A DNA stretch of 62,203 nt from positions 4,884 to 67,086 of the forward strand of contig MQRK01247947.1 of assembly GCA_001938485.1 (NCBI GenBank), given 5' to 3'. Below the pieces are notes generated by a model. It was not told the DNA's origin and made no database searches. It worked only from the letters and a program-made list of their open reading frames with translations. The translations under genes were made by a program, and so were the position numbers. The DNA is from Girardia tigrina. Taxonomy: Eukaryota. Numbering within the stretch: the stretch's first letter is position 1; each line of letters begins with the position of its first letter. This document shows, piece by piece, positions 1 through 62,203 of the stretch.

Positions 1-212
1 TAAAGATTTAAAGGATGTTGTAATTTCAAAAATAGAAATAGAAGATTTTACTTTAATATTTAATAATCAAATATTGGAAAAAGAGGAATATTTAATCGAT
101 TATGGTATATTACCCTCGCGGTGAACACCACCATAAATCCTTCTGATAGATTTAAATTTTCGTTGGCTTTGTGCCCAAACTCTCAACAATACTCATCCTG
201 TTTGTCTTTTTT

Positions 213-629
213 TCAAACGCATACTAGCGGGAAATTCCACGGCGAACTGCATTTTTCAATGATACAATTTTCCTCGTAATTCTTGATAATATAATCAAGT
301 TTTTCCTCAAAGTGTTTTGGCTGTCTGTACTGTTTTACCAGTATTGGTTCTCCTTGCGTTTCAATTTTATGCTTAGTTAGTGTGATCTTCCCTATATCCC
401 TTTTGTCCGCCATAAATATCGTTTTATAATATATTAGTAATTTCATTAATGGTTCATCTATCTTATCTGCGTATATTACCCTTATTCTTTCATGTCTGTC
501 TCCGTCAGTTAAAGTATCGCATATTACCAGCACTCCTTCGTTGTATCCTGTTTCTTTATTTAGTTTTATGTTGAATTTATTTAGAAAATCTATTTCTGCA
601 ATCATTTCGGGTTCCAAATCTTTTACCAC
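213..629 (-). pseudogene. Ty3/gypsy pol fragment (protease-RT junction)
   Basis: KHKIETQGEPILVKQYRQP...IIEKCSSPWNFPLVCV is the typical start of a gypsy RT; the frame is broken by stops. Confidence 0.8.
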
Positions 630-695
630 TTACGACTTGTTGGTGGACAATTATTCGTCCTTCCATTCTAAAGCCTTTAAATCGGAGATGAAGGC

Positions 696-1866
696 GTGAA
701 CATAAATGTCATATACCGTGCTGTAAATCGACTGAATGGTAATGAAATAATCGAAAGGGGTCATCAAACCGTCAAGGCGTTAGCCGCAAGAGCAGGGAAT
801 GGAATTCAAAAATCTGTGTATGGGATGAATAATACCCCAGGAAAAAACGATAGCCCCCGATCCGAAATTCTTTACGGGTTTAAACCTCGGTTGAAGTTTG
901 TCTTTAACTCTACCGATCATATTGGCGAAGATAAATTTTTAGCCAAGTTCAAAGATGGAGATAAAGTATGGGTGAAACCAATTCAGGTCCAGTGATGTGA
1001 CGAAAAATGGGTAGAAGGAGTTATTAAAGGGATAATAAGTCCAGTCAAATTCTTAGTAACTGTGAGGAATATTTTAAATTGTTTGAATGTATTGATGATG
1101 TATGTTGATTTAAGTATGTTGAATTTAGAATAGTGATTCTCCCACCAAGATGGAAATTGGTATTTTTTTGTTTAAATTTGAAGTGATTGACTATTCGAAC
1201 ATAGTTACAATAATAATTTAATAAGTTCATATTTTTATTTAACAATTAAAATTAAGTTTAATATTTTTAGTAAAATTTAAATAAAATGCATTTTTAATAA
1301 TTTGATGACATTTTTATTATTTTGGGATTTATTGAGAAATGGTAAAATTTATTACTTTTAATTAATATTTTTTAGAAGTTAAATATTTGAAAAAATAACT
1401 TAGAAAAATTGTTCAAATAATCATGATTAAAAATAGAAATAAGAAAACCAATTAGAATGATGACAAACGCCGAAAGACTTTCTGAGAGTCTTAATGACTC
1501 TAAATGTGATTGTAATAAAAATTCAAACGAGACTTGTCTAAATTTTCTTAATTGTAACCATAAGGAATGTTGAATCATTGCGTCATGTTGCTGATCTAAG
1601 AATGCGATTTCAACCGAGTGTTTCGGATCTGAGCGACTCTTCACAACAAGCTATAATGGAATCGATCGTTCGAGGAGATTATGTGATTGTCACATGGGAT
1701 AAGTTAGATTCGTCCGAATCTGGGGGAGATGAATATTGATGATAAAAACTTTGTTTTAAAATTCTCGATTTTGTGGCGTTTTCTAGAGACGCGTGTTCGT
1801 TCAATATATTTTACACCAGTTGTGCCTTTGTAAATTTATTCTAGTGCTACAATTCGATTAAACACA
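696..1866 (+). mobile_element. Gypsy integrase C-terminus, polypurine tract (PPT) and probable short LTR, interrupted by a solo LTR
   Basis: NGNEIIERGHQTVK integrase motif. The frame resumes after the solo LTR (VTIRNVESLRHVADLR). PPT-like tctgggggaga at ~1719-1729 is followed by TG. Confidence 0.6.
1061..1553 (+). mobile_element. Solo LTR (TGTGAGG family)
   Basis: Starts TGTGAGGAAT and has the internal CTCCCACCAAGATGG motif. Perfect 5-bp TSD GTAAC at 1056-1060 and 1554-1558. Confidence 0.75.
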
Positions 1867-2403
1867 GTTTTTACAAATTTATAAATCACGAATCATTGTA
1901 AATGTTAATTGACTTTTTAAATTATTTGTTTTGGGTATTATTTTATACTGTGAGCATCACAATATATAAGAATTAAAATGTAATTTAAAAAAACACAAAA
2001 AGTAGCATTTCTTCAATTAAAACATTTTCATAAACATAAAAATTAAAAAATACAAAAAATGAATAATTCAAAAAGATAAATATTTTTTAATTTAATGTTA
2101 CATAAATGAAATAAACTCGTTATAATAATAATGATTCGAAAGGTATTAAATGAATAAAATTTAATTTAATAGAATTTTAAAAGAAAAATGATTTACTGAA
2201 AAATGTAATTAGTGAAATAAATAACATTTATAAACAAAACACGAAAATACTAATGATAAAAGTTTGTTTTAAAAGATAATTAATAAAGAAAAGGAGAAAG
2301 AAATTCTTTTGAAACTATATGTAAAGTTAATAAAATTTTGATTGTCATGACTTCGAATGCTGTGTTCAATGTTGAAAACAAAAAAAACATAACTAACAAT
2401 CAT

Positions 2404-2831
2404 TGTAAGGGAATATTCGGAATGTTGTAAGTTTTTTGTTTGTATGCTATTTTATATTGGTGACTCTCCTGCTCAGATGTAATGGATTAATTATTTAAAT
2501 CTAATGAAATTAATTAAATGATATTAATTTTTAAATACTAATTTATTAAAAATTTTATAATTATAAATTTCAATAATATTTTTAGTAAACAATTTTAACT
2601 TATTGAATTTAATATATTTTAAAAAAACTAATGTTTATTTTAAAAAATTACTTCATGTATTTCAGACTCAAATTGTGATGTTACTAATAATCATAATTTT
2701 AAAATTTAGAAAAGAATCAATATTACTTTTTTAATATCGTAATAATAATAAAAAAAATAAATAAAGGACTGTTTATAAAAGATGTCTTTATATATAAGTC
2801 TCAAACTCGTAAACTCACTAAAATATGTCAC
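2404..2831 (+). mobile_element. Degenerate LTR related to the LTR at 26568-26950
   Basis: tgtaagggaatattcggaatgttgtaag...gactctcctgctcagatg matches the reverse LTR ending at 26950. Right end uncertain. Confidence 0.5.
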
Positions 2832-2955
2832 AACATGTATTACCCCACTTCCAATTTTTTTCCGGAATAACTTTCAGAAAATCACTTTGAATTTCAAGCA
2901 ACAATTATTTTTATGCACTTTTCCAAATTTTCAAAAGATATTGGCTTGTACGAAC

Positions 2956-3090
2956 TAGAGATTGGCGATTGTGATCCGAACCCGTCCATAACCCGACCGA
3001 AACCCGATCGGGTTAGCAATTTATTACTTCTGGTCGGGTCGGGTTCGGGATACAATTTAGAAAATCAGGTTTGGTTCGGGTTGGAAAATA
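2956..3090. mobile_element. hAT-type terminus with subterminal AACCCG/CGGGTT repeats
   Basis: TAGAGATTG start followed by clustered aacccg/cgggtt motifs in both orientations. Confidence 0.45.
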
Positions 3091-3634
3091 TTCGATTTAT
3101 CAATATGTTTCAAAACCAACATTTTCCTGTTTTAAAAGTAAAAGTAGTCATTTTAAAATAAAATATTTCATTAATGCAATATATTTTTTTGTTTAAATAT
3201 TCTAATGAATATTTAAAAAGCGTGTTTCCTGTTTATTTTCAAATTCGCAAACGTCGATTTTGAATTTCAACATGGAAATTACATGTACAAGGCAAATACC
3301 GCAAAAAGTTATTATTGAAGATAATAAATGTACAGTTGATTTTGCTGTCAAAGACAGCGTTTGAATGTTTCCTAACCCCAAACGCAAATCAAAAAATAGA
3401 TTAAAAATATTTGAAATTCAAATTTAAATTAAAATCCTGGAGGAAAATTATGGTGGAATAATCATACAATCTGATACATCAATCAACCATCGGAGTCAGG
3501 AGAGACTTCACTCTGTAAAATAACACACCACAAATAAAATTAAAAAGTTTAATAATAAAAACAAATCAGAAAAATTGTATTATATTATATTTGTTTAATA
3601 TTATGCGTTTTGATAAGTTTGTAAAATAAAAGGT

Positions 3635-4671
3635 CTAAATTTGTATAAACGGATGATTCAACACTTCTTCCGTGGTGATTCTTTTATCCGGATCAACAAC
3701 AAAAATTTTAGAAATCTAAATTAAAATTTTTAATATTATAATTATTGGTAACAATGTATAAAATACCAGATCTAATGCTTGTTGAGACAACTTTCCATAA
3801 TCTTTCACTTTAATCGAGTATCTTCCTTCTATGATGTCCGCGTACGTATGTTCTATTTCAGTGCGTTCGTATGGAAAGTAACCTAAAAGCAAGAAAAACA
3901 TAACGACCCCAGCAGACCAAACGTCTGTCGGTTTGCCAAACAAATGTGTTTTATGATTCTGTATTACATCCACCATTTCCGGTGAAAGATACATAGGTGT
4001 TCCCCTCACATCTAAATGTTATTATTGTCTAGAGATATCATTATCACAGTAAAAGCTTACATTTCCGTTCGTAAAGATCGTCGTTGCGAACCGACACTTC
4101 AAAGTCGATCACTTTTATGTTGTCTTCATCATCAAGTAAAATGTTCTCTAACTTTATATCTGCGTGAATTATGTCTATCGAATGCATAAAATTTATTGCC
4201 TCGAATAACTGGTGGGTGATTTGTTTAGTTCGAAGTTCTGAAAATTGTCTATTGTTGCGACCGTAGGTTGCTAAGTTTCCATTTTTACAACTATGTTAAA
4301 CAGAATTAGTATCATGAATTGCAAAAGCTACTTACAAATCCATGATCATGTAAATCCTATCTTTAGTTTCGAAACTTGTGTAAACATTAATAATGTAAGG
4401 ATGACTAAAGCAAAGTTTCAACATAATATATTCGTTGCGTGAATTCGAGATTGTGCGTTTTTTAGTATATTTATCTCCTCGTATATCGGTTATTTTAACT
4501 GCGTATTGTTTCTATTTCATTAATATAAAATTTATTTTATAAATGTGAAATACTCACGTTAGTCGAAATTTCAGTACACTTGTATACCGTTTTAGAACTG
4601 CTTATGCCGATCAGATCACCACAAGTATATCTTGCATTAAATTGGTTTTGTACTTTAGAATTCTTGAACAT
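3635..4671 (-). CDS. Ser/Thr kinase paralog K1 (CAMK-like, DFE/non-RD), 281 aa; exons 4671-4558, 4511-4336, 4290-4061, 4011-3767, 3715-3635
   Basis: Manual splicing at GT-AG introns (46, 45, 49, 51 nt) gives an open frame with YAVK, RNE, HADIKLEN, DFE, GTPMYLSPE, DVWSAG, KRIT...HPF. Confidence 0.9.
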
Positions 4672-5605
4672 TTTAATAATTAAATTTATTTATTTCTTTC
4701 GAATATAATTATATCCTAATTAATTTATTTATATAAAGATATATTATGTAATCGATATTATATAATTGGGATTTTTAGAATATTATTTTTCCGGATTCTC
4801 TTTTATAATTGCTAAATTGTTAATGAAAATAATTAAGTTACTTATTCCAATGAAAATTTTTCATGAGAGAAATTAAAATAATGAATTTCTAAAAATGCCT
4901 AAAATAATCATGAGACCATTAAATTAACTGAGACGACGAGGAAATATAACCGAGTGTTGTTTTAATAACTCGTTGTAAGCGTAAATTTTTTACAAATAAA
5001 TATATTTCAGTACCCCAACTATACCTCCTCTTGGATTACATGGGATACAATTTGAAATATTTGTTGGAATAATTGTTTTGAAACCAATCATTTTAAAATA
5101 TAAACAATTTGGTTTGATGTCGATCGATGAAAGTTTTGTGTAGAGATATTGTAAAGATTATTGTGATAATAATAGAATTTATGAAAATAATATTAATGCA
5201 CTTAATAAACCCTACTATTACGCACAAAGTTTAGATCATGAGCCAAATAACTCATTTAGAATGAAGTAAGGAAAGACAAATATAATTTCTATTTTCAGTC
5301 AGTACGTCATATGTTGAGTATATTTGATCTTATTATTTCCATTTTTATCGGTTCTCTTTCCAGCATGTGACTTAGGTTTCTAAGATTATTTTTAAGAAGT
5401 CAGGTTGTTAAAAACATACGTCACTGTATCTTTCAAATCCTTTTTGAGGCATATTTCTGATCTCTTAAAAATCTTTTTAAATAATTATACATGCAAATAA
5501 TCAAATTAAATTTAAATTTAAAAAGAAATATCAAATTAAATTTTATTAACGAAGTTAAGTATCAAAGACTTTTAGGCTGGTAAATATCGTCCAGATTTCG
5601 CTTAA

Positions 5606-5838
5606 CCCGAATGGGGCCACCGTCCTTTTAAAAGAACACTGCTCAAATATTTTTTTACATCAATTTGACGACTCAGCAACAGATGGCATTAGGTGCAATA
5701 GTCTTTGTATATATGAGTCATGAGTTTGAACTAATCAGTTTATTTTTTAATGTAGAACAAGTTATTTAGATATAATAAACCAGAATTAATATCAAAAATT
5801 CCTTTTTTTTAAAGGAAATAGTTTCGGCCCCATTAGGG
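5606..5838. mobile_element. piggyBac-type MITE (233 bp)
   Basis: TTAA|CCCGAATGGGGCC...GGCCCCATTAGGG|TTAA: 13-bp terminal inverted repeat (TIR, 1 mismatch) and TTAA TSD. Confidence 0.75.
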
Positions 5839-6979
5839 TTAATATTGAGAATTAATAAGATTTTTTCACCAATATCAATCGAGGAAATTATTGGTGTCTT
5901 ATAACAATTAGAATTTCGATAAAATTAGCCAGCAATTAGTCTAATTATTTAAACCCCAATAGACAAGCTAATTCCTAAGAAATTTACATAAATTTACGAG
6001 GAAACTATTGATTTTTTTTACTGTATTACATCGAATCTTTAATCCGGTGCGTAAACTATAAATATTTGTTGTGTATAAAAAAATCTGTTATTATTCATAA
6101 GTTGTTCTTTCAATTTTGTTCCACATCATAATTTATGATACCAGATTGATATTTAAACTATTGGTCGCGCTGCGATTACTTTGGACCCATTTTTTTGAAC
6201 CCATTTGTTAAAATAAAATCAATATTTTTAAATAATTTAATTAAAATAATTAATAAGGAAAACTAATTAAAAATAAAAATTAAATTAAAAATTAATTTAA
6301 TTAAATAAAATATATAAATATATATATATAAATAAGGGAATATAAAATCATCACGTTCATATGGTTTTGTGATGACGCACATACCATATGAATTCCGCTT
6401 TTTAAAAGAGTATTCTCAACTTTGAGACAATCCAATTCATTCTTTATTGTCTCTATTTTCGATGATTCTTTCGGGATCCACCAATTCCGAATCGTAATCT
6501 CGACATTGATTAAAAATCAAATGCACAACACTGGCCAGACAAATATTCGTGCTCATGATTATCAATTTGTGCCAAGTCAACAAAATAAAATTCGATTACC
6601 AATCTCTATGATAATTTATCAGAATCAATTTCCAACCGATAATTAAAATTCCGATTTCACAAAGACAAAGACATTGAATTGAAAAACGTTCATTAAATAT
6701 CGATTAATGAATTTTGAAATGTTACCAACAATTGTGAGCCTCATTTTTGATATTTATGTGTGTGATCTGTGTGTAATGTATGCAAATGTGTCATTGGAGT
6801 GAAATGTTTGAGCCAATGAGATGGGTGTGTGTGTTGGTGTTGATTTGTGAATTGTGATTCACAATTAACAATTCTCAATTAAAAAAAATGGATTTGAAAT
6901 GTGAATATAATTCACAATTTGTTTAAAAATAAAAAGTTTTGAATTTTGTAGCTGTTTTCCTTTTTTTTTTGAATTGATA

Positions 6980-8580
6980 ATGCGCAATGGCAAAACCACT
7001 TTTCAAATGGAGTGGATCATGATGCTGGGGATTGAGTTTCGATCACTTGAATGTTTAAACGAAACTCTCAGAGCTTTTTTGATATCATATTTTGAAACTT
7101 TGGACAATTTTTGCNNNNNNNNNNNNNNNNNNNNNNNNNNNNNNNNNNNNAATGAATTGATTGAGAAAGTTGAGAATTTGGTGGCGAATGATAAAGAACA
7201 CATCCGATTTCGATTTCTTTTGCTCACCTATAGAAATTGTACTTTTAATATTTCTGTCAAAAATAAGTTCTTTAAGAATCAGTTGCGTAATTTCCTCTAC
7301 ATGTGGCAAACAGAGGAAATAACAGATTCGTATACTTTTTTGCGTATTTTGTCGAGAAATATGACGGTTTTCGAGAAACGAGTCATGTCAGCTGTCGCGT
7401 CATATATTCTTATTTTTTCATCAAAAGAAGATTCTGTGGAGTTACCAAGAAAGCAGACATTTGATATGAATTTTTTGAAGGATATATTGGATTCTGTGGA
7501 AAATTGCGATTACATCTCACTGAGGAGAATGATGGGTGACTTGTGGTACTACCCGGCTTCATGGGCCGATTGTAAGGAGATCAATCTTTTGAAAAGAATA
7601 AAAAATTGGGAAATACAAGAAGCAAATGTCACGGCTGAAATCTCTGAGAATACCCTGGTGAATGAAAACAGTTCGGATGTATCCGCATGTGGAGATGCGT
7701 CGATCAGTGTCTCTATTCTAGAGACGACAGTTCCTAATCTCAATATCTGTGCAAATAATAAATCTAGAAAGCGTTTGGACTACTCGATTATTCCAGATAG
7801 TCCATTGCCTTCAAAAGCTATACCTTGTCCGGATAAAAAAGATAAAAATATTTCCTCCAACATCAATGATAGAACCATTGATTTTTCATGTGAAAACTTT
7901 GACAGTCCATTAAGAAAGAATAATTCTTGTATACTGAATCAAGCTGTGATTCTTGAATCACCCAAAACAATGTCCGACTTAGATGATTCTTCTTATGTCT
8001 TCAAAACACCTCAGAAACCGGTCAGGTTGGCCGTAAACAAATCGAATGTGAATGATATATCTTATATCTGTTCACCTATTGTACGCCAACGATTTAAAGC
8101 GATGTCTAATTCTAGCAATTCTGACATTGACCAAACAATTTTTGGTGATTTTCATGTAGACAATCACAGTTATGAGAATGAATCTGACGCAATTAGTTTC
8201 CTTAATTCATCAATGCTGACAGAAGTATCGAGCTTATGCTTTCAAAAATACAAATGCCTTAAAGTACTCGGAGAAGGAGGATATAGCAAGGTTTTTGAAG
8301 CTATCAAATTAAGAACCTCTGCTGAGATACAACAACTATAGTGATTATCGATTTGCTACAATAACTATGGAACTCATCTGGATTCTCATGGTCACCCTAT
8401 CAACCTAGGCATGCGAGGAAAATGGTGGCACAAATCTGGTCTAGTAAAATATTTGATGAATATCTAACTGTGTCTTAGCATATTCCACCTATTTTGTCGA
8501 AATTAAAAGCTAATGACTTGATTAACAAGTCATCTAATTGGTTTGTTAAGCATGTTCGTACAAGCGAATACTTTTTGTAA
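6980..8580 (+). pseudogene. Large intronless ORF ending in a kinase N-lobe start, followed by a kinase C-terminal relic; Bub1/Mps1-like (tentative)
   Basis: The ~450-aa ORF has an SP/TP-rich middle, then YKCLKVLGEGGYSKVFEAIK and a stop at 8341. A downstream broken frame reads WSPYQPRHARKMVAQIWSSKIFDEYL..IPPILSKLK, resembling a Bub1 C-lobe end. The kinase core is missing, and the ORF spans an N gap. Confidence 0.45.
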
Positions 8581-9308
8581 ATGAAGAAATGTACAAAAGA
8601 AAATTGGTGCTTGAAATTTAAAAGTGATTGGCTGAAAGTTATTCTGTAAAAAACATTTGGAAGAGGGTAATAGGTATTTTAGAAGGATTAACAAAGTTAT
8701 GACAGAGAGAATGCTAAAATGCGAAAAGAAGCATGAAATCCTTTATGGACAGTCCCATATTTGATTATTATTATTATTATTATGATATTACTAAAGTAAT
8801 ATTGATTATTTTCTACATTTTAAAATTGTGATTATTATTGTTAGTTAAGTTTATTTTGTTTTCAACATTTAATACGAAATTCGAAGTCATGACAATGGAA
8901 AATATATTAACATTACATATAGTTTCAAAAGAATTTCCATTTCCTTTTCTTTAATAATTATCTTCTTAAACAAATTTTCATAATTAGTATTTTCGTGTTT
9001 TGTTTATAAAAGTGTTATTTGTTTCACTATTTGCTGTTTTTTTAACGTTAATTTCCTTCGCTAGAAAAATAGATCTCTGAAGTCCCATTTGTGTTTCTTC
9101 ATGAATGTGTTTAACCTTCTCGATATCCGATTCTAAGGAAGCCGATAGACATTGTCCTCTTTCGTGGAGCGACCTAAAAATGCCCATCACTGTTCCAATA
9201 GTTCTTCCTGCTAGCCCGTTTGATTGATGTTCAAATGTACTACTACATCTTTGTTCAATTCTGAATCTCCTGCAAAAATCTTTAAATATTTAACCAGGCA
9301 TCATCTTC

Positions 9309-10095
9309 TTACCTCGAATGCATCTTCGAGGTTCTGTACTGATCCCTAAATTTGAGCACATGCTTTCGGAAAAGGTTTACATTGTTTTCAGCGATGCAAT
9401 CCCGGTTGCTAGTTAAGAGCATCGTTAAAGATTTCAGCTTAACTGTACAGTCTTGAATCGACAATTCTCTTTTTTGAAGGTAGGCTTGTGCATTGTTCAC
9501 TTTGATTAACACTTGTGCTTAAAACTCAAGATAGGTGAAAAACGTGAAGGACTGCATTGCCACTAATAATTCGCCTTCTTCAGATCTATTAAGAGGATTT
9601 TTGCCAGTACCTGTTAGCGTCTTCAGAGTTTCTATAATTTTTGAAAATTGATTCTTAACCATCTTGACGGCTTCTCCTCTAGCGCTCCAACGTATTTCAA
9701 CTATTTGCTTCAGGATAGTTCCGGTTGTTTTTATTAGTATGTCCCATCGGTGTGTTGAAGCTGAGAAAAAAATGTGTGATTAGTTCAGTGTCTCACAAAT
9801 GTCACGGAATTGACCTGCACTTGGGAGGTACAAATCGCAGCCAAATTCAAGGAATAATTCGAGCAGGCAATGAATTGCGCTTTGCGGTTGACTTCAAGAA
9901 CGCCGGAGTGTTGACCCTTCATGACCACAGCATTGTCATAGCCTTGTCATCTGCAGTCCATTATGTCTAAGCCGTCTGAACGTAGCTTTTGCAAAATCAT
10001 TTCAGCGGTTTCAGCTGCGTTTTTATCATTGGTGTCGATGAAGTCGATGAAAGACTCCCGAACTTTTACCTTGTCCTTAGGACAATTACTGAAGC
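9309..10095 (-). pseudogene. hAT transposase relic (ZMYM1/DUF4371-like)
   Basis: Reverse frame: ESFIDFI, DCR*QGYDNAVVMKGQHSGV, CSNYSLNL, STHRWDIL, EIRWSAR. Confidence 0.8.
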
Positions 10096-10393
10096 ACTCT
10101 TGATAAAATTTCTTAAACCTAGTCTAAATGTGCAAAGTGATTCGTCCAATCATATTAGAGTATTTTGACGTAACACACTGTGACGTAATGGTCATCTNNN
10201 NNNNNNNNNNNNNNNNNNNNNNNNNNNNNNNNNNNNNNNNNNNNNNNNNNNNNNNNNNNNNNNNNNNNNNNNNNNNNNNNNNNNNNNNNNNNNNNNNNNN
10301 NNNNNNNNNNNNNNNNNNNNNNNNNNNNNNNNNNNNNNNNNNNNNNNNNNNNNNNNNNNNNNNNNNNNNNNNNNNNNNNNNNNNNNNNNNNNN

Positions 10394-11575
10394 GAATCTA
10401 TAGCTTGAACCCATCTATGGGCAAGTTGTGCGATCCCGCTGTGGTACCAATCCTTGTTCTTAGAAGCGAAGAACTGGTGACACCCGTTTTCGACCTCGGC
10501 CAGATTATTGAAACTGCGACCACGAAGAAAGTGTGCCATAAAGCGGAAAAGGTGATAGTCGGATGGCGCAAGATCCGGACTATACGCTGGGTGTGGAAAA
10601 AGTTCAAAGGCGTCGAGATTTTTGATTTTTTCCTTTGTTTGTTTGGCGGTGTGCGGTTTTACATTGTCCTGTTGTAGAAGAACTCGCTTTCGATTGATCA
10701 AAGCGGGGTATTTCTCGTCAAGTGCCGCATACATTCGGTCAAGTTGGGCTCAGTAAAGATCAGCGTCGATGGTACGACCATTTAAAACTATCTCGAAGTG
10801 AATCGCGCCTTAGAAATTCCACCAAACACACAAAAGTGCCTTCCTCGAGAAACGATCTCATTTCGCTACAGGTTTCGCCGTTTGTCCGGGGTCCAACCAT
10901 TGATTTTGTTGGTCTGGATTACTGAAGTAAACCCACTTTTCATTGCAAGTTACAATTCGACGGATGAAACGATTATCGTGCGATTTTTCAAGCAATTTTT
11001 GACAAGTTTCGAAACGCTTTTCGGTTTGAATTTGTGTCAAGTCATGAGGCACTTCTCAACGTCGTCTATTGACCTTACCCAGAGCGTAAAGGTATCGTAC
11101 AATGGATGTTTGTTGACTATCGAGTTCGGCCGACAATCTGCGAGTACTTATTGACGGATTTGTCTGGACGGCTTCACGAATTACTCCGAAATCTACGGTG
11201 ATAGGTCGGTCTGAATGTGCATTGTCTCCGAGGTCAATGTCACCTTCATTGAACCTTTTGAACCAATTTTGTGCAGTACGATTTGAGACCACATTATTGC
11301 CTTCAACTTCGCATATCTTCTTTGTTGCTGCAGTTACGTTTAAGCCCTGTTTCAAGTAATGGCGTGAAATAACACGAATTTCAACATTTCCATGATTTTT
11401 CTAAAAGACCATAAAAATTATATTAACAACTGATTAGAAGTTTTAATATATATTGTGATAGAGCAATTCAAGAGCTTTAAAAATATATAACACATGTATA
11501 TAAAATATCTTTATTTAGTAATAAGAAACAATTGAACAAAAAGGCATAGAAAATAAGAAAAGACTTTGGTTCACC

Positions 11576-11579
<4 letters not shown>
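10394..11579 (-). mobile_element. mariner element with decayed transposase
   Basis: WFKRF HTH region, VPHDL, IVTCNEKW, QDNVKPH, YSPDLAPSDY. TIR ttagggtgaaccaaag abuts a TA run; the other end is lost in an N gap. Confidence 0.9.
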
Positions 11580-11614
<35 letters not shown>

Positions 11615-11664
11615 NNNNNNNNNNNNNNNNNNNNNNNNNNNNNNNNNNNNNNNNNNNNNNNNNN

Positions 11665-11715
<51 letters not shown>

Positions 11716-11718
11716 TAT
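11580..11718. repeat. (TA)n microsatellite spanning an assembly gap
   Basis: Pure TA run on both sides of the Ns. Confidence 0.95.
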
Positions 11719-11919
11719 AAAGACAGAAAGTAAGCTAATAAAAAGAATGGAAAAATATATATTTATTCAAAGTTTACTCATACAGTGAGTTATTAAAACA
11801 CACTCAATTATATTTCCTCGTCATCTCAGTTAATTTAAATGGTCTCATGATTATTTTATGCATTTTTAGAAATTTATTATTTTAATTTCTCTTATGAAAA
11901 TTTTTCATTGAATTATATA

Positions 11920-13100
11920 AGTTATGTGTGATTGATTAATTATTGAATATTGTTTGTTTAAATAATATATAGTTTTTGTACGCGGTTTAAAATATAGTTT
12001 TGATTTGACTTTGAAAATGGATTTTAAAGAAACCAAAAACGTAACTGGCGACCACGCCGAAAATATCAATGCAATTACGAGAAGCCAACAAAGAAATATT
12101 TTGCTTGCGTCGCTGCCGAAGAAGACAAAGCGAAAAAATGTTCAATCCAGAACGAAAGAAATTCTATGCCCTCGGAAGACCCAAAACTATTTTGATCAGA
12201 TAGTGGTAGATGTTGCCCACATGGACAAAGTTTCAACAAAAAAATTTTTGGTAGTCATTATACACCGATTTAGTAAGTTAGTTAGTTTGAAAGCGGTTTC
12301 GAAGCAAGATGAGCGCACTATATTTAAATGTATTTTGCACAATTGGATCTATAAATTCGGCAAGCCATCTAATATTCTGACAGACCGGGGTAGACAATTC
12401 CAGAGTGCATTTATGAGCCAGAGTTTGGAACAATTACAGATAAAACAAGAATTTAGCTCACCAAATCAACATCAGTCGAATGGTTTAGTGGAACGGGTGA
12501 TAAGAACAGTAAGAGATATGATCGCAACATCATTGAAATGTACAGAGAAAAATTGGGATGAATTGTTGCCTCGGATTGAGTTCAGTCTCAATGCAACTGT
12601 GCAAGATTCGACTAAATTCTCACCTTTCGAGATCGTTTACGGCCGGAAAATAAAATCCATTCGGTGTCTGGAACAAAAACTTTCGACAAGGATCAGATCA
12701 CTGAAGAGGTTCGAGACAATGGAGATGCGGCAGCTGAGAAAATGATGATGTACCAAAAAGAAAGTCGAGGGAAGAGATATTTCAGAGAGGGAGAGATGGT
12801 ACTCGTCCGGGTGGATCCTACAAAGAAAAACAAGAACGATTTCCAATACGAAGCACCGTACAAGATCCTCAGATTCATTTCGCCACACCAGGTTGAAATT
12901 CAATTTTCAAATGAGGTGAAAAGAAGGCGCATTGAATGGCTCAAACGCTGGCCGGGTTTTTGAAGAGGGGGAGAGTTATGTGTGATTGATTAATTATTAA
13001 ATATTGTTTGTTTAAATAATATATAGTTTTTGTACGCAGTTTAAAATATAGTTTTGATTTGATTTTGAAAATGGATTTTAAAGAAACCAAAAACGTAACT
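11920..13100 (+). mobile_element. Miniature gypsy-type LTR element carrying only integrase
   Basis: 127-bp LTRs (11920-12046, 12974-13100; 3 differences; AGTTA...TAACT ends). Primer-binding site (PBS) TGGCGACCAC, PPT gaagagggggag, TSD ATATA. Integrase D-D-E in VVDVAH / LTDRG / NGLVER, with a frameshift before the C-terminal module. Confidence 0.92.
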
Positions 13101-13320
13101 ATATAATTTAATGATTGTGATTTTAAAAAATTTCGATTGATCGAATTATTAATTTCATTTACAATTTAGCAATTATACCCCTGTAAAAGTGAATCAGGAA
13201 AAAATAATATTCTAAAAATCACAATTGTGTAATATCGATTATGTAATAGATCTTTGTATAAATGAAAAAATAATATATAATTATCATTTTCTAAGTCATT
13301 AATTAATTTTAATTATTAAA

Positions 13321-14347
13321 ATGTCCAATAATTCGACTGTACAAAACCAATTTAATGCAAGATATACTTGTGGTGATCTGATCGGTAAAAGCAGATTAAA
13401 AACAGTATACAAGTGTACAGAAATTTCGACTAACGTGAGTATTTGACAATTAAAAATAATTTTTATACTAATTAAATAGAAACAATTCGCAGTAAAGGTA
13501 GCCGCCTTACATGGAGATAGAAATACTATAATAAATATAATATTGAATTCACGCAACGAATATCATATATTAAAACTTTGTCTTGCTCATCCTTACATTA
13601 TTAATGTTTACGAATATTTTGAAACTGCAGATAAGATTTACATGGTCATGGATGTGTAAGTAGCTTTTGTAATTCTTCATGTTACTAATTCCGTTTAATA
13701 TAGTTGTAAAAACGGAGACTTGACATTCTACGGACAATTTTCAGAAATTCGAACTAAACGAATCATGCGTCAGCTATTTGAAGCAATAAAGTTTATGCAT
13801 TCGATAGACATAATTCACGCAGATATAAAGTTAGAGAACATTTTACTGGATGATGAAGGCAACATAAAAGTGATCGACTTTGAATTGTCGGTTCGCAACG
13901 ACGATCTTAACGAACGGAAATGTAAGCTTTTACTGTGATAATGATATCTCTGGACAATAATAACATTTAGATGTGAGGGGAACACCTATATATATTTCAC
14001 CGGAAATGGCGGATGTATTACAGAATCATAAAACACATTTGTTTGGCAAACCGACAGACGTTTGGTCTGCTGGAGTCGTTATGTTTTTCTTGCTTTTAGG
14101 TTACTTTCCATACGAACGCACTGAAATAGAACAAACGTACGCGGACATCATGGAAGGAAGATACTCGATTAAAGTGAAAGATTATGGAAAGTTGTCTCAA
14201 CAAGCATTAGATCTGGTATTTTATACATTATTACCAATAATTATAATATTAAAATTTTCAATTTAGATTTCTAAAATTTTTATTGTTGATCCGGATAAAA
14301 GAATCACCGCTGAAGAAGTGTTGAATCATCCGTTTTTACAAATTTAG
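13321..14347 (+). CDS. Kinase paralog K2, 277 aa; exons 13321-13434, 13480-13655, 13704-13921, 13971-14215, 14267-14347
   Basis: Spliced open frame (introns 45, 48, 49, 51 nt) with FAVK, RNE, HADIKLEN, DFE, SPE, DVWSAG. 12-nt in-frame deletion in exon 3 relative to K1/K3. Confidence 0.9.
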
Positions 14348-15083
14348 ACCTTTTATTTTACAAAATTATCAAAATGCATAATATTAAACAAATATAATAT
14401 AATACAATTTTCTGATTTGTTTTTATTATTAAACCTTTTAATTTTATTTGTGGTGTGTTAATCTTAAGTCTTGAAGGCTCTCCTGGCTCAGATGGTTTAT
14501 TGAGAGTAGGAAGAAAATGGGCATTCAATATATAACCAACATTCCCTCTAATTCTTTTTTACGGGCGCATATATCTTAAATGCGTGAGAAGCACAGTTAT
14601 TTAACTTCATTCAATAAAATACGTTATAGAAGCAATAATTATAGCAGTTTTTGTATGTTTATCGGAAATAAAGGTGGTTTATCACAATTAAAAGATATCA
14701 TAGAATGCCGTTGGTGCGATAATTCCTTTAACAACTATATAAATATATGCTTTTGAATAAAAGAAATGTCTTTTCTGAAAAATGTTTATTCAGCTTATAA
14801 AAAAGACTTGTTGTTAAATTTTTAATGCAGTTGCATTTGACTTTATTTGGAATTGTATTGTTTATTGCTGACAATAAACTCAAATTTCTGTACGAAAGCA
14901 ATATTGTTTTGTCGTTGTTGATTTAAAGCATTAATTTTAATTTTGTAAAGAAAAACAACCAGCTGTCTGTGTTTTCTGAAGCAATCAATAAACAGTAAAT
15001 ATTATCTCACAAATTAATTTATTTTAAATCCAATAAATAATGAAACAGAGATTAATTTATGAAAATTCGTGTATAGAATTGTA

Positions 15084-15875
15084 TTAGGTTGGTCGAAAAA
15101 TAATGACGGTTTTTGAGCTTCATACTTTGTTTATCTACTTTGATATGTATATAAGTTTAAATAAATTAGTGTTAGATATTATTTGAAATATTATGTCTAG
15201 CTGTATATTCCTCTAGCCATTATTAACATATTGCTGTTATTTTTTAGAATATTTACGGTGCTAAATTAATAATGGAAAACATTAAAAATTGAGCAATTTT
15301 CTAGTACGAATTTAAACTGGGTCGTAAAGCGGCGTTATGGTGACAGTTTGGTGGTGTGATGCTGGAATCATCCACTGTAGTTTCTTGAATCCAGGGGAAA
15401 CAATCACAGTGGAGAGGTATTGTCATGAAATTGATGAAATGCATAAAAAAATGAAAACCCTTTGTCCGGGATTGGTCAATCGAAAAAGTCCCATTCTTCT
15501 TCATGATAATGCTAGACCTCATATTTCAAAAGTGACTCTTCAAAAGCTTAATGAGTTGGGCTATGAAACCCTGCTTCATCCACCAGATTCACCAGACCTC
15601 TCGCCAACAGACTTCTACTTTTTCAGGCATTTGTACAACTTCCTACGTGAAAAAATTTTCAAAAACCAAAATGATGCTCAAAATGCCTTCCAAGAATTCA
15701 TCGCTTCGAGAACCGATGTATTTTATGCTGATAGAATAAAACAACTTGTTTCTCATTGGCAAAAATGTATTGATGCCAACGGTTCATACTTTGATTAATA
15801 AACTTTTGTTTCTGTGAATTTGCACGTCTTTGAAGTTTGTGTCCCAAAACCGCCATTATTTTTCGACCAACCCAT
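15084..15875 (+). mobile_element. Internally deleted mariner element (792 bp)
   Basis: ~30-bp TIRs ttaggttggtcgaaaaataatg.../cattatttttcgaccaaccc, TA TSD, HDNARPH and DSPDLSPTD. The HTH-to-first-D region is deleted at ~15335. Confidence 0.92.
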
Positions 15876-15961
15876 TATTAATTGGAATGTAATGTGTGTT
15901 ATAATTTTGTCAAAAATGTCATGTTAAAACTTACTTAGCAGCTTAGAGATAACTTTACATA

Positions 15962-16185
15962 CAACCCGGGGGAATTATCGTTATATAGAAACGGCTATCA
16001 TGACAACGGTTACCCTGACAACCATCGTCATTTCCTTGGCCTAGATTTTGATTAGTTCTGGTTACCTTAGCACTGGTTGCTAGTGCTTAGTAACCATAAA
16101 AGTCACCTTAAAAACCATAAAATCACCTTAACAACTAATGAAATGACCTTGGAAACTATCGAAAACACCTTATAAGTCATCAAAT
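15962..16185. repeat. GC palindrome plus ~21-bp degenerate X-box-like tandem array
   Basis: cccggggggaattatcg followed by catgacaac, ggttacc and cttagtaacc/caccttaa units spaced 20-21 bp. Homologous to the reverse complement of 32880-33200. Confidence 0.6.
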
Positions 16186-16199
16186 CAAAATATAACTAG

Positions 16200-17800
16200 T
16201 TCTTATCATCATAGAAGAATGCGACCCAATTACTTCCTTTTTCATCAGAATCCTGATAATTGATGATGTTAAGTTTCTTATTATTTATTTGATCCATTTC
16301 ATCAGCCATAAGAACCTGAAAATCTTTACTATCAATTTTAAGTTTTTGAGATCAGTACATCAGATCGAAATTTGTTGATATATTCACCTAAAACATCATT
16401 AAAATATCTCCAAATTATAAAATTCTGTAGGATGTATCCAATTCTTTAATTTTTATTGCATATTTTCATATTCATCAAATATTTCTACAAATATTGAATC
16501 TGTATCTTTGTAATGAAGTTTTACACGATCAGATTCGAATCCAAATGATATATCGAGACAGTCATATATAAATTTGTACATGATTAATTTAGAAATTTCT
16601 AAAATTGTAAATCCTATATAATTAAATTTAATGAAATAAATTGATTGTTTATGCATTTCAACTGCACATAATTTTGAATTAAAAGGAGTGAATGTTTTAT
16701 AATTCATTTTTGCTGCTAATCTCTTATATCTTTCGATATTATTTATAATTTTAATGTTGGAATGATTTTTACATTTTCTAATATTTTTCCATAGAAAAAA
16801 ATATTTAATAATTTGAAGAAAAAATCTCCAAAACTATCTCCATTTTGCTTAGCTTCAATTCGTTTTTGTATATTGAATAAAATATATTTTTTAAGCCAAG
16901 CTGATTTTAAATACTATAACTTTCTATGGACTTTTATTAGTTGCATCCCCTGCTCAAGATAATAATCAAGTACTTTTCCTTCCACAATATATTTACGCTT
17001 ATTACCTTGTGTAAGCATTAATTTTTCAGTGGGGATATAATCTTCTGAATATATTTGTTGTTCTTCAGGAATATTCGGAATTAATTTCTCAGGACATAGA
17101 GGATAATAAAATATCTTTTTTATCTTTGCTGGATAATCGAGATCGACTTCAAAATATATCCATAATTACTTTCTTCGGAAGATTTTTTATATCTTTTGTT
17201 CTGAGACAATCCAATTTCTCCTGTTGGGATTTTTTATGTCATTGACGTAGAATACATGGAATTTTCGTCTAAATAAACGTCTAAAAAAACGCAGTATAAT
17301 CTAATTTACTTTTATCCTCACAATTATTGTATTCTTCTATTAACCTTTTACTTTCTTCTGGTTCAAGAGTTGTAAAAAAACTCAAATTTTTCTTCTGTAA
17401 ATTTATTGTGAGCCACAACGTGGCGATTTTCAAGAACACCAGACATTCTCATTTCGTTCCTTTTTCAAAAAAAAATAACATATCATATGATTTTTCATTA
17501 AAATATTTTAGGTTTACTTTAGTAAACTTCATACCTGCTTGGAAGGTAAATGCCGGAGCTGAATAAGAATAACACGGATCTATTTAATAATATTCCAGGC
17601 ACATCTTCTTAAAATTTTAAAATAGATCCACTTATAACCATACATCGGTTTTCCTGTATTATAAGATGTAATCTTTTATAGTATTACAACCAAGATCAAC
17701 CCAATTTTGTTGAACAATTTCATATTCAGCTAGGGATGTATTTTTATTTTTAACAATGCTGAAGAATTCAATATATTCTGGAATATGATTTTATTGCAAT
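16200..17800 (-). pseudogene. Polinton/adintovirus-type protein-primed family-B DNA polymerase relic
   Basis: Reverse frames: IDPCYSYSAPAFTFQAGMK, RHVVAHNK, YLDENSMY, KLLN, PxYIGFTILEISKLIMYKFIY-like segment, YKDTDSIF. Many stops and frameshifts. Confidence 0.85.
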
Positions 17801-17807
17801 TTGGTAT

Positions 17808-18413
17808 TCAACACAATCGTTTGATTTCACTCTCGAGTTGTTGAAAACTTTGAGTGTCGTTTATGTTTATATCGGGATTGAGTCGAGAAATATCATACAG
17901 AACAACGCGGCATTCTTTAATTAATGAATGNNNNNNNNNNNNNNNNNNNNNNNNNNNNNNNNNNNNNNNNNNNNNNNNNNNNNNNNNNNNNNNNNNNNNN
18001 NNNNNNNNNNNNNNAACAGTCACATCATCTGCAATAACCTCCTCATTCATGTCAATCGATTCACTGTTCACTGCCGGCACTACCGAATAATCATCGTCCG
18101 TCAAATCGGTTACAATATCACTGAGAACGATTCTTTTATGTCCGATTTTCTTTTCGTGATCGACTTTTCCTTTCGGAATCGATAAAATATCAAAAATATT
18201 TTCACTATCACTATCTATATCATTATGATCGATATTCGCCGTTCGACCATCGCCACTCCTATTCCCGATCTCATCAATCAATTCTATCAATATCTCCCTG
18301 AGAACGCTCTCCGCCTCTGACTCTCTACATGATGTCAATCGCTCCATCGGATAACTGATTGATTCAAAAAAAATTTCAAAACAGAAAAACTTTATTTTGC
18401 CACGTTTTAACAA
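17808..18413 (-). CDS. Hypothetical acidic protein upstream of the polymerase relic (possibly part of the same element)
   Basis: ~200-codon D/E-rich ORF spanning an N gap, on the same strand as the polymerase. No recognised motif. Confidence 0.3.
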   Translation of the reverse strand: MLKRGKIKFFCFEIFFESISYPMERLTSCRESEAESVLREILIELIDEIGNRSGDGRTANIDHNDIDSDSENIFDILSIPKGKVDHEKKIGHKRIVLSDIVTDLTDDDYSVVPAVNSESIDMNEEVIADDVTVXXXXXXXXXXXXXXXXXXXXXXXXXXXXHSLIKECRVVLYDISRLNPDININDTQSFQQLESEIKRLC

Positions 18414-18859
18414 GCATCAAAAATTCATCACGTACTCAATTTACAAATTTAGTTGATTAAAACAATCAAGAATTTTTTAAAGTAAAATCACCAAAACGAA
18501 AAGCGCTTTTTGCTCAAAATTAATGATAATTTTTCAATGGTTTTAACGGAACGATAAAAGTAGATTTTTTTTATCAAAAAATCCAATTGATAGAAATTTT
18601 TTTAAAAAAAATGTTTACAATAAATTTTCAGTTAATAAACAAACGGATAATTAATGTCACTTTCGATATTTTCATTTGATTTATTTTTTTTGAATTTCGT
18701 AAATCGATATTCGTTTCGATAATCGATGGAATTTGCTCATCTTTTTCTCGATCAATTTCGATCGATTTTGAAACAATATATATTTTATATATACATATAA
18801 TAATAAATGTTTTTAATTTAATTAAAAATATATATATATATATACATAACAAATTTAAA

Positions 18860-20980
18860 TGTTAGAATTCCGAACAACTTCTGCTGGACTTCACCCGATC
18901 GTCTTTAGTTTTGTTGCATTTATAACAAATTCCACTTCCGCTAATATGTCTACCAAATTTGTTGCATTTCTCTCTTTCAAACTTTCCTGTTTGAATTCTC
19001 GTATTGTCCGAAACTGCCTCTCAATTATCCAATTTGTGTTATGGTGGTATGGACCAGGGAAAATCAATTCCGATACCTTTTGGTTTCAACATTTCTTTTA
19101 TTTTTTCGCTTCGAAACATTTCCCGCAGTCTATGTGGATCTCTTTTGGTGCTCCAAATTTTAGTATCCATTTCTGTAATATCATTTGTACAATTGTTGCT
19201 TCATTTTGTATTTAAATTGTTGTTAACCTCACGTATTTACTGAAATGGTCTATTATTCCAAAAATGTATCTTTATTTTCTTACTGTCTCATTCCATGGTC
19301 CGCAGACGTCGATATAAACTTTCTCAAATATTTCTGTCACTGTTATTTATATTTTTTCTTCCTTTGTTTTCGTGGTTATTGTCCTTCTCCGCTGACACTC
19401 CATACATGTTCCAATCACATCTTTTACCGTTTACTTTTCTTCTTCTATGTCAAACTCGTTCCTAAGATTTTTGTGTACTTTTTCGCTCCCGCATGGCACA
19501 ATAATCTATGTGTTTGTATGATAAAATCGCTCCTTTTTCCTTTCGGTATCTATTCTTTCGTACCCGCTCTGGCTTGACTCCTCGTAGTCACTGCTTATAA
19601 CCTTGTCTTTTTTTTCTTTTTTCGCTTCTTCGTGTTCCATTTGGCATTATGTGCATGTGTCGCAATTCTGTCTTGATAGCATATCAGTGTTGCGTGCAGC
19701 AATCCCTTTCTATATTCTATTTCGATATCCAAACTACTTAGCTATTTCATCCACTTTTGGAATAGAGCCGTTAAAGGTTTCTTTGTATGAAACATGAACG
19801 TGATAGCTTTATGATCCGTTCTCAATTTAAATCTCTTCCCATACAGATAATGGTTGAAATGCTAGCAAAAATAAAAAATGTCAAAAGTTCTTTCCTAGTT
19901 AAGCAATAACCTTTTTCATGTGCTGACATTGAATGTGATCCATATATTAGGGGTACCCAAATGTTATGTCGTTTTTTTTGATATATTTTTCTAAATCGTT
20001 TAACTGCCGCCTACATTATTTTGACTCTACCATTTTTATTTATTAATTTCAGTTAGTNNNNNNNNNNNNNNNNNNNNNNNNNNNNNNNNNNNNNNNNNNN
20101 NNNNNNNNNNNNNNNNNNNNNNNNNNNNNNNNNNNNNNNNNNNNNNNNNNNNNNNNNNNNNNNNNNNNNNNNNNNNNNNNNNNNNNNNNNNNNNNNNNNN
20201 NNNNNNNNNNNNNNNNNNNNNNNNNNNNNNNNNNNNNNNNNNNNNNNNNNNNNNNNNNNNNNNNNNNNNNNNNNNNNNNNNNNNNNNNNNNNNNNNNNNN
20301 NNNNNNNNNNNNNNNNNNNNNNNNNNNNNNNNNNNNNNNNNNNNNNNNNNNNNNNNNNNNNNNNNNNNNNNNNNNNNNNNNNNNNNNNNNNNNNNNNNNN
20401 NNNNNNNNNNNNNNNNNNNNNNNNNNNNNNNNNNNNNNNNNNNNNNNNNNNNNNNNNNNNNNNNNNNNNNNNNNNNNNNNNNNNNNNNNNNNNNNNNNNN
20501 NNNNNNNNNNNNNNNNNNNNNNNNNNNNNNNNNNNNNNNNNNNNNNNNNNNNNNNNNNNNNNNNNNNNNNNNNNNNNNNNNNNNNNNNNNNNNNNNNNNN
20601 NNNNNNNNNNNNNNNNNNNNNNNNNNNNNNNNNNNNNNNNNNNNNNNNNNNNNNNNNNNNNNNNNNNNNNNNNNNNNNNNGGAAAAGGTCATCGATTGCG
20701 ATGGGGACTATTTTTCTGATTAAATAAATGTTTTATATGATTTTATTTTTGTTTCTAAAAATCAATAAAAAACGACATAACATTTGGGTACCCCTAATAC
20801 TATTATTACCTCTTTTCCCGATTCACCTTTCTGTGACAGTACCTCGCCTATGCTGTCAAAGCTGACATCGATATCCAGAATAAAATTGTTTTTTAAAATC
20901 TGGGAAACTCAGTATTGGTGCCGTTATCAATGCTTTCTTCATGTCCTTAAACGCTTTTTCGCATGCATACGTTCAGATTA
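18860..20980 (-). pseudogene. Gypsy pol relic (RT end, RNase H, integrase) across a gap
   Basis: Reverse frames: YGSHSMSAHEKGYCLTRKELL, VVDVCGP, IIDHFSKY, WILKFGAPKEIHIDCG, NWIIERQFRTI. Confidence 0.8.
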
Positions 20981-20998
20981 ACTTTTCTTTATTTAAAC

Positions 20999-21396
20999 CA
21001 GGGGCGAGCACACTTAAACGTTGTATGATCGACTTAAATTTTTATTACTTAACTCCGATCGATTAAAACTTTTAATATTTAACTGTGATCGACTCTTTCA
21101 GAAATAAGAAAACATAACACATTATGTTTATTAATTTTATTTTAAAAATTACATAATTATTGTACAAGGTAAGTGTAATTAATTTTGGATGTTGATGCAC
21201 GGCAATACATTTCATCGCAGTCTTGTAAAGTTAGGTTTTTATTCACTGATACACAGTCTGATAGATTTCATCAAGTGATTTGATCAGTCAGATTTGTGAA
21301 ACGAAAATAATTTTGCGATTTGATTATTTTCATTTGCAAAAATGCTGCTTTACATAATAAGAGGAACAAAAGCATGTAAATATTCTTGATGCTACT
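20999..21396 (-). mobile_element. hAT (Buster/GTF2IRD2-like) 3' terminus
   Basis: TIR CAGGGG-CGAGCACA; colinear with the hAT end at 50506-50790. Confidence 0.7.
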
Positions 21397-21935
21397 TGTG
21401 ATGTATATTGTAATGATGTTTGAATGATGTTGAGTGATTGTTGAATGCGTTTTATAGTATGTTTGAGACTGGTTGGTGTTTTAAGCATGACATCTCTCCC
21501 TAGACAATTGAAGTCAATTATTGTCAAATTTAAAAATTTATATTACTAATTGTATAATAAATTCATTGTTATTTAACAAATATACAATTGTTTTAATCAT
21601 CGCAGATTTTGGCAAATTTGTAAAGAATCAATTGAAGAAACAAATCATGCCCTAGACGCTGATTACAGACTATTTTAGTCTTAATAAATCTTGTAATAAG
21701 ACTTCGGTTGTTAGTATCCTTAATATGGTGACCACGACTCCCATGAACGTGTCAATCAAAGGACCAGACATCTATGATGGAAACAACAAAATGTTGGAGA
21801 ATTTTATCAAAGAATTTGATAGATATTCAAATTTGATCGAGATTCCTGAAAAAAAATGTTGCTGGTAACTACTTTTCTTTCACCAGAAGCCAGGGGCAAA
21901 TACGAAATCGCAGAAGGAGAAAATTATGTTGCAAA
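21397..21935 (+). mobile_element. LTR (21397-21725) + PBS + gag start, inserted into the hAT
   Basis: TGTGATG...CTTAATA is directly followed by PBS TGGTGACCAC and MNVSIKGPDIYDG..LENFIKEFDRY. Confidence 0.7.
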
Positions 21936-21984
21936 ATATTTTTAATAAACAATTATAAATAAATTTTGAAATAAATTTTCAGGA

Positions 21985-22490
21985 TTTTAAAAATTGAATC
22001 GAAAAGAATTTAATAGATTAATTTGGGGCGAGATAATTAAATTAACAGGAATATTTGTTTTAAATATGTGAATTGTTATATAAATAAATTTTGGTGTTAA
22101 AAAATTAACTCGAATATCGATGTTGCAACCACCTCTCACATGGAGACTAACGCTGCAATATATATCTTCGTGGGTCAACTGTTACCTGAAAAGTACAGGA
22201 AAGGCGATAACATGGAGACATTTATTGAAGAATGTGAAACATTCTTTAATTTTGCAGGAATAGCGAAGGCCAAACAAGAGACAATAGTCGTTTGTTTGTT
22301 GGACAGAGATCTAAAAGAACGATACAAAGCGGTAGATAAGACAATAGTAGGTTATAAAGACCGATTGAAAAAGGCATTCTCTCGAACTTCCTCACTATTC
22401 GAAGACCAGACGGAAGCATGCCGGTACAGGATGAAGGAAGATATACCAGAAGTATTTTTTGTGAAAGTAGAAAAGCTCGCAGCCAAGATC
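21985..22490 (+). mobile_element. LTR 3' part + PBS + gag N-terminus
   Basis: ctctcaca|TGGAGACTAAC, then LPEKYRKGDNMETFIEECE, near-identical to the gag at 26323-26560. The LTR piece also occurs reversed at ~37750-37910. Confidence 0.75.
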
Positions 22491-23640
22491 TTTTTTATAT
22501 ATATATATTTTTTACGTTATTATATCGACACTATCTACATGTTAATTTGTTAGTGTTGTATCAGCAATGTCAACAACAGGTTTACGCGTTTATTTACAGT
22601 CAACAAATACTCTATAAGATTCGTCTAACAATTTCATTTAGTAAGTCTATTAAATAATAAAACGGCGCGAATAATTGCATCTTTCTATTTATCAATCATT
22701 ATTTTTGACAATCATTGGTCTTTATAAAGACCGTTTGCATGACGCGAAGGACGCGCTCGCGCCGTTCTTTTGGAACTACTGGAATTCACGCGTTCCCTTT
22801 CTCTCATGGAAATTGGCCGTCCTCTCTAATTAATTATTTGGGACCTACCAAGCATAAGCGGCGGCGACGGCGATCTCGGGCTCATCTTAACTCTTTTTCT
22901 GTCGATGCTCATTTTAGCTCTCGATTCTTTGATATTCATTTATGGGCGAGGATGGCGGCTACGACGATAACGGTTTTGCGGTTCCTAAAACTTGACTAAG
23001 AGGTTAAGACTATATAATTTATTGAACGTATAATATAAACACAATTATCAAATTATACATATATTGCATATATGAAATCAAACATTAAACTTTTATTTAC
23101 ATTTGGGCTAATTAATTGTCTTTGTATTTTTAATTAATTTCTTAATCTTTCAAGGTTTATATCTTTCTTCAGGAAGGCCTAACTGCGTTGCGGATTTTGC
23201 TCATGGATTGCCCGCGCGATGATCTTTCATGAAAGGATCGGATGACCTCCTAACTCCACTAGATAATCCGGTAAGGAACTATTATTTTTTGGGTTCGTTT
23301 TAATTAACTTTTATTCTTTTAAGGTTTATAACTTTACTCAGGGATTTTCCACGCTCCGACGGGTCACCTTCACGGATTCGCCCTGTGATACTCTACTTGT
23401 GAAGGAGTGATTGTCTGTTTCCCTTTATCTGGTAAGTTTTTATTTGACTTTGTCTGTTTGTTCTTTATGTTCTGTTTCTAGCTTTAATGTGATGTCTTCG
23501 ATGCTTCGTTGGATTGTAAGAGGATCAAAATGGTCTCGGGGTGCAACCTTGTATACTTGTGGTTGGACTCGAATATATGTTTTAACTCCTGATTTCCGAC
23601 CGCAACAAATAGCTAAATCCATTATTTCCGAGGGGGATTC

Positions 23641-25024
23641 GAGGAATATTTTAAATTGTTTAAATGGGTAAATGTATGGATGCCCTATGTTAATTTAAGT
23701 ATATTGAACTTCGAATGGTGGATTCTCACCTAGATGGAAATTGTTATTTTTTAAATTTAAAGTGATTGATAAATTAAAAATTAAAATTAAAGTAAATATT
23801 TTTAATAAAATTTAAATTCAATTCAGTTTACATAAGTTGATAACCTTATTAATATTTTGAGTTTTTATTCAGAAATGGTTTGAATTATAATTTTTAATTC
23901 ATATTTTTAAAAATAAAATATTTTATAAAGATTTTGAAAAATGGTTCGAATAGTTATGATTAAAAATAGAAATAAGGAAACCAATTAGTAAAATGTAAAA
24001 CGATGAAAGACCTTCTGAGAGTTGTAATGGCTCTAAATGTCATAGTAATTGTGAGAGCTATTTGTGACGTCATTATCAGAAGTCATTTTAATGCAATTTA
24101 TAATTTATTAATAACAATTATTCAAACAAAGATTGAAACTATTTCCTAAATTTATAATCAATCCGTCGATCTCTATTTTCCAATAATTTTAAATTTATTT
24201 TAAATCAAATCAAAATAAAATTTAATTTTTAATTTTGAAATTTTTATAAAATATTTAAGGAAACTATTAATTTACGTATATTTATTATTCAATATTTTTA
24301 TATTTTAAATATTTAATTTTTTAATCATATCCTAATTGATTTCAAAATTTGAAAAATAAATTTACAAATTTTAATAAATTTTTTTGATAAAATTCAAATA
24401 AATTATTATTTTTTAAAATACTATTTTATCTTTTATCTGTTTTTAATTCATTTATTTTTTTACTAAACTAATATTTTAAATCAAATTAATTTATAAAGAA
24501 TATTTTTAAATTCAATGTTAAAATATTTAATAATCATTCTACTTAATTTTTAAAATTTTCAACTTTATTTTAGTTCAAAATAATTTTTAAAACCATTTAA
24601 ATTTTGATCAGCGAAATAATTAAAATACATCCTCATAATAATAAAAAATCAGATATGATTTGCCAAAATGGGATCAATTTGTTCGTCATAGAAACACAAT
24701 CTCAGACGATACGTTTATAATATTTAACTTCTAAAAAATATTAATTAAAAATAAAAATTTTAACCATTTTTCAATAAAATCCAAGATAATAAAAATGTAA
24801 TCAAATTATTAAAAATGCATTTAATTAAGATTTACTAAAAAATATTAAATTTAATTTTAATCGTTAAATTATAAATATGAACTTATAAAATGATTATTTT
24901 AATTATGTTCAAATCACTTTAAATCACTTTAATTATAAATAAAAAAGTACCGATTTCCATCTTGGTTTCCATACTTAAATCAACATACATTTACCTTTTA
25001 AAGTAATTTAAAATATTCCTCTCA
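23641..25024. mobile_element. Cluster of nested or truncated LTR fragments
   Basis: gaggaatattttaaatt...ttctcacctagatggaaattg (+); a tgtgagagc LTR end at ~24050; a reverse copy ending aaaatattcctctca at ~25024. Confidence 0.6.
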
Positions 25025-26950
25025 ATTCGAAGGCCCAATTCTTTAATCTTTTGAAATATGTGTTCGATTCGTTTGAAATGTTCTTCTTTGTCTTTTGTGA
25101 AGATTAGAATATCATCCAGATATACAACTGCTTCTTTCCAGTTTAATTCTCCTAACACTCATGTCATTAGTTCTTGAAATGTCACTGAGGTAACTGCAAT
25201 TCCGAATGACATTCTTTTAAAACTATATTAGCCTTTCTGTTTTCGCTTTTTTTTTATTTTTGAATCGTTCTCCAATTCAACTTGATGATATGCGCTCACC
25301 AAGTCGATCGTGCTAAAGTATTTCGCTCCATATAATTTATTTAGCGTTTCTTCTATATTTGGTGGTCTGATCGTGACTTTATTTAATTGTCGGAAATCAA
25401 CACATACTTGATTATACTGTTTGTCTTTTTTCCATACGCATACTTGCGGAAAATTTCACGGAGAACTGCATTTTTCAATTACATCATTTTCCTCATAATT
25501 CTTGATAAAATCATCCAGTTTCCCCTCGAAGATTTTTGCCTGAAGGTACGGTTTTATCAATATTTGTTCTTCTTAAATTTCCGTACTTTGTAATTTACTC
25601 TTGCTTCGCTTATCTCAACATTCCTTTCATATTCTATCACTACGTCTATAATATTTGATATATTACTTCTACTATAAATACCAATATTTTTGGAGTCTCT
25701 GGTATCTTTTAATTTATTGCCCCAACTGGCTCCACTTCTGTCGAGGTGTTGCCTTTTGGATGTTCACTTTCTGTCACCCATTCTTCATATTCTTCTTCAA
25801 TGTTATTCAAGAATCTTCGATTATCCCCTTGTCTTATGTCTCCTCTATCCCTATATCTTTGTTGATTGTATCCCGATCCTCGATAGTTATTGTCACCTGT
25901 ATTTTGCTGTCTTCTTCTGCCATTTAGGTTTGTATAAAATTCACTTTCACTGTGACCTCTATCTTGTAACCTTTTGCATTCGATGTTTGGACAGTTTCTT
26001 CTTACGTGTCTCTGATGTCCACAACCATAACATTTTATTGGTTTCAATTTAGAACAATTACTTATCATGTGTCGTCATGTACTGCTCTTATCTTTTCTTT
26101 TATCTCTTCTATTCCTTTCATTCTGTTAAGTCGCACTTCCTTTTTTATGTCCACATCGTCACAACAATGTAACAATAATGCTTCCATGATTGCCTCTTTT
26201 GACAAGTTATGTTTCTAGATTTTAGCCGCGAGCATTTCTAATTTCTCAAAAAATACTTCCGGTATGTCTTCCTTTATCCTGTACCGGCATGCCATAGTCA
26301 GATCTTCGAACAGTGAGGAAGTTCAACAGAATGCCTTTCTCAATCGGTCTTTATAACCTACTATTGTCTTATCTACCGCTTTGTATCTATCTTTCAGATC
26401 TCTCTCCAATAAACAAATGACTATTGTCTCTTGTTTGGCCTTCGCTACTCCTGCAAAATTAAAGATTTTTTCACATTTTTCAATAAATGTCGCCACATTA
26501 TCGCCTTTCCTGTACTTTTCAGGTAACAGTTGATCCGTGAAGATATCATTTTCAGCTTTAGTCGCCATGTGAGAAGCATTTGTGACGTCAATATCTGAAT
26601 TCATTTTACTCAAATTAATTTTTAAATTTTTCAATTTGATTTTAATTCAAAATAATCTTTTTTAAAACTATTTAAATTTTGATCAGCGAACCAAAAATTA
26701 ATTACCTCGTCATACAAAATAAACATTAATTTAAATATAATTAATAAGATAAAATCGTTTAATAAAAATATTATAAATAATTTATAATTATAAAACTTTT
26801 AATTAATTAGTATTTAAAATTATCTCATTAAATTAATTTCATTAGATTAAAATAATCAATCAATAACATCAATCCCATCTGATTAGAAGAGTCACAAATC
26901 TGAACAGCCTACCAAGAAAAATCTTACAACATTCCGAATTTTCCCTCACA
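25025..26950 (-). mobile_element. Truncated gypsy element: 5' LTR (26950-26568), PBS, gag with CCHC knuckles, RT relic
   Basis: LTR TGTGAG...CTCACA, PBS TGGCGACTAAAG, CYGCGHQRHVRRNC, YFSTIDLVSAYHQV, VYLDDILIF. Confidence 0.88.
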
Positions 26951-27099
26951 TACATATTTATACAATAAACATATTTTAATAAAAAAACTTTAAATTCGAC
27001 ATTAAGAATAAACATTAAAAAACTGAAATAACTAAATTCATATCATTTTAAAAAACAGTCAGTTTTATGGACTGGTTGGAATGACAATTCAATCTCATC

Positions 27100-27520
27100 T
27101 CACCAGAAATTGAAATCAAAAAAAATAACAATGACAATACTTGACTTAACAAAATTTTCAGAATTTTTGATGCTTTTGAATTCAGGAATTAGGTGTAAAT
27201 GCTCGAAATCCAGACCATGACTAAAGGCATTTGAGCTTAAGTGCTTGCCAGATAGTACATTAATACTGATAGGGCAAACATAACCAACTTCAATTGACTT
27301 TCCTAGTTTATTTGGCTTTATTACAATTCCAGCTATAACTGAAAGAAGTAGTTTCATTCGATCTGCAAAAAAGAAATCATGATTATGCATATAAACACTG
27401 TATAACGCATGCATGACCACTGGGGCTTGTTGATGTGCAGCAATTAAACGTAATCGCACCCTTGTTCTGTCAACTGGGCTTAATGACAAACCTATTCTGG
27501 ACAAAAAGGAAGGATAATTC
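27100..27520 (-). pseudogene. Zator-like transposase fragment
   Basis: SPVDRTRVRLRLIAAHQQAPVVMH..HNHDF..RMKLLLSVIAGI..SGKHLSS resembles the DDKARV..PDHD..KLIPSVYAG..SGKH block as I recall it from Zator transposases. Confidence 0.55.
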
Positions 27521-27987
27521 TTCTAAATGAAGAATTAATGCTGTACAAAAACTATACATCGCACCACAACTTTTTTGAGTAACATTTGATTAATGTTTGT
27601 TTCCAAATTTTCACTCTATAATTCGTTTTATAGTGATACGAAATTCGCTTCGTTTTCTTTTTCTGTCACGCTTAACCCAAAGTCAATTATAACTTATACA
27701 CAGTTAAATATCCTTTCTTTATTATTTAAGGTGATTTTTTTGGGTTTTTGAGTGATCATTCAATTCACCTCGGTTCTGTACTTGATAAATAGTAGTACCC
27801 ATTTAAATCACTTAAGCAACACCTTTAAATATACATCGCACCACAACTTTTATCTGAACATACAACAACAAAATTATTTAGTGTATCGTCTGTTCACAAT
27901 ATCCAAACTCAGAAACCGGTTAAGCTCGAAATATTTTACGTGGACAGATTAGTTCTGATATCATAACTATAATTTTCATATATACGT

Positions 27988-28403
27988 TATTAACAACATC
28001 AATATGAGGATTACAACATTTATTAATATTACAAGCACATTCACTATTTGACATCTCTCTTGATCAATATTTTTTCTGCCTTCAAACTAATTAAATTCAA
28101 TAAATGAAAATCTGTTAATAGCAATTATTAATTATAAAGAATCTAATTGGTTAAAATTAAATCTAAACATTTTTTTAAAAAATAGAACATTAAATTAATA
28201 TATTAAAATTTTCAATTAGATTAAAAATAAATAATACATGCAATAATTATTTAAAAATCTTTTTACTTTAAAATTAAATAAAATTATTTTTAATTAGTAT
28301 GAATCAAAGAAAATATCAATCATCCATCTGTGTAGGAGAGGCACAATCCGAATCAACATTCTACATGCACAATATCAACACATAATTCAAAACATTCCTC
28401 ACA
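27988..28403 (-). mobile_element. Solo LTR (416 bp)
   Basis: TGTGAGG...GTTAATA on the minus strand; perfect TSD TACGT; closely similar to 30341-30757 and 51744-52155. Confidence 0.85.
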
Positions 28404-28761
28404 TACGTATTAATGTATTTTTTTCATTATTTGTTTTGTCTGATTATGATAGAAGATCCGTGGAAATAAATCACCTGTTTTGCTAAAAATTCGTTTGAAT
28501 TGTTTCTAATCAAATATACAAAGAAAAATTCGAATAAAAATATTTAAAATTTAAATTTAAATCCTAAAGGAAAGTTATATTGTAACAAACCGATCATCCG
28601 ATACCTCAATCAACCATCTGAGTCAGGAGAGCCTTCAAGACTTAAGATTAACACACCACAAATAAAATTAAAAGGTTTAATAATAAAAACAAATCAGAAA
28701 ATTGTAATATATTATATTTGTTTAATATTATGCATTTTGATAAGTTTGTAAAATAAAAGGT

Positions 28762-29801
28762 CTAAATTTGTAAAAACGGATGATTCAACACTTCTTCCGC
28801 GGTGATTCTTTTTTCCGGATCAACAACAAATATTTTAGAAATCTAAATTAAAATTTTTAATATTATAATTATTGGTAATAATGTTTAAAATACCAGATCT
28901 AATGCTTGTTGAGACAACTTTCCATAATCTTTCACTTTAATCGAGTATCTTCCTTCCATGATGTCCGCGTACGTATGTTCTATTTCAGTGCGTTGGTATG
29001 GAAAGTAACCTAAAAGCAAGAAAAACATAACGACCCCAGCAGACCAAACGTCTGTCGGTTTGCCAAATATATATGTTTGATAATTCTGCATTTTATCCGC
29101 CATTTCCGGTGAAAGATACATAGGTGTTCCCCTCACAACTAAATTTTATTATTGTCTAGAGATATCATTATCACAGTAAATGCTTACATTTTCGGTCGTA
29201 AAGATCGTCGTTGCGAACAGACAGTTCAAAGTCGATCACTTTTATGTTGTCTTCATCGTCCAGTAAAATATTCTCCAATTTTATATCTGCGTGAATTATG
29301 TCTATCGAATGCATAAAATTTATTGCCTCGAATAATTGGCGGGTGATTTGTTTAGTTCGAAGTTCTGAAAATTGTCCATTGTTGCGACCGTAGGTTGCCA
29401 AGTCTCCATTTTTACAACTATGTTAAACGGAATTAGTAACATGAAGAATTACAAAAGCTACTTACACATCCATGACCATGTAAATCTTATCTGCAGTTTC
29501 AAAATATTCGTAAACATTAATAATGTAAGGATGAGCAAGACAAAGTTTCAACATATTATATTCAATGCGTGAATTCGAGATTATGTTTTTTATAGTATTT
29601 CTATTTCCTTGTATGGCGGTTACCTTTACTGCGAATTGTTTCTATTTAATTAATATAAAATTTATTTTTTAAATGTGGAATACTCACGTTAGTCGAAATT
29701 TCTGTACACGTGTTTACCGTTTTTGAACTGCTTATGCCGATCAGATCACCACAAGTATATCTTGCATTAAATTGGTTTTGTACTGTAGAATTGTTGGACA
29801 T
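28762..29801 (-). CDS. Kinase paralog K3, 281 aa; exons 29801-29688, 29641-29466, 29417-29188, 29138-28894, 28842-28762
   Basis: Spliced open frame (introns 46, 48, 49, 51 nt) with FAVK, RIE, HADIKLEN, DFE, SPE. Confidence 0.9.
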
Positions 29802-30340
29802 TTTAATTATTAAAATTAGTTTTTGTGATAAATATATAATAATTAATTTCTTTAAATAAAGATCTATTACATAATCGATATTACACAACTGAATTTTTAG
29901 AATATTATTTTTTCCGGATTCTCCTTTACAAGGTTTGGTCATAATAGTTAAATTGTAAATAACAATAACAATTCGATCGATTGAATTTTTTGAAATTTAT
30001 ACAATACTAACATTTATTATCACCGATAATAATTACAACTATACCCACATCATTATTTTTTTTCATGTTATAATTTTTAATTTTAATAAATAATGATTGA
30101 TCATGCAATTTTATTTTCCGCGGATTTTTCATTGTTCCGCCGGATTCAGCGGCCGTGGAATTGATGGGTTCCTGATTACGTTGTTGTTAAACATGTTTTA
30201 AACTTTCTGTGTAATATTAGAATCTGTTAGCAGCATTAATATTATTTTTACAACTTAAAGTTATCTCGACCTCTCTAACATTTCTATAACACACACTTCT
30301 GCACACTAAAACTAAAAATGCATTTTTTTCAATTTGCAAT

Positions 30341-30757
30341 TGTGAGGAATGTTTTGAATTATGTGTTGATATTGTGCATGTTGTATGTTGATTCGGATTG
30401 TGCCTCTCCTACACAGATGGATGATTGATATTTTCTTTGATTCTTACTAATTAAAAATAATTTATTTTTAATTTTAAAGTAAAAAGATTTAAAATAATTT
30501 TTTGTTTTTAATGTTTTGTTTTTTAATGTAATTTAAAATTTTAATATATTAATTTAATATGTTCTTTTTAAAAAAATGTTTAGATTTAATTTTAACCAAT
30601 TAGATTCTTTATAATTAATAATTTTTATTAACCGATTTTCATTTATTGAAAATAAATAGTATGAACTCAGAAATATATTGATCAAGAAAGATATCAAATA
30701 GTGAATGCGCTTTTGATATTAATAAATGCTGTAAAGTTCATATTGATGTTGTTAATA
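30341..30757 (+). mobile_element. Solo LTR (417 bp)
   Basis: TGTGAGG...GTTAATA; TSD GCAAT/GCAGT. Confidence 0.82.
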
Positions 30758-30959
30758 GCAGTATACACAACTTTACAATTTATTAAGGCCCTTTTACATT
30801 AATTAAGAACGCTAGGTATTTTATTTAAATCATAATTTCGGAAATATAGAATTTTCGAATAAAAAAATTAAGAAGTAAGATTTATTTTATAAATTTATTA
30901 ATTTACATTTACTTTACAATTTATCTATCTTCGTCAATGTCAATTTTCATAAGGGATGA

Positions 30960-31290
30960 CGGAAAATATTTTTTATATGGCGATAATATTATTAAAGATT
31001 ATAATAATATATTAAGCCGGGCAACAGGTTCTGTCCCTGAAAATATCTCATTTTGGAATTTCCTGGCCCTAATGTTAACGGCGATCGAGCACTTAATTGA
31101 ATCCCTTCCATATAGTTCAGAGTGACAATGTTTGTATGTATAGAAGCGTTGTCATGTACGAAATAGTGTTTGGTGAGGGGAAAGTGGTGGACGAGTGCAG
31201 AAAGAGATTCTTGATATTTCTCTCGATTCAAACCTTTCAAATTACTTGTCCACTTGTAGAGATTGCCATGACGAGGGCAATATTTTTTAT
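30960..31290 (-). pseudogene. Tc1-like DDE transposase fragment
   Basis: YFVHDNASIHT, ARSP. Confidence 0.6.
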
Positions 31291-31467
31291 TTATATTTTT
31301 GAAAATTAATTTATTTTAATTTTACAAATGACCGTAGTAAAACTTTAAGTGACCCAAATCAATATAAAGAAAATTGTATGATGTATGTTTTTTATTTATT
31401 AATATAAATTCACTTATTCAATTTAGTAATGCCCCTATAACTTGTACACAGGTGTATTAAACTTAGT

Positions 31468-32097
31468 ATGCCTAAGATTTTGAATAAAATATTCGCAAAA
31501 GACCGAGGAGCAGTGTTTGAAAAAGATAATTTTCACAGCGATATACGAATTCTCTTCCGTTCATTTTGTAACAAGACTGTTGATCATATATTATGTCAAA
31601 TCATCACAGATCATCTCAACAGCGCCAAGCATCAAGAAGTTACGCTGAAAAGTCAGGCAGATACTTCATCGAGTGGGCAAGCTAAGAAGCAGTGTACGGT
31701 GACTACATTTTTTGAACAGCAAGTCACTGCTAAAGCGCAGAGTGATAAAGTAGCTCATGATTTTCTGGGCATACTCGTGAACGCTAACATCCACATTAAA
31801 AAAAACCAAGCATCCGATGGTCTACCAATTTTTATCCACACATGTAAAAGGTGGAAATACTGTATTTAAATCGGATTCTCTACGCCTTTACTCTCTGCCT
31901 GCCTTGATTGAGGAGCATGATGCAAAGTTCGGTAGATGAATGAATCGTAACACATTCCTCATCATTACCACTGATGAAAGGATAGATTTCAAAAAATGCC
32001 CCGTCTTTAACATACTATTCCAGGTACTGTGCCCCGCAGACCAACTTACAGGCGGCTTTGATGTACTGTCCAAACCATTGCTAGTTAAAACGGTTTA
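31468..32097 (+). pseudogene. CGGBP1-like/hAT transposase N-terminal relic
   Basis: LFRSFCNKTVDH..I.DHLNSAKH zinc finger, NANI, TDERID..VFNIL; fused to a gypsy RT at ~32098. Confidence 0.6.
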
Positions 32098-34791
32098 CAT
32101 CGACATTCCCAGAATTGATGATATTTTACAATTCACAAATAAAAAGAAAGTATTTGCCACAATTGATTTGGAAAAGGTGTATTTTCAGATACCCATAGCC
32201 CCGGAAGACATTGAAAAAACGGCAGTCAGCACCCTTTTTGGCATGTTCGAGTTTTTATACATGACTTTCAGTCTTCTTAATGCCCCTGCAACCTTCCAGA
32301 GAACGATAGACAACGTTCTTCGAGCGTATCCGTTTGCAGTACCCAATTTGGATGACATACTCATCGTCTCAGACTCGGAGGAAGAACACACCAACCAAGT
32401 TGTAGAAATTTTGTCGGCTTTACAACGGGCTAATCTATCAATCAATCGGAAAAAAATGTCGATTTACTATGAAAGAAGTGGAATTTCTCGGATACGCAAT
32501 CAGTACGTATATGGCTTACTATTCAAGTGCATCATCACTTTTTTGATATTCTGATTTCTTCTGTCTCTAAAATCGATGTGCATTTTGTGTAAATTTGCAC
32601 ATTATGCTAATTATAGGAAAATGTTATCAATATATGATATTTCTAATTGCAAATTCAGATAGAGAATTAAAATGTGCACTAAACACATGATATCGATTTT
32701 TGACACTAGCACTTTTAAAAATTTCATGTATTGAGTTTTGCACTTTTGCACATGTGCAACATAAAAAGAACTGTGATAGTACATTTGAAATGTGCGGCAC
32801 AACGTGCACTATCTATTAGCACTTTAAAAGTATCGATTAACACACTTGTGCGCTGTGCAGCGATCGATTAGCACTTTTTTCTACGGTTGCCATGGCAAGG
32901 GTAACGGTTGCTATGTATACGGTAACCGTTATCATGGTTACAAGCGCCTTGAATCACTGTATCCGTTGCTGATGAAAAACGTCCTTGGTTACCGTTGTTA
33001 TGGGAGCCGAAACCGTTACTAGGGGCCCGGGAACCAATCAGAAGTGTTTCCAAGGTACCGGGGACCAATCGGAACCCTTGCTAGGGTGATCGGAACCGTT
33101 GCTATGGTAACCGTGACCGCTGCTAAGGTGATCGCGACCGTTGCTATGGTAACCGGACCCGTTGTCATGGCAACGGGTGACGGCACCACCCCGGGGGGTC
33201 AATTATCGATTGAGTGCAAACATACAGTTTCCCCCTACTGGCATGGTTGAAATGACATTCGATAACGAAGGAAGCGTTTCACGAAACTCAATCCGCGTCA
33301 ATGACGGTCATGGAACTCTCCTCATATGATTATTCTCAACCACTCATTCTGCGGTTGGACGCTTCCGGAACAGCGGTGGGAGCGGAACTCGAACAAAATG
33401 GTAAACCTTTATATTTTTTAGTAGACAGTTATAGGCATGCGAAAAACGCTACAGTACGTACGATCGAGATTTACTGGCCATATATAAAGCCTGCAAACAT
33501 TTCCGGCCCCTTCTGGAAGCTATTATTACGACAGTTTTTACAGATCACCGGCTTCTCTCGCACAACCAACCAAAATATCCAATAAACCATCACTGGAGAA
33601 CCTTCAGTTCATATCAGAACTAAACTGTACCATTGAATACTGCCCAGGTCACACAAACACAGTGGCCGATTCGTTATCTAGAAACAAAATCATGCAAATG
33701 GATGCCTCACAAAGCAACGCATTTCCTTGGCCGACGCAAGTCATTTCAGCCAAACAACGAACAGAGTTAAAGAAGGATTCGGACGAATTATGGATGAAGA
33801 ATAATAAGTTAATATTACCGCCGTCACTTCAGAAAGAAGCTTTTCAGATGCACCATCAGGGTGGTCATCCAGGCATCAAAAGTACCATAGAACTTATCGC
33901 TCGATCGTATACATGGCATCAAATGACGAATGACATTCAGAAGTAGTGTCAGAAATGCCAAGAATGTGCGAAAGCTAAAATTCATCAATACATTAAATCA
34001 AAGATCATGCAACTTCCAGCAGCGAGCAGATTCAACGCAATTCACATGGATATCATAGTACCGCTTCCAGTTATAAACGGTAAGGTATTTATATTAACCG
34101 TAATAGATCGTCAGACATCGTGGCTAGAGATAATACCGGTCAAGAACATAACAGCTGAAACAGTAGTAAGAGCCTTGGTCGAAAACTGGATATCTAGATT
34201 TGGTATTCCGGTCGAAATAGTGACCGACAGGGCCACTCAGTTCACTACTTCTTTCTTCTAGGAATTAAGCAAACAGTTAGGCATTAAATCCATTCAAACG
34301 ACGGCATACCCCCCACAATCCAACTGAAAGGTGGAAGGACTTCATCGCACCATGAAAGCGACAATTATGGCAATAACGCTACAAAACAAAAAATATGGAT
34401 TCACGAACTGCTCTCGGTGGCGTTTTGCTTACAGAATTGCTCGGATGCCAATGGACTGTCACCCACCTAAAAAGTAAACGGGGCTAATCTCTCCATGCCC
34501 GGGGCTATATTCAAAGTGTCGATGGAGTGCATAGGAAACATTGCGGTAAGTGGAAAAATAGTCAAACGAATATTTCAGAACGACGTAAAAATTCCGAAAT
34601 CAATCGAGGACTGTGAGTTCGTGTATATAAGGAAACATACCGAAGTCTCGCTCGAAACCCCCTATTCTGAACCGCATAAGGTAAAGCAGAAGTGTCGCAA
34701 ATACTTCATCATGCATGACTAGACATCAGTATCAGTTGATCGACTCAAACTGGATTTCATTTTCACCCATAGTGTTTCTGAGAGGGGAGAA
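32098..34791 (+). pseudogene. Gypsy pol relic (RT, RNase H, integrase) with PPT
   Basis: IPRIDD, FATIDL..YFQIP, NAPATFQR, NLDDIL, LDASG, ADSLSR, H..GHPG..C..C, HMDI, TDRATQF; PPT gagaggggaga at ~34780. Confidence 0.9.
32505..33212. repeat. 708-bp insert in the RT, with TGCAC-rich repeats, a 21-bp X-box array and a CCCCGGGGGG palindrome
   Basis: The RT frame (EFLGYAIS|ANI) is interrupted and AGT is repeated at both junctions. 14-mers such as GTTGCTATGGTAAC occur at 32886, 32907, 32928, 33077, 33098, 33119, 33140 and 33161. Confidence 0.75.
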
Positions 34792-36059
34792 ATTTAATGA
34801 TATAATTTAATTTCATAAAATTAAATTATACATTAAAAAAAGAAAGTAAAAGAAATTAATTATTTCTTGTTTAAATAAACCAATTTTCATAAAAATACTA
34901 TGTTGAATACCTTTACTTTGTCTTCCTAATAATTTCAGTTTAGGAGTACGGAGAATCACAACAAGATGGCCACCCCAAATTTGAAGAAAATGTGTCATCT
35001 AATCACGGTGCGTATCTGAATTGGTTTTTGCAGTTGTTTTCCTTTTATATACAGGGATCGTCTGGCGAGCGTCTAATCGATCAATCGGTCGTGTTACTGA
35101 CAGTCTATTTGCATTCTGACCTTCTGGTCTTCCGTAAGCAATTGAGATGAAGATCGCACTTTCCCACATTCGGGTTCTCATGGACGTCACTGGGATCAAC
35201 ATGCTTTAGTTGTCGATTGAAGACAACCGCCTCCATAGTTGCAACAGGTTCGTCACTGCTTGTAACCACGGTTGCCAACCCGTCCAATTCATCCACTTTC
35301 CACGTCTTCTCTCCTCACTGATCGGATAAAAATTCTGCATCGCCTTCGATTTACCGTCTGAGTCTGTAGTCACTCACTTATCATCTTCTCGTGCCTTTCA
35401 CTTCTCTGCAGGGCAGAGATCTGGTTCCACGCAACGATAAATGAGTGGTTATTTCGGCGCGCTTATTCACCCGATGTGCATCCGCAATCGATCGTCAGAT
35501 TTAAAGCCGTCCACGAATTGAGCACTTTGCCATCAACTAGATCCCATCATAAATCCCCACGACCCGCTTCTCGATCGACTTAATGTCCCCGCGATCTGTT
35601 CCTTGATAGCCTGATCTTCTTCAAACACGATTACTCCGGTTGCTGTGGTCAATATCGGGCGCATTTCACCGTGCACAACACAACCCAAATCCAAACAGGC
35701 CGAACATGAGCGCCCTCAACTCCTATCTCTCCATGCTCTCGGCAAACAGCACGAATTGCCCTCGAGATCTTCTTCAAAAACAGAATATACTCGAGACCAA
35801 ATGCGGTGAGATGCATTCGTCATCTAACCCAATTCCTCGACCACCTCGTGTTCTCCACGGATTGTCCTGCCGTTCCCGACCACGATCGTGCCGTCCCCCT
35901 AGATCCTCCGAATCGCCTCCGAGGTAAAACAGTAAAACGCACCACTACCGGCCTCAACATCCCTATCAGACTGGCCACAACACTTCCAACCGGAAAATAT
36001 CACGCGGTTTCTTGTCAAACCAATGTAGAAGATCTTCGTTTATATCGTTGACATCGGCA

Positions 36060-37176
36060 TAATTCCTTGCTCTAAATGCACATTTCATTGGAGAGAATAG
36101 ATATTAGTCAAATGGGGAGAGATCAGGGGAGTATGGTAGATGTGGTAGTACAGTGAATTCAGCTTGTCCTTGGTCTTAGCAGCCGTATGCGGACAAGCAT
36201 TATCGTGGAGATAATGAACATTGTGGTTTCCTCCATTGAGAAACCGTCTGCGCCTCTGCTGTACGGCGATAATGAGACAATCCAGCTGAGTACAGTATAC
36301 ATTGATTGTAGCTTTTGGAGGTAAGATATCTAACAAGAGCAGTCCTTTACTGTCCCAAAAGACGGAGGCGAGATGCTTTCGATTTATCAGTCTTAGTACC
36401 GGTGTTGCAAGTGGGTTTTCATCTTATTTTCTCCATGATCTATTGTTGAAAGCACCTTCGTTGTTTCAGTAAACCCGTATCTTATCACAGGTGATGATTT
36501 GGGACAGGAAATCATTCCAGTGATAACTATCCAAAAGCTGTTGACAAATTCTTTTGCGATTATTCTTGTTCTATTGTGTTAGAGCGTGTGGTAGCCAGCA
36601 ATTTTCCAGGTATCGGTATCCCATTGCATTCAAGTGCCGGCACACTGTGATTTTATCCTGATCCATTCCCTCTGCAATGTTCCTCGTTGTTGCACGTTTG
36701 TCTTCAGTCAGAAACTCGATTATCTTCTCGTCTATGTCAAGAGAGGGCCGCCCTTCGCGGACTTGATCGTCTGTGTTAAGGTTGTTTTCACGAAAATTTG
36801 AAATCCAACTTTTATATGTTTTCTTTGAGACTGTTCCAACCACAAGGGCCGTGGTAATTTTGTCAGTCATTTGTGAGGGTTTTAAATCACTTTTCCAGCA
36901 ATAGCAAAATTAATTTACGAATATCAGAGCTATTAAAATCCCTTAGGTTGATGGAAATGTGCGAAATTTATGCAAATGCTATTATTTTATTAAAACAAAA
37001 ATTCATTTAGTACAGAGAAGAAAATTTTTTTGCCATAAGTAGATCACAAATGCTACTTTATCTAATCCAAATTTTATTAGGGGTTGCAAATATGTAAGAA
37101 TTATTTATGTGATGCAAGGATATCAGCAGTTAACATAGATATATGTGTGCAAAAAAACTTATGAGGCAACCCTATA
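36060..37176 (-). mobile_element. mariner element, decayed and 3'-truncated
   Basis: REGRP, WLPHALT, IITCD, LHDNACPH, PYSPDLSP; TIR tatagggttgcctcataag. Confidence 0.85.
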
Positions 37177-38487
37177 TAATTTTAATAGGTCATTTAATAT
37201 GTTGAAAGAAACAATGTTATCAACATGGTGATAAAAATAAAACAAACACTTAATGTTTTTCAACGAGTGGCACTCACGCACTTTGTACTTATCGAAAAGC
37301 CTTAGTATGAACGTTGCTTCGGAGTTTCGACTTGTTTATACGTGTAATTTATTTTCACATTATTATTGCTTCTTCAAAGCATATAAATATATCAAAATTA
37401 TGTTTCTCTATTTTTAAATATTTTATTTTTATTATTTTCTCCTTTTAACTTTGCAAAGAATATTTAGAATTTTGTATGTTTTAATTGGTTAAATGTTTGA
37501 CAAAACACCATGGTGTTTTCATATTCTTAATGTGCATGATGAGTACTTGTTCGAGTCTGATTTACTAATTTACTGATTTTAATAAGTTTTATAATGAAAA
37601 CACTTTTTGTTATTTACAATTTAATTTCATAGAAATTCTATTTTACATCCTTTTCTCTATCTACCCTTTTAAATATTAAATAATTTTTAATTATTTTAAT
37701 TAGTATTTGTTTGAATTGTAATATAAATTTTATTCTCTTTAACAAACTCTGTGAGAAGTGGTTGACACATCAATATCAGAATTCATTTTTTTAACACCAA
37801 AATTTATTATTATAACAACAATTCACATATTTAAACAATTTTTTCTGTTAATTTAATTATCTCGGCACAAATTAATCTATTAAAGTTTTTCGATTCAATT
37901 TTTAAAATCTTGTAAATATATTAAATAATTTTCACATTATAACTAAAAAATTATTTTAAAATTTATTTAAAATTGTTTCATAACTTCTATTAAAATATAT
38001 AAATTGTTATGACTGTAAAAATATTTTTATTTATAAATAAATATTTAATATTTAATGGTTTTCTTATCATTTTTAATTTTAAGATATTTAATAGATACAT
38101 TAAAGAGATATTTTTTTATTTTTAAATAGATATTTAATTTTTTATGATTTTCTATTATTATATCATTTTTGATTTTTAAAATATTTAAAAAAACACATTA
38201 AAAAATTTTAATTTTAAATATTTATTTGATTTTTTAATCGTTGTTTTATTACATCATTTTTAATTTTAAAATATTTAATAAGCATATTAACATTAAAATA
38301 TTTTACCTTTTAAAATTAAAAAAAATTATAAATTATTCTGGCGAGATGCAAATTTAAATTAACCCCTCATAAACTCAATTAAAATTTGTCGACTATTTCC
38401 GAAAATAAAAATTACGTAATTGTTGTTACGAAATATATTTATATAAATAAAATTTAACCTAATTAACTATTATTAAAACTAATTTAA

Positions 38488-39514
38488 ATGTCTAATTTTA
38501 CTCATAATTCCGACTCACCAAAACAGTTTCATGAAAGATATCGTTTAGATAAAATAATGGCAAATAGTGATTTAACCATGGTATATTCGTGTATAGAAAT
38601 GTCGACTAATGTATGTTTTTTAAAAGTTATCATTGTAATAAACCTAAGTTTACTAAATAGAAAAAATTTGCGGTAAAGATATATAAATTACAAGGCGAAG
38701 AAAACATGCGAAATGGAATGATCTCAAACTCCAGATCAGAATATCAAATTACAAAGTTTTGCTCAGATCATCCTTATATCATTAATGTTTATGAATATAT
38801 GGAAAACGAAGAATATGTGTATTTAATCATGGATTTGTGAGTAAATATTATATTTCTTGCCTTTTACTATATTGTTTAACATAGTTGCAAAAACGGAGAC
38901 CTGCTATCCCACATTAAAATATTCAGAAAATTACCAGAAAGTCAATTTAAAAGAATCCTTCGCCAGTTATTCGAAGCGATACGTTTCCTCCACGCAAATG
39001 ACATAATTCACGCGGATATCAAGTTGGAAAACATTTTAATTGATAACAGAAACAATATAAAGATAATCGACTTTGAGTTGTCGCTTCACAATGACGATTT
39101 GATCAAACGAAAAAGTAGGATTTTATATTTGACAAATAAAATTTTGTAACACATTATATTTAGTTGTAAGAGGGACTTCCGATTATCTTTCACCGGAAAT
39201 GGCGAATAAATTAATTAATCGTAACAGACAGATATTTGGTCTGCTGGGGTCGTCATGTTTTTCTTGATTGTAGATTACTTTCCGTTCGAAGGAAACACAC
39301 ATGAAAAAATGTACGCAGATATTATAGTTGGGATATATTTGATCAAAGATCGTTTAAGGATGTCTCCTGAAGCATTAGACTTGGTATTTGATATATTATT
39401 TCATATTATGATGATATTAAAAACTACATTTAGATTTCTAAAATATTTGTTGTTGATCCTAATAAAAGAATCTCAGCAGATGAAACGTTGAGTCATCCAT
39501 TTTTAAAGAATTAG
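38488..39514 (+). pseudogene. Kinase paralog K4 with a 19-nt frameshifting deletion in exon 4; exons 38488-38610, 38661-38836, 38885-39114, 39164-39383, 39434-39514
   Basis: Same intron positions; FAVK, RSE, HADIKLEN, DFE, SPE. The frame jumps from QIFG to TDIWSAG at 39228-39240. Confidence 0.85.
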
Positions 39515-39839
39515 AACTTTTATATAACAAGATTATGAAAAGTAAATGTATAATAAAAATATAATATAATATAGAAAATATTGTTTTCATTTATTATTAA
39601 CATGGATCGTTATATTTCTATAAATCTAGAGTTGTTTTACGAATAGAATCCTCTCCTTACTCTTATGGTTGATTGAGGTATTTAATGATCGGATTCAACA
39701 TTAATTAAAAAGTAATTAAAGTAAAATCGGAGATAAATGTGTGAAGGATCGTGTAACCACTGTTGTAGGTTCAAGTATAAAATAAGATAAATTACATCCG
39801 CTGATAATTTGAAAATCAGTGCACCCTTGAGCCTTCCGA

Positions 39840-40200
39840 AACAAAAGCGTACACTTGGACTACATAAACAGCTGAAAAGTCTGGATGACTGCCACAATCT
39901 TCAAAGTGCACATTCGTAAAATAGACAAGCGAGTTACCTCTGTTGGACGTCGGATATCATTGATAGTGAACAACTGTCATTCTCATTTTCTGGTAAAAGA
40001 TCTGAAGGCTGTAGCCCTCATCTTCTATTCCCTTTACACGACATCAAAGATTAAGCTAGAAGAAAAAGTGTTATATGGAGACTAAAGGAGCATTATCAGA
40101 AACTTCTCATCATTAAACTTCTGATCTCACATGATGCAAAGGTGGACCTAAAGGTTAACCTTCTGAAATCTTTGATGTAGTTAAATAATGCATCAAAAAC
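39840..40200 (+). pseudogene. pogo/Tigger DDE_1 transposase fragment
   Basis: WMTATIF..RRISLIVNNCHSH..L..V.LIF..TTSK matches the CENP-B/Tigger DDE_1 pattern. Confidence 0.75.
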
Positions 40201-42108
40201 GTCAAGACGTAAAAATTGATATTGCTATCCAGAACCAGTAGTCGCGATTATTTTTTGTAACAGAATTGAATTTCGTGATTAATCTCTAAGAAAATATGAT
40301 ATATTATTCGATTTCGAATATCCATTATCCTATTTCATTTGATTATAATCAGTGATAATAATCAATCAATTTCAATTTTTCCAGATTGAAAATACTCTAA
40401 ACTAAATCTCCAGATCTCGCATCCTTGGAATATTAAATTCCTAAACTCAAAATCCATAAAATCGAACTAGATTAATGTTTTCTGCAATCAGTTGTCTCTT
40501 TTCTTCACCTCAACTGATCTGAGGTATATTCCTATTTCACTTTCATTATTTATTGGGATTACTATACCTTGTTATTGTATTTACCGATAATTTAAATAAT
40601 TTAGATCTAATTTCTTTTCGTTTGTTATATATTCCCTAGCGTTAAATCAAGAAAACGTTTACTATATCGTGTTAAATACGTTTTAACATTCATATAAAAA
40701 AATAGTATCGATATATGCGAGACTAGATCTTTTTAATTAGTTGCCTCATATTTTCTAAGGAAATCACTGACAATCAGACTACAGGATGAAAAATTACTAT
40801 CATAGAATATGTCGTGACCGCAAAAAAATGCAAAGGAAAAAAGCGCACAGGAAAAAAGCACATGTGGAAAAAACCTCATAGGTATAAAAGCGCACATGGA
40901 AAAAAACGTATTTTTATATAATCAATGTAATTTAATGAAAACAAATGCAAACAAAAATAAGTAATATATCATTAAGTCTAAGATTTATTCAGAACCGATA
41001 GAAAAAATTAATGAACAGAATTATAAACTACTGTAGATTAGCTATTGTCCTTAAATAAGATAACTTGTCCTCTGTTTCATGATATTTTTCCACTGAACTG
41101 GCTATAATCGTAGAGTATTCTGTATTTTCTATTAGTTGGTTCCAGTTGATTAGCTTGTGAGTTTACTAATATTAGCTTATGGTACGCTAAATCTCTTCTC
41201 AATCCATCGAAAAGAATCCACACACTCGGATGACTTGAATGAAATATGGAGTTAAGGGTATTGTGAAACTCTTTGCAACAATTAGTTGTCTTTGGAGATT
41301 GATCAAGAGCTGCATCTTAGTGATTTCATGTTGTAATGTGGAATTTAGGAAATCTTCCGGTGGTCCCTTGCATATTTGTCGAACAAAAGAGCTCAGTACG
41401 TCGTTAAATCTGTCTGTCTTGCATTTCTTCTAATGGCACGAACGACAATGTACCCAATGATTTTAACTTTAATTTTGTGCCAATGCTTGACTCGAATTCC
41501 GATTTTAGACTGACTGCATTAATTTTCCTTATAATGCTTTGGCTCAAATAAAAATAACATTCTTTAATTTCAGCCTCTGGAAAAGTACATCTTTCAGCAT
41601 TCATGCAACCATTCTTGAAATCTAAAAGTATCTTTTCAGGCGCCATATTTAGAACCAATTTTTTCAAAATATTAAACATCCCCAAGAATGTTGCTTCATT
41701 CTTCTTTGTCAGCAGTGCATAAACACATGGTGGATACGAATTTCCTAATTTGACATGCACAGTGTAACGTTGATAAAACATAGTTGGTGCCTTGTCAAAA
41801 ATTCCGTCACCAAAGAGTGTGGTTTGGCTTAATTGGCCCAGTAACTCTCGATCTCCTAATACTAAAATTCGATATGAATCATATAATCCCGAGTCGTGTA
41901 ATACTAAGTTCGAGTATTTTCAGGAATTGAAAAATCTGTTGTGGATGGATTCGGCAAGTGTTTTTTTCTCGGTGATTTAGAAGAGTTCTCGCAAGAGAAG
42001 TGGTGGTGCTAGAGCGGGTGCAGCATGGTGGCTGCGGCGTGTTGGTATTAAGGAATGATTTGCGAAACGCGGGGGGCTCAAATTCAACGTAATCTTACTG
42101 CCATCATC

Positions 42109-42708
42109 CAATATAATTTCTCCTTCCTCATCAACGCCGAATTCAATCTTTATATCAATTAATTGACAATTTAAACTACTCCAAATCTTTTCTGCAATTT
42201 CAAAAATCGCGATTGTCATGTCCGACATTACTTGAATATCTCTCTCTGTTATAATCCGTTGCTTCAACCCGATCTTCAGTTCAAACGCAACTAACAGCTC
42301 ATATAAACATCGCGGATCGTGATTGGCATCATCTTTGAAAAACGTTTCTCGTTTAACCAGACAAATTTTATAACCTTCCGGAACACCAATATTTCTCTTT
42401 AGAAAAGATCCCGTAGTGATCCTTCTCCTGACCCACTCAATAGGAATCATATAACATCTTTTAGCAACAAAACTTGTATCGGAATGTTGCTTAATAAAAT
42501 GACTTTTTATATCAGAAAAAAACAACAACTCGAAAATATGAGTCACCGTTGTCGTACTAATCGCCGCTTTCCCTTTCATCGAGTGGCTCTTCATACCGTC
42601 ACCGACGGTTATTTTGTCTTTGGACACAATCAAACACAAATCCTCAAAATCCGGCATTTCACAAACGATCTTCGTCTTTCCCTCTATTATTGCTTTGTCG
42701 AAATTCAT
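42109..42708 (-). pseudogene. PAICS: PAICS/ADE2 SAICAR-synthetase domain, 5' 200 codons, truncated before the ADVID motif
   Basis: EGKTK, SKDKIT, GKAAIS, MIPIEWV.RR..TGSFLKRN.GV.EGY, FFKDDANHDP, IFEI.EK.W, DIKIEFGVD match animal PAICS. Intronless. Confidence 0.9.
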
Positions 42709-42920
42709 ATTTTTAATGTTTTAATCAATTTTACTTTGAATCAAATAAAGAAATTTATTCGAAACTTTATTTTTCTTACACTTTTTACAAAACAATGGTG
42801 ACTTTCCACTCATACAATTTCAAAACATTTTCACGCCAATTTTTAATAAAAAGATCAATTAAAACAAATTGGTGGAAATACATTAATTTATTCAATATTA
42901 TCGTTAATTTTTCATCAAGA

Positions 42921-43230
42921 ATGTTTAATCGATTGTCAATTCAAAAATTGTCTTGTATAAAACAATTTATTAGAGGTGAGAAATCGGTTCCGGCGAAAAT
43001 GACACTTGAACTTTGGAAAAAAATATTTCTATGAAATACTTACAAAAACCGATCAAAAGACGTTCCACATGATGTTAAGGCCATAATGACTCATGATAAA
43101 ATTCGTTCGTGAGGATCTGCTCCATTATTTTTATTTGCCAAAACTGGCCTGTTTGATTTTAAATTGTCATTGCAAGAATTCGAAGATGTGATTGGGATCG
43201 TTTCCACTGAAATAACTGGAATTATCATTG
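42921..43230 (+). pseudogene. 5' end of a gene divergent from PAICS, with a mitochondrial presequence-like N-terminus
   Basis: MFNRLSIQKLSCIKQFIRGEK... The frame runs ~100 codons with two TGA stops. The ATG is 212 bp from the PAICS ATG, head-to-head. Confidence 0.35.
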
Positions 43231-44234
43231 TTCCCCCCCCTTTTAAATCAAACAGGAAGATTACTTTTGAAAATAAGCAAATGCATTCATGCTTACCTCT
43301 GTCAATGTCTCTCCAATAACATTGCAGAAGGTAGCATTTATTGCAACCATGGCTTCTCTCGTTTGGCTTTTAGCGAAGTTTACTTCAGCTTTTTGTGGAC
43401 AGGAATCATGACATTGACTGCTTGAATCTTGTATAATTTTCTTGTTTTTTGTCTTCATAAGAGAATAGCACTTAGTCTGTCGATTTTTGTGGCACCTCCA
43501 TGTATCTATTCCATTTCTTGTGCAAAAATGTAAGTATTCAAAACCACAATAAATAAGAACTTGTTTTCCTTTCTGACTAATTGAAAACTCCATTGTCTAT
43601 AAATTTAAAAATGAATTAAAAAAACAATTATTTTACTATAATTAAACATTTTTAAATTTCTGTTTATAAACTAAATGTGTTTAAACAAAATTAATTAATA
43701 TTTTTGTTTTTAAAATTATTTAGAAGTATTTTCAGTTATAAAAATTGTTAATAACTTTTTAAAAATTAACTTTAAATAATTATTTAGAAAATATGTTTTA
43801 CTTATAAAAATTCTTTTTAATAAAATTCTGATTTTAAATATTTTAGATAATTTTCATTTTAAAATATTTAAAAATAAAAATTTTAAAATATTTAAAAATT
43901 AAAAATATATATAATAATATCACCACATCCTAACAAATTGAATTTTATTTTTCGTTTTACTTTTAGAAATGCGTTATTTTCCATGTGTGTTTTTATACCT
44001 ATGCGGTTTTTTTCCGTGTGCGCTGTCATCCTTGTGCGTAATTTTCCATGTGCGCATTTTTCCGCGTGTGCGTTTTTCCGTAAACCGGAAGAAACAGAGT
44101 TTCCGGATTTTCGATTTATCAAAAATAAATTCTTTCAGTTTCTCTATTATAAAGCATGAAACCTTATATTTTTAGCTGAAATACATTTCATCTTTATTTA
44201 TTATTAATAGTTAACTAATAACTAATAGTTTTGA

Positions 44235-44790
44235 GGCTGATATATTACGATTGCCAAGAACAAGTAATTCAGTTGAAGAGTGGAAACGTGGTTTTAACCA
44301 ACTCATTGGATCTAGTCATCCAAAAATTTAGAAATTTATAGATGATCTCAGGAAAGAAAAAAGTATTAATGAATTCGAAATTGAGCAAAACATTACTGGT
44401 CAATGCTTCCTCTGGTACCTCTTACAGTTTATCGTGATAAAGCTCTACGAATAGAGGATATAGTTAATGACTATGAGAATCGCTACATATTGGATTGTTT
44501 AAAAGGCATCGCTCAGAACTTGAAGTGTAAATAATTTTTGTACAATTTTTTAAAATCGATAATTACAAGAACAATTATTTTTACTTCATGTTTATCACTA
44601 CTTATACCATCATTTTGATTGAAAGATTTTAATAAATTTGAATTTCATTTCAAGTATGAAAATGTCATATGATTATTTGATCAACTAAATCTACTTTTGC
44701 CTTTTATGTTTTCGCTATTTTTTTCTTTCACCTTTTCTTCTTTCGCTTCTTCAATTTCTCTCATTTTGTTTTTGCCTTTTTGACATTTAA
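44235..44790 (+). mobile_element. Second MULE: transposase C-terminus and terminal repeats
   Basis: LPRTSNSVEEW..FN..GSSHP.I..FI..LRKE, followed by ttcgc/ttttt repeats. Confidence 0.65.
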
Positions 44791-45207
44791 GTATGAAAAA
44801 CTACAGCCATTTTTATTATAAAAAGTCTTCAAATCTAAAGTGAAAAGATTTTTGAAACATTAATTTCTACGGTGATTTATTCCTTTATTTATTACTTGTC
44901 ATTTACATTTTATGCAGATACTAATAAATAATTATAATAATAAATCTCGATTAAAATAATCATTATAAAAAGTGCGCGTTTTCCGTAAAATGCGCCTTAT
45001 ATATTCGTATTTCATGTAGCACTTGAGATAGACCATTAATTATATTACTTGACAACTTCTTTTGTATTGTGACGTATTTAAACACAAAAGATTTTATACT
45101 TTATATTCTTTTTGGAGATAAAAATACAAAAAACATTTTAACAATTATTTATTAACTTTAACAATAATTTGGTAAATAAATTATCGGATCAAAGCCAGTT
45201 TGGCTTT

Positions 45208-46232
45208 TTAAGCTGTGAAAAAAGGATGACTTAAAGCATCTTTTGCTGATGTTCTTTTAATGGGATCCACAATAAGAATTTCAGAAATCTAAAATCAATA
45301 ATGAAATTTATAAAAACTTGGAATATTATTTTAAATACCAGATTCAGTGCTTCTGAGGATATGCCTACCAAATCTTTATCTTTAATCACATATTTCCCCT
45401 CACTAATAAGCTTAAGTAGCTCATCGTTAGAATCGTGACAGAAAGGAAAGTATCCCATCAAGCAAGCATACATGATAACACCTGCCGACCAAATGTCCGT
45501 CGCCTTGTCAACCATCGCTTGAGCATTTTTTTCTAAATATTTTTTTGCCATTTCTGGTGACATATAATCGAGAGTTCCGCAAATCACTTAAAAAAATACA
45601 ATCAAATCTATCCATTATCAAACCAAAATCTAACTTTTTCTTCTATTGAAATCATCTTGATGAACTGTTAATTCAAAATCGATAACTTTAATATCATCTT
45701 GATCATCCAACATTATATTGTCCAGTTTCATATCGAGGTGAATGTACCCTTTACCATGGATGAAACTGAGAGCATCAAATAACTGGTACATGATTGTTTT
45801 TACTCGGCTTTCCGGTAACCGAGTTAGTCTTAGTAAATGGTCAAATAAATTGCCTTTTCTAAAACTTGACCAAGCAAAGTGTTAAATTGTTGTATATGTA
45901 TATCAGTTACTCACTAATCCATTACTAAATGTATATTGTTAATGTTTTCGAAGTAATCATGCACATTTATTATGTAAGGGTGATCTGAAAAGACTTTCAA
46001 AGCATTGTACTCCGATTTTGCCTTTAATGACGTCCAATTTTTCATCGAGCTTGAAACTTCGAATGTTTTAACAACATAGTCTTTCTATAAAATAAATATA
46101 TTATATATATTAACGCACATAGCAGCTCTAGGTTACGTTGGACGCAATCTCCGTGCATAAGAATATTGAAACCATTGTACCTTTATATAATCGTTTGTCT
46201 AGTTTATATTTTCTAGAAAAAGATTTATCCAT
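45208..46232 (-). CDS. Kinase paralog K5 (most divergent), 274 aa; exons 46232-46137, 46084-45915, 45864-45635, 45586-45339, 45288-45208
   Basis: Spliced open frame (introns 52, 50, 48, 50 nt) with YVVK, KSE, HLDMKLDN, DFE, CGTLDYMSPE, DIWSAG, HPFF. Confidence 0.88.
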
Positions 46233-47738
46233 TATGATAATTTTATTAATTGAAAATTAAATTGTTGAACTTCAAATTTATATTTAAGATGAAAAATGAA
46301 TGACATCACTCATATTTACAGAAACTTTATTCAGGAAATCCGTTCATACTTTTTGTTGAGTTCTGATATGGATATTGAATAGAAAAGAAAGTATTTTAGA
46401 AGAGTATTATGCTAAAAATGACAACGGGGTTTAGTTTGTTCCATTTACCAAAAGGGTCGGAACAACTTCAATGTTAGTTTTCTAATAATCAGTTGTCTCT
46501 ACAAGTTCATTTGTTTCCCTAAATATTATCAGAACAATTATTATGAAAATCAAACTTCATGGGTGTTTGATCCATTTTAGTTTTGATCTAATTGTTAATT
46601 TTTGAGATAGCTTTGCTTGTGGACGCCACATAAAATAATGTCTTTCGATGAAGTACGGGCCCATTTTTATTGAAACTATAAACCCAAGATTATCATTACA
46701 TTTACCATACTTATGAAATTTAAATGCCTAAATTCGAATGAAAATTCAAGAACTAACATGTCCGTTGCTTCTGTGCGTCATTTGCCAAATTATATAGTGG
46801 ATACCTTTTCCGGATGTTCACACGATAACCATCGGAAAAACATTTGGGTTCGAGGAATCATTTTAAGTTCCGTTTTATTTATACAATAGCGAACTGTCCT
46901 TCTAGATTTTTCAAACTGACGCTCCACAGCCTGATTATAAATTTTTTAATGTAGTGAAGAATTTCTGGTTGAAATTCTCTGCAGGCTTTCTAATGCGATG
47001 GTTTAGGTAAATTGCTTTAGAAGTACAATTGATTCTACACAAGAATTATGACAGTCTAACAAATTATCTGGAATAACGAAATTTAATATTGGAAACTCCA
47101 TAGTAATCCTATGAAGCAATAAATTAACAAATGAAGAGCACGAAATTTTAAAATTTAAATTAATTATTTTCATGAAAATCATTTTTTCTCTCAATTAAAA
47201 AATCTAGAAATGATAATATATTATCATTCCAAGTTTCCATTGTAAACTTTAGATTGGAATGAAGAGAGTTCATATATTAAAAAATGGAGAAATACCGCAA
47301 CGCATGTCAATTTTCTTTCTGCAAATATAAGTCTAACAAAAACTATAAACTAACAAAAGAAGCTTTTGAAATATTAATTGAAAAAAGTAATAAGAATAAA
47401 CTAACAGATGTTCAAGATCAATTTGTAGCACTAAGAAAAGCAGTTTCAAACTGGGATATGTTTTAACTGTACCTTATTTAGAATGATTCAAATTATTTAA
47501 ACACTCCCTTTTAAAAGCAGAGGATAATACCATGAATTTAAAAATAATCGCACGTACCCAAAAATAGAAAATTCGTTTGGCAATATATCTTCAACACAGT
47601 TGGGATTGTGTTCAGATCTCATGTACCAATATGCGTGTAATGGGTGTTGTTAGGGGTTCTTTTTAGTGAACTATAAATTTTTGATATTTTTAAATTAAAA
47701 ATCATATTTATATTTGAGATGAATTAAAAATAATGTTC

Positions 47739-47880
47739 TACTAATTAAAATGAAATAACTTTTTATAAAAAATATAGTTCACAGATAGTATTTTACTAAT
47801 TAAAATGAAATAAATCTTTATAAAAAATATAGTTCACAGACAGTATTTTACTAATTAAATTGGAACAACTTTTTATAAAA
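47739..47880. repeat. 55-bp tandem repeat, ~2.5 copies
   Basis: tactaattaaa(a)tg..ataaaaaatatagttcacaga.agtattt units start at 47739, 47794 and 47849. Confidence 0.85.
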
Positions 47881-48399
47881 ATTAGGTTTTAAAAAAATCA
47901 CAATTAAAATAACAGCTTCGGAGTTAAAGAATATTGTAAAGAAGATTTTGATATATCTTGTAACACTGTTTAAAATAAAAATCATAATGTTTATTGAATT
48001 TAATTGTCAACGGAAAAGTTTTATTAAAAAAAATAATTTATTGAATATTTTAAAATCAAGTTCTAAAATACAAATCATAATGTTTTATTGAAGTTAATTG
48101 TCCAAGGAAAGTCTTATTAAAAAATAATTTATAATTGAATGATTTAAAATTAAAGAAAAAATTATTTAGGAATTGAATTTTTACAGGACATGTCCATTAA
48201 AATATTTTTAAAGATCTAAATTTATATTTCAATTAATAAACATTGTACAAATTAATAAAACAAAAACAAAATATGATTTATGCAACATTGAATAAAAAAA
48301 CATATATATACATTGATATTAGTATTTATATTTAGAATTTTAAAATCTGGTTTATGTAACTGAAATATTGTTTGAATAATGAAAGTTTTATGAGAAATA

Positions 48400-48820
48400 A
48401 AGTTTTGTGTTAAGGACAACGTCTTTTGATCAAGAACCCAATAGGTGTAATGCAACACACATTGGAGAGACTTCACGTCATCTCTGTAAGAGAATCCATG
48501 AATGCATTCATAAGGAAAGTGGAAGTAATAGTGCTAGACATAGAAAACATTATAAACAGGACATAAATACTAATAACATTTAAATTTTGTGCACTAAATT
48601 CAAAAATTATTGGGAGAGAGTGATATGTAAAGCGTTATATATGAGTACTGTGGATCCTAAAATTAACATTCAAAATACACTCTCAACAACTTTATTAAGT
48701 TTATAAATGATTTATTGATGATGTATTGATAACATAATCATTACCGACAATATTTAAGAAACTTTTTAAAAAAAATCAGTTGTCCTGAGGATAACGTTCA
48801 AACGTCGAAATTAATAAACA
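48400..48820 (+). mobile_element. Penelope-like element 3' relic (GIY-YIG endonuclease end plus hammerhead-like motif)
   Basis: HIGETSRHLCKRIHE...ILCTK..NYWERVICKALYM...DPKINIQ, then CTGAGGA-stem-GAAA at 48785-48810. Confidence 0.7.
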
Positions 48821-49305
48821 CATAAATAAATTTTAATAATTTAAATTGGAATAATTTGCCAATTGGTTTTAAATTTATTTACAACTTCAAAAATGTAACA
48901 AAATTTTATAGTTAACAATTCAGACTACAAAGATAAAACAAGAGACGTACTCTGTACAAAAAATTCAGCAAATCGTTTTTGAAATAAAATAGCAAATCAT
49001 TAACACGGACGTAGGAAGCTGATTTGAAGGATTTAATGAAGTCTCTTAAGAATAAAAATATCTAACAGGAATTTGAGAAACCACTGACAACTCAGGGTTC
49101 ACATATGGCTAAATCATATTGATTAAAATATATTAAATATGTAATCCATAAAGCTATGTATCAATTTTAATTATTGACCCTACGTAATCGATAAATCTAT
49201 AAATATGTGTAAAAAAATGGAATTACAATTTTGACTCAGTGAAAAAAATAGGAAGCAGACACTGAATGCACTTCTTATATGTTGTAAGAAAGATGTGATG
49301 GTTCG

Positions 49306-49851
49306 TGTGAGGAATATTTTAAATTTGGTATGTTGAAATTGGTTTGTTGAATTTTGTATGTTGAGTTTAGTATTTGGAAATGTGTTTCTCCCACCCAGAT
49401 GGAAAATTGATATTTTGGATGNNNNNNNNNNNNNNNNNNNNNNNNNNNNNNNNNNNNNNNNNNNNNNNNNNNNNNNNNNNNNNNNNNNNNNNNNNNNNNN
49501 NNNNNNNNNNNNNNNNNNNNNNNNNNNNNNNATATTAAAATTTAAATAAAATAAATAGTTTTAACTAAGTTTTGAATTAAATAAATGTTCTTTCTTTACA
49601 TAAAATAATTTTTAAATAAAATTAATATGTAAATAAAATTAATAATAAAACTACCAAAATTTGAACTTTAAAAATAAAATCAGAAAATAATGAAAAATTT
49701 GTTCGAATAATTGTTTATTAACAAACATTAACAAAAAATTATCAATTTAGAACGATGTCGAATTACGAGAGTTTTACTGAGAGTTGTCCAAAAGACAATT
49801 CTGATTGTAATGAAAATAAAAGTTCGAAAACCCATGTTGGCGTTCTTAATA
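49306..49851 (+). mobile_element. Solo LTR (contains a gap)
   Basis: TGTGAGG...CTTAATA; perfect TSD GTTCG; sister copy at 59684-60160. Confidence 0.82.
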
Positions 49852-50012
49852 GTTCGTTTTAATGAAAAATAGAGTAACGGTAAACATAGTAACAAAATTG
49901 TTATCATACAGTCAAAGTGCAAAATTTCCTCTCTGTGAATTGCAGATTAATCTAGCATTTCAATTTGTTTGGCATGAGAGTCATACTTCGTATATTATCC
50001 AGATAAATTGAG

Positions 50013-50450
50013 TATTAAGAAGACGTATAATTTTCAACATTTATTTTCATCACAGTTGACACTATAATGAATCTATTTGAACAATTTTTCGAAAAAATTG
50101 TCATTGTATACATTTAAATTATTTTCAGACATTATTTTTAAAATTTTACTGTAATAATTTCTACAATAATTTTATCTAAAATATCATTTTAATTTAAAAA
50201 GGATTTAATTTTAAAACAATTATTTAGTTGATTAAAAATCCAGTTTTATCTTATTCATATTATCAAATTTTGATATTTAAATATATCAATATTTAAGTTT
50301 AAATTTTTAATATTTATTGTTGTAATCTAAAATATAAATCATGGTCGAACATCCAAAATACCAATTTTCCATCTGGGGGGTGAAGCACATTTCCAAATAC
50401 TAAATTCAACATACCGATTTCAAAATTCTAAATTTAAAAGATTTCTCACA
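50013..50450 (-). mobile_element. Solo LTR
   Basis: TGTGAGA...CTTAATA on the minus strand; TSD TTGAG/TTTAG; cagatggaaaattg motif. Confidence 0.75.
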
Positions 50451-50505
50451 TTTAGTATTCACAATCGAGTTAACAGAATAAGGTTCTTGATCACAACGTG
50501 TATAG

Positions 50506-52580
50506 CAGGGATGGGCACATTTACACGTTGTATGATCGAATAAAATTTTTATTATGTAACTGTGATCGATTCTTTCGGAAATGAGAAAACATATAACAGT
50601 ATGTTTATTAATTTTTTATTATAAAATTGCATAATTATTGTACGAGGTAAAAAACTAATTTTTGGATGTTGACGCATGGCATTCCATTTCATCGCAAAGT
50701 CTTGTAAAGTTAGTTTGTATTCACTGATACACAGTCTGATAGATTTAAATAAATAAGCGGAACCAAAGAATGCAAATATTCTTGATGTAACTGATCTCAA
50801 TAATGGAGTTTTCTTCTGGTACAAACTTCCTAAAAAAATGCATTTGCAAGTGATTTCAAAATTTTATCTGATTTTATTGTTAAAACTTCCGATTCTACAT
50901 CTGATAAATTTAATCGGAAAATATGAGCTACATTGTATGACATATCCTCGATATTATATTCTCCCCATGGAAAGCAAATAAATTCAAGAATAATTTGAAA
51001 GTCATCCCTCAAATTCTGAATTAATATTGTCTATTATTGAACAAAACTTTTCGATGTTGCATTTACCAGTAAGTTTAATTTGATTTTCTAAATATAGAAA
51101 ATTCTTTAAGGCATTATTTTTTAATTGTAACGTACAAAATTTTAATTTTGCTTCAAAAGCATTTGCAGAACTGACTAACTCAATAATATTCTTTCCTTTT
51201 CATTGTAATTGTAAATTGAGAGTTATAAAGATCCATAAATTCCTTTAGAGAAGCTAAATTTTGTAACTAAACTGGATCTTCCAACTTTTCTTGTTTTTCT
51301 CCAAAAAAATTTAAAAATTGAACAATTTTAGGCAAAAGATTTTAAAATCTTTTTAAAAACTTCCCTGGCTACGCCAAATGACATTACAAAAAAGTAATAA
51401 ATCTTCGTATTGGGAATCATTTTCTTCAAGTTAAGTACGGATTTCGTACTACGGAACAGTCGCCTCTTTAAAGTACGGACCCACATTGAGTAAAGCTATT
51501 TTCATTATATAATTAGCATCCAATATTTTTGCACATAAGGCTTTATAATATTATGATGTAATGAAACTATATAAAATCAGGAAATTGTTCATTTTGTTGA
51601 AAAATAGTTACAAATCCATTTTTTCGACCAACCATTGCAGGTGCTCCATCGGTTGATAAATAAATCAACTTATGTAGAGGCAATTTTGTTTTCTCTGTAA
51701 ATGTAATAAATTTTGGGAAAATGTCTTCTTCTCGCATCGTACCTGTGAGGAGTGTTGTGAATGGTTTGTCGATATTGTACATGTTGTATGTTGATTCGGA
51801 TTGTGTCTCTCCTACCCAGATGGATGATTTGTATTTTCTTTGATTCCTACCAATTAAAAATAATGTAATTTAATTTTAAAGCAAAAAGATTTAAAATAAT
51901 TTTTGAATGTATTATTTAATTTCTATTGTAATTTAAAATTTTAATATATTTCTTTAATATGCACTTTTTAAAAAAAATGTTTAGATTAATATAACCAATT
52001 AAAATCTTTTTAATTAATAATTTTTATTAACAGATTTTCATTTATTGAAAAAAATATTATGAATTTAGAAATATATTAATAAAGAAAAATGCCAAATAGT
52101 GAAGGCGGTTGTGATGTTCATAAATGCTTAAAAACTCCTATTGATGTTGTTAATAGTACCTTTCATCGGAAAAATTGGTAAAAATTCCTCCTTTGTCGAT
52201 AAATCGGCGAATATCATTCTTATAAACAAAATTAATTGTGTAGTGTTAATGACATCTGTTGATTTGTCAAAATGTAATGAAAAGAAACCGCAGTTTTGTA
52301 TGTGATCTTTCAATTGTTGAGTTTCATTACTCATTACGTCGAGTTATAGTTCGACGAGAAAGTTGCAAATCTTTAATTGCATTAAGAATTTCGTTTTTAC
52401 TTTAAAAGTTGTTAAATAATTTTTCCCTGCTCTCAAGGAAAGCTTCCATCACGAAAACTTCACCATCATGATAACACTTTTTTTATGTCTTCCCAAAACA
52501 TAGGAGATCACATAGAATACTTCAGTGGCTAAATTAGATTGTTGAGAAGACTTTTGAAGTATAAGATGCTGTGCGGTTAA
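50506..52580 (-). mobile_element. hAT transposon (GTF2IRD2/Buster-like), decayed
   Basis: FSLHFDKSTDV..QL.LFIR..EEFL, KGT.REEDIF, STDGAPAMVG, FGSAYL; TIR CAGGGATGGGCA. Confidence 0.85.
51744..52155 (+). mobile_element. Solo LTR inserted in the hAT transposase
   Basis: Perfect TSD GTACC; removing the insert restores PMKGTMREEDIF. Confidence 0.9.
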
Positions 52581-53872
52581 TTTTAATAAATAAATCAACA
52601 CCAAATTTTTGAAAAAAAGAAATTCTGCAAAGAAAATTTATTAGCTTATTAACTCAAATTCCAATTATAAGAAGTTAATGCTATAACAAACCTTAAAAAA
52701 GATTTTTAAACTCGAAAAAGGTTTGTTTGATTTATTTTTCCAATTTTTGAAAGTAATTTTCATGTAGAATGTCTCCATTTAGAAAACAAAAGTTATATCT
52801 TATTTTTCAAAGAAGTTCTGATGGATTTCACAAATCTTATTTTTAAATGACTCAGGTAATTATTTTTCAGTAAAACTTTTTTTTATTCTACAAGCAAGCA
52901 TTCTATATTTTCTTTTTTATAACATAGTTAATTTTTATATAAAAGAATAGCGAAATCAATCAGAATGTCATTAAAAATAAGATATTATTTTGTTATCCGA
53001 ATTAAGAGCGATCTCAGAATTCTTAATGTATTTTTGTTGATTTATTGCCAAGCAGTTTCAGGTGCCTTCTCACGGATGACAAGCTCTTGATGAGAGGTAC
53101 CCATTTTATTTCGTTGGTTATCCAGGTCTGCAATTAGGACAAATTGAGAGGGTTGAAATATGCACTAATATGAATACATATTCCTTGTTATATCAATATT
53201 TGAATTCATTGATAAGAAAAGTAAATAAGGTAAGCATAACAATGCTTTATTATACACAAATTCAAACAAATTTTCCGCTTCTGTTCTTTAACTATTAATC
53301 ATTTTGCCAATTTCTATTTTTTAAGTAATCTTTTTTTATCGTTTAGAAATTCTAATAATTTTAAAACACAAAATATTTATTTTGATCTTTAATTTAAAAT
53401 CATAATTATTCTATTTAAATTTTAAATATTTAAAAAACTATTTAAAATATTTAATTTGAAATCTTTAAATAAATAATATTTAATTCACCTGAAACTTAAT
53501 TTTTTGTTTTAACTTATTTAAATCTTTATCAGCAAAGTAAAATCAACTAACTCGTCATACTTACAAAACGACCCAACAGAGGGTCATGAAAAATAGCTTT
53601 CAGAGGAATAGTAAGATATATTTTGAATGTCATGAAGCTTAGGGAGTCAAAATTTTATAAAACAGCAAAGTATAACTTATTAAAATTGTCTTTAGTAGAA
53701 GAGAAACTAATTGTAAAATTAATTAATATATTTTAATTTTTGTATAATAATTTATAAAAACTAAAGAATTTAAAGACATTTTAGTTTTAACACATAAAAG
53801 GTCATTTTATTATAAAATTCCAAAAGAATAATCATGTAACATAATTTTGAAATAACAAGAAAAATATTTTTT

Positions 53873-54550
53873 TTATTTCTTCTTGAAAGGAACTTCAATA
53901 ATAACGATTCCATTGACAAATTTATAATTAACTTTTCTTAAATCATACATTTTTGGGCTCAAACTGATCTCTTTGTTAAATTCACTCTTAAATTCTTGAA
54001 CTTGGCTTATGTCTCCTTGGCTTTTTGTACTTTTCGATGCATGAATTTTCAGAATTCCTTGTTTGGTGGTCGTTACTAGAATATCCTCTTTGTTGAATTG
54101 GAGTCCGATTTCTTCTTCAACAATGCAATTTCCATTTTCAATGGACAAAGAACTTTTTCGTCTTGCAAAAGTCAGGTCTGACATTTCATCCATTTGGTCC
54201 TGAAAGGATCTCCGTTTTTCCTGAAAATCCGGTGTCAATAAATTCATATCCGATCTATTTTCTGAAGAGCTCGAATTTCTTATATCAGTTTTATTTAAGA
54301 AAACTGGGAAGATAACTCTAAGTTTTTTGTTTTTAAATTTTGTTGTGTACTGACTCCAGTCGACGTCGCTTGGTAATTCTGTTTCTTGATTGAATTCCTC
54401 AAAATCTTTCTTTTTATTTTGTCCTCTGATTCGAAGAATATTATTACTGATTTCAAAACTAAAATCTTTTTCATGGAATCCATCGACGATCGTCTCGACG
54501 ATGTAACTTTTTTCGTTGTTGCTTCTCGTTTCGTAGAAACCACTTATCAT
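53873..54550 (-). CDS. Small heat-shock protein with two alpha-crystallin domains, 225 aa
   Basis: Domain 1: VDGFHEKDFSFEISNNILRIRG..EFNQETELPSDVD..KLRVIFP. Domain 2: FNKEDILV...GILKIHA..EFNKEISL..YD..V.YKFVNGIVIIEVP. Intact ATG-to-stop. Confidence 0.8.
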   Translation of the reverse strand: MISGFYETRSNNEKSYIVETIVDGFHEKDFSFEISNNILRIRGQNKKKDFEEFNQETELPSDVDWSQYTTKFKNKKLRVIFPVFLNKTDIRNSSSSENRSDMNLLTPDFQEKRRSFQDQMDEMSDLTFARRKSSLSIENGNCIVEEEIGLQFNKEDILVTTTKQGILKIHASKSTKSQGDISQVQEFKSEFNKEISLSPKMYDLRKVNYKFVNGIVIIEVPFKKK

Positions 54551-55474
54551 ATTTTCTTAATATAACTCTCTAATATTCTCATTTCTTATTCATTTTATAG
54601 TACTTCGATAACGTTTTATTACCATTTAATGATCGTTCACAGTGTGTGAGATTGTTGATGAATGAAGCTTTTTGCAATGTTATGAACCATATGACCAGCC
54701 TGATGATTCAGTTGAGTTTGTTTTATGTTGTACACTGGTCCATTTTGCTTGATCTTGTCGGGTCATACCCTCATTTTAATGCAGTTATTGATGTAAACTC
54801 TTTTTATTGCAGTTTTTTGTTGATTTTATTTTCAAAAAAACGAAAATTTTTATTTATGCAATTAATTTTAAAAGAGATTTAAAGAAAATGTTACTTTTAT
54901 AAAATAGTATTTGCAAGTTTCACGCAGATTATATAAATTAATAGAATAATTAATAAATTCCTAATGAATTATATTTGTTTATTATTAATTATATTAACGA
55001 GATGAATTTGTAAAATAACTCAACTTATGATCTCAAAAATTATTACAAAAAAGATCTTTTTATTTCCCATCTTACAAAATGGATTCAGTCTAGACTTACC
55101 TCAAATTATATCCTAAAATAGGTTTATTAAATATTGATTTAAGTAAATTAATTTAAATTATTATTTGTTTTTTTTATTTTTTTAGTGAAAATATATGTAA
55201 TTTTCAAAAAAAATAATTTCTTAATAAATAAATAATTATATTTAACAATCTTTATTTGGCTTTTTTGTCTTTCTATTTAAAATTAAAAATTATTGAAAGT
55301 GATTCAATTTTCTATTTTCTGTCATCACTTTTTTGGAAAATCATAATATTCTTTTCCTATCATATAAAAAAATTATTTTAAGCTATTAAGTTAAATATAA
55401 TGTGATTCTTTCGTAAGTAGTATTAACATTATCTTCGATGGTGTTTGATTTAGGAATAGAAATTAGAATTTTTC

Positions 55475-57373
55475 GGTACGTCGACTTTACCGGGACGCCT
55501 TTATCGCGGACGAATTTAACGCGGGTGACTTTACCGCGGATTTTTTAAATAGAATTTAAATTGTTTAAATAGAGATCCGGAAGATTTGATGTTTCTTTTA
55601 TTTTTTTCCAAATTGATTGGTTCAGCTAAAAAGAACAGCCTTCATTGCTCCCTTTTCAAAATTCAGCATAATAGTTTGTTGATTTAAATTTGGTCTTAAA
55701 AGCTCTTCATACGTACGAGTGTAATTTAATTGAAATTTATTGGTCATTAATGCATGAACAAGAGGCAATACTTTGTTTGATTTCAAAGGATGTATAAACT
55801 TGGTAAAATAATGTCCCTTCCATAAACCAATTTTCACATTGTAAATAGCGTTTATGCCACTTTCATTATTATCACATTCTAAAGTCATAATTTAACACCA
55901 CAAAAATTTATTAATATTCACAATTCATATACTTAAACAAATTTCTTGTTACTTCAATTATTTCGCCCAAAATTAGTTCATTAAATTCTTTCGATAAAAT
56001 TTTGAAAATATACAAAAATTTAAATCTTAAATAATCTTACATTTTTTACAAAAATTTTACAATATTTTGATCTTAAATAATCTTATATTTTTTCTACAAA
56101 AATTTTACAATATTTAAATCTTAATTAATCTTATATTTTTTTGCAAAAAAATTTACAATATTTTGACCTTACATAATCTTATATTTTTTTACAAAAAAAT
56201 TTACAATATTTAAATCTTAATTAATCTTATATTTTTTTACAAAAAAGATACAAATTTTTAATGTAACCAAATTTTACATTCTTATGAAACTTAATCATAA
56301 AACTAATTAATTTAAATTTACAATAACCATTTTATTAAAAAATTATTTCTGAAAATATTAATCCGTTAATTAAAATTTATTTAGCTTATTCTATAACTTT
56401 TATTAAAATATGTTAATTGTTATTATTGTAAACATATTTTAAATAAGTATTTTTTTATCATATTTTTACTCTACATTGTAATTGTTAATTTATTTCTTTT
56501 AAATTTTCAAATTAAAAAAATAATAAACTATTTTGGCGAAACTTAAAACTAACCCCTCATACACATGAAGCCAATAGATTTATGTTTGCAGTTGAACTGA
56601 AGAGCATTATCCGGTTGGCATCATTAGATTCGAAATCGTATATCAAAAAAAGATTCATTTCTAGTTGTAAACCTAAAAGTTTAAGGAACATTTATTTCTG
56701 AAAGATGATTTGGATTTGACCAAGGAGCATTCACTTGTTTTCGTTGAATTGTACGTTGACTAGAGCTATAACTTGGAAGAAATATTGCAGCGTCAAGTGG
56801 AATCTCAATCCAAGATTTCTGAATAATTTGCTTTGGGCCCTCAACTGTTTGCGATGCAAGAGTTGCAACCAACTGAGCAATGTGCCTAACAAAAACTTTA
56901 CCTGGCTCACGAGCATGATTATGCTCAGCTGGGTGACCTAAAACAATAGATACTTCGTTGTGGTTTGAAGTACGAATTCTTCCTTTACATTTATGTTGTT
57001 CATGAGCAACACAGAATTGATGATTCATGCTGAAAATGGTGTGGAAAAAAAATTTAAAGAAATTTATATTATTTTTTAATATTAAATAATAAAATTTAAT
57101 TTAATAAGGCCTATTCATAAAGCCATTTTAATGAAAAAAATTTTTTTAATCAATCTAACTACAAATTGTCTAATTCTGAAATGAATGTTTTAAAATTCGG
57201 ATTTAATCATGGTATTAAAAGTAGAGTAAATGAATGGATAATTAAATGAAAAGTAGAGAGTTTTTTCAATCTTGTTATGATGTAAATTAAAATGAAAATT
57301 AAAAGTTTAAAAAAAATATGATATTTGTATTGGAAAATTTGATGAAAAAAATCCGCGGTGAAGTCGCCTCACC
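55475..57373 (-). mobile_element. MULE, internally rearranged
   Basis: Inverted gactttaccgcggattttt / aaaaatccgcggtgaagtc termini; FLYWCH-like C..CKGR...HNH and LPLVHALMTNK..MLNFE.GAMKA fragments. Confidence 0.75.
56010..56260. repeat. ~46-bp AT-rich tandem repeat, ~5 copies
   Basis: tcttaa.taatcttatattttttacaaaaaattttacaatattt units. Confidence 0.8.
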
Positions 57374-59683
57374 GAATTTAAATTTAGTTACACAAAAATT
57401 TAATAATGAAATTTTTCTTTCTGCTTATTTAATAACTAGAAAAGACCCGTCATATATGACGGATGAGCTGAATTTTAGTCTTTGAAAGTTTCTGTTTTAA
57501 TTTTAAAATCGTTATTAGTATAATTAATTTTTTATTGTTTCGAATTCTGTACTGATTTAACAGTCGGTCAATTAAATCGGCTCCCGGCGCCTTTCGGCAA
57601 AGGTCCTGCACAAACAGAACCGTCTCGATGTGGGCTATCCAGATTGACCTCAACTTTACGCGTAATTACTCCCAGTTCCACCATCATTTTGCATTTTATC
57701 AGCACATATATGATCACAGTAAAATTGGGGCTTGGTCGACAAACCGTGAGTCAGATGTTAACGAAATTTTGTTAATTTATATTAAATTGATTTTTAGAAA
57801 TATATTTAGTAAGTAATAGAAATCGTCATTTGTCAATTGAAATTACATGTTATTAGTATTTTTAAAAATAAGAATTATTCGGCATTATTCAGATTCGGTG
57901 TTGACTTAACAATCGTTCCACCAGCACGCTCTGTTAAAAATAATCTCACATGAAACTATTTTTGTTATCCAATCTTTTTCAACAAATTCTCACTAAACAC
58001 TGAGATACGTGCATCACAGCCCCACAGCATCGAAGGTGTACTTTATTTAGAGAGTATTTTATATATAAAATTTTAAAAATATAAAAGCATACACTAAAAA
58101 GTTTTCAATACTATAATTTCTTTAAAAAATCAGTTATAGGTTTTTGTTTCTTTTTTGTAAATTAATTACAACAAATTTCAGTGTTTTTCGCCTTTTCGAT
58201 AGGTTAGAATCTCATATCCAGACCACTATGAAAATTTATCCACGTTTGGAATTGTGGTGTTATTAGGTCTTTCATATTCAACATAATGGTAATTGCTTTG
58301 TCATTAGTTTTTAGTAAAAATCTTTTATGATACAAAAAGTGTTTAAAATTTTTAGTAAAATAATAGATTGCAAGCATCTCATTTCACGTAACACAATTTA
58401 CAAAACTCATGTTTGTTCATTTTAGACGATCAATACGCAATACTCTCCATCTTACATATGTCTACTTCTGTGATAATACTGCCAACATTGTATCCACCAT
58501 ACACTTGTACAACAAAATGGAAACTTGCAACGGTAACAGGGACAAATTTACCGTAACAAGTGAAAGTCAACAAGATGTCTTATCACATCAATAATGTGTG
58601 TAGTGCACCGCCAGAGGATAAAACTTAGGAGGATGAGGAGATCAATGATAGAAGAGACAGTAATAATAATAATAATAACGTGAGTTTTCTAGACGCAGAT
58701 AGCAGCGAATTTGAGAGAGCGGAGTACGAAGAATCAGGTGGCGAATCAACATCAGAATCAACATCGCGTTTAAACGTTTTCGATTTTTAAGACGTTTAGC
58801 GATTTATAAACGAGCGTATAGTTCTTAAGTTCGTATTTCAAACTCACGATATGGGTTATACTTTTTTGAAACTTTTATCACGCTACCTAAGGCCTATTCA
58901 TTTGTAAAGAACACATTGTCCTAATCTATTGAGCTTTTTCGAGGGACTAAAATTACAAAATATGAAAAGTGGCATTAATATATTTTTGAGAATTGCATAT
59001 ATATATTTGAGAATTGCATCCAAATTTCCGGTAAATTTTTTTGTTAGACGTAAAATTATTTAAATTATATTTGTTCATTTTCTAAATTTTTTCGAGTAAA
59101 ATAGTTTTAAAAACGAGATGTATTGTATTGAAGAAAAGGCATTGGATTTTGATGAAGCTTATAATTAAAATTTAAAAAGTTTAATTTGCTAAACGAAGAC
59201 CGTTTAAACGTTTAGACAATTTTAAAACGTGCCCACGTCTAATTATAATCAGGAATTCGTTGAAAAACATCATCACTCTAAATGCACTTTAAGCTGTATC
59301 AAATTCATCCACTCTGAAAGTCACACTAAACAACCCAGACAGGAACAACGAAACACATTATAAAAACACTAAAATTTCGGTCAAGAAAGTTTGATGAAGT
59401 TAAATAAAGCCACCTAAAGTGATAAAAGTAAAAGATTTTGGTGTTGATATAAGTAGTAATGGCGGTAGGACTGACACGTATCCGTAAATCGAAATTTTAA
59501 AATATCAGTAACCAAAATTATCGAGACTTTCTAAAATTAAGTAATAAATAAATTTCATTGTATGAAATTAGAATTTTTTATTCAGGAAATTTCCATGACA
59601 AAAGTTCAGATTGGGTGTATACAGTGTTGCATTTAAAATAATTTGTATCTAAAATATTTTGATAAATAAAAATGTTTGATTTG

Positions 59684-60160
59684 TGTGAGGAATATTTAAA
59701 TTTGTATGTTGAAATTGGTTTGTTGAATTTTGTATGTTGAGTTTAGTATTTGGAAATGTGTTTCTCCCACGCAGATGGAAAATTGATATTTTGGATGTTC
59801 ACGATAGATAATTATTCGAATATAATTTTCATTTTAAAGTACAGCATAAGATATTTAAAAACATTAAAAATATTAAATCTTTTCAAATTTTCACATAAAA
59901 TAAAATATATAACATATAAATTATAACATATAAATTAAATAAATGTTTCTTCTTTCAATAAAATATTTTTTAAATAAAATTAATATGTAAATAAAATTGA
60001 TACTAAAATTACCAAATTTGAACTGTAAAAATAAAATCTGGAAATAATGAAAAATTTGTTCGAATAATTGTTTATTAACAAACATTAACAAAAAAATATC
60101 AATTTAGAACGATGTCGAATGACGAGAGTTTTGCTGAGAATTATCCAAAAGACAATTCTG
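59684..60160 (+). mobile_element. 3'-truncated LTR fused to a mariner
   Basis: Colinear with 49306-49803 until gacaattctga, then switches to mariner sequence. Confidence 0.8.
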
Positions 60161-60775
60161 ACGAATTCTTGGAAGGCATTTTGAGCATCATTTTGGTTTT
60201 TGAAAATTTTTTCGCGTAGGAAGTTGTACAAATGCCTTAAAAAGTAGAAGTCCGTTGGCGAGAGGTCTGGTGAATATGGGGGATGAAGCAGGGTTTCATA
60301 GCCCAACTCATTAAGCTTTTGAAGAGTCACTTTTGAAATTTGAGGTCTAATGTTATGATGAAGAAGGATGGGACTTTTTCGGTTGACCAATCACGGACAA
60401 AGGGTTTTCAATTTCTTATGCATTTCATCAATTTCATGACAATACCTCTTCGCTGTGATTGTTTCAACTGGATTCAAGAAACTATAGTGGATGATTCCAG
60501 CATCACACCACCAAACTGTCACCATAACCTTACGGGGTGTTAGTTTTGGCTTTGGAAAGTGTTTCGGTCCTTCATCTTTGTCCAATCACTGTGCAGATCG
60601 ACGTCGATTATCATACAGGATCCATTTCTCATCACTTGCGAAGATGATTGGCAGAACAAATTTCATAGCGTCGGTTCTTTTGATTTTCATTCAAATCATG
60701 TGGAACCCATTTATCAAGTTTCTTGATTTCTCCAAGTTGTTTTAAATGATTCAGGACTGTTGAATGACTAATGCC
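60161..60775 (-). pseudogene. mariner transposase fragment, same family as 15084-15875
   Basis: WVPHDL, KWILYDN, KVMVTVWW, YSPDLSPTD. Confidence 0.88.
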
Positions 60776-61773
60776 CTAATAGTGCCGTGAATGATATTTC
60801 CCAATGTATGCAACAATCAAGCCGATTTAAAGTTTTTATATATTAAGCTCAATTTCACTGAAATGACTATAGAAAAATTACTTTTATAATGGTTGATAAT
60901 GATTTCTATTACAAAATCATTCATATTGTATTGTCGATCGATCTCAATTATTCATATTTCAAAATTATAATTATTTAATCACGAATTGTCAATTTAAAAA
61001 TTGTTAAAATAAGATCGATTGATCAACTATGTATTTTCGTGATAGTTTAAGTTATTATTTTCAACATTTATTAAGGTTCATTTTTGTCGGTAACTTTAAT
61101 ATATATGTATATATACTTAATTGCGCTAATACATAATCGACTATTAGTGCATCTAATAGTGCCACGAATTATATTTGTGGTCTCCGATGCATGTAACAAT
61201 CAAAGTTGCTTAAGTATTTGTTCGTTAAATATTTCTAAAATTGCTCTCAAATTGTTCTAAAATTGTTCTGATTCTCTCTGAAATGGTCTATGGTTTAATA
61301 TCACAATTTTCTTGTCAGGTTGTTTTGCTTTGGCCAATCACCGCCTGCCAACAAGAAATTCTTTGAGTGATTCCTTCAATAATGATTAAACCATTGGAAT
61401 TGTGTGTCTACTATTTTTTGGAGTAAGTTTTGATTCATTATAGAATTTTTGATTGTGTGTAAATTTCAGACGTGTGGTGAATCATGATGATTCATGATTA
61501 TTCAAGACTCCGTTTCTTCTCTGCGGGCGTGACTCACGTAAGTTTTAATTGATTACGGTTGTTAATTATTATTTAGATAATTATTATAAACATATTATTA
61601 TCATATTAGATATATGTGGAAAGTATGCGTGATTATGAAGTATGAAATTGAGTAACAAGATTGAGAGTTTGATGATATAATGTATGCATGTAATAGTATG
61701 CAGTGCCAATCATGTGGCGCTAACCCAGCAGATCTCCCTATTCCAGTTATGCAACCGGATCGAGGTGTGTTTA

Positions 61774-62203
61774 TACAGTGCGTTCAGAAAGTCACTGTGC
61801 ACCTTTCATTGTCTGGTTTATTTTTAGATAATCAGCGTTGTAGCAGACTTTTTAAATGCAAATTTCTATGAAATCGAACTATGAAATAGATTCGTGAACA
61901 AAAAACATACTTACACACTTTGACCTTGACACTGAGCGTTTTAATTTTTTTAAAAAAAATATCATTTTGATATTCAATCTAATCATTGACGAAAGTCAAT
62001 TTATTGGGAAGTTAATTCCAATTGAAAATGGTTTTGTCAACGGAGGAGAGAATATTTTTGAATAAACATGTCTTTCGTGCGAACGATGAATACACAGAAG
62101 CAGTGAAGGAAAGATTTGCCGAAAAGTTTCCCGCAACAGCAATACCTCATCGAAATGCAGTTCGAGCGTTAGTGAACAAGTTCAGAGAAACTGGATCCGT
62201 TCA
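61774..62203 (+). mobile_element. Tc1/mariner-superfamily element 5' end (DUF4817-type HTH); ORF from 62028 runs off the window
   Basis: TA|TACAGTG TIR; MVLSTEERIFL...F..KFP...P.RNAVRALVNKFRETGSV. Confidence 0.8.

Follow-up and report, generated by a model that had tools for sequence, protein, structure and literature searches.

The window, i.e., the whole stretch of 62,203 nucleotides of Girardia tigrina DNA analyzed here, contains the five kinase genes K1 to K5 (Table 1). Exactly five copies were found when the spliced models were compared with the window by tblastn, in line with the preliminary description of this DNA, and a search of the window for a sixth copy led to its rejection. Based on the DNA sequence, four introns are predicted in every gene; as previously described, they are GT-AG introns of 45-52 nt that occupy the same codon positions in K1-K5, with phases 0/2/1/0. 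In all five genes the stop codon directly follows the kinase domain, which bears out the claimed absence of a regulatory tail. Proteins of ~275-280 aa had been proposed for all five; the predicted spliced frames are indeed open in K1, K2, K3 and K5, but the frame of K4 is broken. K2 has a deletion of 4 aa just after the hinge, and K5 is the most divergent copy, being 40-45% identical to the other four.

Table 1. Positions in the window of the kinase genes, their DFE codons and the approximate site of the K4 deletion; exons and introns are predicted and listed in the direction of transcription.
Feature	Positions	Strand	Details
K1 gene, intact, 281 aa	3635..4671	-	exons 4558-4671, 4336-4511, 4061-4290, 3767-4011, 3635-3715; introns 46/45/49/51 nt
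K1 DFE codons	4098..4106	-	
K2 gene, intact, 277 aa	13321..14347	+	exons 13321-13434, 13480-13655, 13704-13921, 13971-14215, 14267-14347; introns 45/48/49/51 nt
K2 DFE codons	13876..13884	+	
K3 gene, intact, 281 aa	28762..29801	-	exons 29688-29801, 29466-29641, 29188-29417, 28894-29138, 28762-28842; introns 46/48/49/51 nt
K3 DFE codons	29225..29233	-	
K4 gene, frameshifted as assembled	38488..39514	+	exons 38488-38610, 38661-38836, 38885-39114, 39164-39383, 39434-39514; introns 50/48/49/50 nt
K4 DFE codons	39069..39077	+	
K4 exon 4, approximate site of the 19-nt deletion breaking the frame	39222..39238	+	between short direct repeats; comparison with K1-3
K5 gene, intact, 274 aa	45208..46232	-	exons 46137-46232, 45915-46084, 45635-45864, 45339-45586, 45208-45288; introns 52/50/48/50 nt
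K5 DFE codons	45672..45680	-	

The spliced length of K4 (830 nt) is out of frame, its exon 4 being 19 nt shorter than that of K1-3. An exhaustive intron search yielded no full-length four-intron model for this gene, and rescue by a fifth intron was rejected because the extra introns either remove core kinase elements or require a 26-nt GC-AG intron. As assembled, K4 appears to be a recent pseudogene or the product of an assembly slip, and due to its frameshift four of the five genes are intact. None of the five genes contains assembly gaps. Gaps are present between K1 and K2 (7115-7150, 10198-10393 and 11615-11664) and between K2 and K3 (17931-18014 and 20058-20680), and K3, K4 and K5 reside on one stretch without gaps (20681-49421). 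The gaps touch only the spacing and linkage of K1, K2 and K3, and leave all reading frames unaffected.

The motifs that drew attention to these genes are present as described: DFE replaces DFG in all five, with Glu in the place of a nearly universal Gly, HRD is changed to HAD in K1-4 and to HLD in K5, and the beta3 Lys, the alphaC Glu, the catalytic Asp, Lys and Asn, and the Mg-binding Asp are invariant in K1-K5. Other claims required adjustment. The GxGxxG loop is degenerate in all five proteins, but it is not uniformly absent, as the first Gly persists in K1-3 and the second in K5, with none left in K4; the third Gly is missing in PhKγ too. The activation segment had been called acidic; it is not net acidic, and contains an invariant Arg-Lys. 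The conserved DD is present, but it also occurs in fluke PhKγ, and of its two residues the second alone is invariant across the family; judging from the alignments, the acidic DD is not an innovation of the DFE family.

At least five further members with the DFE and non-RD features, 37-48% identical, were found in other animal contigs or proteomes; two outside members are recorded under UniParc ids only. Two complete ones (L004 and L006) have the same four introns together with intact frames and splice sites. Thus, the family is expanded and multi-copy, as proposed, but it is not confined to this genome as a lineage-specific family would be, and it may be clade-wide, the clade possibly being that of the flatworms. 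It should be noted that database searches were run exon by exon, and that the spliced models were used locally, for frame checks, dN/dS, alignment, tblastn of the window, HMM ranking of fetched domains, and trees. The matches listed in the 1.84-billion search were mostly multi-domain kinases, down to 77.5 bits, and the number of members is a lower bound. At least one family member was among the matches listed in a metagenome scan, a word search with exon 3 (proteins of 42-133 aa only) gave PhKγ, generic kinase fragments and one DFE fragment, and an NCBIfam search was uninformative. In the databases searched, annotations miss the family, which appears there only as mis-called single-exon fragments. 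A literature search for a published DFE protein-kinase family with the same motif set, with most subscription journals outside its scope, returned only papers on bacterial or archaeal kinase-like proteins, and the family is apparently undescribed.

Across the family, DFE is present in 10/10 members, and so are the catalytic Asp, Lys and Asn and the Mg-binding Asp, while the GT of the P+1 loop is kept in every member covering that site. Six catalytic residues are invariant among members that are 30-58% identical, yet only 24% of the alignment columns are invariant, and several of these residues show synonymous codon changes between members. The HRD Arg is lost throughout (A/L/Q/M/F/G instead, giving HAD, HLD, HQD, etc.), and the position of PhKγ Glu182 is occupied by uncharged, mostly hydrophobic residues (Y/F/M/I/L/S). 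Hence, the activating pair Arg148-Glu182 of PhKγ is absent on both sides, and the DFE Glu and the Arg-Lys of the activation loop are fixed. K5, L004, L005 and L006 have Val, Ile or Leu in place of the beta3 Ala.

The genes had been labeled CAMK-like, and this assignment is corroborated: Pfam Pkinase matches exons 2-5, and the best PDB matches are PhK, MELK, CDPK, CaMKII and MNK. The label can be narrowed, since the sequence comparisons point to PhKγ (PHKG1/PHKG2; CAMK group, PHK family) as the closest known kinase and, most probably, the parent. Among the matches listed in the 1.84-billion search, PhKγ provided the best single-domain full-length ones. Introns 2, 3 and 4 correspond in codon and phase to introns of the Paragonimus PhKγ gene, whose next intron is located at the family's stop codon, i.e., at the kinase/tail boundary; assuming uniform placement, the probability that these three introns and the stop coincide by chance is about 4e-8. 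Intron 1 is specific to the DFE family, and an insect PhKγ gene has only intron 3 in common with it. CaMKII genes may have the sites of introns 2 and 3 too. The family shares with fluke PhKγ the DF-to-GT spacing, the DD and the RGT, and with PhKγ in general an activation site without a phospho-Thr. Phylogeny, previously suggested as a check, recovered the DFE family as monophyletic (99/97) and sister to PhKγ (91/92, and 93/94 in a second tree), and FastTree on 183 domains grouped the family with PhKγ with a support of 95; these trees have support below the starred threshold and long branches, and animal CaMKII and MNK are absent from them. PhKγ parentage would explain both the missing tail and the DD. 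The family may have originated by a DNA-level duplication of PhKγ, after which the kinase exon would have acquired a terminal stop, followed by diversification.

We therefore consider it somewhat probable that the family is an old animal-lineage offshoot of PhKγ, whose members are predicted to be calmodulin-free, phosphorylation-independent kinases of modest activity. PhKγ belongs to the alpha/beta/gamma/delta holoenzyme, in which it phosphorylates glycogen phosphorylase and its tail docks on alpha and calmodulin. The kinase domain of all complete family members ends where the tail exon of PhKγ would begin and, consequently, they lack the docking tail with its C-terminal calmodulin-binding/autoinhibitory segment. 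They also differ from PhKγ in the degenerate Gly loop, in DFE for DFG, in the missing HRD Arg and Glu182, in having KLxN instead of KPEN, and in being multi-copy, and they are only 31-42% identical to it. Without its tail, PhKγ is constitutively active and depends on Glu182-Arg148 (PMC10978961). The family proteins would bind Mg-ATP and phosphorylate Ser/Thr, needing neither Ca2+/calmodulin nor a holoenzyme nor phosphorylation of the activation loop. A rewired network would hold the activation segment in place: hydrophobic packing would take over at the former Arg148-Glu182 site, and the DFE Glu might form a new salt bridge with either the fixed Arg/Lys or a basic residue of alphaC. Control would then be exerted through expression and localization, and the substrate need not be glycogen phosphorylase. 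DAPK and MLCK are likewise non-RD kinases that are independent of loop phosphorylation, but their DFG and Gly loop are retained, as is a calmodulin tail. MNKs have the RD Arg and a normal Gly loop. MNK1/2 are active CAMK-group kinases in which, as in the family, the position of the DFG Gly is acidic; unlike the family, they have DFD, are activated by MAPK phosphorylation and contain MNK-specific inserts (PMC3326643). Haspin, which belongs to a separate lineage, is active with DYT (PMC4718504). A more specific version, which we put forward only tentatively as it is rather doubtful, is that the obligatory DFE Glu pairs with the Arg-Lys as a built-in activator that replaces the Arg148-Glu182 bridge and offsets the lost glycine loop in active, calmodulin-free PhKγ derivatives. 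Few features predict activity as well as an intact Gly-rich loop, in which Gly52 matters for ATP positioning (PMC4718504); this Gly is lost in K1-4, and the degenerate loop probably reduces ATP affinity and turnover. In MNK, the non-Gly residue favors the DFD-out state (PMC3326643).

The odd motifs might alternatively reflect neutral damage in decaying duplicates, as could be suggested by the frameshift in K4, which also lacks a Gly retained by all six other members aligned over exon 4, by the deletion in K2 and by the abundance of transposons in the region. The preliminary description had attributed the motifs to selection, with a dN/dS of ~1 as the contrary outcome; selection is upheld by the deep comparisons (dN/dS 0.16-0.21 to K5 and 0.32-0.37 to K4, confidence intervals below 1), but less clearly by the K1-K3 pairs (0.35-0.66), since the confidence intervals of the K1 pairs include 1. 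K1-K3 are probably recent, partly homogenized duplicates under weaker constraint, which may have arisen as gene-sized duplications (about 1.4 kb) in the transposon-rich region. Haplotype duplication was rejected for K1-K3, as the homology ends 140-280 nt beyond the genes and the orientations differ, and so was a tandem block of 25 kb, to which the distances between K1 and K3 and between K2 and K4 had pointed, as there is no continuous homology. Against neutral damage stand the deep pairs, the occurrence of DFE and non-RD motifs in 10/10 members from several genomes despite 37-48% identity, and the intact frames and splice sites of K1, K2, K3, K5, L004 and L006. At the family level this very improbable explanation is already largely refuted. 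The family might also descend from another CAMK-group kinase, such as CaMKII, MNK or the C-terminal domain of MSK, or be an ancient lineage sister to PhKγ and not a copy derived from it. For exon 4, CaMKII (65.5 bits) and MNK1 (62.5 bits) score at least as high in the PDB as PhK (62.4 bits), exon 2 has MSK1 as its best, though weak, match, the DFG Gly is already replaced by an acidic residue in MNK, and maximum-likelihood trees place the family beside, not within, the sampled PhKγ clade. However, the best PDB match of exon 3 is PhKγ, with 82 bits versus 69 for the next single-domain kinase, a lead of 13 bits, with neither CaMKII nor MNK among its best 60 matches; the MSK-like domains form a clade of their own; a CaMKI-like grouping is rejected (p-AU 0.023) and nesting with fluke PhKγ is not (p-AU 0.059). 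Together with the three introns and the stop position shared with fluke PhKγ, this makes an origin other than a derived PhKγ copy improbable.

Descent from PhKγ would also be compatible with loss of catalysis. The proteins might be nucleotide-binding pseudokinases or scaffolds resembling ILK or Tribbles, in which Lys, Glu and Asp would have been conserved because they bind ATP or stabilize the fold, and the DFE Glu would either hold the protein in a conformation without catalysis or be part of a binding surface. Three features linked to activity were lost together, namely an intact Gly loop, the RD Arg and the DFG Gly; four members have a bulkier residue than the beta3 Ala; and BRAF G596R, in which the DFG Gly is lost, is impaired (PMC4619530). 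There are also precedents, since in ILK a degenerate loop accompanies a charged residue in place of the DFG Gly (DVK), and TRIB1-3 combine a degraded loop with Glu at that position (SLE) (PMC5382568, PMC4718504). Yet these proteins have lost residues that the family retains: ILK lacks catalytic-loop residues (Asn171 -> Ser), and TRIB lacks the Mg-binding DFG Asp (E[S/N]LE) and has a C-tail with DQxVP, whereas family members are tail-less and retain Asp-Phe. Pseudokinases are by the standard definition missing the beta3 Lys, the catalytic Asp or the DFG Asp (PMC4718504), and all three are invariant in the DFE family, which by this definition does not consist of pseudokinases. With the catalytic residues invariant 10/10 and the P+1 GT kept, we regard the pseudokinase explanation as unlikely.

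The glycine loop, the HRD Arg and the DFG Gly serve to predict which kinases are live, and here a natural family altered all three while keeping its catalytic residues over deep time; substitutions of the DFG Gly are known as disease alleles (BRAF G596R). As PhKγ, the probable parent, is among the best-studied kinases, the role of the DFG Gly and the rewiring of activation can be compared directly between parent and offshoot. If the kinases are active, they would show that nature has found a way for catalysis to proceed with the Gly loop, RD Arg and DFG Gly all missing, and may reveal a new means of keeping a kinase switched on.

The surroundings of the kinase genes are transposon-rich, and the contig has a G+C content of ~30%. 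It also carries an HSP20 ORF, for which a word search gave no matches and a PDB search no strong match, and a divergent PAICS ORF, the closest relatives of which are located on environmental contigs.

On the sequence evidence, the five kinase genes K1 to K5 belong to a real kinase family that is under selection and is wider than one genome. An exhaustive search for introns of 35-70 nt, from which the best-consensus set was chosen, gave open four-intron models for K1 (281 aa), K2 (277), K3 (281) and K5 (274), with GT-AG introns of 45-52 nt at identical codons in phases 0, 2, 1 and 0; exons 2-5 match Pfam Pkinase. K4 has four introns as in the other copies, but 19 nt are missing from its exon 4, between short direct repeats near 39222-39238, and its frame is shifted. 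Because the frame downstream of the break is still open, K4 either became a pseudogene recently or was misassembled here. It also lacks a C-lobe Gly that is otherwise invariant. A degenerate pattern and per-exon profiles found exactly five copies in the window. The preliminary description of five genes with introns of this size at the same positions was thus borne out, whereas the splicing to proteins of ~275-280 aa that it proposed for all of them does not extend to K4. None of the six N-runs in the window (G+C ~30%) lies inside K1-K5, so that no reading frame hangs on a gap; only the K1-K2-K3 distances and linkage span gaps, and one gap-free stretch holds K3, K4 and K5.

The beta3 Lys, the alphaC Glu, HxDxKxxN (x = Ala or Leu) and DFE (DFG with Gly replaced by Glu) are kept, and a stop codon directly follows the kinase domain, all in agreement with what had been described. 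The supposed loss of GxGxxG has to be softened, as the glycine loop is degenerate, yet some copies retain glycine. The activation segment, described as acidic with a conserved DD, is of mixed charge; the DD is present, but it also occurs, together with RGT, in the phosphorylase kinase gamma subunit (PhKγ) of a fluke, which hints at a flatworm host without proving one.

Database searches used single exons as queries, and spliced models were built locally. An exon-3 profile run against 1.84 billion representatives returned at least four single-domain fragments that are DFE and non-RD (HRD Arg replaced), a word search added a fifth, and a metagenome scan gave at least one further family gene. With L004 and L005 counted as the loci of two of these fragments, five members from outside the window are aligned over exon 3; contig L006 carries a sixth. 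Contigs L004 (ENA) and L006 (JGI) contain complete, tail-less genes that share all four introns with the window copies, at 44-49 nt and in identical phases; L005 has introns 2 and 3 and is devoid of intron 1. Over exon 3, these outside proteins share 37-48% identity with K5, and their overall identity to the window proteins is 30-47%. The family thus reaches beyond this genome, and the lineage-specific expansion proposed earlier has to be taken more widely. The window's own proteins were absent from the databases searched, and the open literature yielded no paper on eukaryotic kinases of a DFE family. Expansions of kinases with unusual motifs within one lineage are a recognised phenomenon.

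Members differ in the residue after His (A, L, Q, M, F, G) but every one of them has DFE, which indicates that the HRD Arg was lost through relaxed constraint and that the DFE Glu is positively maintained. The dN/dS ratios, which agree with the view that the odd motifs are held by selection, were 0.16-0.21 for K1-3 against K5, where dS is close to saturation; comparisons with K4 gave 0.32-0.37, and all of these bootstrap intervals lie below 1. Among K1-3 the ratios were 0.35-0.66, with an interval that includes 1 for K1 pairs. K1-3 are gene-sized duplicates of ~1.4 kb with unrelated flanks and mixed orientation. Their exon 4 shows 0-2 silent differences in ~51 sites, far fewer than exons 2-3 (pS 0.11-0.31; exons 1-3, 0.08-0.31), a pattern that points to recent gene conversion between inverted and direct copies, confined to the 3' half. 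The cluster lies among mariner, gypsy and MULE fragments, and the inverted ~420-nt repeats around K3 could have mobilised that gene. K1, K2 and K3 share a palindromic ATCGAT-centred element, which lies ~70-90 nt ahead of their start codons and is absent from K4 and K5.

The CAMK-like assignment made earlier agrees with the kinase profiles and phylogeny, and can be sharpened: the family very probably originated from PhKγ. The best PDB match of exon 3 is phosphorylase kinase gamma (82 vs 69 bits), exon 4 gives a near tie of CaMKII, MNK1 and PhK, and exon 2 weakly favours MSK1; in the search of representatives, the best full-length single-domain matches were annotated PhKγ, among the matches listed. 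Three introns of Paragonimus (fluke) PhKγ equal family introns 2, 3 and 4 in codon and phase, and its next intron, at the start of the tail, coincides with the family stop codon; one insect PhKγ gene has intron 3 alone in common with the family. Two of the family's intron sites may also occur in CaMKII genes. In trees, the family forms a single clade (99/97) whose sister is PhKγ, with support of 91/92 (42 rows), 93/94 (20 rows) and 95 (FastTree, 183 rows). The branches in these trees are long, PhKγ is represented by few rows and animals by neither CaMKII nor MNK, incomplete and gappy rows were retained, and the break in K4 was read as X. The AU test did not reject nesting with fluke PhKγ (p-AU 0.059), and it rejected a grouping with CaMKI-like kinases (p-AU 0.023). 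An intronless PhKγ match of the mite Halotydeus (L087, 2001-3074) has a degenerate C-terminal tail and keeps HRD and DFG, and is a separate instance in which the regulatory region of a PhKγ copy has been lost.

The family can be compared directly with PhKγ, its putative classic parent. In PhKγ an ion pair between Glu182 and Arg148 maintains the active state and a calmodulin-binding tail shuts the kinase off, the truncated domain being constitutively active (PMC10978961). The family would behave like such a truncated, tail-less PhKγ, but it differs from the PHK family in two defining features: the tail is absent and both partners of the pair are gone, the Arg148 position being variable and the Glu182 position uncharged and mostly hydrophobic. 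Among the residues that are fixed in the family and differ from PhKγ are the Glu of DFE and an activation-loop Arg-Lys pair, the latter conserved except in the divergent L005 and one shifted fragment. Only 24% of columns are invariant among seven near-complete members, yet these columns include the P+1 GT and each of the six catalytic residues. Most simply, the proteins would be Ser/Thr kinases independent of Ca2+/calmodulin and of phosphorylation, with a rewired activation segment, in which the DFE Glu may bridge to fixed basic residues, and with probably reduced turnover.

Proteins devoid of real activity, similar to pseudokinases, are the less probable alternative. ATP affinity of PKA falls when Gly52 is lost, the pseudokinases ILK and Tribbles have both a degenerate loop and a residue other than Gly at the third DFG position (PMC4718504), and BRAF G596R is impaired (PMC4619530); however, MNK (DFD; PMC3326643) and haspin (DYT; PMC4718504) work without the DFG Gly. 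Pseudokinases as usually defined do not include this family, which belongs neither to MNK nor to Tribbles, and we consider real catalytic activity likely.

Features of the window other than the kinase genes
Feature	Position	Strand	Remark
PAICS (SAICAR synthetase) 5' half, intronless	41977-42708	-	rest of gene absent from window
225-aa single-exon ORF, two HSP20/alpha-crystallin stretches	53873-54550	-	
Long low-complexity ORF ending in intact kinase glycine loop	6974-8341	+	includes gap 7115-7150
Mariner-type transposase fragments	10192-10734, 15337-15798, 60085-60528, 36085-36870		
LTR-retrotransposon pol fragments, degenerate (integrase, reverse transcriptase)	12005-12963, 31940-34722		
127-nt direct repeat	11920-12046 / 12974-13100		immediately upstream of K2
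MULE/FLYWCH transposase remnants	41404-41781, 43261-43593		flank PAICS fragment on both sides
Further MULE/FLYWCH remnant (probable)	55622-57028		
AT-rich tandem repeats, period 47-55 nt	47739-48150, 56005-56257		
Inverted pair of ~420-nt repeat (89%)	27981-28403, 30341-30765		flanks K3; third copy 51744-52156

The low-complexity ORF, whose terminal glycine loop is Bub1-like, had no Pfam match, and no kinase domain continues downstream of it. A word search with the HSP20 ORF gave no matches; flatworms have two-domain small heat-shock proteins. The PAICS-like ORF, probably a truncated retrocopy, best matches insect and human PAICS, which marks the window as animal DNA, and its nearest relatives are intronless environmental contigs (64-65%). 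Two mariner segments (15334-15702 and 60160-60528) are 94% identical and inverted.

What the first reader, a model, noticed from the sequence alone, without database searches (positions are those of the whole stretch)
42001..43254. Host PAICS 5' end and divergent neighbour captured inside a MULE as a TG...CA insert with TSD
Seen: the MULE transposase reads seamlessly (AYFQK*S|SLARTLLNHREK) once 42001-43254 is removed. The insert starts TG, ends CA, and is flanked by AGAAG/GGAAG. It holds 200 stop-free, intronless codons of PAICS, a 212-bp spacer and a head-to-head gene start. It is bracketed by a ~100-bp GC-rich cap beginning TGGTGGTGCTAGAGCGGG (PBS-like) and a C8 tract that reads AAAAGGGGGGGGAA (PPT-like) on the minus strand. 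Known: Pack-MULEs capture gene pieces mainly in plants; TG..CA with a 5-bp TSD is an LTR-integrase footprint. Inference: genomic (not simple mRNA) host DNA, including a probable bidirectional promoter, was mobilised by an integrase-type event and now lies within MULE TIRs.
Basis: partly seen in the sequence, partly recalled or inferred. Interest (0 to 1): 0.75.

Follow-up and report, generated by a model that had tools for sequence, protein, structure and literature searches.

The report
Purine-gene fragment nested inside dead transposon
A 1.25-kb piece of DNA holding the decaying first half of a purine-synthesis gene sits in the middle of a dead DNA transposon, likely put there by a separate retroelement-type insertion rather than captured by the transposon itself; it is a single relic with no sign of function.

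Summary
The insertion is real. A MULE transposase is split at one point by 1259 extra bases; 16 of 16 aligned homologues run across the junction without a gap, so nothing was lost and 3-5 bases were duplicated. The cargo is codons 1-202 of an animal-type PAICS, changed at 13 of 81 conserved sites (decaying), a 212-bp AT-rich spacer and a probably coding, unidentified divergent stretch. Corrections: the frame is restored only if one flank copy is also removed; the MULE is broken elsewhere; the junction parses equally as TG..CA with a 4/5 duplication or TG..CAG with a perfect 4-bp one; the 'PBS' and 'PPT' lie on opposite strands and there is no LTR pair. New: the right end is a 105-bp TG..CA unit with 12-bp inverted ends. 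Best reading (0.45): an integrase-type, solo-LTR-like cassette already loaded with host DNA landed in a passive MULE. Rivals: break-repair insertion with foldback (0.25), LINE-type chimera (0.12), PBS-ended single-LTR cDNA (0.10). No genome, parent locus or read layout was available, so copy number, origin and expression are untested. A curiosity of a known kind.

The parts
40817..40916 (+). left terminal inverted arm of the MULE (degenerate, 16-bp subrepeats)
   Evidence: inverted arms 76-88% complementary
41031..42000 (-). 3' part of the dead MULE transposase (MULE domain onward; 3 stops, 2 frameshifts, 12-codon gap)
   Evidence: Pfam MULE E 4.9e-6; 52% to P0123 residues 141-422
41996..42000 (+). 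left copy of the target duplication (AGAAG; GAAG in the perfect 4-bp parse)
42001..42102 (+). 102-bp GC-rich cap of unknown origin, starts TGG; no tRNA, Rfam or Pfam identity
42103..42708 (-). PAICS 5' half (codons 1-202), intronless, stop-free, decaying, truncated before the end of the SAICAR synthetase domain
42709..42920 (.). 212-bp AT-rich spacer between the two ATGs; holds a 46-nt GTAAG..AAG intron-like stretch on the minus strand (42779-42734)
   Evidence: GC 0.21; intron-like stretches of 48-50 nt in the nearby kinase copy
42921..43149 (+). divergent, probably coding stretch with 2 in-frame TGA stops; unidentified
   Evidence: stop count p 0.025 and codon usage p 0.02 for this frame, not independent; no family or homologue
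43150..43254 (+). 105-bp right-end unit, TG..CA, 12-bp perfect inverted ends (15/16 if extended to 43148-43163 / 43241-43256), holding the C8 tract at 43233-43240
43255..43259 (+). right copy of the target duplication (GGAAG; GAAG at 43256-43259 in the 4-bp parse)
43260..43593 (-). 5' part of the MULE transposase (FLYWCH domain), stop two codons before the junction
   Evidence: Pfam FLYWCH E 2.6e-6; 45% to P0123 residues 1-114
43964..44079 (+). right terminal inverted arm of the MULE

Best explanation
A 1254-bp cassette holding a decaying PAICS half-gene sits at one point inside a dead MULE with a short target duplication, and it was likely delivered by a retroelement-type integrase as a solo-LTR-like unit that had probably picked up the host DNA beforehand. 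Shown: one insertion point, no loss of target, 3-5 duplicated bases, TG..CA ends in the 5-bp parse, a decaying animal-type PAICS cargo, a broken MULE. Inferred: (1) the cap and the right-end unit are the two outer parts of an LTR or LTR-derived non-autonomous unit; (2) host genomic DNA spanning two divergent gene starts entered that unit by template switching or gap filling; (3) integrase made the staggered cut, and if two LTRs were present, recombination between them left one; (4) the MULE was only a landing site, and everything has since decayed without function.
For: 16 of 16 aligned MULE homologues have no gap across the junction when the insert plus 5 bases is removed, and this register scores best of 16 tried (42.4 against at most 37.8). 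Ends match the published LTR integrase consensus TGTTRNR..YNYAACA (PMC3601003, passages) at 5/7 and 6/7; such a pair is expected at 3.5e-4 per parse in this window (thresholds chosen after seeing the ends, 7 parses possible). Both ends carry sequence unlike the cargo: a GC 0.53 cap and the window's longest C run 14 bp from the end. The region is full of nested LTR-element debris. Gap-filling Pack-TIRs replace a median 4.6% of the element (PMC8277862 section 8), whereas here nothing is missing.
Against: No direct repeat pair and no second copy of the cap or the right unit in 62 kb, so neither end is shown to be LTR. The left end is one base off TGTT and the 5-bp duplication needs a mismatch, while a perfect 4-bp duplication fits as well. 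The 12-bp inverted repeat pairs the right end with an internal site, not with the left end; such a repeat occurred in 9 of 539 control tails, 0 of 261 with similar GC, and is what foldback repair makes. Published LTR retrocopies keep both LTRs and come from mRNA (PMC5131818 section 5). The cap could be a scrap of another gene (weak kelch-like match).
Confidence: 0.45

Rival explanations
1. Break repair: a double-strand break with a short stagger inside the MULE was patched with a piece of the PAICS locus (plus a second scrap or an internal deletion giving the cap); the right end folded back and copied 12-16 bases before joining. This is a transposition-independent Pack-TIR, and TG..CA is chance.
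For: Right end 43241-43256 is a 15/16 inverted copy of 43148-43163 and runs 2 bases past the CA, which explains the mismatched flank base and leaves a perfect 3-4 bp duplication. Short 5-34 bp foldback inversions and complex two-fragment insertions with 0-4 bp end microhomology are documented in yeast (PMC11724301 abstract and section 19). Most single-copy animal Pack-TIRs arise by gap filling (PMC8277862). Cargo has a genomic layout.
Against: Needs att-like ends (3.5e-4 per parse) and the C8 near the end by chance; gap filling usually removes element sequence and often uses a donor within 15 kb (57% of cases), but no other PAICS sequence lies in the window. The foldback loop would be about 78 nt.
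Confidence: 0.25
2. Non-LTR retrotransposition: on the minus strand PAICS is sense and is followed by a 102-nt piece with a GC hairpin and a short CCA-repeat tail, as a LINE or SINE 3' end might be; reverse transcription primed at the target copied this tail and then a long PAICS transcript.
For: Orientation fits; the centroid fold of the cap holds a short hairpin about 20 nt from the end; short duplication; intronless CDS. LINE-RNA chimeras are known (PMC4476161, PMC13174262, search listing only). That LINE tails are short tandem repeats is recalled, not from a call.
Against: The template would have to run 546 nt upstream of the PAICS ATG, through the divergent stretch, and keep an intron-like piece; the cap folds no better than shuffles (z -0.68 and +1.35); no poly(A).
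Confidence: 0.12
3. Single-LTR cDNA: a retroelement RNA in which host sequence replaced the interior and the PPT gave a cDNA starting at the PBS and ending in one 105-bp LTR; the PBS end offers a CA-3'OH that integrase accepted as a stand-in att site.
For: Explains TGG at the left end, the discrete TG..CA unit with inverted ends at the right (6/7 and 6/7 to the att consensus), the absence of a purine tract before 43150 and of a left LTR, and a 5-bp duplication, all at once. A one-mismatch poly(A) signal lies 38 nt from the right end.
Against: The PBS matches no tRNA in any test; needs an RNA spanning antisense PAICS, spacer and neighbour; the unit has no local copy; the C8 is unexplained; no paper found.
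Confidence: 0.1
4. A non-autonomous cut-and-paste element with an integrase-like transposase (Ginger/TDD type) carrying host DNA between very degenerate ends.
For: TG..CA ends with 4-5 bp duplications are typical (PMC2836005 passages); DNA-level cargo is natural.
Against: No 40-270 bp terminal inverted repeats; neither end fits TGTNR; target is neither CCGG-like nor RTATAY.
Confidence: 0.05
5. Assembly chimera joining a PAICS locus into a MULE copy.
For: The scaffold has 6 N gaps; junctions could not be checked against reads.
Against: No gap within 20681-49421; two joins would have to fall in adjacent codons of one MULE and duplicate 3-5 bases; the PAICS is decayed, so it is not the working locus.
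Confidence: 0.03

Closest known systems
Pack-MULE / Pack-TIR (PMC8277862; abstract, section 8 and passages read)
   Same: Host gene fragment between the TIRs of a Mutator-like element in an animal; truncated cargo.
   Different: No element sequence is replaced; the cargo has its own ends and duplication; no MULE TSD and no second copy shown. That paper found no Pack-MULE in 100 animal reference genomes but calls the fly Ssk-FB4 family Pack-MULEs, so animal cases are rare, not unknown.
LTR-mediated retrocopies in animals (PMC5131818; abstract and section 5 read)
   Same: Partial, 3'-truncated gene copy bracketed by non-gene sequence with integrase-like ends.
   Different: No pair of LTRs, PBS-like and PPT-like motifs on opposite strands, cargo spans two divergent starts instead of one mRNA.
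Solo LTR with att sites (PMC3601003; passages read)
   Same: TG..CA, 5/7 and 6/7 match to the att consensus, about 5-bp duplication.
   Different: About 84% of its length (42103-43149) is host-like DNA; no sister LTR found; ends only 4/7 complementary to each other.
Templated insertions with foldback at breaks (PMC11724301; abstract and section 19 read)
   Same: Short inverted copy at one end, second fragment at the other, 1-2 bp microhomology.
   Different: Longer loop; clean target duplication; att-like ends.
Ginger1/Ginger2 DNA transposons (PMC2836005; passages read)
   Same: TG..CA termini, 4-5 bp duplication.
   Different: No TIRs, no TGTNR, wrong target preference.

Membership tests
Pack-MULE / Pack-TIR | non-element host fragment between the element's TIRs | tested here: met
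   PAICS between arms 40817-40916 and 43964-44079
Pack-MULE / Pack-TIR | 8-11 bp TSD around the whole element | tested here: inconclusive
   best of 6400 end/length pairs is 7/8 and lies outside the arms; element is old
Pack-MULE / Pack-TIR | filler replaces part of the element (gap filling) | tested here: not met
   16 of 16 homologues ungapped across the junction; bases duplicated, none lost
Pack-MULE / Pack-TIR | microhomology with the parent locus; loaded copies at several sites | not testable with these tools
LTR-mediated retrocopy | both LTRs flank the cargo | tested here: not met
   no direct repeat at the two ends
LTR-mediated retrocopy | PBS and PPT on the same strand inside the LTRs | tested here: not met
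   TGG motif on plus at the left end, purine tract on minus at the right end
LTR-mediated retrocopy | introns of the parent lost | not testable with these tools
   no parent locus; the closest relatives P0001/P0002 lie on 1.5-kb contigs; other window genes also have intron-free stretches over 600 bp
Solo LTR | TG..CA att ends and 4-6 bp duplication | tested here: met
   5/7 and 6/7 to consensus; 4/5 or 4/4 duplication
Solo LTR | homology to the LTRs of an intact element | tested here: inconclusive
   no match in the 62-kb window, 87 fetched loci or viral contigs; genome unavailable
Solo LTR | poly(A) signal near the 3' end | tested here: inconclusive
   one-mismatch signal at 43211-43216 on plus; exact signal at about 43130-43135 on minus
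Ginger DNA transposon | 40-270 bp TIRs and TGTNR termini | tested here: not met
Foldback templated insertion | 5-34 bp inverted copy at a junction with short microhomology | tested here: met
   12 bp perfect, 15/16 extended; 9 of 539 controls reach 12
PAICS (animal bifunctional) | SAICAR synthetase plus AIR carboxylase domains, conserved residues intact | tested here: not met
   only residues 1-202 of about 420; 13 of 81 conserved columns changed against a median of 1 in 120 homologues: a pseudogene fragment

The most novel reading that the evidence does not exclude
The insert is a fossil of an LTR retroelement cDNA that lost its PPT to captured host sequence, never made its left LTR, and was still integrated cleanly because the PBS end presents CA-3'OH like a processed att site: a one-LTR route for moving promoter-spanning host DNA into animal genomes.
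Probability: 0.1. Interest if true: 0.7.

Novelty: new variant of a known kind. Interest (0 to 1): 0.36.

Why it matters
Gene capture inside TIR elements and by LTR elements is known in animals, so one decayed copy changes little. It is a clean example that a 'Pack-MULE' can arise by nested insertion of a separately loaded cassette, with the MULE passive. If the ends prove to be a repeated family, or the one-LTR route is real, it would add a way for integrases to move promoter-spanning host DNA that current retrocopy and Pack-TIR screens (which ask for two LTRs or for a gap in the element) would miss.

Tried and rejected
Parent or close kin of PAICS: none above 55% among the 80 metagenome loci kept of 322, none above 36% over the full length among 7 viral loci, so a viral origin is unsupported; tree of 41 rows groups the copy with unnamed P0001/P0002 (100/96) and names no phylum. 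Cap: no tRNA or Rfam family (relaxed mitochondrial-tRNA calls are noise), one exact 18-mer match in viral contigs is in unrelated coding sequence, no Pfam/NCBIfam/Atlas identity; a kelch-like match to one designed protein (E 0.0094 from three identical repeats, each E 400) is only a lead; a likeness to LINE endonuclease and Tc1 motifs is recalled and untested. Neighbour: no hit; by recall, pieces in two frames resemble the start of mitochondrial ATP synthase subunit b up to 43148, but no tool confirmed it and no paper links it to PAICS. Function of the PAICS ORF: staying stop-free has probability 0.06-0.22 at 5-10% neutral divergence and 0.07 at the MULE's damage rate, so it is not evidence of selection. 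Phage DNA search: 10 short chance hits. Earlier scan notes: none. Cluster look-up could not be made. No supplementary files were read.

Full report
Setting. The window is an AT-rich, repeat-dense animal-type scaffold with 6 N gaps, none between 20681 and 49421, nested Gypsy-type, mariner-like and MULE debris and a multi-copy kinase family ('mariner-like' is recalled from the translations).

The insertion is real. A Mutator-like transposase on the minus strand is split at 42000/43260: the FLYWCH part (Pfam E 2.6e-6) lies right, the MULE domain (E 4.9e-6) left, between degenerate inverted arms. A profile-free search of 1.84 billion representatives gave 5517 relatives at E 0.001, the best 150 listed. 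I used 17 of these, chosen for score and length, and aligned 16 across the junction: none has a gap there when the insert plus 5 bases is taken out, and this register scored best of 16. Taking out 42001-43254 alone shifts the frame. So no target was lost and a few bases were duplicated. The MULE itself is dead: 4 stops, 2 frameshifts and a 12-codon gap against P0123, and no convincing TSD of its own.

The junction is ambiguous. Seven parses fit with at most one mismatch; the main ones are TG..CA with AGAAG/GGAAG (4/5), TG..CAG with a perfect GAAG, and TG..CAGG with a perfect AAG. For the first, the ends match the LTR integrase consensus of PMC3601003 (passages) at 5/7 and 6/7, a pair expected at 3.5e-4 per parse (thresholds set after seeing the data). 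For the others, the last 16 bases are a 15/16 inverted copy of 43148-43163; a 12-base match of this kind was seen in 9 of 539 control tails. This repeat defines a 105-bp TG..CA unit (43150-43254), one of 5 such units with 10-bp inverted ends in the window and the only one checked that holds a long C run.

Cargo. Codons 1-202 of PAICS (Pfam E 9.7e-45) align without introns to 4 of 4 homologues and stop at 42103; no other PAICS piece is in the window. The best of 397 longer relatives are two unnamed proteins at 65%, which group with the copy at 100/96 among 41 rows. The copy differs at 13 of 81 columns conserved in 120 homologues (median 1; P0001 3, P0002 4); 8 of the 13 need only a G>A or C>T change. 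It is a decaying pseudogene half, and its open frame is within chance. The 212-bp spacer is 21% GC and holds a 46-nt intron-like stretch, close to the 48-50 nt seen in the kinase copy; weak support for a genomic or unspliced template. The divergent stretch has 2 stops in 111 codons and host-like codon use (p about 0.02 each, not independent; the best of six frames reaches 2 stops in 33% of shuffles). Nine searches did not identify it. The cap is unidentified too.

PBS and PPT. The TGG motif is on the plus strand at the left end and the purine tract on the minus strand at the right end; in one LTR element they would share a strand and lie inside two direct repeats (established knowledge; a proper example is at 11920-13100). 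There are no direct repeats here. The two motifs therefore cannot be read as one element's priming signals.

Mechanism. I favour (0.45) a separately mobile, integrase-type cassette, most simply a solo-LTR-like unit loaded with host DNA, that landed in a passive MULE: it accounts for att-like ends, a duplication without loss, and non-host caps at both ends. It does not account for the internal inverted repeat, which favours repair with foldback (0.25; PMC11724301 abstract and section 19; PMC8277862 section 8). A LINE-type chimera (0.12) and a PBS-ended one-LTR cDNA (0.10) remain open; a Ginger-type element fails its membership tests (PMC2836005 passages); misassembly is unlikely (0.03). These odds are my weighing of the features, not a computed result.

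Comparison with what is known. By content it is Pack-TIR-like, a class described in animals, with a fly MULE example (PMC8277862); by junctions it is not a gap-fill product, and movement by the MULE is not shown. It is not a standard LTR retrocopy, since those keep both LTRs (PMC5131818 section 5). Searches for gene fragments in solo LTRs and for PBS-ended integration returned one unrelated listing each or nothing; the library is partial, so this does not show absence from print. Earlier scan notes held nothing.

Verdict. Observation largely right, interpretation half right. One old, non-functional nested insertion with an unusual and unresolved pair of ends: new variant of a known kind, interest 0.36. 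A genome-wide search for the two end pieces would settle it.

Noticed in passing
window 11920-13100: Short LTR element: two 127-bp repeats 97.6% alike with Zam-type AGTTA..TAACT ends, a PBS-like motif after the left one, a purine tract before the right one, and only an integrase frame (Pfam rve E 1.3e-11) inside; its left LTR end reads into that frame. Looks like a recent internally deleted, TRIM-sized element.
   Followed up: partly
window 3358-4833, 13122-14504, 28492-29995, 38504-39571, 45218-45818: Five dispersed copies of an intron-containing protein-kinase gene, 64-90% alike, in both orientations and next to transposon debris; possibly itself carried by a mobile element.
   Followed up: no
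window 43094-43227: A second possible LTR-like parse inside the insert: 134 bp with TGATAA..TTATCA ends, starting 3 nt after the purine tract on the minus strand and holding an exact poly(A) signal; no PBS follows it.
   Followed up: partly
window 44218-44403, 55625-55792, 56711-57013: Further MULE transposase relics of other subfamilies (24-43% to the homologues); a similar MULE-type end at about 44975-44990.
   Followed up: no
window 53873-54556: Intron-free 226-codon gene with two Hsp20/alpha-crystallin stretches (Pfam E 1.6e-9), apparently intact.
   Followed up: no
window 31940-36050: GC-rich Gypsy-type polyprotein remains (RT E 3.4e-17, integrase zinc finger E 4.4e-11), broken into several frames; no match to the cap.
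   Followed up: partly
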